Positions 1-64,000 of a stretch of DNA of 64,000 nucleotides are shown here, one piece after another. A program made the position numbers and the translations under genes. Source of the DNA: Mobula hypostoma (lineage: Eukaryota); the NCBI RefSeq assembly GCF_963921235.1, contig NC_086097.1, positions 4,340,001 to 4,404,000 of the forward strand. The letters run 5' to 3'. The notes below the pieces were generated by a model, which saw only the letters and a list, made by a program, of their open reading frames with translations, made no database searches and was not told the origin of the DNA. Each line of letters opens with the position of its first letter. Positions within the stretch are counted from its first letter, which is position 1.

Positions 1-2290
1 AACTGTTACTCTCCAAACTGTAAAAGTGTTGTGATAACTGTTACTCACCAAAATTTTGTTGTGCTAACTGTTCTGCATTAAACTGTAACAGCTTTTTTTC
101 TGTTATACTCCAAGTGTAACAGCATTCTACTGTTACCCCCAGAACTGTAACAGCATTGTGCTAACTTTTACCCTCTACATTGTTACTTCGTTGTGCTATC
201 TGTTATTCTTCAAACTTTAACAATGTTGTGCTAACAGTTACTCTTCAAACTGTATCAGTGTTGTGCTAACCGTTACTCTCCGACCGGGAACAGCATTGTA
301 CCAACTGTTCCATTCCGAACTGTAAAGGCATTGTGCTAACGGTTACTCTCTGAACTGTAACAGCGTTGCACGAACTGTTACTCTCCGATCTGTAAAAGCG
401 TTGTGATAACTGTTACTCACAGAGCTGTAACTACATTGTGCTGACTGTTACTCTCCGAGCTGTAACAGTGTGTGCTACCTGTTCCACTCTGAGCTCCAGC
501 AGCATTGTGCCAACTGTTCCAGTTCGAACTGTAACAGCGTTGTGCTAAATGTTCCATTCTGAACTGTAAAGGTGTTGTGCTGTTACTCCCTGAACTGTAA
601 GAGCAATGTATAACTGCTACACCCCACTCTGAGCTAAAATTGTGTTGTGCTGTTTCACTCTAAACTATAACAGCTTTTTTCTAACTGTTACACTCCAAGT
701 TGTAACAGCATTGTACTAAATGTTACACTCTGAACTGTAACAGCATTACAGTTTTACTTTTACTCTCCGAACTGTTACTGCGTTGTGCTAACTGTTACTC
801 TCTGAACTGTAATAACGTTGTCCTAACTGTACTCTCCAACCCAGAACAGCGTTATGCCAACTGTTCCATTCTGAACTGTAAAGGCATTGCGCTAACTTAC
901 TCTCTGAACTGTAACAGTGTTGCACGAACTGTTACTCTCCGATCTGTAAAAGTATTGTTATAACTGTTACTCACCGAGCTGTTTCTGCATTGTGCTGACT
1001 GTTATTCTCTGAGATATAACAGTGTTGGGCTAATGGTTTCTCTCTAAACTCTAACAGCATTGTGCTAACTCTTACTCTCTAAACTGTAACAGCATTGTGC
1101 TAACTGTTACTCTCTGCACTGTAACAGTGTTGTACTAACTGTTACTCCCTAAACTGTAACAGCTTTTTTCTAACTGTTACACTCCCAACTGTAATAGTGT
1201 TGTGCTAACTGTTAATCTCTGAACTGTAACAGCTTTGTGCTAACTCTTACTTTCCGACTGCAACAGCATTTTGCTAACTTTTACACTTGGAACTGTAATG
1301 GTGTTGTGTTAACTGTTACTCTTCGAGTTGTAACAGCGTCGTGTTAACTGTTACTCTCTGAATTGTTGTACTAACTGTTCTACACCAAGCTGTAACAGCG
1401 TTGTTCTAACTGTTACATTCCAAACTTTAACAGTGATGTGTTAACTATCACTCTCTGAAATTTAACACCTATGTGTTAACTATTACTCTCTGAGCTGCAA
1501 CAGCAGTCTGCTACCTGTTGCTCTCTGAGCTGATACAGCGTTGTGCGAATTGTTACTCTCCAAACCGTAACAGTGTTGTGCTAGTTGTTACTCTCCAAGC
1601 TGTAACAGTGCTGTGCTAACTGTTACTCTCTGAACTGTAACAACATTGTGCTAACTGTTACTCTCTGAGTTGTAATAGTGTTCGGCTTACTGTTGCTCTC
1701 TGAAACGCAACAGCGTTGTGCTAACTGCGACTCTCCGAACTGTAACAGTGTTGTTTTAACTGTTCCACTCTGAGCTGTAATAGTGTTTGGCTAACTGATA
1801 CTCTCTGAACTGTAATAGTGTTGTGCTATCTGTTACTCTCTGAGATGTCATGGTGTTGCGTTAACTGTTGCACTTGAAACTGTAACAACATTGTGCTAAC
1901 TTTTCCACTCCGACCTTTAGTAGCGTTGTGTTAACTGTAACTCTCTGAATTGTAACAGCAATGTGCTAACTGTAACTCTCCAAACTGTAATAGCATTGTG
2001 CTAACTTTTCCACTCTGACCTGTAATGGTGTTTTGCTAACTGTTACTCTCTGAATTGTTGTGCTAACTGTTTTGCACCAAGCTGTAACAGCGTTGTTCTA
2101 ACTGTTACACTCCGAACTCTAACAGTGATGTGTTACCAATTACCTTCCGAACTTTAACACTGATGTGTTAACTATCACTCTCTGAACTGCAACAGCACTG
2201 TACTGGTTGTTACTCTCGGAACTGTAACAGCACGGTGCCATTACTCTCCAAACTCCAACTGAATTGTGCTAATTGTTACTCCCCAAACTG
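1..2290. repeat. 35-bp tandem satellite, diverged monomers, consensus approx. AACTGTTACTCTCTGAACTGTAACAGCATTGTGCT; runs off the left edge
   Basis: AACTGTTAC recurs at about 35-bp spacing (e.g. near 1102 and 1137). Each monomer has an internal inverted repeat CTGTTAC...GTAACAG. Confidence 0.95.
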
Positions 2291-2294
2291 AAGC

Positions 2295-2706
2295 CCCCCT
2301 CCCTGTATTTGTGACACGTACCAGGAACATTGTATATAAAGGACCCGAAGCGTTGTTGAGGATCCCTACCACAGTCTCAGTGAGCCATGACAATAAAGAA
2401 GGAGGTACAGGAGTATCAGGCCTAGGACTGCCAGACTGGGTAACAGCTTCTCCCTCAGGGCTGTGAGACTAATGAATACCCTGCCACCACCGAGGTCTCG
2501 TCACTCAGACAGTGACCTGTTTGCTGTTTACTGTTTACTTGTGCTGAGCACTACATGCACTTCGAGTTATATTTTCTTAACTGGCAATATTTTTGTTTCA
2601 TGTGCTGATTGTGATATATGCTTTGTTGGTACACCATGGTCTGGAGGAATATTATTTCGTTTGGTTGTATATATATACAGTCAGATGACAATAAACTTGA
2701 ACTTGT
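2295..2706 (+). mobile_element. Decayed 3' end of a Rex1/Babar-like LINE
   Basis: Shares the 3' region (AACAGCTTCT..CCCTCAGG..CTGTGAGACTAATGAATACC; CAGATGACAATAAACTTGAACTTG tail) with copies at 11530-12012 and 13700-14375. Confidence 0.7.
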
Positions 2707-3198
2707 CTTGCTGCTGATACAGATTTTTACTTTCATTTCTCTCCTCCTCCTCCTCTTTTCACTGCCTTTTTACTTGTTTAAATATTGTTCAAAATTCATA
2801 GATTTGAGGCCTAGGAATTGAATCTTCATAATCCCAGCAAAACGATTTCAGATTTGAATCTTTAATCTTGAAACCATCATTGTCGAGATTGAGTGGATTC
2901 AATCATGCTTCCCTTTCCGTAAAACCATAAAGCATAGGTGCAGAATTAGGCCACTTGGCTCATCCGTTTCACCACCACGTGGAACAGAGAGCCATTAAAA
3001 TCTGGAAACTAAGAGGTTTTTAAAACTGTTCTATGAACTTATTGATCCCATTCAATAGCACTGGACTCTCACTGACCTGCAACTAAAGTTATTACTTGCA
3101 CAATATATTTCATAGATGGCAGGCAAATGTGGGGCTGGTGAACAACTACCCATGTTGTTTAAACAACAGATTAATTACTTTTTACATTTGCTAACTCC

Positions 3199-4260
3199 TC
3201 AGAATCAGAATCAGAATCAGGTTTATTATCACTGGCATGTGACATGAAATTTGTTAACTTAGCAGCAGCAGTTCAATGCAATCTAGCAGAGAAAAAAATA
3301 ATAAATGAGATAAAAATAATAATAATAATAAATGAACATGAAAATCAATTACATATATTGAATAGATTAAAAATGCGTAAAAACAGAAATACTGTATATT
3401 AAAAAAAGTGAGGTAGTGTTCATGAGTTCAATGTCCATTTATGAATCAGATGGCAGAGGGGAAGAAGCTGTTCCTGAATCGCTGAGTGTGTATCTTCAGG
3501 CTTCTGTATCTCCTTCATGATGGTAACAGTGAGAAAAGGGCATGCCCTGGGTGCTGGAGGTCCTTAATAATGGACGCTGCCTTTCTGAGACACCGCTTCC
3601 TGATGATGCCCTGGGTACTTTGTAGGTTAATACCCAAGATGGAGTTGACTAGATTTACAATCTTCTGCAGCTTCTTTCGGTCCTGTGCAGTAGTCCCTCC
3701 ATGCCAGACAGTGATGCAGCCTGTCAGAATGCTCTCCATGGTACAACTAAAGAAGTTTTTGAGTGTATTTGTTGACATGCCAAATCTCTTCAAACTCCTA
3801 ATGAAGTATAGTCACTGCCTTGCCTTCTTTATACTGTAACTACGTACATCAATATGTTGGGACCAGGTTAGATCCTCAGAGATCATGACACCCAGGAACA
3901 TGAAACTGCTCACTTTCTCCACTTCTGATCCCTCTATGAGGATTGGTATGTGTTCCTTCATCTTACCCTTCCTGAAGTCCACAATCGCCTCTTTCGTCTT
4001 ACTGGCGTTGAGTGCCAGGTTATTGCTGCGGTACCGTTCCACTAGTTGGCGTATCTCACTCCTGTACACCCTCTCATCGCCACCTGAGATTCTACCAACA
4101 ATAGTTATATCATCAGCAAATTTATAGATGGTACTTGAGCTATAAAAAGCCACACAGTCACGTGTATATAGAGAGTAGAGCAGTGGGCTAAGCACACACC
4201 CCTGAGGTGCACCAGTGTTGATTGTCAGCGAGAAGGATATGTTATCACCAATCCGCACAT
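3199..4260 (-). mobile_element. 5'-truncated Rex1/Babar-type LINE: RT C-terminal part plus 3' UTR, (TTCTGA)n tail
   Basis: ORFs 3812-4339 ([23 protein letters not shown]) and 3515-3793 (ESILTGCITVW); AGAATC repeats at 3200-3220. Confidence 0.88.
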
Positions 4261-4726
4261 GAAAGAAATTATTGTATATTTCCAACTGCAAAAAAATCTG
4301 CTTAATTGCTGATACTGAAACAATGAAGAAGTTTAACACTTGTTAAAATTTAACACCTTTTTACCACCTGTTGTCACTGATAATAAAATAAAGAAAATAA
4401 CCAAAGTAACTGGACCCAGAGCACATGCATTCAAATGACTCAAACATTCTTTTTATTTTACTTGTGCACAAGGAGTCCCACTGGTCCCTGTCACCCTCAC
4501 TGTTCTGAAGTTTGAACTGAAAGCTGCTATGTTTAGACCTATGTTTGTGACACTTCTCACACTCTGAAACTTTTCGATGATTATAAGTTCCCTGGCCCCC
4601 ACCACTTTATTTTCACCACATCTGCAGATTTCCTCGTGTTTGCATGTTTAGACAGAATTGGCTTAACAGTTACAAATATTGATTAATTATAAATTCCTTA
4701 CTTGCAAGTTCAATTGCCATCCATAA

Positions 4727-4866
4727 GAGAGGTGTTAAAGTCAATCAAACTTCAAGTGGACAGCTGATGATAATTTGAAGTTAGTAAGGACAATAGAGAT
4801 GTTAAAGTCAATCGAGACTTCAAGTGGGCAGCTGATGGTATTTTGAAGTTAGTAATGATACTAGAG
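4727..4866. repeat. Two-copy tandem duplication, unit about 67 bp
   Basis: GTTAAAGTCAATC..ACTTCAAGTGG.CAGCTGATG..A.TTTGAAGTTAGTAA starts at 4734 and at 4801. Confidence 0.85.
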
Positions 4867-5215
4867 CTTTAGTTGCCGGGCATGTTTCACTTCTTTCTGT
4901 TACCTTGCCTTACTCTGGCACATTTTATTGTGTAAAGAGATGCTATGTTTTAGGAAAAGCTTTCTGGAAAATTCTCACTTCGGAGGCTTCACTCGTCTGG
5001 GTTGAGTACAGACTTCCGCAGTCAACACAGACTATCTCGTCTGTAGTAAGAAGAGGTCTCTTCAGCGATTTCACTTTAAAGTCTCGCTTAACTATAATTG
5101 CCTCGGGCTATCCGTGCTTTACTGTGACTTCCACACTGGTTCAAAATTTCAAGAGGAAAACTATGAGCAATATTTATGACAAGCAGTGTGTTGAAAATAA
5201 ATAGGTGTTAAATTG

Positions 5216-5512
5216 AAGTTGCTGGTGGACGCAGCAGGCCAGGCAGCATCTCTAGGAAGAGGTTCGGTCGACGTTTCGGGCCGAGACCCTTCGCCAGGAC
5301 TAAATGAAGGAAGAGTGAGTAAGAGCTAGTAAGAGCTAGGAAGAGCTACTAATCTCTTACTAACTTTTCCTTCAGTTAGTCCTGACGAAGGGTCTCGGCC
5401 TGAAACGTCGACTGTACCTCTTCCTAGAGATGCTGCCTGGCCTGCTGCGTTCACCAGCAACTTTGATGTGTGTTGCTTGAATTTCCAGCATCTGCAGAAT
5501 TCCTCCTGTTTG
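5216..5512 (+). mobile_element. Short non-autonomous Penelope-derived fold-back insertion with two inverted hammerhead-containing arms
   Basis: Left arm (from 5216) is the reverse complement of the right arm (to about 5463). 13-bp TSD AGGTGTTAAATTG at 5203-5215 and 5513-5525. Confidence 0.85.
5378..5413 (+). ncRNA. Minimal type I hammerhead ribozyme motif
   Basis: AGTC-CTGACGA-AGG GTCTCGG CCT-GAAA-CG-TC^GACT: helix I AGTC/GACT, intact core boxes, palindromic loopless helix III (ACGT). Confidence 0.8.
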
Positions 5513-5559
5513 AGGTGTTAAATTGGTGGGTTGCTGGGCAGTGAAGCTTGTTTCACATA

Positions 5560-5777
5560 GTATCTCTAAATAAATAAAGTAACACACACAAAATGTTTCC
5601 AGCGGTATCGCTAAATAAATAAAAATAACACACACAAAATGTTTCCAGCGGTATTTCTAAATAAATAAAGTAACACACACAAAATGTTTCCAGCGACATC
5701 TCTAAATAAATAAAGTAACACACACAAAATGTTTCCAGCGGTATCGCTAAATAAATAAAAATAACACACACAAAATG
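5560..5777. repeat. Minisatellite, five copies of a 45-46 bp unit
   Basis: CTAAATAAATAAA starts at 5566, 5611, 5657, 5702 and 5747. Two variants occur in the order A,B,A,A,B. Confidence 0.92.
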
Positions 5778-5985
5778 CTGGAGGAACTCAGCAGGTCAGG
5801 CAGCATCTATCAAAATGAATAAACAGGCGTCATTTCAGGCGGAGCCGTTCACCAGTCCTGATGAAGAGTCTTGGCCTGAAACGTCATCTGTACTCTTTTC
5901 TGTAGATGCTGCCTGGCCTGCTGAATTCCTCCAGCATTTTGTGTGTATTACTTTGTTTTCCGGCATCTGCAGATTTCCTCTTCAG
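5765..5985 (+). mobile_element. Older Penelope-derived fold-back unit with hammerhead motif at about 5854-5889
   Basis: CACACAAAATGCTGGAGGAACTCAGCAGG is inverted against CCTGCTGAATTCCTCCAGCATTTTGTGTG; contains AGTCCTGATGAAGAGTCTTGGCCTGAAACGTC. Confidence 0.75.
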
Positions 5986-6169
5986 AAATAAATAAATTGC
6001 AAATTGGTGAGTCCATTTCACTGAACTTTGTGGCATCCTGGAGCTAAAACCTACAAACCTGAAAATTTCATGTTTATTCCCATTCTACCGGTTACAAACT
6101 TCATCCAGTTTCCTTTCTATGCTAAACCTCCCAATATCACAAGTGCTGTGCTAATTGGCTTTTATATGT

Positions 6170-6690
6170 GTCATGTTGGTAAGGTCTAATTTGGAGTATT
6201 GCGTGCTTAAATTTTGTTTACCTATCTTCAGGAAAGATGTAAGTAAGGTTGAAAGAGAAAATTTACAAGGTTGTTGCCAGGTCTGGAAGACCTGAGCTAT
6301 AAGGAAAGATTGAATAGGTTACAACTTCACTCCTTAGAATGTAGAAGATTGAGAGGAGATTAGAGGTGTACAAAATTATGAGGGGGTAAGTGCAAACTGG
6401 CTTTTTCCACTTGAGATTACAAGCACAGGTCATGGGTTAAGCGTGAAAGGTGAAATGTTTAAGGGGACCATGAGGGGAAACCTCTCCACTCAGAGGGTGG
6501 TGTGAGTGTGGAACAAGATAACAGCACAAGAGGTCGATGAGAACTCGATTTCAACGTTTGAGAGAAGTTTCGATAGGTACATGGATGATAGGGGTATGGA
6601 GGGCTGTGATCCAGGTGCAGGTTAATGGGAGTAGGTGGTTTAAATGATTCAGTATGGACTACACGGGCCAAAGAGCCATCTTACTATGAT
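6170..6690 (+). mobile_element. CR1 LINE 3' fragment, decayed
   Basis: Remnants of the LVRxxLEYC and RGDL..VYKIM motifs, similar to other CR1 copies in the window. Confidence 0.8.
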
Positions 6691-6729
6691 GTTATTGAGT
6701 GCTTTTCCACACTCCAGTTACAATATGTT

Positions 6730-9700
6730 CTTTTTATTCCATCTGGCCCATCAGCCCGCTTCGTCCTTCAATAAGATCATGACTGATCTGACCATGGACT
6801 CATCTCCACCCACTTGCCTTCTCCCCATAACCTTTAATTCCCCTATTATGCAAAGATCTATCCAACTTTTTCTTAAATATATTTACTGAGGTAGTCTCCA
6901 CTGCTTCATTGGTCAGAGAATTCCACAGATTCACCACTCTCTGGGAAAAGCAGTTCCACCTCATCTCCGTCTTAAATCTACTCTCCAGAATCTTGAGGCT
7001 ATATCCCCTAGTTCTTGTCTCACCCACCAGTGGAAACAACTTTCCTGCTTCTATCTTATCTATTCTTTTCATAATTTTATAAGTTTCTAAAAGATCTCCT
7101 CTTCTGAATTGCAGTGAGTACAGTCCCTCATAGTCTAACCCCTTCATATGTGGAATCAACCTGGTGAACCTCCTCTGCACTGCCTCCAAAGCCAGTATAT
7201 CCTTCCTCAAGTGTGGAGACCAGAACTGCACAACGTACTCCAGGTGCGGCCTCACCAGTACCCTGTATAGTTGCAGCATAACCTCCCTGCTCTTAAATTC
7301 AATCCTTCTGGCAATGAAGGCCAACATCCCATTTGCTTTCTTGATAGCCTGCTGCTCCTGCAAACCAACTTTTTGTGATTCATGCACGAGCACTCCCAAG
7401 GCTTTCTGCACAGCAGCATGCTGCAATCTTTTACTACTTAAATATTAATCTGATTTTTCATTTTTCCTTCCAAAGTGGATGAGCTTGCATTTACTGACAT
7501 TGTACTCCATCTACCAGATCCTTGCCCATTCGCTTAACCTATCTATATCTCTCTGTATCCTTTGCTTTTCCACTCAATTTAGTGTCATCAGCAAAACTGG
7601 TTACATTACATTCAGTCCCCTCTTCCAGATCACTAATGTATATCTTGAACAGGTATGGGCCCAGCACTGACCCTTGTGGCACACCGCTCACCACTGATCA
7701 CCAACCAGAGAAACACCCATGTGTCCCAACTCTCTGCTTTCTATTAGTTAACCAATCCTCTATCCATCACCTCTATGCATCCTTATCTTATGGATAAGTC
7801 TTTTATGTGGCATCTCATCAAATGCCTTTCGGAAATCCAAGAAAATCACGACCACCTGTTCCCCTCCATCTGGTGTGCTTGTTATCTCCTCAAAGAACTC
7901 CAGTATGTTTGTCAAACAGGACCTGCCTTTACTGAATCCATGCATCTGCCTGATGGATCCATCTCTTTTGAGATGTCTTGCTATTTCAGAACCAGAATCA
8001 GGTTTATTATCACCAGCATATGACACAAAATTTGTTAACTTAGCAGCAACAGTTCAGTGCAATGCATAATATAGCAGAAGAAGCAGAAAAAATTAATAAT
8101 AAATAAATAAATTAATTAATTTACAGTATACATATTTGAATAGATTAAAATTGTGCAAAAAACAAATAATTGTATATTTAAAAAGTGAGGTAGTGTTCAC
8201 AGGTTCAATGTCCATTTAGAAATTGGATGGCAGAGGGGAAGAAGCTGTTCCTGAATCACTGAGTGTGTGCCTTCAGGCTTCTGTACCTCCTACCTGATGG
8301 TAACAGTGAGAAAAGGGCATGCCCTGGGTGCTAGAGGTCCTTACTAATGGACGCTGCCTTTCTGAGACACTGCTCCTTGAGGATGTCCTGGGCACTTTAT
8401 AGGCTAGTGCCCAAGCTGGAGCTGACTAGATTTACAACCCTCTGCAGCTTCTTTTGGTCCTATGCAGTAGCCCCCTCCCTCTCCCCCCCCCCCCCACCAT
8501 ACCAGACAGTGATGCAGCCTGTCAGAATGCTCTCCATGGTACTTCAATAGAAGTTTTTGAGTGTATTTGTTGACAAACCAAATCTCTTCAAACTTCTAAT
8601 GAAGTATAATTGCTGTCTTGTCTTCTTTATAACTGCATTGGTATGTTGGGAACAGGTTAGGTCCTCAGAGATTTTGACACCCAGGAACTTGAAACTGCTC
8701 ACTCTCTCCACTTCTGATCCCTCTTTGAGGATTGGTGTGTGTTCCTTTGTCTTACCCTTCCTGAAGTCCACAATCAGCTCTTTCGTCTTATTGACGATGA
8801 GTACAAAGTTATCGCTGTGACACCGCTCCACTAGATGGCATATCTTGCTCCTGTACACCCTCTCGCCACCACCTGAGATTCTACCAACAATGGTTGTATC
8901 ATCACCAAACTTATAGATGATATTTCTTCTTTAATTTATAGCTTCAAGCATTTTCCCAACTACAGATGTTAAACTAACTGACCTATAGTTACTTGCCTTT
9001 TGCCTATTTCCTTTTTTGTACAGTGGCATGACATTTACCTTCTTCCAATCTGCCGGGACCTGCCCAGAGTCCAGAGAATTTTGGTAAATCATCACCAAAG
9101 CCTTTACTATAACTTCTACCATTTCTTTCAGTACCCTGGGATGCATTCCATCAGGACAACGGAACTTCTCTATCTTTAAGCCCATAAGTTTGCTCAGCAC
9201 TACCCCTTTAGTGATAGCTGTTGTATCGAGGTCTTCACCTCCCATTGCATTCAGAACATCTCTTTTTGGCATGTTAGACGTGTCCTCCACCATGAAGACC
9301 GACACAAAGTAGTCATTCAAAGCCTCTGCCATTTCCTCGTTACCCAATATCAATTCCCTCTTCTTGTCCTCTAAGGGACCTACATTCACTTCAGCCACCC
9401 TTTTCCGCTTTATATGATTATAAAAACTTTTACTATCCGTTTTATAGTTTGTGCTAATTTATCTTCATAATCTATCTTCCCATGCTTTATTGCTCTTTGT
9501 TGTTTTTTGAAGTTTTCCCAATCTTCCTGTTTCCCCACTACTCTTGACGACTTTGTATGCACGAGCATTTGTTTTGATGCCTTCCTTTATTTCCTTAGTT
9601 CTCCAAGGCTGGCTCTCCTCACCTTTACTGTCCTTGCTTTTAACTGAAATATACTTTTGTTGAGCACAATGAAAAATCTCTTTGAAAGTTTTTCACCGTT

Positions 9701-9770
9701 GCTCAACCGTCCCACCTTATAGCCTGTGTTCCCAGTCTACACTAGCCAAATCCTCCCTCATCCTGTTGTA
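6730..9770 (-). mobile_element. CR1 LINE ORF2 remnant, split by the Rex1/Babar insertion at 7987-8920
   Basis: ORFs 6800-7426 (LVRPHLEYVVQFWSP), 7760-8026 (HGF.KGRSCLTN, FLDFRKAFD) and 8931-9398 (NYRSVSLTSVVGKMLE). Confidence 0.88.
7987..8920 (-). mobile_element. 5'-truncated Rex1/Babar-type LINE nested in CR1
   Basis: ORF 8544-8858 ([17 protein letters not shown]); highly similar to 3199-4260; TATTTC flanks both ends. Confidence 0.87.
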
Positions 9771-9915
9771 GTCCCACTATCCTTACTGGGGCAAAAGCCT
9801 CTGACAGCAACTCACTGGAGTCATGGAACGTAGAAGAGTACAGCACAGGAACTGGCCTTTCAGCCACAAAGTTGTGCTGAAAGTTAAATTGCTAATCAAT
9901 GGCCAACTAAACTAA

Positions 9916-10686
9916 AACACGAGGAAATCTGCAGATGCTGGAAATTCAAGCAAGACACATAAAAAATGCTGGTGAACGCAGCAGGCCAGGCAGCATCCCT
10001 AGGAAGTGGTACAGTCGACGTTTTGTGCCGAAACTCTTCGTCAGGACTAACTGAAAGAAGAGATAGAAAGATATTTGAAAGTTATTATTCATTATTTCCT
10101 GCGGAGCATGAAGAAAGCTCACCTCTGTCCCAGGGTAGTGACGGACTTTTACCGCTGTACCATTGAGAGCGTACTCACCAACTGCATCTCAGTGTGGTAT
10201 GGCAATTGTCCCATGTCAGACCGTAAAGCACTCCAGCGTGTGGCGAAAACTGCCCAGCGGATTATTGGCACCCAATTGCCCACCATTAAGAACATCTACC
10301 ATAAACGCTGCCTGGGCAGGGCGAAAAGCATTATCAAGGATGCCTCTCACCCTAACCATGGACTTTTTACTCTCCTCCCATCTGGTAGGCGCTACAGGAG
10401 CCTCCGCTCCCGCACCAGCAGGCACAGGAAGAGCTTCTTCCCTGAGGCTGTGACACTGCTGAACCTCACATCACAGCGCTAAGCAGTATTGCATCCATAT
10501 TGTAATGTCTCAGTGCTTTTATATTTGTGTGCTGTAGCACTTTTTTTATTCGCAGGTATTTTGTAATTAGCACTATTCTTTGCATTTCTGGTCAGATGCT
10601 AAATGCATTTCATTGGCTTTGTATCTGTACTCGGCACAATGACAATAAAGTTGAATCTAATCTAATCTAAATTTTTTATGTGCGTT
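9916..10686 (-). mobile_element. Penelope-derived hammerhead unit whose second arm is largely replaced by a nested LINE fragment
   Basis: Tail plus degenerate hammerhead (minus strand, 10013-10048); residual inverted arm ATTTTTTATGTG at about 10671; 14-bp TSD GCCAACTAAACTAA at 9902-9915 and 10687-10700. Confidence 0.75.
10082..10670 (+). mobile_element. Rex1/Babar-type LINE 3' fragment, (TCTAA)n tail
   Basis: ORF 10075-10482 (FYRCTIESVLTNCISVWYG, LLPSGRRYRS, SFFPEAV). Confidence 0.87.
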
Positions 10687-10749
10687 GCCAACTAAACTAA
10701 TCTCTTCTGCAGTCACAATGTCCATATCCTTTCATTTTCTTCACATTCA

Positions 10750-11170
10750 TGTGCCTTGGGCAGCAATGGTCCTCCATTTCTGTCTGTCCTTGGCCATCTT
10801 CTCCATTGTGGCTCCGGTGAGGTCAGGGTCATTGGGCTAGTAGCTTCCTCTTGGTTTTTATTACTGTCAGCCATGCAAGGCCCTGGTGGGTACTCAGGAA
10901 TACCATTGCACACAGATATAGAATATTCTTCATTGCTATTTCTGCAGTTATTTTGTTTTACCAGTCAGGGTTGTTGGCTCTGAGCTGAACCCCCAAACCT
11001 GGAGGACTGGTGGACCACTCTTCATCCAGCCTCTACCCTTTGACCTGTTTGGCATGAGTGACCCTGCAAAGAGTCAAAGCATAAAGCCCTGACTCCAGCT
11101 GACATAGCTCTCTGGGTCACTGAGGGATGAAGCCTCCAAACCCTTTGTCGAGGTTGCTGACCTCTTGGAG
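10750..11170 (-). mobile_element. Probable RTE-derived non-autonomous element
   Basis: Resembles RTE terminal segments (CCTCTACCCTTTGACCTGTTTGGCATG..GACCCT); recognition from memory only. Confidence 0.45.
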
Positions 11171-11529
11171 TAGTTGGTTCCCAACTACTTCTGTTGTGCT
11201 TACAGTGGGATTTACTGTGAAGAAAGGTCCAGGAAAATTATTTAGTATTTCCTCATTCTCTTCAGTACTTCCTGCTCCCCAAGATCCTTTAATAACTTTT
11301 TATAGGAAACTCAAAAAATGAGATTGACTGTATTTTTTTCTAACTTTTCCAATTGTGCTAACCTGGTCCTGTGTAAACGAGCTATAATGAACTTGCCTGA
11401 CCTGTGTTTTTTTCCCATATTGTTTGTTTTAATTCATGAGCAATCATATTAAGAAAAAAATCCTTTAACAATATTTGTGGCAGCTGGCTCACAGGAAGGA
11501 ACATGTAACACAGGGAGGTGCGAGGTATC

Positions 11530-12012
11530 AGTACACAGGAGTCACAGAGGACAGTGAAAACCAACAAAACGATCACTGGGGTCTCCCTCCACCCCCCGTT
11601 TGTGACATTTACCGGGAACATTGTATACAAAGGGCCCAAAGTATTGTTGAGGGTCCCCACCACCCACAATCTCTGACCCACGACCGTCAGGAAGGAGGTA
11701 CAGGAACATCAGGACTGGGACTGCCAGACTTGGTAACAGCTTCTTCCCCCAGGCTGTGAGACTAATGAATACCTGCCACCACCGAGGTCTCGTCACTCAG
11801 ACAGTGAACTGTTTTGTGTTTACTGTTTACTGTTTACCTGTGCACCACATGCACTTTGAATTATATTTTATTAACTGGTAATATTTTGTTTTATGTATGT
11901 GCTGTATGTGATATATGTATATTGTGTGGTTGTACCATGGTCTGGAGGAATGTTTTTTTTTTAGTTGTACTGTTTATATGTACAGTCAGATGACAATAAA
12001 CTTGAACTTGAA
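11530..12012 (+). mobile_element. Rex1/Babar-like LINE 3' end, decayed
   Basis: Same 3' region as 2295-2706; DIYREHCIQRAQSI remnant. Confidence 0.72.
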
Positions 12013-12382
12013 CGGGCCCATCAGCCCAAATTGTTGTGCCTATCTAATTAAATTAGTAATCAGGTACCCAATTGAACCACTCTCTTCTGCCTACACAATG
12101 TCCATATCCCTCCCCATTCCTTACATTCATTTAAAACCATGCCGAATTCCTCTGTTGTATTTGCCTCCATCATCACCTCCGGCTCAGGCAGCACGTGCCA
12201 ATTAGCGACCACTCTCTGTGCGAGAAAAAGCTTGGCCCCACACACCTCCTTTGAACCTACCCCTCTCACCTTCAATGCAGCACAGAACCATTTACTATCT
12301 TCCAACGAGAGCTAGATAGGGCATAGCGGCGAGGCGGTGTCCACGGGCTCGTGGACTGCTCAGAACTCTGATGGTGGAATGC

Positions 12383-12830
12383 AATCAGAATCAGGTTTAT
12401 TATCACTGGCACGTGCTGTCAAATTTATTGTTGAATGCAACACAGAAAGAAAACAAAATTAGTAAATCAATTACCAGAAGTGTATATATGTATATTAAGT
12501 AGTTAGGTTAAAGATAGTGCAAAACAGAAATAATATAATTTTTTAAAAAATGAGAAGCGGGTATGTCCTGGATGTGAGGCTCCTTAAGGAAGGATGCCAA
12601 CTTCCTGAGCTGCCATCTTCTCAGTGGTGAGGAGGCTTGTGTACATGATGGAGCTGACTGAATCTACTATGCTTGCTTTCTTTGACCCCTGTGCGGTGAC
12701 CCACCCCTCCCCACCAGACGGCGATGCAGCCAGTTAGAATGCTGTCCGCAGTACAGCAGGAGAAGTTTGTCAGAGTCTTTGGTGACATAGCAAATCTCAT
12801 CAGACTCCCAATGAAGCATAAGTGCATCAG
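12383..12830 (-). mobile_element. Rex1/Babar-like LINE 3' fragment
   Basis: AATCAGAATCAGGTTTATTATC tail; DSILTGCIAVW remnant. Confidence 0.75.
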
Positions 12831-13289
12831 TTGTCTGGTCCCTTATATTAAAATATTTCCTTATTTTGAAATGGGGTGGTTAGGGTGACATTTTGTGCAA
12901 AGCTCAGACAGAATCAAAATGAATCTATGGTGGAAATAATGGAATAGATTAGTCAAGTTTAAAAAGCTTGAACAATATTTCTGTTAGCTAAAATAATGAG
13001 ATGTTAAAGTGACCCATTTAGATAAATAGATTAGTATTTCCAAAGAAAACAATTGAGCTATTAATCTGGTTAAGTGCTCTGTGTGTGTGGAATATAAAAT
13101 CAAAACTCCGAATAGAATGGCATGAAAGGGATATGGTCATACATATGAGTTCAGAGGATGATGTTGATCTTACAATAGAAAACCACTTTACTGACTTAAA
13201 GTCAATGGAAATGTATATAAGTAAATCCACATTATACTCAATAGTCTCATAGTATACGATTACATCCTTAAATGCATGAAAATTAAATA

Positions 13290-13423
13290 CAACGAGAGAA
13301 CATCTGCAAATGCTGGAAATCCGAGCAGCACATACAAAATGCTGGAGGAACAAAACAGACCAGGCAGCATCTATGGAAAAAATACAGCTGACATTTCAGG
13401 TTGAATCCCTTCGGCAGGACTGA
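13290..13423 (-). mobile_element. Decayed Penelope-derived terminus with a degenerate hammerhead
   Basis: TCTGCAAATGCTGGAAAT...CAAAATGCTGGAGGAAC...CATTTCAGGTTGAATCCCTTCGGCAGGACT. Confidence 0.65.
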
Positions 13424-13599
13424 AAATTAGATAAATGTTTTGCTCATCCCAATACAGAAAAATGTGGTTAAACTGAAAATACTGTAGAAAAGTTCTATTG
13501 TCATGTTGTCAAGTGTAGACCGCCTGAGATGTTGTCCAGGCTAAGTCTTTCTTCTTTGGAACATAGGGTAATGGGGAGGGGAGATTTATAGAAATCTAA

Positions 13600-14375
13600 T
13601 CTGGATCCAGAGCACCTCTTCATTAGTCAAGAAGGCAAACCAATGTCTGCGCTTTCTGAGGAGACTGAGATGTGCGAAGTTCCCTGTCAGCATTCCAGCA
13701 TCTTTCAACAGGAGCACTTTGAAAGGGTGTCCTATCTGGCTGCATCATTGAGCGGTACAAAAGCTGCAAGGCTTTGGACTGCAAGGTCCTACTGGGATAG
13801 TAAAAACTGCCGAGAGGATCGCTGTGGTCTCCTCCCCACTATCTGTGACTTTTATCAGGAGCGTTGAATACAAAGGGCCTGTAGCTTTGCTGAGGATCCC
13901 TACCACCCAAGCCACAATCTCTTTGAGTCACTACCATCAGGAAGGGAGGAGATCCAGGAGCATCAGGACCAGACTGAGTAACAGCTTCTTTCCTCAGGCT
14001 GTGAGACTAATGAATACCATCTGAGATCTCAACACCAGGACAGTGAGCTCTTTGCTGTTTACCTGTGCTGTGCACTACATACATATTGCATTATATTTTA
14101 TATTTTATTAACTTACTTGTGGTGGTATTTTGTTTTACATTCTGTATGTGATATATGTTCTGTGGGTGCACCATGGTCCAGAGGAACATGTCCTGACGAA
14201 GGGTCTTGGCCTGAAACGTCAACTGTACCTCTTTCTAGAGATGCTGCCTGGCCTGCTGCGTTCACCAGCAACTTTGATGTGTGTTGCTTGAATTTCCAGC
14301 ATCTGCAGAATTCCTGTTGTTTCCAGAGGAACATTGTTTGCTTTGGTTGTATATATGTACAGTCAGATGACAACA
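13600..14375 (+). mobile_element. Decayed Rex1/Babar-like LINE 3' part, interrupted at 14190-14321
   Basis: RSIRTRLSNSFFPQAVRLMN remnant and the shared 3' UTR. Confidence 0.7.
14190..14321 (+). mobile_element. 132-bp single-arm Penelope-derived insertion beginning at the hammerhead 5' edge
   Basis: GTCCTGACGAAGGGTCTTGGCCTGAAACGTC...CTGCAGAATTCCTGTTGTT; 13-bp TSD TCCAGAGGAACAT at 14177-14189 and 14322-14334. Confidence 0.85.
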
Positions 14376-14377
14376 AA

Positions 14378-14690
14378 AGACTATAAGACCAGAAAATTAG
14401 GCCATTTTGCTCAATCGAGTCAGCTCCACTATTTTATCATGGCTGATCCAATTTTTCACTCAGCCCCAATCTCTGGCCTTCTGCTCATATCCCTTCATGC
14501 CCTGACTAATCCAGCATCAATCAAACTCTGCCTTAAATATACATAAACACTTGGCCTCCCCAGCTGCCTGCAGCAAAGAATTCCACAGATTCACCACTTT
14601 TTGGCTAAAGAAACTCCTCATTTCCAATCTAAAAGGATGCCCCTCTTTTCTGAGGCTGTGTCCTCTCATCTTAGACTCTCTCACTATGGG
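14378..14690 (-). mobile_element. CR1 3' end fragment
   Basis: RGHSLRKEGHPF..FFSQKVVNLWNSL remnant. Confidence 0.78.
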
Positions 14691-15029
14691 AAACATGATA
14701 AAATAGGCTGTAGTCACGACGGTTTCTTCAAGGGAAAGTCTTGCCTGAGAAATCAGTTGGCATTCTTTGAAGAAATAACAAGCAGGATAGACAAAGGAGA
14801 ATCGATTGATGTTGTGAACTTGGATTTTCTGAAGGCCTTTGACAAGGTGCCACACCAGGCTGCTTAACAAGCTATGAGCCCATGGTATTACAGGAAAGAT
14901 TATGGTGTAATGCCCCGATTCATATTTTTACTGTTATGGGGTAGGTATTTCATTTAGCAGTTCTGTAAGAACTGTCTGTTCTGCTGTCAGCCTGTTTGAG
15001 TTATTGTTGAAGATAAGGGATGGTGAGGT

Positions 15030-16813
15030 AAACACAAAATACTCTGCAGATGCTGGGGTCAAAGCAAAACTCACAACACGCTGGAGGAACTCAGCAGGTC
15101 GGGCAGCATCCGTGGAAAAGATCGGTCGACGTTTCGGGCCGGAACTCTTCGTCAGGACTGAAGAGGGAAGGGGCAGAGGCCCTATAAAGAAGGTGGGGGG
15201 AGAGTGGGAAGGAGAAGGCTGGTAGGTTCCAGGTGAAAAACCAGTAAGGGGAAAGATAAAGGGGTGGGGAAGGAAGGCAGGGAGCTGGTAGGCAGGAAAG
15301 GTGAAGAAGGAATAGGGGAAAATACAATGGGTAGTAGAAGGAGGCGGAACCATGAGGGAGGTGATAGGCAGCTGGGGGAGGGGGCAGAGTGAAATAGGGA
15401 TAGGGGAAGAGAGGGGGAGGGAATTACCCGAAGTTGGAGAATTCTATGTTCATACCAAGGGGCTGGAGACTACCTAGATGGTATATAAGGTGTTGCTCCT
15501 CCAACCTGAGTTTAGCTTCATCATGGCAGTAGAGGAGGCCATGTATGGACATATCTGAATTGGAATGGGAAGCAGAATTGAAGTGGGTGGCAACTGGGAG
15601 ATCCTGTCTGTTTTGGCGGACGGAGCGGAGGTGCCGACGAAGTGGCCCCCCAATCTGTGTCGGGTTTCACCGATGTAGAGGAGGCCACACCGGGAGCACT
15701 GGATGCAATAGATGACCCCAGCAGACTCACAAGTGAAGTGTTGCCTCACCTGGAAGGACTGTTTGGGGCCCTGAATGGTGGCAAGAGAGAAGGTGTAGGG
15801 ACAGGTGTAGCAGTTAAGCTTACAGGGATAATTGCCGGGTGGGAGATCCGTGGGGAGGGACGTGTGGATCAGGGAGTTGCGGAGGGAACGATCCCTGCAG
15901 AAAGCAGAGAGGGGTAGAGAGGGAAAGATGTGCTTAGTGGTGGGGTCTTGTTGAAGGTGGTGGAAGTTGCGGAGGATAATGGGGGACTGCTTCATCGAGC
16001 ACCTCCGCTCCGTCTGCCACAACAGACAGGATCTCCGCATTGCCACCCATTTCAACTTTGCTTCACATTCCCACTCTGATATGTCCATACATGGCCTCCT
16101 CTACCGCCATGATGAGGCTAAACTCAGGTTGGAAGAGCAAAACCTCATATACCGTCTAGGTAGTCTCCAGCCCCTTGGTATGAACATAGAATTCTCCAAC
16201 TTCTGGTAATTTCCTCCCCCTCTCTTCCCGTATCCCAGTTTCACTCTGCCCCCTCCCCCGGCTGCCTACTACCTCCCTCATGGTTCTGCCTCCTTCTACT
16301 ACCCATTGTGTTTTCCCCTATTCCTTCTTCACCTTACCTGCCTATCACCTTACATCAAAGTTGCTGGTGAACGCAGCAGGCCAAGCAGCATCTATAGGAA
16401 GAGGTGCAGTCGACGTTTCAGGCCGAGACCCTTCGTCAGGACTAACTGAAGGAAGAGTCCTGACGAAGGGTCTCGGCCTGAAACGTTGACTGCACCTCTT
16501 CCTGTAGATGCTGCTTGGCCTGCTGCGTTCACCAGCAACTTTGATGTATGTTGCTTGAATTTCCAGCATCTGCAGAATTCCTGTTGTCTGCCTATCACCT
16601 CCCTGCCTCCCCTCCCCCACCCCTTTATCTTTCCCCTTACTGGTTTTTCACCTGGAACCTACCAGCCTTCTCCTTCCCACCCTCCCCCCACCTTCTTTAT
16701 AGGGCCTCTGCCCCTTCCCTCTTCAGTCCTGACGAAGGGTTCCGGCCCGAAACGTTGACTGATCGTTTCCACGGATGCTGCCTGACCTGCTGAGTTCCTC
16801 CAGCGTGTTGTGA
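15030..16813. mobile_element. Neptune-type Penelope-like retroelement: inverted pair of 5'-truncated copies with GIY-YIG endonuclease remnant and terminal hammerheads
   Basis: Minus ORF 15474-16088 has a CKLNCYTC linker and FTCESAGVIYCIQCSRCGLLYIGET. The plus arm (about 15981-16813) is the reverse complement of 15071-15640. Hammerheads at 15124-15159 (-) and 16725-16760 (+). Confidence 0.88.
16351..16587 (+). mobile_element. Fold-back hammerhead unit nested in the Penelope element
   Basis: 93-bp inverted arms 16351-16443 and 16456-16548 with a 12-nt spacer; 13-bp TSD CTGCCTATCACCT at 16338-16350 and 16588-16600. Confidence 0.88.
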
Positions 16814-17180
16814 CTGATGATGAGAAATGTGTGCCATCCAATTAGGATGCTGGAACGTGGGGGAGGTTTCTTTGGTGAGGGACACTACGGTTGGGCTTAC
16901 GGTTTTTTGTTCGGTGGGAGATGAAGAGAGAAGCGGCTGGGGAGACCCTGTCGTAGGATACGAATGGGTGGGAGACTGTTTGTTCGAGATGGATTGTGAG
17001 TGACGTTTGAAAGGTGTTGTGTGCTTTCTCACTGATGAGGGCTCAGCTCGTGAGTGACAGAGAAGTTCACAATGAGCTCCAGCTTGTGTGCATTGGACTG
17101 TTTAAATAGAATGGGCCCTTTTCTTTTTGTTATTCCTTACTAACCCTTTAGTTGTTAAGATTCATAAACATAATTCCTTT

Positions 17181-19230
17181 AATCAGAATCAGAATCAGAA
17201 TCAGGTTTATTATCACTGGCATGTGACGTGAAATTTGTTCACTTAGCAGCAGCAATTCAATGCATTACATAATCTAGCAGAGAGAAAAAAATAATAAATA
17301 AAATGAAACATAATAAATAAACAAGTAAATCAATTACATATATTGAATAGATTATTGAAAAATGTGCAAAAACAGAAATACTGTATATTAAAAAGGTGAG
17401 GTAGTGCCCAAAGCTTCAAAGTCCATTTAGGAATCGGATGGCAGAGGGGAAGAAGCTGTTCCTGAATCGCTGAGTGTGTGCCTTCAGGCTTCTGTATCTC
17501 CTCCCTGATTGTAACAGTGAGAAAAGGGCATGCCCTGGGTGCTGGAGGTCTTTAATAATGGACGCTGCCTTTCTGAGACACCGCTCCCTGAAGATGTCCT
17601 GGGTACTTTCTGGGCTAGCGCCCAAGATGGAGCTGACTAGATTTACAACCTTCTGCAGCTTCTTTCGGTCCTGTGCAGTAGCCCCTCCATACCAGACCGT
17701 GATGCAGCCTGTCAGAATGCTCTCCACGGTACAACTATAGAAGTTTTTGAGCATATTTGTTGACATGCCAAATCGTTTCAAACTTCTAATAAAGTATAGC
17801 CGCTGTCTTGCCTTCTTTATGACTATATCAATGTGTTGGGACCAGGTTAGATCCCCAGAGATCTTGACACCCAGGAATTTGAAACTGCTCATTCTCTCCA
17901 CTTCTGATCCCTCTATGAGGATTGGTGTGTGTTCCTTCGTCTTATCTTACCTGAAGTCTGGAGGAGAAGATGGCGGCGCGACACAGCACACGCAGCCACT
18001 CTGGTGAATAATATCTGTTATCTGTCAAGTAGGGTACCGTGCACAATTCTGATTTGATGGAGACAGACGTGAGCGTATGGAGGAACATCTGGAGAAACTT
18101 CCGAAATGCCCGCTTCGCTGCCACTGCTACTGTGTGGTCCGGAATCTCCGGAGGAGAAGGCCCCAAATCCTCGGCTTTGCTTGTTTCGGCAGCCGGGGTG
18201 AGGTTGAAGGCGCTCAGCAGAGGATGGCGCTCGGGAGGCTGTATTGGAGGGGATGGTCGGAGGCTCAAAGTTTTCGGACGGATCGATTCAGTGTCGGTTG
18301 TGGTCGGCTGCTTCCAAGGCATCGGGCAAGTTGACGGTGCCTGGAGGTTTATGGCAGGGAGTTTCTCCCTTTTGCCACCTGCTATTGGGGACTCGGGAGT
18401 CGATCGGGACTTTGAGTTTTTTTTTTACCGTGCCCATGGTCTGTTCTTCATCAAATTATGGTATTGCTTTGCACTGCTGTAACTATATGTTATAATTATG
18501 TGGTTCTGTCAGTGTAGTCTTTGGTTTGTCCTGTTTTTCTGTGATATCACTCTGGAGGAACATTGTATCATTTCTTAATGCATGTGTGCATTTCTAAATG
18601 ACAATAAACGAGGACTGAGTGTTCTCATAATCCAATCTAATCTAAGAAGTCCACAATCAGCTCTTTCGTCTTACTGACGTTGAGTGCCAGGTTGTTGCTG
18701 CGGTACTGTTCCACTAGTTGGCATATCTCACTCCTGTACACCCCCTCATCTCCATCTGAGATTCTACCAACAATGGTTGTATCAACAGAAAATTTGTAGA
18801 TGGTGCTTGAGCTATGCTTAGCCACACAGTCATGTGTAGAGAGAGAGTAGAGCAGTGGGCTAAGTACACACCCCTCAGGTGTGTCAGTGTTGATCGTCAG
18901 CGAGGAGGAGATGTTATCACCAATCCACACAGACTGTGGTCTTCCGGTTAGGAAGTCGAGGTTCCAATTACAGAGGGAGGTACAGAGGCCCAGGTTCTGC
19001 AACTTCTCAATTAGGATTGTATAAAATGTTGAGCTATAGTTGATGAACAGCATCGGAGTTTGTGTTGTCCAGGTGGTCTAAAGTCGTGTGGAGAGCCATG
19101 GAAATTATGTCTGCCATTGACCCATTGTGGTGATAGGCAAATTGCAGTGGGTCCAGGTCCTTGCTGAGGCAGGAGATCAGTCTAGGCACAACCAACCTCT
19201 CAAAGCATTTCATCACTGTCGATGTGAGTG
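17181..19230 (-). mobile_element. 5'-truncated Rex1/Babar-type LINE, interrupted at 17959-18645
   Basis: ORFs 19034-19216 (MKCFERLV, LDPLQFAY), 18637-19053 and 17416-17901 (KARQRLYFIRSLKRFG); (TTCTGA)n tail. Confidence 0.9.
17959..18645 (+). mobile_element. About 690-bp non-coding non-autonomous retroposon with LINE-like 5' end and (TCTAA)n tail
   Basis: Begins GGAGGAGAAGATGGCGGCG, ends ATGACAATAAAC...TCTAATCTAA; GAAGTC duplicated on both sides; second copy at 28536-30082. Confidence 0.75.
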
Positions 19231-19994
19231 CATCACAGTGTACTGTCAGCTATTTCACGGCACCAATTTGTAACAGGGTAGCAAATGACACAGCATCCAC
19301 ACAAACTGGGGTTTGGGTGGGAGAGCCGTCTCAATCTTATGGGTTTGGCAGGACCGGAGAGTGACTTCCCTAGACTTATGCAGCCAATGAAACCAGGGGG
19401 TTTCACTAGCATGGATAAAGCAGTGGCTGATTTGTGGAAGGCAAAGAGTGGGAATAAATGGAGCCTTTTCTGACTGGCTGCCAGTGACTAGTGTTCCTCA
19501 GGGGTCTGTATTGGGACCGATTCTTTTTACGCTATATGTCAATGACTTGGATGATGGAATTGATGGCCTTTTTGCAAAGTTTGCAGACGATATGAAGAAA
19601 GGTGGAGGAGCAGGTAGTTTTGAGGGTGTAGAGAGGCTGCAGAGGGACTTGTAGGATGGCCTAAACGTTAATTGCAGGTTGAGCCTGTGGTGAGGAAGGC
19701 AAATGCAATGTTTGCATTCATTTCAAGAGGACTGGAATATAAAAGCAAGGATGTAATTTTGAGGCTTTATAAAGCACTGGTGAGGTCTCACTTAGAGTAT
19801 TGTGAGCAGTTTTGGGCCCCTTATCTTAGAAAGGATGCGATGAAACTGTAGAAGGTTCAAAGGAGATTCATGAAAATGATTTCAGGATTGAATGGCCTGT
19901 CATATGAAGAGTGTGAGATGGCTCTGGGTCTGTATTCACTAAAATTCAGAAGAATAAGGTGTGACCTCATTGAAACCTTTCGAATAGTGAAAGG

Positions 19995-20227
19995 TGATGC
20001 ACTATCAATTACTCCAAAAGACTGGAAGTAGAGTAAATACTGAAAGGCTTTTATTAACAGTAAAAATGGATCCACATTCATGCAGAATATCTGTCATGGA
20101 CTGAGGGAGGAGCAGTGACACAATCGTCTTTATTCAGGGGTCTGTGGGAGGAGCCACAGGAGCAGTCAGCAGAGGGGCGTGTCCAGACAGGTAACCCAGT
20201 TACAACCTATATACATGGTTTACCACA
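19995..20227 (-). mobile_element. 233-bp solo LTR
   Basis: TG...CA termini; 5-bp TSD AAAGG at 19990-19994 and 20228-20232; AATAAA on the minus strand; interrupts a CR1. Confidence 0.8.
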
Positions 20228-20614
20228 AAAGGCCTTGATAGAGTGGATGTGGAGAGGATGTTTACTATGTGGACGAGTTTAAGACCAGAGAAAGTAGCCT
20301 CAGGATCGAGGGGGATCCTTTTAGAACAGAGTTGTGGAGGAATTTCTTTATCCAGAGAGTGTTGAATCTGTGGAACTTTTTGCCACAGGCAGCTGTGGAG
20401 GCCAGGCCTTCATTTATATTTAAGGCAGAGGTTGAGAGATTGTTGACTGGTTAGGACATGGAGAGAAGGCAGGAGAATGGACTGAGAGGAAAATTGGATC
20501 AGCCAAAATGAAATGGTGGAGCTGACTTGATGGGCTGGATGGTATAATTCTACTCCTATATCTTGTGATCTTAGGCCTCACCAATGTATTACACAACTTC
20601 CATCTCTTGCATCA

Positions 20615-21380
20615 TATCATAGAATCATAGAAATCTACAGCACATTACAGGCCCTTCGGCCCACAATGTTGTGCTGACAATGTAACCTACTCTAGAAGCT
20701 GCCTAGAATTTCAATACCATATAGCCCTCTATTTTTCTAAGCTCCATGTACCTATCTAAGTGAGTCGTACAAGACCATATTGTATCCACTTCCACCACTG
20801 CCAGCGGCAGTTTATTCCACGCACCCACCACCCTCTGCAGGAAAATCTTACCTCTAACATACCTGCTTCCAAGCACCTTAAAACTGTGCCCCCTCGTGTT
20901 AGCTATTCCAGCCCTGGGAAAATGCCTCTGGCTATCCACACGATCAATGCCTCTCATCATCTGATACACCTCTATCAGGTCACCCCTCATCTCCTGTCAT
21001 TCCAAGAAGAAAAGGACAAGTTCACTCAACCTATTCTCATAAGGCACACTCTGCAATCCAGGAAGCATCCTTGTAAATCACCTCTGCACTCTCTCTATAG
21101 TATCCATGTTCTTCCTGTGGTGAGGTGACCAGAACTGAACACAGTATTCCAAGTGGGGTCTGACCATGGTCTTATATAGCTGTAACATTACCTCAAGGCT
21201 CTTGAACTCAATCCCAGGGTTGATAAAGGCCATCACACCATATGCATTCTTAGCAACACTGTCAACCTATTGGCATGAACCCCGAGATCTCTCAGATCTT
21301 CCACACTGCCAAGGGTCTTACTATTTATATTACGTTCTGTCTTTAAATTGGACCTACCAAAACAAACCACCTCACACTTA
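20615..21380 (-). mobile_element. CR1 3' fragment
   Basis: ORF 20703-20990 (RGDLIEVYQMMRG, QRVVGAWN); (TTCTATGA)n tail. Confidence 0.82.
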
Positions 21381-22559
21381 TGTGGGTGCACTCTATACTT
21401 TGATTTATGAAGGCCAATGTGACTAAAGCTGTTAATAACCTTATGTTTCTCGCAACAGTCTGTGATCTCTTTACAAATTTGTTCCCCTAAGTCCCTAGGA
21501 CTTTCTTTCATCATTTGCACGATTTCTCTTTTGCACATTGGAGGTTTGTCAGACTTTGTTTTGTGGGTTTTTTTTCTTGGAATTTGTTATTTTTTTTTGT
21601 TTTATGGTTGCCTACAAGAAGATAACTCTCAAGGTTGTTCATGGTATACATGTTTTGATATATATTTACCTTAAACTTTGAAATCTTGAGCAAAACACAC
21701 AAAATTCTGGAGGAACTCAGCAGGCCAGGCTGTGCTCTCTCTACAGGTGCTGTCTGACCTGCTGAATTCACCCCGTGTTTTTGTGGAATAGGCTTGCAAC
21801 TGTAGGTTATTTTAACTTCACGCACATTGACTGAGCCTGCATTAGATGGAGCAAAATTTGTCATGTGTGTACAAGAATGTATTCTAAAATAGTATGTAGA
21901 GGACTCTACTGGAGAATATGTTACTCTCATCCTCCATTACTTCAAGGAAAAAAAGCCAAGTCACTAAATCAATTCTCAAAGGGTACAAGAAGCAAGTGGA
22001 GGAAGTCAGCACATTTTTTGTGACACAATTCCCAGAAAGACATCAGTGTAATGGCTACTCAAACAAGCCAATACCACTTTGGAGACTGAGTGGAGGGGTG
22101 TTGATTCTGTGTAACTTGCTTTCAATTCATTAGCAAGGCTGCAAAGTTGAAGAATACGTTCAATATCTTATTAAGAAACCAGTAAAACAACCTCGAAGTG
22201 ATAAAACTAATAAAACTAAAACTAGTGATATAACAACTAAACAGCCTTGGCCTGTTAAATATACTTAAGCCAAGAATTCTTAAATGTATTCAAGAATATT
22301 TAAATATATTTAAGTCTATTAAAGCAACTTTAAGCATGTTTCATCTTCCTTCAATATAGTTACGCAAACTTAAGCAGTCAACAAAAAGATATCAGCCCTT
22401 AGCTCACTCCAAAAATAAGACTATCCCCCAAAGACAATGCATGAATTTGTACATCTCAGTCTCAAAGAGTCACCAGATTGTGTAGAGAAAGAAAACGTTT
22501 AAAAGAAGTGAGCAAGGGCAGTCAACACATTTTGCGGACTACAGTCCTAAGGAGACATT

Positions 22560-24135
22560 GGATTGCACTTGGCAAGGACCAATAAGAAGAAGTTAAGTTG
22601 AAGTGGAGTGGCCATTGTGTAAGTGGGCCAGTGTTGGAGTGGGGAGTTGAGATTTTGGTTCATCAAGTCTTTGGCGAGGAGAAGCATTGGCTGTCTGTGG
22701 AATTTTTTTCATTATTTATTCTTTCTTTTTTCTTATTGCACATTGAGAGCAGTGGTGATGCCAGGCAGATAGTGGAATACCCCTCTTGTGAGATGTGGGA
22801 CGGCAAGGAGACCTCCAGTATCTCCGATGGCTTTCCCTGCAGGGAGTGCATTCAGCTGGAACTGGATGAACTCCAGATCATTTAGGAGGCTGAGGATATG
22901 ATAGATAGGTCATATAGAGAGGTAGTTACTGGGATACAGGTAGCTAGGTGACTGTCAGGAGGGGGAAAGGGGATAAGCAGCCAGTGCAAAGTAACTCTAT
23001 TCTGCCATCTCTATTTCCTGAGGAGACTGAGGCCCTTTAACATCTGCCGGACGATGCTGAGGATGTTCTACGAGTCTGTGGTGGCCAGCGTGATCATGTT
23101 TGCTGTTGTGTGCTGGGGCAGCAGGCTGAGGGTAGCAGACACCAACAGAATCAACACTCATTCGTAAGGCCAGTGATGTTGTGGGGATGGAACTGGACTT
23201 TCTGACGGTGGTGTCTGAAAAGAGGGTGCTGTCCAAGTTGCATGCCATCTTGGACAATGTCTCCCATCCACTACATAATGTACTGGGTGGGCACAGGAGT
23301 ACATTCAGCCAGAGACTCATTCCACCGAGATGCAACACAGAGCGTCATAGGAAGTCATTCCTGCCTGTGGCCATCAAACTTTACAACTCCTCCCTTGGAG
23401 GGTCAGACACCCTGAGCCAATAGGCGGGTCCTGGACTTCTTTCCTGGCATAATTTACATATTACTATTTAATTATTTATGGTTTTATTACTATTTATTAT
23501 TTATGGTGCAACTGTAACAAAAACTAATTTTCCCCGGGATTAATAAAGTATGACTATGACTATGACTATGACTTTATGGCCATCCCCCTCAACACTAGGT
23601 ATACCACTTTGAATACTGCTGCGGTGGGGGGGGGGTGATGACCTACAAGAGGAAAGTCACAGCAGTCAGGTCTCTGGTACAGAGTCTGGCTCAGTGGCTC
23701 AGAAGGGAAGTGGGGGAGAGGAGATGAGCTGTAGTGATAGAGGATTTGTTGGTTAGGGGAACAGAAAGGAGGTTCTGTGGATGAGAATGAGATTCCCGGA
23801 TGGTTTGTTGCCTCCTAAGTTCCATGGTCCAGGACGTCTCGGACTGAGTCCACAGCATTCTTAAGTGGGAGGGTGAACAACCAGAGGTCATGGTCCATGT
23901 CAGTATCAAAGACATGGACAGGAGAGATGGTGAGGTCCTGCAAAGTGATTTCAGGGAGTTAGTTACTAAGCTGAAGGAGAGGACCTCCAGGGTTGTGATC
24001 TCAGGATTGCTACCTGTGCCATGTGCTAGTGAGGCCAGAAATAGGAAGATCATACAGTTTAACACGACAGCTAAGGAGATGGTACAAGAGGGAGGCTTCA
24101 TATTTTTTAGATCATCGGGCTCTCCAACAGGGAAA
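22560..24135 (+). mobile_element. CR1 5' region / ORF1 (esterase) remnant, split by a Rex1-like fragment
   Basis: CRECIQL zinc-finger remnant and RTSRVVISGLLPVP; homologous to ORF1 at 36447-37405. Confidence 0.75.
22998..23573 (+). mobile_element. Rex1/Babar-like LINE 3' fragment, (ATGACT)n tail
   Basis: SHPLH...RHRKSFLPVAIKLYN; AATAAA followed by TATGAC repeats. Confidence 0.8.
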
Positions 24136-24149
24136 GTGGGGCTTGTGCA

Positions 24150-25604
24150 GAAAGCACCTGACCTGGCGCGGAACCATTATCCCAGCAGGGAGGGAGGGAA
24201 CGTCGACTCAGACCACGAGAGGCCTGCGTTGGGCATTTTCATGCCTTACAAGGCGCAGGTTGGAAGTCTGTGTGGGGCGCCACTCCTCACACAGACGAGG
24301 GAAGCGGTCCCCAACCACCGGGTCGCGGACCGGTACAGGGCCGCAAAGCATGTGCTACCGGGCCGCGAGGAAACGATATGATTTGGCGATAGGAGTCAGC
24401 TGCACCTTTCCTCATTCCCTGTCACGCCCATTGTTGAGCTTGAACGCACGTGAGGTCATTACCCGTGGTCAACCATGTCAGCACGGGAAGGCGATCAACT
24501 CCTCGAGCTTGCAAATGACTACGGGCTGAAAAGTATGTTTGACATAACATCTCTGCCGGCATTCTGGATCAAAGTCAAGGCTAAATATCCTGAGATATTC
24601 ACGAAAGCACTGAAAACGTTGCTTCCATTTCCATCATATCTCTGCAACGAAAACTAAATTGCGGAATAGCTGGACATAAGGAACCCCCTTTGAGTATCGC
24701 CGTCTCCCATCACCCCTAGGACCGTGTTGTTGCAGGGAACAAGCCCAGGGCTCCCACTGATTTAGCGATATTGGTGTGTTGCAATGATTTTATATGTTCA
24801 TACGGAGAAAATATGTGCTGTGTGTTTAATATCCAAACGTTGCTTAAAATGTGATGATGCTATTGACATACTTATATAACCATATAACAATTACAGCATG
24901 GAAATAGGCCATCTCGGCCCTTCTAGTCCGTGCCGAACGCTACTCTCACCTAGTCCCACCGACCTGCACTCAGCCCATAACCCTTCATTCCTTTCCTGTC
25001 CATATACCTGTCCAATTTTTCTTTAAATGATAATATCAAACCTGTCTCTACCACTTCTACTGGAAGTTCGTTCAACACTTACTTCAAGCTCTCCTGTCCT
25101 CCCCTGATAATTGACTTATCACTATATTCATGCGTGGAAAATATGCACTGTGTGTTTAATATTATATTCGTTAGATAAACCTTTTTAGAAATGAAATTGA
25201 GTGTATTAGCCACTTATCACCAATATTCCGGTCGTGATTAACACCACCCCCCCACCCTCGTACAGAATCTCCAAAAACGATTTGTAGAGGGGGGCGGAGG
25301 GGGGAATCGGTAGGTCACGCATGCGCACTGGTGCCCGCGCAAGGGTTCATGGTCATTACAGTCTTTCTCGGGGTAAACTCAACGTATTTGACTGCCACTC
25401 TTGTCCGTTGGCAACCCTACCACCCCCCCCGCCCCGCCGGTTGGCCGGTCCGCAGTGCGAAAAAGAGGGGTCCCCTAGACTAGAGCAATGTGTGATTAAG
25501 TGCTTTGCTCAAGGACACAAACACGCTGCCACAGCTGAGGCTTGAACTAGCGACCTTGAGATCACTAGACGAACACCTTAACCACTTGGCCACGTGCCCA
25601 ACAC
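24150..25604 (-). mobile_element. tRNA-derived SINE split by a hAT element
   Basis: Minus-strand head has an A box (TGGCCAAGTGG) and B box (GTTCAAGCC), then CORE-like GTGTCCTTGAGCAAAGCACTTAA; the body appears to continue at 24150-24300. Confidence 0.65.
24302..25475 (+). mobile_element. Internally deleted hAT (Charlie-like) DNA transposon, containing a CR1 tail at about 24875-25075
   Basis: Left end AGCGGTCCCCAACC..GCGGACCGG; right end GCCGGTCCGC..AAAAAG.GGGG.CCC; hATC dimerisation remnant FWIKVKAKYPEIFTKALKTLLPFPSYLC. Confidence 0.8.
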
Positions 25605-25619
25605 CAGGCATGTTTCCTA

Positions 25620-27170
25620 ATGTTGCACAAGCTGGGTTTAAACTAGAATTGCAGGAATGAGAAACAGCAGAGGACAGATGGAGAGGTGGTAGGGGAGAAA
25701 GATGTTGTTAAGCCTAACATATAAAGTCAGGAATCAGAAAGGCTGAGCATAGGGGGACCAATGTTCTGAGCTGCATATATTTCAAAGCAGGGCGTATTGT
25801 ATGAAAGGTGGGTAAGTTTAGGGCATGGACCAGCACGTGGAATTATGATTTTGTAGCCATTAATGAAACTTGATTGCAGGAGAGGCAGGACTGGCAGCTC
25901 AGTGTTCTGGGGTTCCATTGTTTTATATGTCATAGAGCAGGAGGGATTAAAGGGGGAGGGTGGCACTACTAGTCAGTGAAAGTAGACATGGGACAGACTG
26001 GAGAGCTTGTCCAGTGAGGCTTTAAGAGTAGAACTGGGAATTAGAAAGGTATGACCATATTAATGGGATTATTTTACAAGCCAACCAACAGTCCATGCAG
26101 ATTTGGAGGAACAATTTGCAGAAAGATTGCAGACCGTTGAAAGAACATAGAACATAGAATAGTACAGCACAGTACAGGCCCTTCAGCCCACCCTCAAACC
26201 TGTTGTGCCGACCCTCAAACCCTGCCTCCCATATAACCCCCCACCTTAAATTCCTCCATATACCTGTCTAGCAGTCTCTTAAATTTCACTAGTGTATCTG
26301 CCTCCATCACTGACTCAGGCAGTGCATTCCACGCACCAACCACTCTCTGAGTAAAAAACCCTCCTCTAATATCCCGCCTTGAACTTCCCACCCCTTACCT
26401 TAAAGCCATGTCCTCTTGTATTGAGCAGTGGTGCCCTGGGGAAGAGGCGCTGGCTGTCCACTCTATCTATTCCTCTTATTATCTTGTACACCTCTGCTAG
26501 GTCTCCTCTCATCCTCCTTCTCTCCAAAGAGTAAAGCCCTAGCTCCCTTAATGCATACTCTCTAAACCAGGCAGCATCCTGGTAAATCTCCTCTGTACCC
26601 TTTCCAATGCTTCCACATCCTTCCTATAGTGAAGAAACATCGGTGATTTTAACTTTCCACATATGGACTAGGAATTCCATACTGTAAGCAGGCTGGATGG
26701 GAAAGATTTTATCAAATGTGTTCTGGACTGTTTCCTTCTTCAGAAGGTAGCAGTCCCAATGAGAGAACGGGTGATACCTGATCTCCTATTGAGGAAGGAA
26801 CAGGGCAGGTGACAGAAGTTTGTGTGGGAACAATTTGCATCTTGTGATCTTAATGACATTACTTTTACAGTAAATATGCAAAAAGATAGATCTGGTCTGC
26901 GGGTTGTGATTCTAAATCTGAGGAAGGCCAATTTTGATGATATCAGAAAGGATCTGGCAAGTGTGGACTGTGACAGGCTGTTTTCTGGCAAATATGTACT
27001 TGGTGAGTGGAAGGCCTTCAAAAATAAAGTTTTGAGAATACAAAGCCTGTCTGAATTAAAGGTAAAGATAACAGGTTCATGGTTTTCAAGAGATATTGAG
27101 GCCCTGGTTAAGAAAAAGAAGAGGTGCGTAGCAGGTAGAGGCAAGCAGGAACAATTGAAGAACTTGACGA
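25620..27170 (+). mobile_element. Decayed CR1 ORF2 endonuclease region, with a nested minus-strand CR1 3' end (26143-26630)
   Basis: ORF 26822-27250 (KANFDDIRKDLASVD) matches the APE domain at 35515-36444; ACATAGA tail repeats at 26143. Confidence 0.75.
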
Positions 27171-28535
27171 GCACCTCCAGAGCTAATTGTTTTGGAGCTC
27201 TGATCAGTGACCAGCTGATGTTTGGAATTGATTGGCAAGAACAAATGTAGGCAAGGGCAAGCTTAGTGGCCATTGTCGAAGTAGACAGGGTAAGAGTGGA
27301 GATTTTGGGGCTTTAGTTCATCAAAAGTTCAGTCAGAGAAGCAAAGACAAAAAGCAGTAATTACAGGTTCCCCCTTCTTTACATTTGTTCAGTTTGGACA
27401 GCAGAGATGCCAGGCAGGGTGGTTGAATGCGCCACTTGAGGGATGTGGGAAGGCAAGGAGGCCTCCAGTGACCCTGACAAACACAACTGCGAGAAGTGCC
27501 TCCAGCTGCAGCTTCTAACAATCCACTTAAGGTTTTGGATCTGGAACTGGGTGAATTCCAGATCATTGCGAAGGATGAGGGGGTGATGGACAAGACATTT
27601 AGAGAGGTAGTTACCGAAGAGCAGGACACAGGAAACTGAGTGACAGTCAGGAACGAGAAAGGGGTTAAGGGGCCAGTGCAGAGCACTTCTGTAGCCATAC
27701 CCCTCAACAACAGATATATCACTTTGGATTCTGTTGGGGATGGATGACTTAGCAGAGGAAAGCCACAGTGGCTGGGTCTCTGGCACTATGTCTGGCTCTG
27801 TGACTCACAGGGGAAGGGGCGGGGGTAGAAGAGGTCTGCTATGATAATAAGGGATTCATTAGTTAGGGGAACAGAAAGGAAGTTCTGTGGGTGTGAACAA
27901 GACTCCCGGATGGTTGGTCGCCTCTGGGTGCCAGGGTCTGAGCTATTTTGCAGCAAGTCCTCAGTATTCTTAACTGAAAGGGTGAACATCCAGAGATCAT
28001 GGTCCATGTAGGTACCAATGACATGGGTAGGATGAATGATGAGGTTCTGCATAGGGATTTCAGGGAGCTGGTTGCTAAGTTAAAGGGCAGGACCACCAGG
28101 GCTGCAATCTCAGCATTATTACCCCTGTGCCACATGCTAGTGAGGCCAGAACTAGGAAGATTATACAGTTTAACACGTGGCTAAGGAGTTGGTGTAGGAG
28201 GGAGGGCATAAGATTTTTGGATCATTGGGCTCTTCCAGGGAAAATGGTACCTTTACAGAAGGGATGGTTTGGACTTGAACTGGAGGGGGACTAATATCCT
28301 AGTGGAAAAGTTTGCTAATGCTGCACAGTGGAGTTAAAATTTGAGTTGCAGGGGGATGGGAAACAGAGTGATAGAACAGTTAGTGGAGAGGTTATGGAGG
28401 CAGATGTTGGTAAGTCTTCACACAAAGTCAGGAATAAAAAAGTTGAGCACGGCGTGACTAGTGTCCTGAGCTGGGTGTATTTCAATATAAGAAATATCAT
28501 TGGAAAGGTGGATCAGCTCAGTGCATGGGTCATGG

Positions 28536-30082
28536 GAGGCGGGAGGAGAAGATGGTGGCACGACGCAGCGCACGCAGCTCTCCTGTGAAATGATATCGTA
28601 TTTGTAAGTCAGATGCCGTGCACAGTTCTGATTTGATGGAGACAGATGTGAGAAGCACAGAGGAACACCTGGAGAAACTTCTGAAATGCCCGGATCGCTG
28701 CTGCTGCTACTGTGCGATCGAGAATCTCCGGAAGAAAAGGCCCCAAAATCCCCGGCTTTGCCTGCTGCTGGTAACCGAGGCTGGGGTCGAAGCATTCGGC
28801 AGAGATGGTGCTCGGTACTCGGTGTCGGAGGCCCGAAGTTTTTGGACGACGCAGAGTCGGACTGTGGTCGGGCACGGCAGGGAGCGTTTTCTTCCTTCTT
28901 CCATCTGCATGATATGTGGGACTTTTGAGAGACTTTGAACTTTTTTACTGTGCCCATGGCCTGCTCCTCATCAAGTTATGGTATTGTTGCACTGTTGTAA
29001 CTAGATAGAAACCATAGAAACCATAGAAAAACTACAGCACAGAAACAGGCCTTTTGGCCCTTCTTGGCTGTGCCGAACCATTTTCTGCCTAGTCCCACTG
29101 ACCTGCACACACACCATATCCCTCCATACACCTCCCATCCATGTATCTGTCCAATTTATTCTTAAATGTTAAAGAAGAACCCGTATTTACCACCTCGTCT
29201 GGCAGCTCATTCCATACTCTCACCACTCTCTGTGTGAAGAAGCCTCCGCTAATGTTCCCTTTAAACTTTTCTCCCCTCACCCTTAACCCATGTCCTCTGG
29301 TTTTTTTCTCCCCTTGCCTCAGTGGAAAAAGCCTGCTTGCATTCACTCTACCTATACCCATCATAATTTTATATACCTCTATCAAATCTCCCCTCATTCT
29401 TCTACGCTCCAGGGAATAAGGTCCTAACCTATTCAACCTTTCTCTGTAACTGAGTTTCTCAAGTCCCGGCAACATCCTTGTAAACCTTCTTTGCACTCTT
29501 TCAACCTTATTAATATCCTTCCTGTAACTTGGTGACCAAAACTGAACACAATACTCCAGATTCGGCCTCACCAATGCCTTATACAACCTCATCATAACAT
29601 TCCAGCTCTTATACTCAATACTTTGATTAATAAAGGCCAATGTACCAAATGCTCTCTTTATGACCCTATCTACCTGTGATGCCACTTTTAGAGAATTTTG
29701 TATCTGTATTCCCAGATCCCTCTGTTCAACTGCACTCCTCAGTGCCTTACCATTAACCCTATACGTTCTACGTTGGTTTGTCCTTCCAAAGTGCAATACC
29801 TCACACTTGTCTGTGTTAAATTCCATCTGCCATTTTTCAGCCCATTTTTCCAGCTGGTCCAAGTCCCTCTGCAAGCTTTGAAAACCTTCCTCACTGTCCA
29901 CTACACCTCCAATCTTTGTATCATCAGCAAATTTGTATCGTCAAAAATATGTTATAATTATGTGGTTTTTGTTAGTTTTCCAGTCTTGGTCTGTCTTGTG
30001 TTTCTGTGATATCACACTGGAGGAGTATTGTATCATTTCTTAATGCATACAGTAAAAGAGGACTGTGTGTCCTCATAATCTA
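28536..30082 (+). mobile_element. Second copy of the 690-bp non-autonomous retroposon, split by a young CR1
   Basis: GGAGGAGAAGATGGTGGC start; colinear with 17959-18645 once 29004-29940 is removed. Confidence 0.75.
29004..29936 (-). mobile_element. Young 5'-truncated CR1 LINE with an open RT C-terminal frame
   Basis: 270-aa ORF 29089-29901; (TTTCTATGG)n tail; visibly very similar to 33449-34390. Confidence 0.92.
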
Positions 30083-30485
30083 AAACACCTGGAATTACGA
30101 TATTGTGGCCATTACTGAGACTTGGATGCAGGAAGGGCAGGACCTGCAGCTCAGTATTCTGGGATTCTGGTTTTTTAAACATGATCAAGCAGAAAGTTAG
30201 AACCAGGAAGGGTCAATAACTCTACTGGATGTTTTTTATAGACCACCCAATAGTAACAGGGACATTGAGGAGCAGATAGGGAGACAGATTCTGGAAAGGT
30301 GACATAACAACAGGGTTGTCGTGGTGGGAGATTTTGATTTCCCAAATGTTGATCGGTATCTCAAAGGTTTTAGATGGGGTGTAGTTTGGTGTGTTCAGGA
30401 TGACTTCCTGACACAATATGTAGATAAGCCTACAAGAGGAGAGGCTGTACTTGATCTGGTATTGGAAATGAACCTGGTCAGGTGT

Positions 30486-33448
30486 CAAGTCTCTCTGTGA
30501 CCAGTGGTGTGCCTCAAGGATCTGTTCTTGGACCCCTTCTCTTTGTGATTTTTATAAATGACTTGGATGAGGAAGTGGAGGGATGGGTTAGTAAATTTGC
30601 GGATGACACACAAGATAGGGGTGTTGTGGATGGTGTGGAGGGCTGTCAGAGGTTACAGCGGGACATCGATAGGATGCAAAACTGGGCTGAGAAAGTGGCA
30701 GATGGAGCTCAACCCAGATAAGTGTGAGGTGGTTCATTTTGGTAGGTCAAATATGATGACAGAATTAATGGTAAGACTCTTGGCAGTGTAGAGGATCAGA
30801 GGGATCTTGAGGTCCATGTCCATCGGGCACTCAAAGCTGCTGCTTAGGTTGACTCTGTGGTTAAGAAGGCATATGGTGTATTGGCCTTCATCAACTGTGT
30901 GATTATGTTTAAAAGCCGAGAGGTAATATTGCAGCTATATCGGACCCTGGTCAGACCCCACTTGGAGTACTGTGCTCAGTTCTGGTCGCCTCACTACAGG
31001 AAGGATGTGGAAACTTCAGAAAGTGTGCAGAGGAGATTGACAAGGATGTTACCTGGATTAGGGAGCATGCCTTATGAGCAAACAACAGGAATTCTGAAGA
31101 TGCTGGAAATTCAAGCAACACACATCAAAGTTGCTGGTGAACGCAGCAGGCCAGGCAGCATCTGTAGGAAGAGGTGCAGTCGACGTCGACTGCACCTCTT
31201 CCTACAGATGCTGCCTGGCCTGCTGCGTTCACCAGCAACTTTGATGTGTGATGCCTTATGAGAATAGGTTGAGTGAATGCGGCCTTTTCTCCTTGGAGTG
31301 GCAGAGGAAGAGAGTTTACCTGATAGAGGTGTATAAGATGATGAGAGACATTGATTGTGTGGATAGTCAGAGGCTTTTTCCCTGGGCTGAAATGTTTAAA
31401 AAAAGGCTCTAAACATAAACCGGGAAATTATAGACCACTGAGTCTGACATCCATTGTGGGAAACTTATTGGAAAGTATTCTAATGAACTGGATATACAAG
31501 TATTTGGATAGACATAGACTGATTAAGCATCATCAGCATGACTTCACACGTGATAGGTCATGTCTAACCAATCTTATAGAGATTTTTGAGGAAGTTTTTT
31601 CAGGAAAGTAGATGAATGCAAGGCAATGGATGTTGTCTACATGGGCTTTGGCAAGGCATTTGACAGGGTCCCACGTGGGAGGTTGGTCAAGAAGGTTCTG
31701 TCACTTGGCATTCAGGATGAGGTAGTAAATTAGATTAAACATTGTCTCTGTGGGAAAAGTCAGAGAGTGGTATCAGTTGCCTCTCGGATTGAAGGCTTGT
31801 GATTAGTAATGGGCTGTGGGGATTGGTGTTGAGTTCTTTGTTACTTATTATCTATATCAATAATTTGGATGATAATGTTGTTAAATCGATCAGAAAATGT
31901 GTGGATGACACCAGGATTGGGTGTGTACTGGACAGTGAGGAAGTTTATCATAGTTTGGAGAGGGATCTGCATCAGCTGGAAAAATGGGCTGAAAAATGGC
32001 AGATGGAACTTAATACAGACAAATGCGAGGTTTTGTACTTCAGTAGGACCAACCAGGGTCGATGGTACACAGTGAACGGTAGGGGACTGAGGAGTGTGGT
32101 AGAACAAACAAATCTGGGAATACAGGTCCATAAATTGTTGAAAGTGGCATCACATGTAGATAGGTTCATAAAGAAAGCTTTTCATGCATTGGCCTTCATA
32201 AATCAAAGTAAATGATTTGGGATGGTATGTTGAAGTTCTATAAGATGTTGGTGAGGACTAATTTGGAGTATTGTGTGCAGTTTTGGTCACTTATCTGCAG
32301 GAAATATGTAAAGATGGTTGAAAGAGTACAGAGGAAATTTACAAAGATGTTGCTAGGTCTGGAGGGCCTGAGTAATGTGGAAAGATTGAATCTGTATACC
32401 TTAAAACTTAAAACTTAGAAGATTGAGAGGAGATTTGATAGAGGTATTCAAAATTATGTGCAATATAGACAGGGTAAATGCAAGCAAGCTTTTTCCACTG
32501 AGGTTGGGTAGGACTCTAACCAGAAGTGATGGGTTAAGGGTGAAAGGTGAAAGGTTTAAGTGGGAAAATTTCTTTGCTCAGAGGGTCGTAAGAGTGTGGA
32601 ATGAGCTTCCAACACAAATGGTGCATGTGAGCTCGACTTCAACATTTAAGAGAAGTTTGGATAGGTACATGGATGGATGGATGGGGTATGGAAGGCTATG
32701 ATCGTGGTGCAGGTCGATGGAAGTAGGCAGTGTAAATGGTTCAGTACAGACCACGTGGACTGAATGGCCTGTTTCTGTTCTGTACTTCTCTATGACTCTT
32801 GAGTCTATGATTCTATAAGAAATGCAAGAGAACATTTCAGAAGGAGATCAGGAGGGCTAAAGGAAGGCATGAAATTGCCCTAGCCAGAGAAGGTGAGGGA
32901 GAATCCTAAGGGCTTCTACAGATATACTAAGAGCAAAAGGATTGCAAGGGGCAAAATTGGTCCTCTGGATAATCAGCATGGTAATCCATGCATGGAGTCA
33001 AAAGAGATAGGGGAGATCTTAAATGGAGTTTACTTGGGAGATGGACAAACAGTCCATAGTACTGAGGCAAAGCAGCGGCAAGGTCTTGGGCCCCATACAG
33101 ATTATAGAGGAGGAGGAGTTTGCTGTATTGAGGCTAATTTAGTGTGGATAGAGTCCCAGGGCCTGACAATGTGTACCCTCAGACGCTACAGGAGGCAAGT
33201 GTAGAAAATGAAGGGGCCCAGAACCTCTCACAATACTCCAACATTATGATGCCAATGCCTGATAAAGCTTCAGCATTACAGCCTTGCTTTTATAGTTACA
33301 GCTATATAGGATCCTGGTCAGACCCCACTTAGAGTACTGTGCTCAGTTCAGGTCACCTTAGAACAGGAAGGATGTAGAAACTATAGAAAGGGTGCAGAGA
33401 AGATTTACACGGCTGTGCCTGGATTGGGGAGCATACCTTACGAGAATA
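30486..33448 (+). mobile_element. Stack of decayed CR1 ORF2 fragments
   Basis: [26 protein letters not shown] and NYRPLSLTS motifs in ORFs 30482, 30857, 31351, 31799, 32212, 32423 and 32893. Confidence 0.82.
31079..31250 (-). mobile_element. Penelope-derived insertion forming a perfect 132-bp palindrome plus a 40-nt tail
   Basis: Arms 31119-31184 and 31185-31250 with no spacer; 12-bp TSD ATGCCTTATGAG at 31067-31078 and 31251-31262. Confidence 0.9.
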
Positions 33449-36400
33449 GAAACCATAGAAACTAATTAGAAACCATAGAAAAACTATAGCACAGAAACAG
33501 GCCTTTTGGCCCTTCTTGTCTGTGCCGAACCATTTTCTGCCTAGTCCCACTGACCTGCACATGGACCATATCCTTCCATACTCCTCTCATCCATGTATCT
33601 GTCCAATTTATTCTTAAATCTTAAAAAAGAACCTGCATTTATCGCCTCGTCTGGCAGCTCATTGCATACTCCCACCACTCTCTGTGTGAAGAAGCCCCCC
33701 CAATGTTCCCTTTAAACATTTTCCCTCCTCACCCTGAACCCATGTCCTCTGGTTTTTTTCTCCCCTTGCCTCAGTGGAAAAAGCCTGCTTGCATTCACTC
33801 TATCTATACCCATCATAATTTTATATACCTCTATCAAATCTCCCCTCGTTCTTCTACGTTCCAGGGAATAAAGTCCTAACCTATTCAACCTTTCTCTGTA
33901 ACTGAGTTTCTCAAGTTCTGGCAACATCCTTGTAAACCTTTTCTGCACTCTTTCAACCTTATTAATATCCTTCCTGTAACTTGGTGACCAAAACTGAACA
34001 CAATACTCCAGATTCGGCCTCACCAATGCCTTATACAACCTCATCATAACATTCCAGCTCTTATATTCAGTACTTTGATTAATAAAGGCCAATGTACCAA
34101 AAGCTCTCTTTATGACCCTATCTACCTGTGACGCCACTTTTAGGGAATTTTGTGTCTGTATTCCCAGATCCCTCTGTTCTACTGCACTCCTCAGTTCCTT
34201 ACCATTTACCCTGTATGTTCTACGTTGGTTTGTCCTTCCAAAGTGCAATACCTCACACTTGTCTGTATTAAACTCCATCTGCCATTTTTCAGCCCATTTT
34301 TCCAGCTGGTCCAAGTCCGTCTGCAGACTCTGAAAATCTTCCTCACTTTCTACTACACCTCCAATCTTTGTATCATCAGCAAATTTGCTGATCTAATTTA
34401 CCACATTATCATCCAGATCATTGATATAGATGACAAATAACAATGGACCCAGCACTGATCCCTGTGGCACACCACTAGACACAGGCCTCCACTCTGAGAA
34501 GCAATTCTCTATTACCACTCTTTGACTTCTTCCATTGAGCCAATATCTAATCCAATTTAACACCTCTCCATGTATACCTAGCGACTGAATTTTCCTAATT
34601 AACCTCCCATGCGGGACCTTGTCAAAGGCCTTACTGACGTCCATGTAGACAACATCCACTGCCTTCCCTTCATCCACTTTCCTGGTAACCTCCTTGAAAA
34701 ACTCCAGTAGATTGGTCAAACATGACCTACCACGCACAAAACCATGTTGACTCTCCCTAATAAGTCCCTGCCTATCCAAATGCTTGTAGATTCTGTCTGT
34801 TAGTACTCCCTCCAATAACTTACCTACTACCGACATTAAACTTACTGGCCTATAATTTCCCGGATTACTTTTCGATCCTTTTTTAAACAACGGAATCATC
34901 CGGCACCTCACCTGTAGACAGCGACATTTTAAATATTTCTGCCAGGGCCCCTGCAATTTCAACACTAGTCTCCTTCAAGGTCTGAGGGAACACCCTGTCA
35001 GGTCCTGGGGATTTATCCACTTTAATTTTCCTCAAGACAGCAAGGACCTCCTCCTTTTCGATCTGTACAGTTTCCATGATCTCACTACTTGTTTCCTTTA
35101 ATTCCATAGACTTCATGCCAGTTTCCTTAGTAAATACAGACGCAAAAAACCTATTTAAGATCTCCCCCATTTCCTTTGGTTCCGCACATAGCTGACCACT
35201 CTGATCTTCAAGAGGACCAATTTCATCCCTTACAATCCTTTTGCTCTTAATATACCTGTAAAAGCTCTTTGGATTATCCTTCACTTTGACTGCCAAGGCA
35301 ACCTCATGTCTTTTAGACCTCCCGATTTCTTTCTTAAGTATTTTCTTGCTCTTCTTATACTCCTCAAGCACCTGATTTACTCCCTGTTTCCTATACATTT
35401 CACACAACTCCCTCTTCTTCTTTATCAGAGTTGCAATATCCCTTGAGAACCAAGGTTCCGTATTCCTATTCACTTTGCCTTTAATCCTGACAGGAACATA
35501 CAAGCTCTGCACTCTCAAATTTCTCCTTTGAAGGCTTCCCACTTACCGATCACATCCTTGCCAGAGAACAACCTGTCCCAATCCACACTTTTTAGACCTT
35601 TTCTAATTTCTTCAAATTTGGCCTTCTTCCAGTTCAGAACCTCAACCCTAGGACCAGATCTATCCTTGTCCATGATCAAGTTGAAACTAATGGTGTTATG
35701 ATCACTGGAACCAAAGTGCTCCCCTACACAGAGTTCTGTCACTTGTCCTAACTCGTTTCCTAACAGGAGATCCAATATTGCATCCCCTCTAGTTGGTCCC
35801 TCTATATATTGATTTAGAAAACTTTCCTGAACACATTTTACAAACCCTAACCCATCTAAACCCCTAACAGTATGGGAGACCCAATCAATGTATGGAAAAT
35901 TAAAATCCCCTACCACCACAACTTTATGTTTCCTGCAGTTGCCTGCTATCTCTGTGCAGATTTGCGCTTCCAGTTCTAGCTGACTATTGGGTGGTCTGTA
36001 ATACAATCCCGCTAATGTGGCCATACCTTTCCTGTTTCTCAGCTCCACCCATAAGGACTCAGTAGACAAGCCCTCTAATCTGTCCTGCCTGAGTACTGCT
36101 GTAACATTTTCCCTGACAAGCAATGCTAACCCCCCACCTTTCATTCCTCTGCCTCTGTCACATCTGGAACATTGGAACCCTGGAATATTAAGCTGCCAGT
36201 CCTGCCCCTCCTGTAGCCAAGTTTCACTAATTGCTATAACGTCATAATTCCACGTGTCAATCCACGCCCCCAACTCATCTGCTTTCCCCGCAATACTCCT
36301 AGCATTGAAATATATACACCTCAGAAGATTTTTACCACCACTCACAACCTTTCTATTAGTGGATTTGCTTGAACTTTTAACATCATTTATTTTCACCCCA

Positions 36401-37487
36401 GCCACACTGTCAGCTCTGGTACTCTGGTTCCCATCCCCCTGCAAATCTAGTTTAAAGCCTCCCCAATACCACTAACAAATTTCCCTGAAAGGATATTGGT
36501 CCCCTTGTAGCTCAAGTGTAACCCGTCTCTCTTGTACAGGTCCCACCTGCCCCAGAAGAGGTCCCAATGATCCTGAAATCTGAAACTCTGCCCCCTACAC
36601 CAGTTCCTCAGCCACTTGTTCCTCCTCCAGAGCATCCTATTCCTACCCTCACTGGCACGTGGCACAGGTAGCAATCCTGAGATTACCACTCTCGAGGTCC
36701 TGCTTTTCAACTTCCTACCAAGCTCTCTATACTCACTCTCCAGGACCTCCTCACTCTTCCTTGCTATGTCATTGGTAACGATGTGCACCACGACATCTGG
36801 CTGATCACCCTCCCACTTCAGAGTGTCATGCAATCGATCAGAGACATCCTTGACCCTGGCACCCAGGAGGCAACAAATCATCCTGGATTCTCTGTCACAA
36901 CCACAGAACCTCCTATCTGCACCTCTAACTATCGAGTCCCCTGTCACTACCGCTCTCCTCTTTTCCCCCCTCCCTTCTGCACTGCAGAGCCAGACTCAGT
37001 GCCAGAGATCCGGCTACTGCAGCTTGTCCCAGGTAAGCCATCCCCCCCAACAGTATCCAATGCGGTATACTTGTTGTTGAGGGGAATGGCCACAGGGGAA
37101 CCCTGCTCTGCCTGCCCTTTCCTCTTCCCTCGCCTGACAGTGACCCAATTTCCTGTCCTCTGCTCCTTTGGCGTAACTACCCCCCTGTAGCTACGATCTA
37201 TAATCTCCTCATTCTCCCGAATGATCCGCAGGTCATCCAGCTCCTGCTCCAGTTCCCTAACGCGGTTTGTCAGGAGCTGCAGCAGGATGCACTTCTTGCA
37301 GGTGTCGTTGTCAGGGACACCGGACTCCCTGACTTCCCACATCCTGCAAGAGGAGCATTCCAACATCCTGCCTGGCATTCTCTCTACGCTAGACAATCTG
37401 GACAAAAAAAAACTTACCGGAACCTACTCTGGCCTCTGCCTGTTCTCGCTGAAGCCTGTTGAGCCAAAGCCGTCCCACTCTGACTCA
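33449..37487 (-). mobile_element. Near full-length CR1 LINE (about 4 kb): ORF1 (zinc finger, coiled coil, SGNH esterase) and ORF2 (APE plus RT), frameshifted
   Basis: ORF1 37405-36447 (CSSC..CKKC, GDSIVRG, DGLHL); ORF2 36444 to about 33540 in four frames ([29 protein letters not shown]); 3' microsatellite tail; inserted in an older CR1 that resumes at 37490. Confidence 0.93.
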
Positions 37488-37489
37488 GC

Positions 37490-37900
37490 AAGAGACTGAG
37501 TGAACACGACCTTTTCTCCTTGGAATGGTGGAGGATGAAAGGTGATCTGATAGAGGTGTATAAGACTGTGAGAGGCATTGATCATGTGGATAGTCAGAGG
37601 CTTTTTCACAGGGCTGGAATGGCTAGCACGAGAGGGCACAGTTTTAAGGTGCTTGGAAGTAGGTACAGAGGAGATGTCAGGGGTAAGTTTTTTATGCAGA
37701 GAGTGGTGAGTGTGTGGAATGGGCTGTCAGAAATGGTGGTGGAGGCGAATACAATAAGGTCTTTTAAGAGACTCCTCGTTAGGTACATGGAGCTCAGTGA
37801 AATAGAGGGCTATGGGTAACCCTAGGTAATTTCTAAAGTACATGTTCGGCACAGCTTTGTGGGCTGAAGGTCCTGCACTGTGCTATAAGTTTTCTATGTT
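37490..37900 (+). mobile_element. CR1 3' end (host of the full-length copy)
   Basis: ORF 37520-37819 (GDLIEVYK, QRVVSVWN). Confidence 0.8.
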
Positions 37901-38199
37901 TGTATATTCCAGTCTTCTCGAAATGAATGCTAACATTGTATTTGACTTGCTTACAACAAACTGACCCTGCAAATTAACCTTTAGGGAATCGTGCACAAGG
38001 ACAAAGGCCATACTGTTATTACTAACTTTGCAAAAACACATTATAAGATAAATCTAATCTGCTGTTTTTCTTCACTTCTATTTCATTCAGCATGACATCT
38101 TTAGAGTCTTTGAGTCATGGGAAAGTACTGCACAGAAGCAGACCCTTTGGCCCATCTAGTTCATGCCAAACCATTTCAACTGCCTACTCCCATCACTTC

Positions 38200-38900
38200 C
38201 AGTAAGAAAGCAGAGTGTTAAGATGCAATGGCCTGTTGGGGGTCAACCGAGGGTTTTTTTTTCTTTGTTAATGTCTTTTATGATAGCAAGACAATGCTGG
38301 ACTCCAGGAACTTTGAGCATTGCACGTCTAACCCATCAGCTGGTGGAAGTGCTGGACTGCATACAGATTGATGCTGCCTGCTACAGGAAGCCATCAAAGG
38401 CATTGGTGTTGGTGCACAAAGAGGAGGCGTGCAGGGTAACTGCGGGCGATTGTCTTGGACGTTTCTCTTGTGATCACAAGACCCTTTTGGACAGTGATAA
38501 CGTAAGATGCCGCAGGCCTGTTTTCCTTGTTTGGTGGTGCAACACACAGTGGGGAAGCTGTGTGACCTTAGTTGTAGCTAGGACTAAGCCTCAAGCTGCA
38601 GTTCTGGAGAGGAGACGCCAGAGATAGTGTAGTTTGGCATGCGTACTCAATTGGGGGCTGGCCTGTCCCATCGGTGCTACCTTCCAGTGTTCAATCAATG
38701 GAATGTCAGGCTGGATTGCGTGCATATGTTTGACTGTGCAATACTGGGGACTACGCCATCAAATTGTAGAATTGTGTATTTTGCTGTCTATTTGGAATGT
38801 GCTGTGTGTGTTTTGTACCTTGACCTCAGAGGAAAGCTGTTTCGCTCAGCTGTATGCATGACTGGTTGAATGATAATTAAACTTGAATTTGAATTTGAAT
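38200..38900 (+). mobile_element. Non-coding retroposon with (TTGAAT)n tail, inserted in a minus-strand CR1 3' end
   Basis: ATGATAATTAAACTTGAATTTGAATTTGAATT tail; CR1 3' sequence flanks both sides (38110-38195 and 38903-39195). Confidence 0.55.
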
Positions 38901-39204
38901 TCAACCTGCACCTGGACCATGGCCATCCATTGCCCTACCATCCATGTAAGGATGAAACCAAGTGTGCATTCACCACTTGTGCTGGCAACTCATTCCACAT
39001 TCTCAGGATCCTCTGATTGAAGAAGTTTTCCCTCATGTTCCCCTTAAACTTTTCACCTTTCACCCTTAACCCAAGACATCTAGTTGTAGTCCCACTCAAC
39101 CTCAGTGGAAGAAGCCTGCTTGCAGTTATACTATATATATATATCCCTCATACTTGTGTATACCTCAAATCTCCCGTCCATCTTCTACCTTCCATTCACC
39201 AGAT

Positions 39205-40675
39205 TCTGTAATAGTTCCGGGAGACTGGAAAATTGCGAATACCACCCTACTCTTCTTTGCCCGACGCTGGTCCCCTAGGCCTGAGTCGACATAGTAGCAG
39301 TACTCCACTCTTCAAGCAGGGAAAGAGGCAGGAACATGAAACTATAGGCCAAATAGTCTGATCTCAGTGATTGGAAAAATGTTGGAGTCGATTGTTAAGG
39401 ATGTGGTTTCGGGGTACTTGGAGACAAAGGCCATAGCAGGATTTCCTCAAGAGAAAATCTTGCCCTCCAAATCTGTTGGAATTCTTTGAAGAAGTAACAA
39501 ACAGGATAGACAAAAGAGAATTGGTTGATGTTGTGTTCCTAGATTTTCAAAAGGCCTTTGACAAAGTGCCACACATGAGGCTGCTTAGCAAATTAGAAGC
39601 CCATGATATTACAGGAAAGATTCTAGCATGGATAAAGCAGTGGCTGATTGGTCGGAGGCAAAGAGTGGGAATAAAGGGAGCCTTTCCTAGCTGGCTGTCA
39701 ATAACTAGTGGTGTTCCACAGGGTTCTGTGTTGGGACTGATTCTTTTAATGTTAAATGTCAATAATTTGGTTGATGGAATTGATGACTTTGTTGCAAAGT
39801 TTACCGATGATACGGAGACAGGTGAAGGGGTAAGTGGTTTTGAGGAAATAGAGAGGCTACAGAAAGAAGGACTTAGACACATTAAGAGAGTGTCAGAAAG
39901 TGTATGGTCATGCACTTTGGTAGAAGAAATAAAAGTGGAGACTATTTCATAAATGGAGAGAAAATTCAAAAATCTGAGGTGCAAAGGGACTTGGGAGCCA
40001 TTGTGCGGGATTCCCTGAAGGTAAATTTGCAGGTTGAGTCCGTGGTCAGGAAGGCAAATACAATGTTCACATTCATTTCAACAGAACTGGAATATAAAAG
40101 CAAGGATGTAATGTTGGCAAATTATAAAGCACTGGTGAGGCCCCTTACCTTAGAAAGGATGTGCTGAAACTGGAGAGGGTTCAAAGAAGATTCACGAAAA
40201 TGATTCCAGGATGAAATGGTTCGTTACATGATGAGCATTTGATGGATCTGGGCCTGTATTCACTAGAATCCAGAAGAATATGGGATGACCTAATTGAAAC
40301 TATCAAATGTTGAAAGGGCTTGATAGAGTGGGTGTGGAAAGGATGTTTCCTATGGTGGGAGAGTCTAGGATCAGAGGACCCAGCCTCAGATTAGAGGGGC
40401 ATCCTTTTAGAACAGAGATGAGGAGGAATTTCTTTAGTTAGAGAGTGGTGAATCTGTGGAATTCTTTGCCACTGACAGCTGTGGAGGCCAAGTCTTTATG
40501 CATATTTAAGGCAGAGCTTAATAGATTCTTGATTGGTTAGAGTGTGAAGATTTGCGGGGGGGAAGGCATGAGATGGAGTGCAGAGGATAAATGTATCAGC
40601 CCTGATCAAATGGCAGAGTAGACTCGATGGGCCAAATGGCTTAGTTATTCTCCTATACCTTAAGGTTTTATGGTT
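39205..40675 (+). mobile_element. CR1 ORF2 RT remnant with 3' end
   Basis: ORF 39476-39952 ([25 protein letters not shown]). Confidence 0.87.
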
Positions 40676-40799
40676 CCAAGGAATAAAGCCCTAACAGATT
40701 CAATCTTCCCTTATAACTCAGATCCTCCAGTCCCAGCAACATCCTTGTAAACTTTCTCTGTACTCTTTCAACCTTTTTTTAACAAAATTATACAAAAGA

Positions 40800-42160
40800 T
40801 CTGCCAGAGTTTCCCAGTGATTTCCTCCAACAGATATTCTGCTACTCCAGATTCACCACATCTTCCATTTTCAACAAAAATGCAATAACCTTTCTCCTTT
40901 CATTAACCACTGCATGACTCATCTGCAAGAGTGAGACCATTTTAATTCCAATCCCCATTCTCACTCTGATAGGTCGATCCATGTCCTCTTCTTTCACCTT
41001 GATGAGGCCACTCTCAGAATGGAGGAGCAATACCTCATGTTCCTCTGGGTCTGGGTGAGAATCAGTTGCTTCCCCCGGGCAGTTAGACTTCTGAATTCCT
41101 TGTCACATCATATTCTGAGTCACTGGTTAATCTGTTCCGTACCTTACAATATTTAATATTCATGCACTTCAATTTGTTATTTATGTGTGATTCATCTGTA
41201 GATTTTATCCTTAAATTCATGTTACCCTGTTATATGTACTAACCTGTAAGAAATGTCTCATTGCTATATATATGAGGGGTGATTGATAAGTTCGTGGCCT
41301 AAGGTAGAAGGAGTCAATTTTAGAAAACCTAGCACATTTATTTTTCCTACATTTGCACTCCTAGTCCAGCAGTCGTGGACCATACGGATCCCTTCTTTTT
41401 GAAGTCGGGGTCTTGGACCTCCAGAAAGTGGTCCACAGCAGGGGTGATTGATAACTTCGTGGCCTAAGGTAGAAGCAGATGAGGAGAAACTTCAAACTTC
41501 CTGCATTTTCACTGAAAGTGTTGAACTGCATGTGCAGATAATGAGAGCTGTATAGCTCATCTCCTTCTACATTGGACCATGAACTTATCAATCACCCCTG
41601 CTGTGGACCACTTCTACAAAGAAGGAATCCGTATGCTCGACAACCACTGGACTAAGTGTGTAAATGTAGGAGGGGACTATGTTGAAAAATAAATGTGCTA
41701 GCTTCTCTAAAATTGACTCCTTCTCCTTCAGGCCACCAACATATGAATCACCCTGGTATTACATGGTTATATATGTTATATATAAGTATATAATTAAATG
41801 ACAATAGACTTGACTTGACTGGTTTGTGTAGCCCTCAACCTGATGGCATGAACATCGTTTTTTCCGGTTAAAAAAAAATCCTTCCTCCTCTCTTCTTTTC
41901 CCATCTCTGGCCCCTTATTTCTTCTCACCTGCCTTCATCTCTTCCTGGTGACCCTCCTTCTCTTTCTCCCATGGTCCATTCTCCTCTCCTGTCAGATTCC
42001 TTTTTACCTTTCCCAGCCACTTGACTTCGCCTGGGCCTGAGATATACATTTGTTTATTCATTTCATAGACACTACCTGACCTGTTAAGTTTCTCCAGCAT
42101 TTTGTGTGTTTTGTGCATGTTGCTCAAGGTTCTGAATATCTGTAGAATCTCTTATGTTTA
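40800..42160 (+). mobile_element. Old Penelope-like 3' remnant, interrupted by a LINE tail and a mariner MITE
   Basis: 40938-41050 and 41830-41870 are similar to 16048-16200; degenerate terminus at 42065-42160. Confidence 0.6.
41273..41756. mobile_element. Mariner-derived palindromic MITE
   Basis: TA flanks; TIR TGAGGGGTGATTGATAAGTTCGTGGCCTAAGG; transposase C-terminus FYKEGIRMLDNHWTKCVNVGGDYVEK* at about 41612-41692. Confidence 0.85.
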
Positions 42161-42328
42161 TTGCATTTTTTACTGAGTGCCTGAGGATAAATGGATCATT
42201 TATACAATTTGGAAATCTTCCTGTGACTATTATTCTTGAAATACATGTCTACAAGAGCAAGTTGAAGAAGAACTTTGAAGTAAAACCAATAACAAACTCG
42301 ACTAGTAAAGATTAGGTGCAATTTCTAC

Positions 42329-42334
42329 TTTAAT
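42329..42334 (-). promoter_or_regulatory. Candidate polyadenylation signal (ATTAAA) of the serpin gene
   Basis: About 280 nt after the stop codon; followed about 35 nt downstream by GU/U-rich GTTTGTTATTGGTTTT. Confidence 0.55.
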
Positions 42335-42610
42335 ATAAATCATGTCATTCAATCAAATATGTATTAAGCAAATCATAACAACCAGGAAGTCTATATTTGA
42401 AATATTTTGTTAATGTGGATATTGTTGAAGGGTTTACTTTGACTTGAAATCTCTTCAATCAATGCCTGATGTGTTAACCTATTATAAAGCAAACCTAAAT
42501 TATGTTAGCCAGCTCCCAATATTTAAATGTTACAAGTTTAAGTGTTAGAAGTAACTGCATTGTTTTCCATCCGGAGATGCACAAGTTTTGTGATGGTGTG
42601 GACTCTGTGA

Positions 42611-42799
42611 TCAAATGCTGGGGTTCATCACTCTCCCAGCAAACACGACACTCCTGATATAGTTATCAGCAATTAGTAACAAGAAAGGTCTGTTACATTT
42701 AAACTCAACAGGAAGAGACAGTGGGATTGCTTGCATGCCTGTAACTGCAGTAGCCTTTGTTCCTTCCTCATCTACTTCCAGCACAGCCTTATGCATCAC
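42611..42799 (-). CDS. Terminal coding exon of a clade A serpin (alpha-1-antitrypsin-like), containing the reactive-centre loop
   Basis: Acceptor TTTTTTTCCCTCTGTAG|GTG in phase 0; VMHKAVLEVDEEGTKATAVTGMQAIPLSLPVEFKCNRPFLLLIADNYIRSVVFAGRVMNPSI*; hinge and serpin signature intact; intron position matches the last intron of SERPINA-type genes. Orthology is uncertain, so no symbol is given. Confidence 0.93.
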   Translation of the reverse strand: MMHKAVLEVDEEGTKATAVTGMQAIPLSLPVEFKCNRPFLLLIADNYIRSVVFAGRVMNPSI

Positions 42800-42995
42800 C
42801 TACAGAGGGAAAAAAAGGCATCAAACTTGATTTATAACAAAAACATCCAATTTATAAGTTTCATAGATTTTCCAAATACTTTATTACTATATATGATTAA
42901 TATCTTACAACTTACAAAAACTGTGTTGTTGTGTTTTAGGCCTATAAACATGCACTGAATTATTCAAACTGCCTATTTAATTATTTCGAGATAAT

Positions 42996-43019
42996 TAACC
43001 CTAACCCTATCCCTAACCC
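42996..43019. repeat. Short telomere-like tract (TAACCC)4 with one mismatch
   Basis: TAACCC TAACCC TATCCC TAACCC. Confidence 0.6.
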
Positions 43020-43261
43020 ACAGATTTAACACCAGCCTAAGTACATTTCCACCCACCCACCATCCAGGACATGCTCTCTTCTTGCTGCTGCCATGAGGAA
43101 GAAGGTAGAGGAGCCTCAGGACCCCCACTACCAGGTTCACAAAGAGTTATTCCACCTCAACCATCAAGCTCTTGATAACTTCACATCCTAAGTTTCAAAT
43201 ATTCCCGCAACCTATGGACTTACTTTCATTTATTGCTTATTTATGTATATTTATTTATTTA

Positions 43262-43848
43262 TTTGCTGTTCTCTTGGAAAGTTTTCTTGGTCTTCCAGAC
43301 CTCAACTTGACCTCACCATTCCTGTTAACTGCCATTTCTTAATTACATTACAAACTGAGGAAATAGCTACCTGTAAATGTTTTGCTATCTTCTTATAGCC
43401 TTCTCCTGCTTTGTGGGCATTATTTATTTTAATTTTCAGAGTGCTAGGCAGCTGCTTAGAGGAGCCCATGGCTGCTGATTGTTGGGACAAGGTTTGAGGA
43501 GTCAGGGTATTTATAAAGCTTTGAAATTTGCATCACCTGGCCTTTCCGAACGATGACTGTGAACAAGCCATAGCCCTAACAAGCTAATTAAGGTCTGAGA
43601 CCTTGGTAAAAGTTATCTGAGAGCTCAAATCTCTTGTGGTGCCCAAACTTTTGCATGGTGCTCCTTTCCTTTTTTTTCACTCTAAAATTGTACAAAACAA
43701 AAATAATACACTAATCTTGCTTAAATGTTGAAAAGAATGTTTCATCTGTAACTTCATGATGTTTGGAGATCAGTTCATCTCTTACCCACTTAACTATTCA
43801 CAGTAACAGAAATTTTGACCGGGGTGCCCAAACTTTTGCATGCCACTG
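43262..43848 (-). mobile_element. Left end of an IR/DR-type Tc1 transposon with a frameshifted transposase N-terminus
   Basis: TA|CAGTGGCATGCAAAAGTTTGGGCACCCC terminus; 20-bp direct repeat at 43823-43842 and 43638-43657; MGSSKQL..HKAGEGYKKIAK from ATG 43469, then SGRPRKLS in a shifted frame. Confidence 0.9.
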
Positions 43849-43899
43849 TATGCATAATGATTATTATTTTCTCTTTTGTACCTGCACAGTTTATTTTTT

Positions 43900-44185
43900 G
43901 ATGTTGCCACGTTTGCCGAGCCTGCCAATTAGCTTGCAGATGTTTCCTCACCAGTCGAGGCTCTTAAGAAATGTGAGGCAATAGAATTCAAAGGTCAACT
44001 GAAGGGCTCGCCAATCAGGATCAAAGCAAGTGAACAGGGGTCTCCATGAACACAAGCACCCCCAGAGAGAAACACCAACAACCGCGCACTGAGGATGTCA
44101 CCGCGACTGGAGATGAAACATCTGCAAGCTCGGCAAACACCAGAACATCAGATACTGAACCCGAGCGACCAGGATTCACCACCAT
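43900..44185 (+). mobile_element. Terminus of a second Penelope family with hammerhead (44086-44125) and a short inverted arm (about 43910-43960)
   Basis: GCA-CTGAGGA-TGTCACC GCGACT GGAGAT-GAAA-CA-TC^TGC; AGCTTGCAGATGTTTC at 43931 is its reverse complement. Confidence 0.7.
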
Positions 44186-44679
44186 CCTAAACAGATTTTG
44201 TGGTCCTTTGCACATTGGTTGTTTGTTCATCCTATTCACTGCAGACTTTCATTGATTCTATTGTGTTTCTTGGATTTATAGACTATGCCCACAAGAAACT
44301 GAATCTCAAAGTTGTATGTGTTGACATACAATATATGTACTGTGATAATAAATTTACTTTAAACTTTGATTTGCAATGAGCAATTAGCCAACTAACCAGT
44401 ACGACTTTGGGCTTTGGAGGGAACCCCAGGTAACCCGAAGTAAACCCATGTGTTCACGAGTAAGAAGTACAAACTCCTTCCAGACAGCATTGGCCTTGAA
44501 CTCTGAACTCTGAACTCTGGAGTGCCCCAAGCTATCATTCCATTTCAAATGTTTGAAATTCATAAGTTAAAATTTCACTGGTGTCCTCAATGACATGGGG
44601 TTGGAATGCAGATGCTTATTATTGAAGTTAGTTATTAACTTTTTGGCTTAAGATACTAAAATGTTACATCTGGTCAATC

Positions 44680-45090
44680 TTGCTGTATGCTTCCGAAACA
44701 TGGACTATAACACCAGAACTCCAAAGAAACTTAGAAGCAACAGAAATGTGGTTTCTTAGAAGAATTTTGAAAATATCATATAGAGATAAGTAACTAATGA
44801 GACAGTACTCCAACGTGGCCACACAAAAAGATCTTTAATGAAACATTAAATGAGAGGAAACTTAAATTCCAGGGCCATGTCATCAGAAAGGGAGAAATAG
44901 AAAGCCTTCCATTACAAGGCTGTATGCCTGGGACATGCGGAAGAGGAAGGCAAAGAGGAAAATATATGGACACTATGAAAGAATTAACAGATCTAAGTGT
45001 GCGAGATATCATTGGCGCTGCGAGGGATCGTTCGATGTGGAGAGCCATGATCGCCCAAGTGTGTAACGCGCAAGGCACATGAAGGAGAAT
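44680..45090 (+). mobile_element. RTE-clade LINE 3' fragment
   Basis: LEATEMWFLRRILKIS...RKLKFQGHVIRK...GRGRQRGKYMD...ARDRSMWRAMI. Confidence 0.8.
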
Positions 45091-45179
45091 GTATTGATTT
45101 ATTTATTGCAATATAGTGTGGAATAGGCCCTTCTGGTCCTTTGAGCTGTGTCTCCGCTCAAACCCTTATTCCTAGCCGA

Positions 45180-45765
45180 GAGTCATAAAGGCATTGAAAA
45201 GTACAATACAGAAACAGGCCCTTTAGCCCATCTGCTCTGTACTGAACCATTTAAGATGCCTACTCCCATCGACCTGCACAGAGACCATAGCCCTCCTTAC
45301 CCCAACTATCCATGTAACTATCCAAACTTCTCTTAAGCATTGAAATTGAGCTCACATGCCCCACTTGCACTGGCAGCTCATTCTGCACTCTCACAAACCT
45401 CTGAGTGAAGAAGTTTTCCCTCATTCCCCTTAAACTATTCACCTTTCACCCTTAACCTATGACCACTATTTGTTGTCCTTCCCAGCCTAAGTGGAAAAAA
45501 ACCTGTTTGCATTTAGCACATTAACACCTCGCATAATTTTGTATAAAGAGTCTTTTACTTTCCAAGGATTAAAGTTCTAACCAATTTAACATTTCCTTAT
45601 AACTCAGGTCCTCCAGACCTGGCAACATCCTTGTAAATTTTCTCAATACTCGTTCAACCTTATTTACATCTTTCCTGTAGGTAGGAAACTATAGGCCAAA
45701 TCCTGATCACGATACTTCAAATTAGGCCTCACCAACAGCTTATACAATTTCAACATGACATCCTA
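45180..45765 (-). mobile_element. CR1 3' fragment
   Basis: FFTQRFVRVQNELP remnant; similar to 29004-29936. Confidence 0.8.
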
Positions 45766-45769
45766 TTTC

Positions 45770-45968
45770 CCAATCACAGGACAATTTACAATGACCGATC
45801 AACTTACTAACCAGTACGTCTTTGGACAGTGGAAAGAAACGAGAGCATGCAGAGGCTACCCATGTGGCCATGGGGAGAATGTACAAACTCCTTATAGGCA
45901 GCATTAGGAATGAACCTGGGTGCCTGTACTGTAAAGCCTTGAGCTACCCACCATGCTATCATGCTACC
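45770..45968 (-). mobile_element. V-SINE-like tRNA SINE (a more decayed copy lies at about 44375-44510)
   Basis: Minus-strand GGAGTTTGTACATTCTCCCC V-domain-like motif. Confidence 0.65.
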
Positions 45969-46089
45969 AGAAGGTTATCCTTTACAAGGAAATATCTAAT
46001 CATGTTCAGGTTCATTGCACGTTTGGTTTCTGTGTGCAGGCCACAAGATGAAAAGTATTCGTGCATGAGTGCCAAATGTATTCTTAGGA

Positions 46090-49000
46090 GATAGAACATA
46101 GACAGAACAGTCCCTGATCATGTCCTTCAGATAGAACGTAGACAGAACAGCCCCTGAACTGGTCCTTCAGATAGAACATGGACAGTACAGTCCCTGAACA
46201 GGTCCTTCAGATAGAACGTAGACAGTACAGTCCCTGAACAGGTCCTTCAGATAGAACGTAGACAGTACAGTCCCTGAACAGGTCCTTCAGATAGAACGTA
46301 GACAGTACAGTCCCTGAACAGGTCCTTCAGACAGAACACAGACAGTACAGACCCTGAACAGGTCCTTCAGATAGAACGTAGGCAGTACAGTCCCTGAACT
46401 GGTCCTTCAGATAGAACATGGACAGTACAGTCCCTGAACAGGTCCTTCAGATAGAACGTAGGCAGTACAACCGCTGAACAGGTCCATCAGATAGAACGTA
46501 GACAGTACAGTCCCTGAACAGGTCCTTCAGATAGAACGTAGGCAGTACAGCCCCTGAACAGGTCCATCAGATAGAACGTAGACAATACAGCCCCTGAACA
46601 GGTCCATCAGATAGAATACAGGCAGTACAGCTGTTGAACACGTCCTTCAGATGGAAAGTAGACAGTACAGACCCTGAACAGATCCTTCAGATAGAACGTG
46701 GACAGTACGGTCCATGAACAGGTCCTTCAGATAGAACGTGGACAGTACAGTCACTGTACAGGTCCTTCAGATAGAATGTACTCAGTATAGCCTCTGAACC
46801 GGTCCCTCAGATAGAACATAGACAGTACAGCCGCTGAACAGTTTCTTCAGGTAAATCGTAGACAGTACAGAACAGAACAGGTCCGCCAGTTAGAACACAG
46901 ACACTATAGTCCCTGAACCGGTCATTCAGATAGAACAAAGACAGTACAGTCCCTGAATAGGCCCTTCAGAGAGAACGTAGATGGTAAGGTCCCTGAACAG
47001 GTTCTTCAGATAGAAAGTAGACAGTACAGACCCTGAACAGGCCCTTCAGATAGAACATAGATGGTACGGTCGCTGAACAGGTCATTCAGATAGAACGTGG
47101 ACACTACAGTCACTGTACAGGTCCATCAGATAGAATGTACTCAGTACAGACCCTGAACAGTTCCTTAAGATAGAACGTAGACGGTACAGTCCCTGAACAG
47201 GTCCTTCAGAAAGAATGTAGACAGTACTTTCAAAACAGGTCTTTTACCTGTTCTATCTGAAGAGGTCCTTCAGATAGAACATAGACAGAACAGTCCCTGA
47301 ACAGGTCTATCAGACAGAACTTAGACAGTACAGTGTCTAAGCTGAACAGGTCGTTCAGCTAGAACGTAGACAGTACAGTCCCTGAACAGGTCCTTCAGAA
47401 AGAACGCAGACAGTATTGTCCCTGAACAGGTCCTTCAGATAGAACGTAGACAGTATAGTTTCTGAACAGGTCCGTCAGATAGAACGTAGACAGTACAGTG
47501 CCTGATTAGGTCCTTGAGATAGAACATTGACAGTACAGTCCCTGAACTGGTCCTTAAGGTAGAACATGGACCGTACAGTCCCTGAACAGGTCCTTCAGAT
47601 AGAACGTAGACAGAATAGTCCCTGAAGAGGTGCTTCCGAGAAAACATGGACAGTACAGTTCCTGAACAGGTCCTTCAGATAGAACATAGACAGTACAGTC
47701 CCTGAACAGGTCCTTCAGAAAGAACGTAAACAGTACAGTCCCTGAACAGGTCCTGCTGTTAGAACGCAGACAGTACATCCACTGAACAGGTCCTTCAGAT
47801 AGAATATACTCAGTACAGACCCTGAACAGGTCCTTAAGATAGTACGGAGACGGTACAGTCCCTGAACAGGTCATTCAGATAGAACGTAGACAGAACAGTC
47901 CCTGAACCAGTCCTTCAGATAGAATGTAGGCAGTATAGTCCCTGAACAGGTCCTTCAGATAGAACATAGACAGTACAGACCCTGAACAGTTTCTTCAGGT
48001 AAATCGTAGACAGTACAGCCGCTGAACAGGTCCTTCAGATAGAACGTAGACCGTACAGTCCCTGAACAGGACCTTCAGACAGAACATAGACAGTACAATC
48101 CCTGAACAGGTCCTTCAGATAGAACGTAGACAGTACAGACCATGATCATATCCGCCAGTTAGAACACAGACACTGCAATCCCTGAACAGGTCCTTCAGAT
48201 AGAGCAAAGACAGTACAGTCCCTGAACATATCCTTCAGATAGAAAGTAGACAGCACAGACCCTGAACAGGTCCTTCAGATAGAATATAGACAGTACAGTC
48301 CCTGAACAGGTCCTTCAGATAGAACGTATTCAGTACAGTCCCTGAACAGGTCCTTCAGATAGAACGTAGACAGTACAGTCCCTGAACAAGACTTCAGATA
48401 GAAAGTAGACAGTACAGACCCTGAACAGGTCCTTCAGATAGAACACAGACAGTACAGTCCCTGAACAGATCCTTCAGATAGAACGTAGACAATACAGTCC
48501 CTGAACAGGTCCTTCAGATAGAACGTAGACAGTACAGTCCCTGAACATGTCCTTCAGATAGAAAGTAGACAGCACAGACCCTGAACAGGTCCTTCAGATA
48601 GAACGTGGACAGTACGGTCCCTGAACAGGTCCTTCAGATAGAACGTAGACAGTACAGGCCCTGAAACGTTCCTTCAGGTCAAATATAGACGGTACAGTCC
48701 CTGAACAGGTCTTCACATAGAATGTAGACAGTACTGTCCTTGTACAGGTCCTTCAGATAGAATGTAGACAGTACAGAACAGAACAGGTCCGCCAGTTAGA
48801 ACACAGACACTATAGTCCCTGAACCGGTCCTTCAGATAGAACAAAGACAGTACAGTCCCTGAATAGGCCCTTCAGAGAGAACGTAGATGGTAAAGTCCCT
48901 GAACAGGTTCTTCAGATACAAAGTAGACAGTACAGACCCTGAACATGTCCTTCAGATAGAACGTGGACAGTACAATCACTGTACAGGTCCATCAGATAGA

Positions 49001-52000
49001 ATGTACTCAGTACAGACCCTGAACAGTTCCTTAAGATAGAACGTAGACGGTACAGTCCCTGAACAGGTCCTTCAGAAAGAATGTAGACAGTACTTTCAGA
49101 ACAGGTCTTTTACCTGTTCTATCTGAAGAGGTCCTTCAGATAGAACATAGACAGAACAGTCCCGGAACAGGTCTGTCAGACAGAACTTAGACAGTACAGT
49201 GTCTAAGCTGAACAGGTCCTTCAGCTAGAACGTAGACAGTACAGTCCCTGAACAGGTCCTTCAGAAAGAACGCAGACAGTATTGTCCCTGAACAGGTCCT
49301 TCAGATAGAACGTAGACAGTAAGGTCCCTGAACAGATCCTTCAGATAGTACGTGGACAGTACAGTCACTGTGCAGGTCCATCAGATAGAATCTACTCAGT
49401 ATAGCCCCTGAACAGGTCCCTCAGATAGAACGTAGACAGTACAGCCTCTGAACAGGTCCTTCAGGTCAAATATAGACGGTACAGTCTCTGAACAGGTCTT
49501 CACATAGAACGTAGACAGTACTGTCCTTGTACAGGTCCTTCAGATAGAACGTAGACAGTACAGGACAGAACAGGTCGGCCAGTTAGAACACAGACACTAT
49601 AGTCCCTGAACCGGTCCTTCATATAGAACAAAGACAGTACAGTCCCTGAATAGGCCCTTCAGATAGAACATAGATGGTACGGTCGCTGAACAGGTCCTTC
49701 AGATAGAACATAGACAGAACAGTCCCTGAACAGGTCCTTCAGATAGAACTTAGACAGTACTGTGCCTGAACAGGTCCTCCAGCTAGAACGTAGAGAGTAC
49801 AGTCCCTGAACAGGTCCTTCAGAAAGAACGCAGACAGTATTATCCCTGAACAGGTCCTTCAGATAGAACGTAGACAGAACAGTCCCTGAACAGATCCTTT
49901 AGATAGAACGTAGAGAGCACGGTCTCTGAACGGGTCTTTCAGATCAAACATAGACAGTACAATCTCTGAACAGGTCCATCAGATAGAACGTAGACAGTAC
50001 AGAGCCTGATTAGGTCCTTGAGATAGGACATAGACAGTACAGTCCCTGAACTGGTCCTTCAGATAGAATGTAGACGGTACAGTCTCTGAACAGTTCCTTC
50101 AGATAGAACGTAGACAGTACTGTCCTTGTACACGTCCATCAGATAGAACGTAGACAGTAAAGACCCTGAACAGGTCCGTCAGATAGAACAAAGACAGTAC
50201 AGTCCCTGAATAGGCCCTTCAGATAGATGGTAGACAGTACGGCCCCTGAACAGGTCCTTGAGGTAGAACATGGACCGTACAGTCCCTGAACAGGTCCTTC
50301 AGATAGAACGTAGACAGAATAGTCCCTGATAAGATCCTTCCGAGACATCATGGACAGTACAGCCGCTGAACAGGTCCTTCAGATAGAACGTAGACCGTAC
50401 AGTCCCTGAACAGGTCCTTCAGATAGAACGTAGACAATACGTTAGAACAGGTCTCCTACCTGTTCTATCTGAAACGGTCCTTCTCCATGTTCTATCTAAA
50501 CAGGTCCTTCATATAGAATGTAGACAGAACAGACCCTGAACAGATTCTTCAGATAAATCGTAGACAGTACAGCCGCTGAACAGGTCCTTCAGATCGAACG
50601 TAGACAGTACATGCCCTGAAAAGTTCCTTCAGGTCAAATATAGATGGTACAGTCCCTGAACAGGTCCTTCACATGGAATGTAGACAGCACTGTCCTTGTA
50701 CAGGTCCTTCAGATAGAACGTAGACAGTACAGACCATGAACATGTCCGCCAGTTAGAACACAGACACTACAATCCCTGAACTGGTCCTTCAGATAGAACG
50801 AAGACAGTACAGACCCTGAACAGGCCCTCAGATAGAATGTAGATAGTACAGTCCCTGAACAGATTCTTCAGATAAATCATAGACAGTACAGCCGCTGAAC
50901 AGATCCTTCAGATAGAACATAGACCGTACAGTCCCTGAACAGGTCCTTCAGATAGAACGTAGACAGTACAGTCCCTGAACAGGCCCTTCTGATATAACTT
51001 AGATGGTACAGTCCCTGAACGGGCTCTTCAGATAGAACATAGACAGTACAGGCCCTGAACAGGTCCTGCTGTTAGAATGTAGACAGTAAATCCACTGAAC
51101 AGGTCCTTCAGATAGAATATACTCAGTACAGACCCTCAACAGGTCCTTAAGATAGAACGTAGACAGTACAGTCCCTGAACAGGTCATTCAGATAGAACGT
51201 AGACAGTACGTTCTGAACAGGCCTCCTACCTGTCCTATCTGAACAGGTCCTACTCCCTGTTCTATCTAAACAGGTCCTTCAGATAGAATGTAGACAGAAC
51301 AATCCCTGAACCGGTCCTTCAGATAGAACGTAGACAGTACCGGCCGTTAAAAGCTCTTTCAGGTCAAATATAGACAGTAAAGTCCCTGAACAGTTCCTTC
51401 ACATAGAACGTAGACAGTACTGTCCTTGTACAGGTCCATCAGATAGAAGGTAGACAGTACAGACCATGAACATGTCCGCCAGTTAGAACACAGACACTAC
51501 AATCACTGAACTGGTCATTCAGATAGAACAAAGACAATACAGTCCCTGAAAGGTCCCTTCAGAGAAAACGCAGATGGTACGGTCCCTGAACAGGTTCTTC
51601 AGATAGATGGTAGACAGTACAGACCCTGAACAGGCCCTTCAGATAGAACATAGACGGTACGGTCCCTGAACAGGTCCTTCAGATAGATCGTAGACAGTAC
51701 AGTCCCTGTACAGGTCCTTCAGACAGAATGTACTCAGTACAGCCACTGAACAGGTCCTTCAGATAGAACTTCGATGGTATGGTCCCTTAACAGGTCCTTC
51801 AGAAGAAATGTACTCAGTACAGTCCCTGAACAGGTCCTTCAGATAGAACGTAGACGGTACAGTCCCTGAACAGGTCCTTCAGATAGAACATGGACAGTAT
51901 GGTACCTGAACAGGTCCTTCAGATAGAACGTAGACAGTACAGTCCCTAAACAGGTCCTGCAGTTAGAACGTAGACAGTACATCCACTGAACAGGTCTTTC

Positions 52001-55000
52001 AGATAGAACGTAGACGGTACAGTCCCTGAACAGGTCCTTCAGATGGAACGTAGACAGTACAGTCCCTGAACAGGTCCTTCAGATAGAAGGTATTCAGTAA
52101 AGACCCTGAACAGGTCCTTAAGATAGAACGTAGACGGTACAGTCCCTGAACAGGTCATTCAGATAGAACATAGACAGTATGTTCTGAACAGGTCTTCTAA
52201 CTGTTCGATCTGAACAGGTCCTTCTCCCTGTTCTATCTAAACATGTCCTTCAGATAGAATGTAGACAGAACAATCCCTGAACCGGTCCTTCAGATAGAAC
52301 GTAGACAGTACCGGCCGTTAAAAGCTCTTTCAGGTCAAATATAGACAGTAAAGTCCCTGAACAGTTCCTTCACATAGAACGTAGACAGTACTGTCCTTGT
52401 ACAGGTCCATCAGATAGAAGGTAGACAGTACAGACCATAAACATGTCCGCCAGTTAGAACACAGACACTACAATCACTGAACCGGTCATTCAGATAGAAC
52501 AAAGACAGTACAGTCCCTGAAAGGTCCCTTCAGAGAAAACGCAGATGGTACGGTCCCTGAACAGGTTCTTCAGATAGATGGTAGACAGTACAGACCCTGA
52601 ACAGGCCCTTCAGATAGAACATAGACGGTATGGTCCCTGAACAGGTCCTTCAGATAGATCGTAGACAGTACAGTCCCTGTACAGGTCCTTCAGACAGAAT
52701 GTACTCAGTACAGCCACTGAACAGGTCCTTCAGATAGAACTTCGATGGTATGGTCCCTTAACAGGTCCTTCAGAAGAAATGTACTCAGTACAGTCCCTGA
52801 ACAGGTCCTTCAGATAGAACGTAGACGGTACAGTCCCTGAACAGGTCCTTCAGATAGAACATGGACAGTATGGTCCCTGAACAGGTCCTTCAGATAGAAC
52901 GTAGACAGTACAGTCCCTAAACAGGTCCTGCAGTTAGAACGTAGACAGTACATCCACTGAACAGGTCTTTCAGATAGAACGTAGACGGTACAGTCCCTGA
53001 ACAGGTCCTTCAGATGGAACGTAGACAGTACAGTCCCTGAACAGGTCCTTCAGATAGAAGGTATTCAGTACAGACCCTGAACAGGTCCTTAAGATAGAAC
53101 GTAGACGGTACAGTCCCGGAACAGGTCATTCAGATAGAACATAGACAGTATGTTCTGAACAGGTCTTCTAACTGTTCGATCTGAACAGGTCCTTCTCCCT
53201 GTTCTATCTAAACAGGTCCTTCAGACAGAATGTAGACAGAACAGTCCCTGAACCAGTCCTTCAGATAGAACGTAGACAGTACAGTCCCTGAACAGATTCT
53301 TCAGATAAATTGTAGACAGTACAGCACCTGAACAGGTCCTTCAGAAGGAACGTAGACCGTACAGTCCCTGAACAGGTCCTTCAGATAGAACGTAGACAGT
53401 ACAGGCCCTGAAAAGATCCTTCAGGTCAAATATAGACAGTACAGTCCCTGAACAGGTCCTTCACAGAAATGTAGACAGTGCTATCCTTGTACAGGTCCTT
53501 CAGATAGAATGTAGACAGTACAGACCATGATCATGTCCACCAGTTAGAACACACACACTACAATCTCTGAACAGGTCCTTCAGATAGAACAAAGACAGTA
53601 CAGACCCTGAACAGGCCCTTCAGAGATAACTTAGATGGTACGGTCCCTGAACAGTTTCTTCAGAAAGAAGGTAGACAGTACAGACCCTGAACAGGCCCTT
53701 CAGATAGAACATAGACGGTACGGTCCCTGAACAGGTCCTTCAGATAGAACGTAGACAGTACAGTCCCTGAACAGGTCCTGTTGTTAGAACGTAGACAGTA
53801 CATCCACAGAACAGATCCTTCCGATAGAATATACTCAGTACAGACCCAGTAGAGGGCCTTAAGATCGAACGTAGATGGTACAGTCCCTGAACAGGTCCTT
53901 CAGATAGAACGTAGACAGAATAGTCCGTGATGAGATCCTTCCGAGAGAACATGGACACTACAGCCGCTGAACAGGTCCTTCAGATTGAACGTAGAACGTA
54001 CAGTCCCTGAACAGGTCCTTCAGATAGAACGTAGACAGTACAGTCCCTGAACATGTCCTTCAGATAGAACGTAGACAGTACAGTCCCTGAACAGGCCCTT
54101 CATAGATGGTATGGTCCCTGAAAAGGTTCTTCAGATAGAAGGTAGACAGTGCAGACCCTGAACAGGTCCTTCAGATAGAAAGTAGACAATACAGTCCCTG
54201 ACCAGGTCCTGCTGTTAGAATGTAGACAGTACATCCACTGAACAGGTCCTTCAGATAGAATATACTCAGTACAGACCCTGAACAGGTCCTTAAGATAGAA
54301 CGTAGACAGTACAGTCCCTGAACAGGTCATTCAGATAGAACGTAGACAGTACGTTCTGAACAGGACTCCTACCTGTTCTATCTAAACAGGTTCTTCTCCC
54401 TGTTCTATCTAAACAGGTCCTTCAGATAGAATGTAGACAGAACAATCCCTGAACCGGTCCTTCAGATAGAATGTAGACAGTACCGGCCGTTAAAAGCTCC
54501 TTCAGGTCAAATATAGACGGTACAGTCCCTGAACAGTTCCTTCACATAGAACGTAGACAGTACTGTCCTTGTACAGGTCCTTCAGATAGAAGGTAGACAG
54601 TACAGACCATGAACATGTCCGCCAGTTAGAACACAGACACTACAATCACTGAACCGGTCATTCAGATAAAACAAAGACAGTACAGTCCCTGAAAGGTCAC
54701 TTCAGAGAGAACGCAGATGGTATGGTCCCTGAACAGGTTCTTCAGATAGAACATACACAGTACAGTCCCTGAACAGGTCCTTCACATAGAATGTAGATAT
54801 TTCAATCCCTGAATATGTCCTTCTCCTTGACATAGAATGTAGACAGTAAAGGCCCTGAACATGTCCTTCAGATAGAACGTAGACATTTCAGTCCATGAAA
54901 AGGTCCTTCAGATAGAACGTAGATATTTCAGTCCCTGAATAGGCCCTTCAGATAGAACGTAGACAGTACAATCCCTGAAAAGGTCCTTCAGATAGAATGT

Positions 55001-58000
55001 AGACAGACAGTCCCTGAACAGGTCCTTAATCTAGAACATGGACCGTAATGTCCCTGAAAAGGTCCTTCAGATAGAACGTAGACAGAGTAGAACCTGAAGA
55101 GGTCCTTCAGAGAGAACATGGACAGTACATCCACTGAACAGGTCCTTAAGATAGAACGTAGATAGTACAGTCCCTGAACAGTTTCTTCAGATAGCTCGTA
55201 CAGAGTACAGCCACTGAACAGGTCCATCAGATAGAACGTAGTCCGTACAGTCCCTGAACAGGTCCTTCAGATAGAACGTAGACAGTACGTTCTGAACAAG
55301 TCTTCTACCTGTTCAATCTGAACAGGTCCTTCTCCCTGTTCTATCTAAACAGGTCCTTCAGATAGAATGCAGACAGAACAGTCCCTGAACCGGTCCTTCA
55401 GATAGAACATAGACTGTACAGTCCCTGAACAGGTCCTTCAGATAGAACGTAGATAGTACAGTCCCTGAACAGTTTCTTCAGATAGCTCGTACAGAGTACA
55501 GCCACTGAACAGGTCCATCAGATAGAACGTAGTCCGTACAGTCCCTGAACAGGTCCTTCAGATAGAACGTAGACAGTACCGGCCCTGAAAAGCACCTTCA
55601 GGTCAAATATAGACGGTACAGTCCCTGAACAGTTTCTTCACATAGAACGTAAACGGTACTGTCCTTGTACAGGTCCTCCAGATTGAACGTAGACAGTACA
55701 GACTATGAACATGTCCGCCAGTTAGAACACAGACACTACAATCACTGAACCGGTCCTTCAGATAGAACAAAGACAGTACAATCCCTGAACAGGCCCTTCA
55801 GAGAGAACGTAGATGGTACGGTCCCTAAACAGGTCCTTCAGATAGATCGTAGACAGTACAGTCCGTGTACAGGTCCTTCAGACAGAATGTACTCAGTACA
55901 GCCCCTGAACAGGTCCTTCAGAAAAAATGTACTCAGTACAGCCCCTGAACAGGTCCTTCAGATAGAACATAGACAGTACAGTCCCTGAACAGGTCCTTCA
56001 GATAGGAGGTAGACAGTGCAGACCCTGAGCAGGTCCTGCAGATAGAACTTCGATGGTACGGTCCCTGAACAGGTCCTTCAGAAAAAATGTACTCAGTACA
56101 GCCCCTGAACAGGTCCTTCAGATAGAACGTAGACGGTACAGTCCCTGAACAGGTCCTTCACATAGAATGTAGACAGTGCTATCCTTGTACAGGTCCTTCA
56201 GATAGAACGTAGACAGTACAGACCATGATCATGTCCACCAGTTAGAACACAGACACTACAATCCCTGAGCAGGTCCTTTAGATAGAACAAAGACAGTATA
56301 GATCCTGAACAGGCCCTTCAGAGATAACGTAGATGGTACTGTCCCTGAACAGTTTCTTCAGATAGAAGGTAGACAGTACAGACCCTGAACAGGCCTTTCA
56401 GATAGAACATAGACGGTAGGGACCCTGAACAGGTCATTCAGATAGAACGTAGACAGTACATTCTGAAAAGGTCTTCTACCTGTTCTATCTGAACAGGTCC
56501 TTCTCCCTGTTCAATCCAAACTGGTCCTTCAGATAGAATATAGACAGTACAGACCCTGAGCAGGTCCTTCAGTTAGAACATAAACAATACAGTCCCTGAA
56601 CAGGTCCTTCAGATAGAACGTCGATGGTACGGTCCCTGAACAGGTCGTTCAGAAAAATTGTACTCAGTACAGCCCCTGAACAGGTCCTTCAGATAGAACG
56701 TAGACAGTACAGTCCCTGAACAGGTCCTTCAGATAGAAGGTATTCAGTACAGACCCTGAACAGGTGCTTAAGATAGAACGTTGACCGTACAGTCCTTGAA
56801 CAGGTCATTCAGATAGAACGTAGACAGTACGTTCTGAACAGGTCTTCAAACTGTTCTATCTGAAACGGTCCTTCTCCCTCTTCTATCTAAACAGGTTCTT
56901 CAGATGGAATGTAGACAGAACAGTCCCTGAACCGGTCCTTTAGATAGAATGTAGACAGTACAGTCCCTGAACAGATTCTTCAGATAAATCATAGACAGTA
57001 CAGCCGCTGAACAGGTCCTTCAGATAGAACGTAGACCGTACAGTTCCTGAACATGTCCTTCAGATAGAACATAGACAGTACAGTCCCTGAACAGGCCCTT
57101 CAGAGATAACTTAGATGGTATGGTCCCTGAACAGGCTCTTCAGATTGAAAAGTAGACAGTACAGACCCTGAGCAGGCCCTTCAGATAGAACATAGACGGT
57201 ACAGACCCTGAACAGGTCTTTCAGATAGAACGTAGACAGTACGTTCTGAACAGGTCTTCTACCTGTTCTATCTGAACAGGTCCTTCTCCCTATTCTATCT
57301 AAACAGGTCCTTCAGACAGAATGTAGACAGAACAGTCCCTGAACCAGTCCTTCAGATAGAACGTAGACAGTACAGTCCCTGAACAGATTCTTCAGATAAA
57401 TTGTAGACAGTACAGCACCTGAACAGGTCCTTCAGAAGGAACGTAGACCGTACAGTCCCTGAACAGGTCCTTCAGATAGAACGTAGACAGTACAGGCCCT
57501 GAAAAGTTCCTTCAGGTCAAATTTAGACAGTACAGTCCCTGAACAGGTCCTTCACATAGAATGTAGACAGTGCTATCCTTGTACAGGTCCTTCAGATAGA
57601 ACGTAGACAGTACAGACCATGATCATGTCCACCAGTTAGAACACAGACACTACAATCCCTGAACAGGTCCTTCAGATAGAACAAAGACAGTATAGACCCT
57701 GAACAGGCCCTTCAGAGATAACTTAGATGGTACTGTCCCTGAACAGTTTCTTCAGATAGAAGGTAGACAGTACAGACCCTGAACAGGCCTTTCAGATAGA
57801 ACATAGACGGTAGGGACCCTGAACAGGTCATTCAGATAGAACGTAGACAGTACATTCTGAAAAGGTCTTCTACCTGTTCTATCTGAACAGGTCCTTCTCC
57901 CTGTTCAATCGAAACAGGTCCTTCAGATAGAATATAGACAGTACAGACCCTGAGCAGGTCCTTCAGTTAGAACATAAACAATACAGTCCCTGAACAGGTC

Positions 58001-61000
58001 CTTCAGATAGAACGTCGATGGTACGGTCCCTGAACAGGTCGTTCAGAAAAATTGTACTCAGTACAGTCCCTGAACAGGTCCTTCAGATAGAAGGTATTCA
58101 GTACAGACCCTGAACAGGTGCTTAAGATAGAACGTTGACCGTACAGTCCTTGAACAGGTCATTCAGATAGAACGTAGACAGTACGTTCTGAACAGGTCTT
58201 CAAACTGTTCTATCTGAAACGGTCCTTCTCCCTCTTCTATCTAAACAGGTTCTTCAGATAGAATGTAGACAGAACAGTCCCTGAACCGGTCCTTTAGATA
58301 GAATGTAGACAGTACAGTCCCTGAACAGATTCTTCAGATAAATCATAGACAGTACAGCCGCTGAACAGGTCCTTCAGATAGAACGTAGACCGTACAGTTC
58401 CTGAACATGTCCTTCAGATAGAACATAGACAGTACAGTCCCTGAACAGGCCCTTCAGAGATAACTTAGATGGTATGGTCCCTGAACAGGCTCTTCAGATT
58501 GAAAAGTAGACAGTACAGACCCTGAGCAGGCCCTTCAGATAGAACATAGACGGTACAGACCCTGAACAGGTCTTTCAGATAGAACGTAGACAGTACGTTC
58601 TGAACAGGTCTTCTACCTGTTCTATCTGAACAGGTCCTTCTCCCTATTCTATCTAAACAGGTCCTTCAGACAGAATGTAGACAGAACAGTCCCTGAACCA
58701 GTCCTTCAGATAGAACGTAGACAGTACAGTCCCTGAACAGATTCTTCAGATAAATTGTAGACAGTACAGCACCTGAACAGGTCCTTCAGAAGGAACGTAG
58801 ACCGTACAGTCCCTGAACAGGTCCTTCAGATAGAACTTAGACAGTACAGGCCCTGAAAAGTTCCTTCAGGTCAAATATAGACAGTACAGTCCCTGAACAG
58901 GTCCTTCACATAGAATGTAGACAGTGCTATCCTTGTACAGGTCCTTCAGATAGAACGTAGACAGTACAGACCATGATCATGTCCACCAGTTAGAACACAG
59001 ACACTACAATCCCTGAACAGGTCCTTCAGATAGAACAAAGACAGTATAGACCCTGAACAGGCCCTTCAGAGATAACTTAGATGGTACTGTCCCTGAACAG
59101 TTTCTTCAGATAGAAGGTAGACAGTACAGACACTGAACAGGCCCTTCAGATAGAACATAGACGGTACGGTCCCTGAATAGGTCCTTCAGATAGAATGTAG
59201 ACAGTACAGTCCCTGAACAGGTCCTGGTGTTAGAACGTAGACAGTACATCCACAGAACAGATCCCGCTGATAGAATATACTTAGTACAGACCCTGTAGAA
59301 GGCCTTAAGATCGAACGTAGATGGTACAGTCCCTGAACAGGTCCTTCAGTTAGAACATAAACAATACAGTCCCTGAACAGGTCCTTCAGATAGAACGTCG
59401 ATGGTACGGTCCCTGAACAGGTCGTTCAGAAAAATTGTACTCAGTACAGCCCCTGAACAGGTCCTTCAGATAGAACGTAGACAGTACAGTCCCTGAACAG
59501 GTCCTTCAGATAGAAGGTATTCAGTACAGACCCTGAACAGGTGCTTAAGATAGAACGTTGACCGTACAGTCCTTGAACAGGTCATTCAGATAGAACGTAG
59601 ACAGTACGTTCTGAACAGGTCTTCAAACTGTTCTATCTGAAACGGTCCTTCTCCCTCTTCTATCTAAACAGGTTCTTCAGATGGAATGTAGACAGAACAG
59701 TCCCTGAACCGGTCCTTTAGATAGAATGTAGACAGTACAGTCCCTGAACAGATTCTTCAGATAAATCATAGACAGTACAGCCGCTGAACAGGTCCTTCAG
59801 ATAGAACGTAGACCGTACAGTTCCTGAACATGTCCTTCAGATAGAACATAGACAGTACAGTCCCTGAACAGGCCCTTCAGAGATAACTTAGATGGTATGG
59901 TCCCTGAACAGGCTCTTCAGATTGAAAAGTAGACAGTACAGACCCTGAGCAGGCCCTTCAGATAGAACATAGACGGTACAGACCCTGAACAGGTCTTTCA
60001 GATAGAACGTAGACAGTACGTTCTGAACAGGTCTTCTACCTGTTCTATCTGAACAGGTCCTTCTCCCTATTCTATCTAAACAGGTCCTTCAGACAGAATG
60101 TAGACAGAACAGTCCCTGAACCAGTCCTTCAGATAGAACGTAGACAGTACAGTCCCTGAACAGATTCTTCAGATAAATTGTAGACAGTACAGCACCTGAA
60201 CAGGTCCTTCAGAAGGAACGTAGACCGTACAGTCCCTGAACAGGTCCTTCAGATAGAACGTAGACAGTACAGGCCCTGAAAAGTTCCTTCAGGTCAAATT
60301 TAGACAGTACAGTCCCTGAACAGGTCCTTCACATAGAATGTAGACAGTGCTATCCTTGTACAGGTCCTTCAGATAGAACGTAGACAGTACAGACCATGAT
60401 CATGTCCACCAGTTAGAACACAGACACTACAATCCCTGAACAGGTCCTTCAGATAGAACAAAGACAGTATAGACCCTGAACAGGCCCTTCAGAGATAACT
60501 TAGATGGTACTGTCCCTGAACAGTTTCTTCAGATAGAAGGTAGACAGCACAGACCCTGAACAGGCCCTTCAGATAGAACATAGACGGTACGGTCCCTGAA
60601 TAGGTCCTTCAGATAGAACGTAGACAGTACAGTCCCTGAACAGGTCCTGGTGTTAGAACGTAGACAGTACATCCACAGAACAGATCCCGCTGATAGAATA
60701 TACTTAGTACAGACCCTGGAGAAGGCCTTAAGATCGAACGTAGATGGTACAGTCCCTGAACAGGTCCCTTCAGTTAGAACATAAACAATACAGTCCCTGA
60801 ACAGGTCCTTCAGATAGAACGTCGATGGTACGGTCCCTGAACAGGTCGTTCAGAAAAATTGTACTCAGTACAGCCCCTGAACAGGTCCTTCAGATAGAAC
60901 GTAGACAGTACAGTCCCTGAACAGGTCCTTCAGATAGAAGGTATTCAGTACAGACCCTGAACAGGTGCTTAAGATAGAACGTTGACCGTACAGTCCTTGA

Positions 61001-64000
61001 ACAGGTCATTCAGATAGAACGTAGACAGTACGTTCTGAACAGGTCTTCAAACTGTTCTATCTGAAACGGTCCTTCTCCCTCTTCTATCTAAACAGGTTCT
61101 TCAGATGGAATGTAGACAGAACAGTCCCTGAACCGGTCCTTTAGATAGAATGTAGACAGTACAGTCCCTGAACAGATTCTTCAGATAAATCATAGACAGT
61201 ACAGCCGCTGAACAGGTCCTTCAGATAGAACGTAGACCGTACAGTTCCTGAACATGTCCTTCAGATAGAACATAGACAGTACAGTCCCTGAACAGGCCCT
61301 TCAGAGATAACTTAGATGGTATGGTCCCTGAACAGGCTCTTCAGATTGAAAAGTAGACAGTACAGACCCTGAGCAGGCCCTTCAGATAGAACATAGACGG
61401 TACAGACCCTGAACAGGTCTTTCAGATAGAACGTAGACAGTACGTTCTGAACAGGTCTTCTACCTGTTCTATCTGAACAGGTCCTTCTCCCTATTCTATC
61501 TAAACAGGTCCTTCAGACAGAATGTAGACAGAACAGTCCCTGAACCAGTCCTTCAGATAGAACGTAGACAGTACAGTCCCTGAACAGATTCTTCAGATAA
61601 ATTGTAGACAGTACAGCACCTGAACAGGTCCTTCAGAAGGAACGTAGACCGTACAGTCCCTGAACAGGTCCTTCAGATAGAACGTAGACAGTACAGGCCC
61701 TGAAAAGTTCCTTCAGGTCAAATTTAGACAGTACAGTCCCTGAACAGGTCCTTCACATAGAATGTAGACAGTGCTATCCTTGTACAGGTCCTTCAGATAG
61801 AACGTAGACAGTACAGACCATGATCATGTCCACCAGTTAGAACACAGACACTACAATCCCTGAACAGGTCCTTCAGATAGAACAAAGACAGTATAGACCC
61901 TGAACAGGCCCTTCAGAGATAACTTAGATGGTACTGTCCCTGAACAGTTTCTTCAGATAGAAGGTAGACAGTACAGACCCTGAAAAGGCCCTTCAGATAG
62001 AACATAGACGGTACGGTCCCTGAATAGGTCCTTCAGATAGAACGTAGACAGTACAGTCCCTGAACAGGTCCTGGTGTTAGAACGTAGACAGTATATCCAC
62101 AGAACAGATCCCGCTGATAGAATATACTTAGTACAGACCCTGTAGAAGACCTTAAGATCGAACGTAGATGGTACAGGCCCTGAACAGGTCATTCAGATAG
62201 AACGTAGACAGTACGTTCTGAAAAGGTCTTCTACCTGTTCTATCTGAACAGGTCCTTCTCCCTGTTCAATCCAAACAGGTCCTTCAGATAGAATATAGAC
62301 AGTACAGTCCCTGAACAGGTCCTTCAGATAGAACGTCGATGGTACGGTCCCTGAACAGGTCGTTCAGAAAAATTGTACTCAGTACAGCCCTGAACAGGTC
62401 CTTCAGATAGAAGGTATTCAGTACAGACCCTGAACAGGTCCTTAAAATAGAACGTAGACGGTACATTCCCTGAACAGGTCATTCAGATAGAACGTAGTCT
62501 GTACGTTCTGAACAGGTCTTCTACCTGTTCTATCTGAACAGGTCCTTCTCCCTGTTCTATCTAAACAGGTCCTTCAGACAGAATGTAGACAGAACAGTCC
62601 CTGAACCAGTCCTTCAGATAGAACGTAGACAGTACAGTCCCTGAACAGATTCTTCAGATAAATCATAGACAGTACAGCACCTGAACAGGTCCTTCAGAAG
62701 GAACATAGCCTGTACAGTCCCTGAACAGGTCCTTCAGATAGAACGTAGACAGTACAGGCCCTGAAAAGTTCCTTCAGATAGAACGTAGACAGTACGTTCT
62801 GAACAGGTCCTTTTCCCTGATCTCTCTAAACAGGTCCTTCAGATATAATGTAGACAGAACAATACCTGAACCGGTCCTTCAGATAGAACGTCGACAGTAC
62901 AGTCCCTGAACAGGTTCTTCACATAGAATGTAGATATTTTAGTCCCTGAATATGTCCTTCTCCTTCACATAGAATGTAGACAGTAAAGGCCCTGAACAGT
63001 TCCTTCAGATAGAACGTAGCCATTTCAGTCCATGAAAAGGTCCTTAAGATAGAAAGTAGATATTTCAGTCCCTGAATAGGCCCTTCAGATAGAACGTAGA
63101 CAGTACAGTCCCTGAACAGGTCCTTCAGATAGAATGTAGACGATACAGTCCTTGAACAGGTCCTTCAGATAGACCATAGACAGTCAGTCCCTGAACAGGT
63201 CCTTAATCTAGAACATGGACCGTAATGTCCCTGAACAGGTCCTTCAGATAGAACGTAGACAGAGTAGAACCTGAAGAGGTCCTTCAGAGAGAACATGGAC
63301 AGTACATCCACTGAACAGGTCCTTAAGATAGATCGTAGGTGGTACAGTCCCTGAACAGGTCATTCAGATAGAACTTAGACAGTACGTTCTGAACAAGTCT
63401 TCTACCTGTTCAATCTGAACAGGTCCTTCTCCCTGTTCTATCTAAACAGGTCCTTCAGATAGAATGCAGACAGAACAGTCCCTGAACTGGTCCTTCAGAT
63501 AGAACGTAGACAGTACAGTCCCTGAACAGGTCCTTCAGATAGAACGTAGTCAGAGTAGAACCTGAAGAGGTCCTTCAGAGAGAACATGGACAGTTCATCC
63601 ACTGAACAGGTCCTTAAGATAGATCGTAGATGGTACAGTATCTGAACAGGTCATTCAGATAGAACTTAGACAGTATGTTCTGAACAGGTCTTCTACCTGT
63701 TCTATCTGAACAAGTCCTTCTCCCTGTTCTATCTAAACAGGTCCTTCAGATAGAATGCAGACAGAACAGTCCCTGAACTGGTCCTTCAGATAGAACGTAG
63801 ACAGTACAGTCCCTGAACAGGTCCTTCAGATAGAACGTAGATAGTACAGTCCCTGAACAGTTTCTTCAGATAGCTCGTACAGAGTACAGTCCCTGAACAG
63901 GTCCTTCAGATAGAACGTAGATGGTACGGTCCCTTAACAGGTTCTTCTGATAGAAGGTAGTCAGTACAGACCCTGAACAGGTCCTTCAGATAGATCGTAG
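46090..64000. repeat. 40-bp satellite array, at least 17.9 kb, consensus AGATAGAACGTAGACAGTACAGTCCCTGAACAGGTCCTTC, with higher-order repeats; runs off the right edge
   Basis: Exact 40-bp periodicity at 46181-46330; recurring variant monomers define about 1.0-kb and 1.4-kb higher-order units. Confidence 0.98.

What the first reader, a model, noticed from the sequence alone, without database searches (positions are those of the whole stretch)
5216..44185. About a dozen minimal hammerhead ribozyme motifs carried by short Penelope-derived mobile units
Seen: the motif AGTC-CTGAYGA-A-GRG..(6 nt)..CCY-GAAA-CG-TY^GACY occurs at 5378(+), 5266(-), 5854(+), 10013(-), 13387(-), 14190(+), 15124(-), 16408(-), 16456(+) and 16725(+), some copies with core substitutions. 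A distinct version occurs at 44086(+). Established: CUGANGA and GAAA..NUH are the hammerhead catalytic core, and Penelope-like elements carry minimal type I hammerheads in their terminal repeats whose palindromic helix III is thought to need dimerisation. Inference: 130-300 bp non-coding units, little more than ribozyme plus 3' tail, were inserted repeatedly by a Neptune-type RT/GIY-YIG like the remnant at 15474-15966. They are either a ribozyme-bearing SINE/retrozyme-like family or extreme 5' truncations.
Basis: partly seen in the sequence, partly recalled or inferred. Interest (0 to 1): 0.85.

Follow-up and report, generated by a model that had tools for sequence, protein, structure and literature searches.

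The report
Hammerhead-bearing Penelope retroelement tail fragments
These are short, dead end-fragments of a Penelope-like jumping gene in what is probably a ray genome, each carrying the tiny self-cutting-RNA motif such elements are already known to carry, so the catch is real but of a known kind.

Summary
All 10 listed motifs are at the stated places. A 27-nt family pattern gives 8 hits against 0 expected. Seven copies keep the full hammerhead core and three are core-mutated. The "distinct version" at 44086 is at chance level.

[quoted passage not shown] I resolve nine insertion events. Four have perfect 12-13 bp target-site duplications. Six are inverted head-to-head pairs. In all five resolvable pairs, only one arm carries the last 33-49 nt. 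That is the published PLE "tail" and two-start-site signature.

5' ends range from about -820 to +55, which favours 5' truncation over a separate SINE or retrozyme family. Contigs of two organisms hold the unit in more than 47,000 and 108,000 pieces.

Unexplained: 4 of 8 tail-bearing arms start exactly at ribozyme nt 1-2.

Verdict: a new member of a known kind, of modest interest.

The parts
5216..5512 (.). Event a (subfamily A). Inverted head-to-head pair. The short (-) arm is about 5216-5339, with its motif at 5265-5301 (core A6 to G). The full (+) arm is about 5340-5512, with its motif at 5378-5414 (consensus-perfect). Both arms reach about 38 nt upstream of the ribozyme. TSD AGGTGTTAAATTG at 5203-5215 and 5513-5525.
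5760..5985 (.). Event f (subfamily C). Inverted pair. The short (-) arm is 5760-5853 and starts inside the ribozyme at about nt 8. The full (+) arm is 5854-5985 and starts at ribozyme nt 1 (motif 5854-5890, helix I lost). TSD-like AAATAAATAAA at 5749-5759 and 5986-5996.
9916..10075 (-). Solo copy of old subfamily A. Motif at 10012-10048 with G12 mutated. About 17-25 nt of leader; 5' boundary and TSD not resolved.
13290..13420 (-). Solo copy (subfamily C), starting at ribozyme nt 2. Motif at 13385-13421 with A6 to C. 13-bp TSD with 1 mismatch at 13277-13289 and 13421-13433.
14190..14321 (+). Event b. Solo subfamily A copy of 132 bp, starting at ribozyme nt 2. Core intact; first helix I pair lost by a CpG transition. 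Perfect 13-bp TSD TCCAGAGGAACAT at 14177-14189 and 14322-14334.
15028..16815 (.). Event e (subfamily B, autonomous type). Head-to-head pair of PLE 3' ends. The (-) arm is 15028 to about 15985 and carries the tail; its motif is at 15123-15159. The (+) arm is about 15980-16815, lacks the tail, has its motif at 16725-16761, and is interrupted by event c. Degenerate TSD GATGGTGAG / GATGATGAG.
15433..15998 (-). Remnant of the PLE ORF C-terminus, about 190 aa with one frameshift near 15640. It holds the C-x3-C-x2-C linker, then the GIY-YIG endonuclease, then the stop. About 270 nt of pyrimidine-rich UTR follow before the ribozyme.
15964..16200 (+). The last 74-79 aa of the same PLE ORF on the inverted arm.
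16351..16587 (.). Event c (subfamily A), nested in the UTR of event e. The short (-) arm is 16351-16455, with its motif at 16407-16443 (consensus-perfect) and 12 nt of leader. The full (+) arm is 16456-16587 and starts at ribozyme nt 1 (position 17 = U). Perfect 13-bp TSD CTGCCTATCACCT.
21685..21788 (.). Event g. Old inverted pair of tail pieces without a ribozyme. The arms start at about nt +36 and +55. No TSD found.
31079..31250 (.). Event d (subfamily A). Perfect palindrome. Both arms start at nt 30 (GTC^GAC), 3 nt 5' of the scissile bond, so most of the ribozyme is missing. The full (-) arm is 31079-31184 and the short (+) arm is 31185-31250. Perfect 12-bp TSD ATGCCTTATGAG.
40935..41042 (+). 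Old isolated fragment of a PLE endonuclease coding region (55-69% identity to the ray proteins). No ribozyme follows it.
42063..42155 (+). Weak tail-like match (nhmmer E 1.6e-6), with no ribozyme part.

Best explanation
The motifs are sequence-level minimal type I hammerheads, with helix III reduced to the palindrome ACGU. They belong to the 3'-terminal module of Neptune-type Penelope-like elements (PLEs) in an elasmobranch genome, probably a ray.

The 3' module reads: ORF stop, about 270 nt of pyrimidine-rich UTR, a 37-nt ribozyme, then a 95-100 nt tail. The tail holds a conserved long-range stem, AGATGCTG...CAGCATCT.

The copies in the window are dead products of PLE target-primed reverse transcription, and this part is shown by the sequence:
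- The endonuclease cuts the two target strands 12-13 bp apart, giving the target-site duplications (TSDs).
- cDNA synthesis starts at one of two sites in the tail, with 3' ends at unit nt 132-135 or nt 86-99.
- cDNA synthesis mostly stops early, at variable points.
- In six of nine events both target ends primed, so two cDNAs were joined head to head. This gives an inverted pair in which only one arm has the terminal 33-49 nt.

The ribozyme is present in the short copies simply because it lies within about 135 nt of the start of reverse transcription.

Its function in master elements is inferred from the literature and not shown here. That function is protein-assisted, probably dimeric, self-cleavage of multimeric or read-through PLE transcripts.

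After insertion the copies decay neutrally, mainly at CpG sites.
For: Motif.
- 8 hits against 0 expected.
- The core, the NUH cleavage triplet and the palindromic ACGU are present in 7 of 7 family hits of the generic pattern. None of the 8 non-family hits is palindromic.

PLE context.
- tblastn with five ray proteins maps the last ~190 aa of a PLE ORF at 15998-15433(-) and 15964-16200(+), at 73-81% identity.
- The GIY-YIG domain is seen sub-threshold in the window copy (13.3 bits) and in 4 of 5 relatives (18.7-20.9 bits, cut-off 22.6). Atlas clusters carry GIY-YIG.
- The C-x3-C-x2-C linker is read from the translation.

Insertion anatomy.
- Perfect TSDs of 13, 13, 13 and 12 bp, one of 13 bp with 1 mismatch, one of 11 bp, and one degenerate.
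- 6 of 9 events are inverted pairs.
- In 5 of 5 resolvable pairs, one arm ends at nt 132-135 and the other at nt 86-99.
- This matches published descriptions: 'inverted 5'-truncated copy' and 'a 30-40 bp tail at one end only' (PMC8557442, passages); both strands cleaved and extended, with two adjacent internal RT start sites about 85-92 nt downstream of the HHR cut (PMC11167929, main text).

Truncation.
- 5' ends lie at about -820, -500, -38, -38, -12, +1, +1, +2, +2, +8, +30, +30, +36 and +55.

Other genomes' contigs.
- 108,201 and 47,446 contigs of two DNA runs lie on the unit.
- Loose ends pile at 5511/5512 and at 5475-5477, which fits two 3' end classes about 35 nt apart.
- Loose ends before 5351 share a consensus (agreement 0.61-0.66), so other copies continue further upstream.

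Decay.
- Four of the 5 common variants inside the ribozyme are CpG transitions (table 3).
Against: - Four of the 8 tail-bearing arms start exactly at ribozyme nt 1-2. The best-supported 5' loose ends in all 4 runs are before 5378/5379. Random truncation does not predict such a pile.
- No ORF-bearing copy of the commonest subfamily (A) is in the window. The only ORF-linked copy (B) differs from it by about 24%.
- The A-type leader does not align significantly with the B-type UTR.
- Contigs cannot give a length distribution up to full length.
- Ribozyme activity is untested. The nearest-neighbour model strongly prefers a rod-like alternative fold over the double-hammerhead dimer: -31.5 against -8.3 kcal/mol.
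- Across subfamilies the ribozyme (80% identity) is less conserved than the two tail-stem blocks (87% and 95%). Core columns are not significantly more invariant than the others: 9 of 12 against 49 of 109, p = 0.067.
Confidence: 0.72

Rival explanations
1. Subfamily A is a separate non-autonomous family: a ribozyme-headed SINE or solo-retrozyme. A discrete RNA of about 132-175 nt, made of ribozyme plus tail, would be made from its own master copies. It would be copied in trans by the Neptune-type reverse transcriptase, which recognises the conserved tail stem.
For: - Very high copy number and homogeneity: 22,270 of the 108,201 contigs laid in X1 are at least 99% alike.
- 5' ends cluster at ribozyme nt 1-2 in 4 of 8 tail-bearing arms, and in loose ends before 5378/5379.
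- There is no ORF-linked A copy in the window.
- A differs from the autonomous-type B by about 24%, yet shares the ribozyme and both tail-stem blocks.
- Non-autonomous PLE derivatives are documented (10.64898/2026.07.22.740005, Results read; PMC8557442, passage on Chlamys).
Against: - Other A-type arms start at -38, -38, -12 and +30.
- In other copies the leader runs on beyond -27 with a shared consensus.
- None of the nine resolved events is a head-to-tail tandem. Among the 15 listed joints, head-to-tail ones are few and have low depth.
- No promoter was sought or found.
- One 64-kb window cannot show that a partner is absent.
Confidence: 0.18
2. The conserved 37-mer is not a working ribozyme in this lineage. 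It would be a structured signal, a rod-like hairpin used for reverse-transcriptase binding, RNA stability or dimerisation, that merely retains the hammerhead core letters by descent.
For: - The predicted monomer and dimer minimum-energy folds are the rod-like hairpin, which pairs GACG of the core with CGUC at the cut site.
- The ribozyme is no better conserved than the tail-stem blocks.
- The consensus fold of 7 copies does not give the hammerhead, and no pair shows compensatory change.
- Published PLE mini-hammerheads cleave poorly in vitro (PMC4209133, whole text). In the anole element, HHR mutants did not affect insertion in vitro (PMC11167929, main text).
Against: - All constrained core positions, the bulged nucleotide after A9, G10.1, the NUH triplet and the palindromic helix III are kept across three subfamilies that differ by 40-60% in the neighbouring spacer.
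- The anole PLE hammerhead does cleave when its protein is present, and it shows C3/G8 compensatory rescue (PMC11167929).
- Energy models ignore the tertiary contacts of the core.
Confidence: 0.1

Closest known systems
Minimal hammerhead ribozymes in the pseudo-LTRs of Penelope-like elements (Cervera & de la Pena 2014, PMC4209133; dimer cleavage: Lunse, Weinberg & Breaker, seen only in the reference list of PMC6765202)
   Same: - Type I topology.
- Core CUGANGA and GAAA.
- An unpaired nucleotide between A9 and G10.1.
- No helix III loop, only a palindromic ACGU that needs a second copy.
- A short helix I of 4-5 bp.
- Thousands of solo copies per genome, attributed to truncated PLEs.
- Pairs of motifs 100-700 bp apart on opposite strands.
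   Different: - The host is a cartilaginous fish, probably a ray. I found no paper on this.
- In the commonest subfamily position 11.1 is U, giving a G.U pair instead of the usual G10.1-C11.1.
- Copy number looks very high.
- Activity is untested here.
PAc, the Poseidon-type PLE of Anolis carolinensis, studied in vitro (Frangieh et al. 2024, PMC11167929)
   Same: - Reverse transcription starts at two neighbouring internal sites about 85-92 nt downstream of the hammerhead cut. Here the two classes of 3' ends lie about 54-67 and 100-103 nt downstream of the cut, 33-49 nt apart.
- Both target strands are cut and extended, which fits the twin inverted arms.
- The tail is the stretch between the two start sites.
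   Different: - A different PLE clade: a Zn-finger linker of Neptune or Nematis type.
- Here the ribozyme follows the ORF stop by about 270 nt, whereas in PAc it overlaps the ORF start.
- The evidence here is insertion scars only, with no biochemistry.
Non-LTR retrozymes of animals (Cervera & de la Pena 2020, PMC7229834, abstract only; Li, Clavereau & Pollet 2026 preprint, Results read)
   Same: Short non-coding hammerhead-bearing units related to PLE terminal regions. Monomeric 'solo' derivatives are common, and such units are reported in one chondrichthyan species.
   Different: - Retrozymes are defined by head-to-tail tandem repeats and by circular RNAs cut at both ends by canonical type I hammerheads.
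- None of the nine events resolved here is a head-to-tail tandem; they are solo or inverted.
- The motif here is the minimal form.
- No circular junction is shown.
Twin priming of LINE-1, giving inversion/truncation insertions (recalled, not read here)
   Same: Two cDNAs primed from both ends of a staggered break, giving head-to-head inverted segments inside one TSD.
   Different: Here the two primings use two different start sites in the template, so one arm lacks the tail. The enzyme is a GIY-YIG PLE protein.

Membership tests
Minimal type I hammerhead of PLEs | Conserved core C3 U4 G5 A6 N7 G8 A9 ... G12 A13 A14 | tested here: met
   7 of 10 copies keep it exactly. Three decayed copies have one or more core changes.
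Minimal type I hammerhead of PLEs | Cleavage triplet N-U-H followed by the 3' strand of helix I, which pairs with the 5' end of the motif | tested here: met
   The triplet is GUC in 5 and GUU in 2 of the 7 core-intact copies. By contiguous count helix I is 4-6 bp in 4 of them, 3 bp in 15159-, and disrupted at the innermost pair in 5854+ and 14189+.
Minimal type I hammerhead of PLEs | Helix III reduced to a palindrome (15.1-16.1), so that two copies can build it | tested here: met
   ACGU is present in 7 of 7 family hits and in 0 of 8 non-family hits. The nested double-hammerhead pairing can be written for two copies, but it is energetically disfavoured in the model.
Minimal type I hammerhead of PLEs | An unpaired nucleotide after A9, and a G10.1-C11.1 pair | tested here: inconclusive
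   The extra A is present in all copies. Position 11.1 is C in subfamily B but U in A and C. At 5401, T>C makes up about a third of the contig depth (table 3).
Minimal type I hammerhead of PLEs | Self-cleavage | not testable with these tools
   No raw RNA reads were available, and contigs cannot show ends.
Rfam hammerhead families | A match to a curated hammerhead covariance model | tested here: not met
   No hammerhead hit at gathering score or at E<=10. From my own knowledge, not tested here: the Rfam models expect a helix III stem-loop, which these motifs lack.
Penelope-like element, EN+ with Zn-finger linker (Neptune/Nematis type) | C-terminal GIY-YIG endonuclease | tested here: inconclusive
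   Pfam GIY-YIG scores 13.3 bits (cut-off 22.6) in the window copy and 18.7-20.9 bits in 4 of 5 close relatives. Atlas neighbours carry GIY-YIG. VIY...YIGET is visible in the translation.
Penelope-like element, EN+ with Zn-finger linker (Neptune/Nematis type) | CX2-5CxxC motif just upstream of GIY-YIG (PMC8557442) | tested here: met
   C-K-L-N-C-Y-T-C is read in the ORF 15477-16100(-). It is conserved in a ray relative.
Penelope-like element, EN+ with Zn-finger linker (Neptune/Nematis type) | PLE/telomerase-like reverse transcriptase | tested here: inconclusive
   All PLE copies in the window are 5'-truncated before the RT. At least one set of the RVT_1 hits (33.7-37.0 kb, minus strand) lies in an element that also has an Exo_endo_phos nuclease and so belongs to a LINE; the other RVT_1 hits were not assigned to an element. 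No phylogeny was made.
Penelope-like element, EN+ with Zn-finger linker (Neptune/Nematis type) | Insertion structure: 5' truncation, an adjacent inverted copy, and a 30-40 bp tail at one end only | tested here: met
   6 of 9 events are inverted pairs. In 5 of 5 resolvable pairs one arm lacks the last 33-49 nt.
Non-LTR retrozyme | Head-to-tail tandem repeats, each with a hammerhead, giving circular RNAs | tested here: not met
   None of the nine events resolved in the window is a head-to-tail tandem; direct repeats in the region were not searched for with the repeat finder. Among the 15 listed joints, the 'goes back' ones are few and have low depth (table 5). Circular RNA is not testable.
SINE | A fixed 5' end with an internal promoter, and a 3' end shared with a partner element | tested here: inconclusive
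   The 3' module is shared with the PLE. 5' ends are variable but pile up at ribozyme nt 1-2. No promoter analysis was done.

The most novel reading that the evidence does not exclude
The pile of 5' ends at ribozyme nt 1-2 would mark the real 5' end of an RNA. The pile is 4 of 8 tail-bearing arms, plus the best-supported loose ends in four runs.

On this reading, a discrete RNA of about 132-135 nt, made of nothing but the mini-hammerhead and the reverse-transcriptase-binding tail, is itself the main template. That would make it a PLE-dependent, ribozyme-headed SINE. It would have become one of the commonest repeats of ray genomes.

Its 5' end would be set by transcription start or by processing at the edge of helix I, right after a 3'-splice-site-like leader.

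Event d, where both arms begin 3 nt from the scissile bond, would then be a genomic scar of reverse transcription of an RNA cut at or near the hammerhead site in vivo.
Probability: 0.15. Interest if true: 0.6.

Novelty: new member of a known kind. Interest (0 to 1): 0.25.

Why it matters
The finding adds no new kind of system. Mini-hammerheads in Penelope-like elements, their solo copies, and the inverted and tailed insertion structure are all in print.

Its value lies in the natural insertion scars. In a cartilaginous fish and in a different PLE clade, they show the two features so far demonstrated biochemically only for one lizard element. These are priming from both target strands and two reverse-transcription start sites about 35-40 nt apart. 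The TSDs here are a clean 12-13 bp.

The family is very abundant in at least two organisms. That makes it a practical system for asking what the hammerhead does for PLEs, and why many copies begin exactly at its first nucleotide.

Tried and rejected
- Whole genome: none is held, so no genome-wide census was possible.
- Metagenome scans with a ribozyme pattern and with a tail pattern found 0 loci each.
- Earlier findings of the scan: nothing for this genome or this sequence.
- Rfam: no hammerhead hit. The sub-threshold MIR1888 and mir-2 hits are only the hairpins formed by inverted pairs a and d.
- Expression: no RNA holder is listed. I laid two runs that are only guessed to be RNA (X16, X17). 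They hold family contigs (6,107 and 6,909 laid). Contigs cannot show transcription, strand, starts or ends. No pile of ends at 5409/5410 can be asserted or denied, and table 6 was empty. The one 'goes back 119' joint (5497 to 5379, one contig in X16) is not at the cut site, so I do not read it as a circle.
- Depth profile: it falls gradually upstream of 5378. I use it only as a weak hint, because contig depth cannot rank parts of a stretch.
- 44086 'distinct version': rejected as chance.
- Covariation: 0 of 20 predicted pairs show double changes in 7 copies. This is too little diversity to test the tail stem or the ribozyme helices.
- Homology of the A-type leader to the B-type 3' UTR: not significant.
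- 40-bp satellite as a hammerhead derivative: the consensus aligns end to end (score 11; 1 of 300 shuffles reach it). No monomer keeps the core, and nhmmer with the unit profile finds nothing there. I keep it only as a lead.
- The first fuzzy-regex scan timed out and was replaced by blastn.
- Lunse et al. on dimer cleavage is not held.
- Supplements of the papers were not opened. The species list and family consensus sequences in the supplements of the 2026 preprint could show whether this family is already catalogued.

Full report
**What is there**

A 27-nt degenerate family pattern with up to 3 mismatches gives 8 matches, where 100 dinucleotide-preserving shuffles give none. The two remaining copies are more decayed and were recovered by blastn and nhmmer.

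The motif reads:
- AGUC (helix I, 5' strand)
- CUGAYGA (core)
- one unpaired A
- GRG..6 nt..CCY (helix II)
- GAAA (core)
- CGUC
- GACU (helix I, 3' strand)

The four letters A15.1-C-G-U16.1 are a palindrome with no loop. This is the minimal PLE hammerhead of Cervera & de la Pena (PMC4209133, whole text read).

Seven of the ten copies keep the whole core. Two of those are consensus-perfect, two have U at position 17, and three have weakened helices. The other three copies are core-mutated (read).

Rfam finds no hammerhead at either threshold. From my own knowledge, its models expect a helix III stem-loop.

**The 44086 motif**

The generic core CTGANGA-N8-30-GAAA occurs 15 times against 6.4 +/- 2.7 expected. 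Seven of the 15 are the family, so the other eight are at chance level. The 44089 hit has a non-palindromic ACAU, only 3 bp of helix I, and no second copy in the window. I reject it.

**Context: a Penelope-like element**

- Stop-to-stop translation shows a GIY-YIG-type C-terminus on the minus strand at 15.4-16.0 kb, and its last ~80 aa again on the plus strand at 15.96-16.2 kb.
- A search of long proteins found five hits with E from 2e-56 to 2e-45. All are predicted proteins of two ray species. BLASTP against one gives 73% identity over 128 aa.
- tblastn places them at 15998-15433(-) with one frameshift, at 15964-16200(+), and on an old fragment at 40935-41042(+).
- Pfam GIY-YIG is sub-threshold in the window copy (13.3 bits) and in 4 of 5 relatives. 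Atlas neighbours carry GIY-YIG.
- The motif C-x3-C-x2-C lies just upstream of GIY-YIG. This is the linker that marks the Neptune and Nematis clades (PMC8557442, passages).
- No PLE reverse transcriptase is in the window. At least the RVT_1 hits at 33.7-37.0 kb belong to a LINE with an AP-type nuclease; the other RVT_1 hits were not assigned.
- The 3' module of the ORF-linked copy is: stop, about 270 nt of pyrimidine-rich UTR, the 37-nt ribozyme, then a tail of about 95 nt.

**Anatomy of the insertions**

Aligning all copies gives three subfamilies:
- A: 5378+, 5301-, 10048-, 14189+, 16443-, 16456+, and both arms at 31.1 kb.
- B, ORF-linked: 15159-, 16725+.
- C: 5854+, 5844-, 13421-, and both arms at 21.7 kb.

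A boundary search finds these target-site duplications:

| Event | TSD |
|---|---|
| a (5216-5512) | 13 bp, perfect |
| b (14190-14321) | 13 bp, perfect |
| c (16351-16587) | 13 bp, perfect |
| d (31079-31250) | 12 bp, perfect |
| solo 13290-13420 | 13 bp, 1 mismatch |
| f (5760-5985) | 11 bp |
| e (15028-16815) | degenerate, 9 bp with 1 mismatch |
| g, and the 10048 copy | none found |

Six of them are head-to-head inverted pairs made in one insertion (a, c, d, e, f, g). Three are solos.

In all five pairs whose ends can be read, one arm reaches unit nt 132-135. The other stops at nt 86, 91, 93, 95 or about 99. The short arm therefore lacks the last 33-49 nt.

**How this fits known PLE mechanics**

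Craig et al. describe an inverted 5'-truncated copy adjacent to PLE insertions, and a 30-40 bp tail present at one end only (PMC8557442, passages).

Frangieh et al. (PMC11167929, main text) show for an anole PLE that:
- the protein cleaves and extends both target strands;
- reverse transcription starts at two adjacent internal sites, 111-118 nt into the ORF, that is about 85-92 nt downstream of the hammerhead cut;
- the tail is the sequence between the two start sites.

The scars here match that picture in a different clade and host. The staggered cuts are 12-13 bp apart. There are two primings and two start sites, which here lie about 54-67 and about 100-103 nt downstream of the cut.

**Truncation or a separate family?**

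5' ends relative to ribozyme nt 1 are about -820 and -500 (e), -38 and -38 (a), -12 and +1 (c), +1 and about +8 (f), +2 (b), +2 (13421), +30 and +30 (d), and about +36 and +55 (g). The 10048 copy is unresolved.

This spread, the inverted pairs, and the absence of any head-to-tail tandem among the nine events argue for 5'-truncated PLE insertions rather than a retrozyme.

I laid Logan contigs of two DNA runs of two organisms on 5330-5540 at 88% likeness.
- 108,201 and 47,446 contigs lie on the unit, so the family is very abundant.
- Loose ends behind 5511/5512 have random AT-rich continuations.
- A second group lies behind 5475-5477, which fits the two 3' end classes.
- Loose ends before 5351 share a consensus (agreement 0.61-0.66), so other copies continue upstream of the point where event a turns into its inverted arm.
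- Four of the five variants above 10% inside the ribozyme are CpG transitions. The fifth (5401 T>C, about a third of depth) restores G10.1-C11.1.

**Results against my reading**

- Four of the eight tail-bearing arms begin exactly at ribozyme nt 1 or 2. The best-supported 5' loose ends in all four runs are before 5378/5379, and those at 5379 have random flanks. Simple truncation does not predict this, and the cleavage site is 30 nt away.
- No ORF-linked A copy is in the window. The A leader does not align significantly with the B UTR.
- Across subfamilies the ribozyme is 80% identical. It is better conserved than the spacer (47%), the middle (59%) and the end (38%), but less so than the two halves of the tail stem (87% and 95%). 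Core columns are not significantly more invariant: 9 of 12 against 49 of 109, p = 0.067.
- RNAalifold on 7 copies does not return the hammerhead and finds no compensatory pair.
- RNAcofold prefers a rod-like fold, which pairs core GACG with CGUC, at -31.5 kcal/mol. The double-hammerhead pairing scores -8.3 kcal/mol. This agrees with the weak, protein-assisted activity reported for such motifs (PMC4209133; PMC11167929), but it also leaves room for a non-catalytic role.

**Comparison and novelty**

The closest known things are:
- the PLE mini-hammerheads (PMC4209133);
- the PAc mechanism (PMC11167929);
- non-LTR retrozymes as non-autonomous PLE derivatives (PMC7229834, abstract; 10.64898/2026.07.22.740005, Results and passages).

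Searches for hammerhead or Penelope papers on sharks, elasmobranchs or cartilaginous fishes returned nothing specific. The one exception is that the 2026 preprint sampled one chondrichthyan species.

I file this as a new member of a known kind. Interest is modest, at 0.25. The open point that could raise it is the pile of 5' ends at the ribozyme's first nucleotides.

Noticed in passing
window 46089-64000: A 40-bp satellite with about 443 copies runs to the end of the window. Its consensus aligns end to end with ribozyme nt 1-40: score 11 against 5.6 +/- 1.6 in shuffles, and 1 of 300 shuffles reach it. No monomer keeps the hammerhead core. Low-depth 'goes back 35' joints, which are tandem ribozymes, occur in other genomic contigs. 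This is a weak lead for a hammerhead-derived satellite.
   Followed up: partly
window 1-2231: A 35-bp satellite with about 65 copies and 69% matches. It shows no likeness to the unit: best score 6.
   Followed up: partly
window 5560-5777: A 45-bp minisatellite of 4.8 copies. Its unit is the outer end of the short arm of event f plus the TSD-like AAATAAATAAA and a few flank bases. A tandem array therefore grew at a PLE insertion boundary.
   Followed up: partly
window 5340-5377, 16444-16455, 10049-10075: The leader just upstream of the ribozyme in subfamily A looks like a 3' splice site: TACTAAC, then a pyrimidine run, then CAG and UAG ending at ribozyme nt 2. [quoted passage not shown] No splicing evidence was sought.
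   Followed up: no
window 5282-5397 and 31116-31251: The inverted pairs give sub-threshold Rfam microRNA-precursor hits: MIR1888 at 44.8 bits and mir-2 at 33 bits. If transcribed they would form long perfect hairpins, which are possible small-RNA sources.
   Followed up: no
window 33715-36995 (-): A LINE with a GDSL-lipase-like first ORF, an Exo_endo_phos nuclease and RVT_1. Further RVT_1 and ALKBH8_N-like fragments are scattered over 3.8-40 kb, so the region is a dense nest of retroelements.
   Followed up: no
window 41370-41700: Two near-identical ~35-nt stretches beginning GGGGTGATTGATAA, and their reverse complement, lie within 330 bp downstream of the old PLE fragment (printed). This may be a small foldback or MITE-like element.
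   Followed up: no

What the first reader, a model, noticed from the sequence alone, without database searches (positions are those of the whole stretch)
31067..31262. Perfect 132-bp spacerless palindrome centred on the hammerhead helix III (AC|GT), 3 nt from the predicted cleavage site
Seen: arms 31119-31184 and 31185-31250 are exact reverse complements, with centre ...CAGTCGAC|GTCGACTG.... In intact copies this sequence reads GAAACGTC^GACTG, so everything upstream of helix III is missing. The insert has a clean 12-bp TSD inside a CR1. Inference: cDNA synthesis ended at or near the ribozyme cut and folded back or joined through the self-complementary ACGT, linking ribozyme geometry to insertion structure. 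Long perfect palindromes are usually unstable, so the insert is probably young.
Basis: partly seen in the sequence, partly recalled or inferred. Interest (0 to 1): 0.75.

Follow-up and report, generated by a model that had tools for sequence, protein, structure and literature searches.

The report
Head-to-head Penelope retroelement insertion
The perfect palindrome is real, but it is an ordinary, very short insertion of a Penelope-like jumping gene made of two inverted copies of the element's end, joined at a self-complementary ACGT that happens to lie in its hammerhead motif.

Summary
Arms 31119-31184 and 31185-31250 are exact reverse complements, the centre is CAGTCGAC|GTCGACTG, and a 12-bp duplication flanks a 172-bp insert in a LINE remnant.

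The insert is a doubly 5'-truncated, head-to-head insertion of a very abundant Penelope-like element (PLE). A 31-mer of its arm occurs 63,869 times in this 3.48-Gb genome. One arm carries the 40-nt "tail" and the other stops at the inner start site. This matches published PLE architecture.

The ACGT centre is not a special peak:
- About 33 of 5,458 short fold-backs have it.
- Perfect palindromes also sit on GTCGAC (75 places), GTAC (26) and GGCC (20), against 14 for ACGT.
- A symmetric join at a non-self-complementary position occurs 0 times.

Junctions therefore follow microhomology, not the ribozyme cut. Asymmetric junctions occur with either arm the longer (9 against 15), which argues against simple snap-back.

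Most likely mechanism: two same-sense cDNAs, primed from both target strands, annealed at ACGT. This is a new member of a known kind, of modest interest. The census does bear on the unsolved PLE integration mechanism.

The parts
31067..31078 (.). Left copy of the 12-bp target-site duplication ATGCCTTATGAG
   Evidence: family D5, 100%. The host LINE frame reads MPYE in both copies.
31079..31118 (-). The 40-nt 'tail' of the element, present on this arm only. The + strand shows the cDNA sense, CAAACAACAGGAATTCTGAAGATGCTGGAAATTCAAGCAA. It is the stretch between the outer and inner reverse-transcription start sites.
   Evidence: The same tail ends the copies at 5215-5512, 14190-14322 and 16351-16587. 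Tail arms of 28 loci start at or within a few nt of CAAACAACAGG. The tail concept comes from PMC8557442 and PMC11167929.
31119..31184 (-). Arm 1 (tail-bearing copy), 66 nt. In RNA sense on the - strand it runs from GUCGACUG.. to ..CUUUGAUGUGUG. It is 5'-truncated inside the minimal hammerhead, between positions 15.2 and 16.2.
   Evidence: 95% to the 3' part of copy 5215-5512.
31185..31250 (+). Arm 2 (inverted copy without tail), 66 nt, exact reverse complement of arm 1. It ends at ..GATGTGTG, near the inner start site, where 13 of 28 related loci end ..GTGTGTTGC (by-eye count).
31183..31186 (.). Junction tetranucleotide ACGT. It is the self-complementary microhomology shared by both arms, and corresponds to hammerhead positions 15.1, 15.2, 16.2 and 16.1.
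   Evidence: The palindromic 15.2-16.2 is a stated feature of PLE minimal hammerheads (PMC4209133, passages read).
31251..31262 (.). Right copy of the target-site duplication.
30455..31412 (+). Host: decayed LINE reverse-transcriptase remnant interrupted by the insert.
   Evidence: RVT_1 hit, E 1.7e-07, on 30455-30718. Open stretches 30848-31261 and 31245-31412 both read ..MPYE...

Best explanation
The 172-bp insert is a very short insertion of an endonuclease-type Penelope-like retroelement (PLE). It consists of two inverted copies of the element's 3' end, joined head to head. In the PLE literature this is 'an inverted 5'-truncated copy adjacent to the 5' end', with a 30-40-bp tail on one side only.

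Proposed steps:
1. The PLE protein cuts both target strands about 12-14 bp apart. This is inferred from the duplications. Cutting of both strands was shown in vitro for an Anolis PLE.
2. Each 3' end primes reverse transcription of PLE RNA. One starts at the outer site and gives the 40-nt tail. The other starts at the inner site about 40 nt upstream. This is inferred from where the arms begin.
3. Both cDNAs stop early, here about 66 nt beyond the inner start. The cause is unknown.
4. Two cDNAs of the same sense can pair only where the sequence is self-complementary or meets an inverted microhomology. Here their 3' ends paired at ACGT, and each was extended on the other, or one switched template onto the other. 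That gives a spacerless perfect palindrome. This step is inferred. The census supports the microhomology rule.
5. Host repair seals the ends.

The hammerhead matters only because its helix III positions are palindromic. No ribozyme cleavage is needed, and the insert itself holds no ribozyme core.

Confidence is split. That it is a head-to-head PLE insertion: about 0.9. That the junction arose from two primed cDNAs annealed at ACGT during integration: about 0.55-0.6.
For: Identity as a PLE:
- Longer copies of the same family run from an ORF end (..LQPNGMNIDFSNFR*) through about 330 nt to the motif CTGACGA-A-GGGTCTCGGCCT-GAAACGTC^GACTG and on to the tail (L032:4076-5148, a 1.09-kb head-to-head copy with its own 12-bp duplication).
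- An adjacent ORF piece (L041:7469-8056) matches ray and shark proteins at 61-88% identity. It also matches proteins with RVT_1 followed by a C-terminal GIY-YIG domain (P0041: 503-679 and 915-994; P0043).

Architecture:
- The tail is on one arm in all 5 fold-backs seen without selection (window 5215-5512, 16351-16587, 31079-31250; L032; L041:7287-8208).
- 20 of 28 related loci have duplications of 12-17 bp.

Literature:
- Inverted 5'-truncated copy and one-sided tail (PMC8557442).
- Palindromes at the inverted junction (PMC3846280).
- Both target strands cut and extended, two adjacent start sites whose interval is the tail, and hammerhead mutants that do not affect insertion (PMC11167929).

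Recurrence and independent origin:
- 13 other loci with different flanks have the same centre.
- They fall on at least 5 arm haplotypes, and differences between copies are mirrored in both arms (23 mirrored against 18 single-arm departures; within-copy 1.29 against between-copy 3.0 differences per 60 nt).
- The same haplotypes occur with other centres.

Microhomology rule (whole-genome exact counts, reversed-pattern controls all 0):
- Perfect palindromes centred on GTCGAC: 75; GTAC: 26; GGCC: 20; ACGT: 14.
- Symmetric join at non-self-complementary CAG|CTG: 0.
- The commonest asymmetric join, GAGAC|GTCGAC: 56.

Two primed cDNAs rather than snap-back:
- The asymmetric form has the tail arm longer in 9 places and the non-tail arm longer in 15.
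- 8 of 50 GTCGAC-centred copies carry different subfamily variants (TACAG/TGCAG) on the two arms.
Against: - No step of integration was observed. All steps are inferred from end products.
- Deletion between direct repeats inside a longer palindrome would give the same set of junctions. So would reverse transcriptase slipping across a hairpin RNA. A self-complementary k-mer is a direct repeat in the two arms, so the microhomology census does not separate joining at insertion from later deletion.
- Arm ends are not explained by microhomology alone in my small by-eye sample. 15 of 50 arm ends lie at positions 18-23, the cut site to ACGT, and 10 of 50 at 34-38. One junction (C1:2229148) ends exactly at the predicted cut with no microhomology. 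This sample is 25 young copies of the 50 listed; 25 older or complex copies were dropped.
- No TACAG/CGCAG mixed copy was seen (0 of 50), where random pairing of templates would give about 14. Templates are therefore not drawn at random. The TACAG/TGCAG mixtures could be mutations.
- Pfam found nothing in this genome's own decayed ORF pieces. The RT + GIY-YIG evidence comes through homologues.
- Pattern counts use exact patterns of different length and CpG content, so they compare only to within a few-fold.
Confidence: 0.6

Rival explanations
1. Snap-back self-priming. A single cDNA primed at the outer start site folds back on itself at a short complementary stretch and copies itself, making the second arm. 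This is the 'self-priming' reading of palindromic junctions in PMC3846280.
For: - Arms are identical at birth, as in 6 of 14 ACGT-centred copies with 0 mismatches, and variants are mirrored in both arms.
- The form GTCGAC-GTTTC-AGGCC-GAGAC|GTCGAC can be drawn as a hairpin whose 3' end GAGAC pairs with GTTTC.
- PMC3846280 (passages read) interprets palindromes at inverted PLE junctions as self-priming.
Against: - A spacerless palindrome cannot arise from an intramolecular fold-back, which needs a loop.
- The mirror form, in which the non-tail arm holds sequence that the tail arm lacks, is at least as common (15 against 9; also L014, L023, L029, L030).
- The second arm stops near one defined site (..GTGTGTTGC in 13 of 28 loci) instead of copying the tail. 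That fits a second initiation site.
- Mixed-variant arms occur in 8 of 50 copies.
Confidence: 0.12
2. Secondary loss of the hairpin tip. A longer head-to-head insertion, like 5215-5512 or L032, was shortened by deletion between the two ACGT copies, which are direct repeats in a palindrome. This happened either in the genome, through replication slippage or centre-break repair, or when reverse transcriptase skipped across a hairpin in RNA read from an existing fold-back copy.
For: - The product set predicted is the same as observed: symmetric centres only at self-complementary motifs, and mirror pairs of asymmetric centres at similar frequency.
- Slips within one arm exist. C1:214230 lacks the stretch between two GAC triplets.
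- Long palindromes are known to be trimmed at the centre (recalled, not read here).
Against: - This copy shows no age: 0 of 66 arm mismatches and a perfect duplication. That leaves little time for a second event.
- Short fold-backs are extremely common. There are 5,458 with 12-72 nt between anchors, and 8 inverted pairs among the first 100 arms listed. Their size spectrum is continuous, like ordinary 5' truncation.
- Mixed-variant arms are not explained by deletion.
Confidence: 0.12
3. A palindromic master copy. One 172-bp fold-back element became a source gene, and the roughly 14-33 copies with this centre are its faithful descendants.
For: Several copies are near-identical over all 172 nt (L002 99%; L009, L010 and L012 alike). 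All share the same ends.
Against: - The centre occurs on at least 5 arm haplotypes, which also exist with other centres.
- Differences between copies are mirrored in both arms. Faithful copying of one master does not produce that.
- The insert lacks everything upstream of helix III, including any promoter-bearing part.
Confidence: 0.07
4. Ribozyme-defined junction. cDNA ends are set by the hammerhead, either by run-off at the self-cleaved 5' end or because two template RNAs are held together through the intermolecular ACGU helix III of a hammerhead dimer. The two cDNAs then meet in register.
For: - The commonest perfect palindrome is centred exactly on the predicted cut (CAGTC|GACTG, 75 places).
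- Arm ends are enriched at positions 18-23 in my by-eye sample (15 of 50).
- One blunt junction lies exactly at the cut (C1:2229148).
- PLE minimal hammerheads are thought to act as dimers through palindromic 15.2-16.2 (PMC4209133).
Against: - The arms of this insert retain GTC 5' of the cut.
- GTCGAC is also the longest self-complementary motif (6 bp), so its excess is expected without cleavage.
- GTAC and GGCC, which lie outside helix III, give 26 and 20 perfect palindromes.
- ACGT-centred copies are about 0.6% of short fold-backs.
- In vitro, hammerhead mutants do not change PLE insertion, and no RNA reads end at the cut (PMC11167929).
- The young subfamilies carry U at 11.1 (a G.U pair at 10.1-11.1), which argues against strong selection for cleavage.
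Confidence: 0.06
5. Assembly artefact. The palindrome was created by the assembler or by chimeric reads.
For: Inverted repeats are a known source of assembly error (PMC8557442 notes problems with PLE structures). Raw reads could not be examined.
Against: 14 exact and about 30 near-exact copies of the same centre lie at independent loci with their own duplications. The intact 12-bp duplication restores the host LINE frame.
Confidence: 0.02

Closest known systems
Endonuclease-containing Penelope-like elements (Penelope/Poseidon/Neptune type): insertions with an inverted 5'-truncated copy, a one-sided 30-40-bp tail and palindromes at the inverted junction (PMC3846280 and PMC8557442, passages read)
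   Same: - One-sided tail of 40 nt.
- Head-to-head inverted copy.
- Variable 5' truncation.
- Target duplications of about 12-16 bp.
- Hammerhead motif upstream of the start sites.
- RT plus C-terminal GIY-YIG in homologues of the family's ORF.
- A palindromic junction.
   Different: - Here both copies are cut down to 66 nt past the inner start, so nothing but the two arms and the tail is left.
- The family is very abundant in a cartilaginous fish (63,869 exact 31-mers).
- Its junction spectrum was counted here, and I did not find such a count in print (searches only).
In vitro mechanism of the Anolis PLE 'PAc' (Frangieh et al. 2024, PMC11167929; main text read)
   Same: - Two adjacent internal start sites whose interval equals the tail.
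- Both target strands cut and extended.
- A hammerhead cut site some tens of nt upstream of the start sites (63-67 nt here, about 85-92 nt in PAc).
- Cleavage not needed for insertion.
   Different: - That work did not follow the joining of the two cDNAs.
- Here only genomic end products are seen.
- The start sites here lie in a GU-rich stretch of the RNA (AC-rich in the cDNA) and were not mapped biochemically.
Minimal hammerhead ribozymes of metazoan PLEs (Cervera and de la Pena 2014, PMC4209133; passages read)
   Same: - Core CUGAYGA ... GAAA ... GUC.
[quoted passage not shown]
- Helix II GGGU/GCCY with a tetraloop.
- No helix III loop.
- Palindromic 15.2-16.2 (ACGU).
   Different: - Young subfamilies have U at 11.1 instead of the conserved C.
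- No Rfam hammerhead model matches.
- Activity is untested.
- The insert itself keeps only the part 3' of position 15.2.
L1 5' inversion by twin priming (Ostertag and Kazazian 2001; recalled, not read here)
   Same: The second target strand primes a second cDNA. The two cDNAs are joined by microhomology, giving an inverted 5' part.
   Different: In L1 the second primer anneals internally on the same RNA, so the inverted part is a different, upstream segment and no palindrome arises. Here both arms are copies of the same 3' segment.
Non-LTR retrozymes (PMC7229834, listing only; bioRxiv 10.64898/2026.07.22.740005, abstract and passages read)
   Same: Short hammerhead-bearing, PLE-related non-autonomous sequences in vertebrate genomes, cartilaginous fish included.
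   Different: Retrozymes are tandem direct repeats thought to move through circular RNA. This is a dispersed inverted pair with a target duplication and no complete ribozyme.

Membership tests
Penelope-like element (endonuclease-containing) | Single ORF with reverse transcriptase followed by a C-terminal GIY-YIG endonuclease | tested here: met
   Met indirectly. The ORF piece next to the arms (L041:7469-8056) hits 47 longer proteins. P0041 has RVT_1 at 503-679 and GIY-YIG at 915-994, P0043 has both domains, and P0001 (88% identical) has a weak GIY-YIG hit. The genome's own decayed pieces gave no Pfam hit.
Penelope-like element (endonuclease-containing) | [quoted passage not shown] | tested here: met
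   The 40-nt tail 31079-31118 is on arm 1 only. The same holds in 5 of 5 unselected fold-backs. One locus with tails on both arms was seen (C50:112311411-112311575).
Penelope-like element (endonuclease-containing) | Frequent 5' truncation with an inverted 5'-truncated copy adjacent to the 5' end | tested here: met
   There are 5,458 anchor pairs 12-72 nt apart. 8 inverted pairs occur among the first 100 arms listed. Arm lengths range from a few nt to about 510 nt.
Penelope-like element (endonuclease-containing) | Partial tandem copies forming pseudo-LTRs | not tested
   No tandem copy was looked for.
Penelope-like element (endonuclease-containing) | Hammerhead motif in the repeat upstream of the reverse-transcription start sites | tested here: met
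   The motif CTGACGA-N13-GAAACGTC^GACTG lies 63-67 nt upstream of the inner start in the longer copies.
Minimal type-I hammerhead ribozyme | Conserved core (C3 U4 G5 A6 N7 G8 A9 ... G12 A13 A14 ... U16.1 H17) with helices I and II | tested here: met
   Read by eye in the family's longer copies. 17 motif matches in 359 kb were listed. Helix I is 5-6 bp. Helix II is GGGU/GCCY. Little covariation is available. The insert itself lacks the core.
Minimal type-I hammerhead ribozyme | Match to a curated hammerhead covariance model | tested here: not met
   There is no Rfam hit at gathering score in the window, and none at E up to 10 on 5150-5560. Only chance microRNA-hairpin matches to the fold-back appeared. 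This is expected for motifs without helix III.
Minimal type-I hammerhead ribozyme | Self-cleavage | not testable with these tools
   This needs transcription and cleavage assays of monomer and dimer constructs.
L1-type twin-priming inversion | The inverted 5' segment is a different, upstream part of the template, so no sequence is present twice | tested here: not met
   Both arms are the same 66 nt.
Fold-back or miniature inverted-repeat DNA transposon | Symmetric terminal inverted repeats reaching both ends, and a fixed short target duplication | tested here: not met
   The ends are asymmetric, with a tail on one side. Inner arm ends vary from copy to copy. Duplications are 12-17 bp in 20 of 28 loci.

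The most novel reading that the evidence does not exclude
The hammerhead is a synapsis device. Two PLE template RNAs held in the dimeric protein pair through the intermolecular ACGU helix III of a hammerhead dimer. Alternatively, they are trimmed at the adjacent cut. The two convergent cDNAs would then end in register around positions 18-23. That would explain the excess of arm ends there, the 75 palindromes centred exactly on the predicted cut, and the ACGT-centred class. It would give the long-unexplained PLE ribozyme a role in forming the inverted junction.
Probability: 0.07. Interest if true: 0.8.

Novelty: new member of a known kind. Interest (0 to 1): 0.33.

Why it matters
As a single locus it is ordinary: one of tens of thousands of truncated insertions of a known class of retroelement. 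The family behind it is useful, though. How Penelope-like elements make their tandem and inverted structures is described in the literature as still undefined (PMC8557442).

This genome holds thousands of minimal head-to-head insertions whose junctions can be read base by base. The counts made here bear on that question:
- Perfect palindromes occur only at self-complementary motifs.
- Mirror-image asymmetric junctions occur at similar frequency.
- The second arm ends at the inner start site.

They fit the in vitro finding that both target strands are extended from two start sites. They suggest that the inverted copy comes from a second primed cDNA joined by microhomology. A full census could settle whether the ribozyme contributes anything.

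Tried and rejected
- **Rfam.** No hammerhead or any other family at gathering score in the window. At E up to 10 on 5150-5560, only sub-threshold microRNA-precursor matches to the fold-back hairpin appeared, which I take as chance.
- **Sequencing runs.** Only Logan contigs of four runs could be laid. Thousands of paralogous pieces piled up and no listed piece spanned the stretch. The palindrome at this locus, its read support and any presence/absence polymorphism could therefore not be tested.
- **Random genome sample.** Only 200 kb was obtained. It held too few copies for a distribution, so I turned to whole-genome pattern counts.
- **Pfam on this genome's own PLE ORF pieces.** No hit (L041 piece; five pieces).
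- **Earlier notes of this scan.** Nothing on this element.
- **Ideas considered and dropped:**
  - A microRNA or hairpin-RNA gene. The structure has a target duplication, a one-sided tail and copy-specific arm lengths.
  - A DNA fold-back transposon (see the membership test).
  - Slippage between the two GTCGAC hexamers. That would leave one GTCGAC, not two.
- **Not used:** Structure prediction, fold search, complex prediction. No open protein question bears on the finding.
Full report
**The observation.**
- Positions 31119-31184 and 31185-31250 are perfect reverse complements with no spacer. The centre is GGTGCAGTCGAC|GTCGACTGCACC.
- ATGCCTTATGAG stands at 31067-31078 and again at 31251-31262.
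- As single-stranded DNA the 172-nt insert folds at -95.2 kcal/mol, against -25.4 +/- 3.2 for 200 shuffles.
- The flanks are a decayed LINE. RVT_1 hits occur on 30455-30718 and on neighbouring paralogues.
- Without the insert and one repeat copy, the frame reads ..LPGLGSMPYE|NRLSECGLFSLE... A paralogue 1 kb away reads ..LPGLEKLSYRERLNRLGPYSLE...
- I did not test whether the LINE is of the CR1 clade.

**The element in the window.** The same sequence occurs elsewhere in the window.
- Copy 14190-14322 is a plain 5'-truncated copy. It runs gtcCTGACGAagggtcttggcctGAAACGTCaactg ... cctgttgttt, between two copies of ccagaggaacat.
- Copies 5215-5512 and 16351-16587 are themselves fold-backs with longer arms. 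Their centres are 28 nt and 16 nt of unpaired sequence, and each has its own 12-13-bp duplication.
- In all of them about 40 nt (..ttgcttgaatttccagcatctgcagaattcctgttgtttg) are present on one arm only. The other arm stops near ..gatgtgtg(ttgc).
- In the insert under study the + strand shows the complement. The tail is 31079-31118, the tail-bearing arm is 31119-31184, and the inverted arm without tail is 31185-31250.

**What family it is.**
- A random 200-kb sample of the same genome held longer copies.
- L032:4076-5148 is a 1.09-kb head-to-head pair with its own duplication ggaggtaccctt. Each arm runs from the end of an ORF (..LRLEEQHLVFRLGSLQPNGMNIDFSNFR*) through about 330 nt to the hammerhead-like motif and on to the ends.
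- L041:7287-8208 joins a short inverted arm to 196 codons of ORF (..YYKPTDSHSYLDY..) followed by the same 3' region.
- That ORF piece finds 47 longer proteins. The closest, at 61-88% identity, are from rays and sharks.
- More distant hits carry RVT_1 followed by a C-terminal GIY-YIG domain (P0041: 503-679 and 915-994; P0043). This is the architecture of endonuclease-containing Penelope-like elements (PLEs).
- Pfam saw nothing in this genome's own decayed pieces, so this evidence is indirect.
- The host is thus a cartilaginous fish, probably a ray.
- The family is huge. One 31-mer of the arm occurs 63,869 times in 3.48 Gb, with reversed control 0.

**The hammerhead.**
- The motif in longer copies is CUGACGA-A-GGGUCUCGGCCU-GAA-ACGU-C^GACUG. 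Helix I is 5 bp (GACUG with UAGUC, including one G.U pair).
- This fits the 'minimal hammerhead' of metazoan PLEs (PMC4209133, passages read). That description lists an extra nucleotide between 9 and 10.1, a G10.1-C11.1 pair, no helix III, palindromic 15.2-16.2, presumed action as dimers and low activity in vitro.
- Variants with GGCCC keep C11.1. The young subfamilies have U, a CpG decay.
- Rfam's models do not match. Only 17 intact motifs were available locally and they show little covariation.
- The label therefore rests on motif and context. The insert itself holds only the part from G16.2 onward and has no ribozyme core.

**What is already known.**
- PMC8557442 (passages read): PLE insertions are strongly 5'-truncated. 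[quoted passage not shown] A 30-40-bp tail is often present at one end only. The mechanism is described as undefined.
- PMC11167929 (main text read), on a purified Anolis PLE protein:
  - It cuts and extends both target strands.
  - It starts reverse transcription at two adjacent internal sites, and the interval between them is the tail.
  - Hammerhead mutants do not change insertion.
  - No RNA reads end at the cut.
- The insert is therefore a miniature of a described architecture.

**Is the ACGT centre special?** Searching the genome with the insert gave 13 further loci with the same centre, different flanks and their own duplications.

Spread of centres:
- The pattern CAGGCAGCATCT-N(12-72)-AGATGCTGCCTG has 5,458 places, reversed control 0.
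- The 50 places listed first along contig C1 show very diverse centres, mostly asymmetric.
- 2 of the 50 have the ACGT centre. 4 have GAGAC|GTCGAC or its mirror image.
- The spacing that the ACGT centre requires (42 nt) has 59 places, below the mean of about 89 per length. By eye, 27-29 of the 50 listed are ACGT-centred, many with decayed CpGs. That is roughly 33 copies, or 0.6% of the set.

Exact counts of perfect palindromes built on other self-complementary motifs of the arm:

| Junction | Places |
|---|---|
| GTCGAC | 75 |
| ACGT | 14 |
| GTAC (one subfamily only) | 26 |
| GGCC | 20 |
| CAG\|CTG, symmetric, not self-complementary | 0 |
| GAGAC\|GTCGAC, asymmetric, both mirror forms | 56 |

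- The patterns differ in length (22-30 nt) and in CpG number (0-5), so they compare only within a few-fold.
- The picture is still clear. Spacerless palindromes arise wherever the arm is self-complementary, and ACGT is a minor site.

**Recurrent origin.**
- Among the 14 ACGT-centred copies, arms differ by 1.29 per 60 nt within a copy and by 3.0 between copies.
- 23 departures from the consensus are mirrored in both arms, against 18 on one arm. 6 copies, this one included, have no arm mismatch.
- The centre sits on at least five arm haplotypes (for example GGTGCAG, GGCGCAG and GGTACAG combined with GTAGG, CTAGG or ATAGG).
- The same haplotypes occur with other centres.
- The junction was therefore made many times, not inherited from one master.

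**How the junction forms.** Two same-sense strands can pair only at self-complementary motifs, which gives a symmetric junction, or at inverted microhomologies, which gives an asymmetric junction with a mirror twin. That is the observed spectrum.

Snap-back of one cDNA predicts that the tail arm is always the longer. With the tail as marker:
- The tail arm is longer in 9 places and the other arm in 15. One locus with tails on both arms counts in both.
- In the biased sample the split is 6 against 4.

Further points against snap-back:
- A loop-free palindrome cannot come from an intramolecular fold.
- The arm without tail ends at ..GTGTGTTGC in 13 of 28 loci (by eye; ends also listed). That fits a second initiation site.
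- 8 of 50 GTCGAC-centred copies carry TACAG on one arm and TGCAG on the other, which hints at two templates. But 0 carry TACAG with CGCAG, where random pairing would give about 14. Either the subfamilies were active at different times, or the mixtures are mutations.

I therefore favour two cDNAs primed from the two target strands and joined at ACGT.

**What remains open.**
- Deletion between the two ACGT copies of a longer palindrome would give the same products, so the census cannot exclude it. So would reverse transcriptase skipping a hairpin. The absence of any age signal in this copy and the sheer number of short fold-backs speak against it.
- In my by-eye parse of 25 young copies (25 older or complex ones dropped), 15 of 50 arm ends fall at positions 18-23 after the anchor. 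That stretch runs from the predicted cut to ACGT. Another 10 fall at 34-38.
- One junction (C1:2229148) lies exactly at the cut without microhomology.
- A residual effect of the ribozyme region on where cDNAs end is therefore not excluded.

**Age and stability.**
- The copy is young by its own features: 0 of 66 arm mismatches, a perfect duplication, and 2 differences in 172 from L002.
- The argument from instability is weak. Many copies with the same centre have accumulated CpG decay and arm mismatches.
- Read-level confirmation and polymorphism could not be tested. Only short contigs of public runs were available, and they pile up from paralogues. Loose ends at 31078 reading AATAGGTTGAGTGAA come from uninterrupted LINE paralogues. 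They agree with the inferred empty site.

**Verdict.** The proposed tie between ribozyme geometry and insertion structure is not supported. The thing is a new member of a known kind. Literature searches found the architecture described, but no count of junction positions like the one made here. Those three searches are the whole basis for that statement.

Noticed in passing
G000 list (e.g. C2:18882347, C5:193211922, C9:188931718): Among 50 listed GTCGAC-centred palindromes the two arms carry TACAG/TACAG in 28, CGCAG/CGCAG in 11, TGCAG/TGCAG in 2, TACAG/TGCAG in 8, TACAG/CACAG in 1 and TACAG/CGCAG in 0. Mixed arms at a subfamily-diagnostic site suggest two template RNAs. The complete absence of one mixture is unexplained.
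   Followed up: partly
G000:C50:112311411-112311575: A fold-back copy that carries the tail on both arms, unlike every other copy examined.
   Followed up: no
L032:4076-5148: A 1.09-kb near-perfect head-to-head palindrome of the same family. It includes the end of the endonuclease ORF on both arms and has its own 12-bp duplication. Long palindromes of this family do survive in the assembly.
   Followed up: partly
window 5763-5982, 13303-13424, 15043-15170, 16714-16804: Older, 73-83% similar relatives of the same 3' region, with CTGATGA cores. At least 5763-5982 is again a fold-back with inverted arms. The head-to-head habit is therefore old in this lineage. The window holds at least nine copies of the family in 64 kb.
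   Followed up: partly
window 5386-5398, 16470-16482; L029, L030: The young subfamilies read GGCCTGAAAC, with U at hammerhead position 11.1 (a G.U pair). Other copies keep GGCCCGAAAC with the conserved G-C pair. The change is a CpG decay carried by the most recently active copies, which sits oddly with a need for efficient self-cleavage.
   Followed up: no
G000:C1:214230-214320: A complex junction. One arm lacks the 16 nt between two GAC triplets and is then joined asymmetrically to the other arm. Slips also happen within an arm.
   Followed up: no
Contigs of runs labelled with at least ten different coded organisms hold a quarter to a half of the sampled words of window 30900-31450. The LINE and PLE families are therefore shared by several related species.
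   Followed up: no
window 31251-31254: The first bases of the duplication (ATGC) resemble the usual last bases of the tail-less arm (TTGC). This is why repeat finder extends the palindrome to 70 nt at 99%. It is either chance or a 3-nt match between the target end and the inner start site.
   Followed up: no
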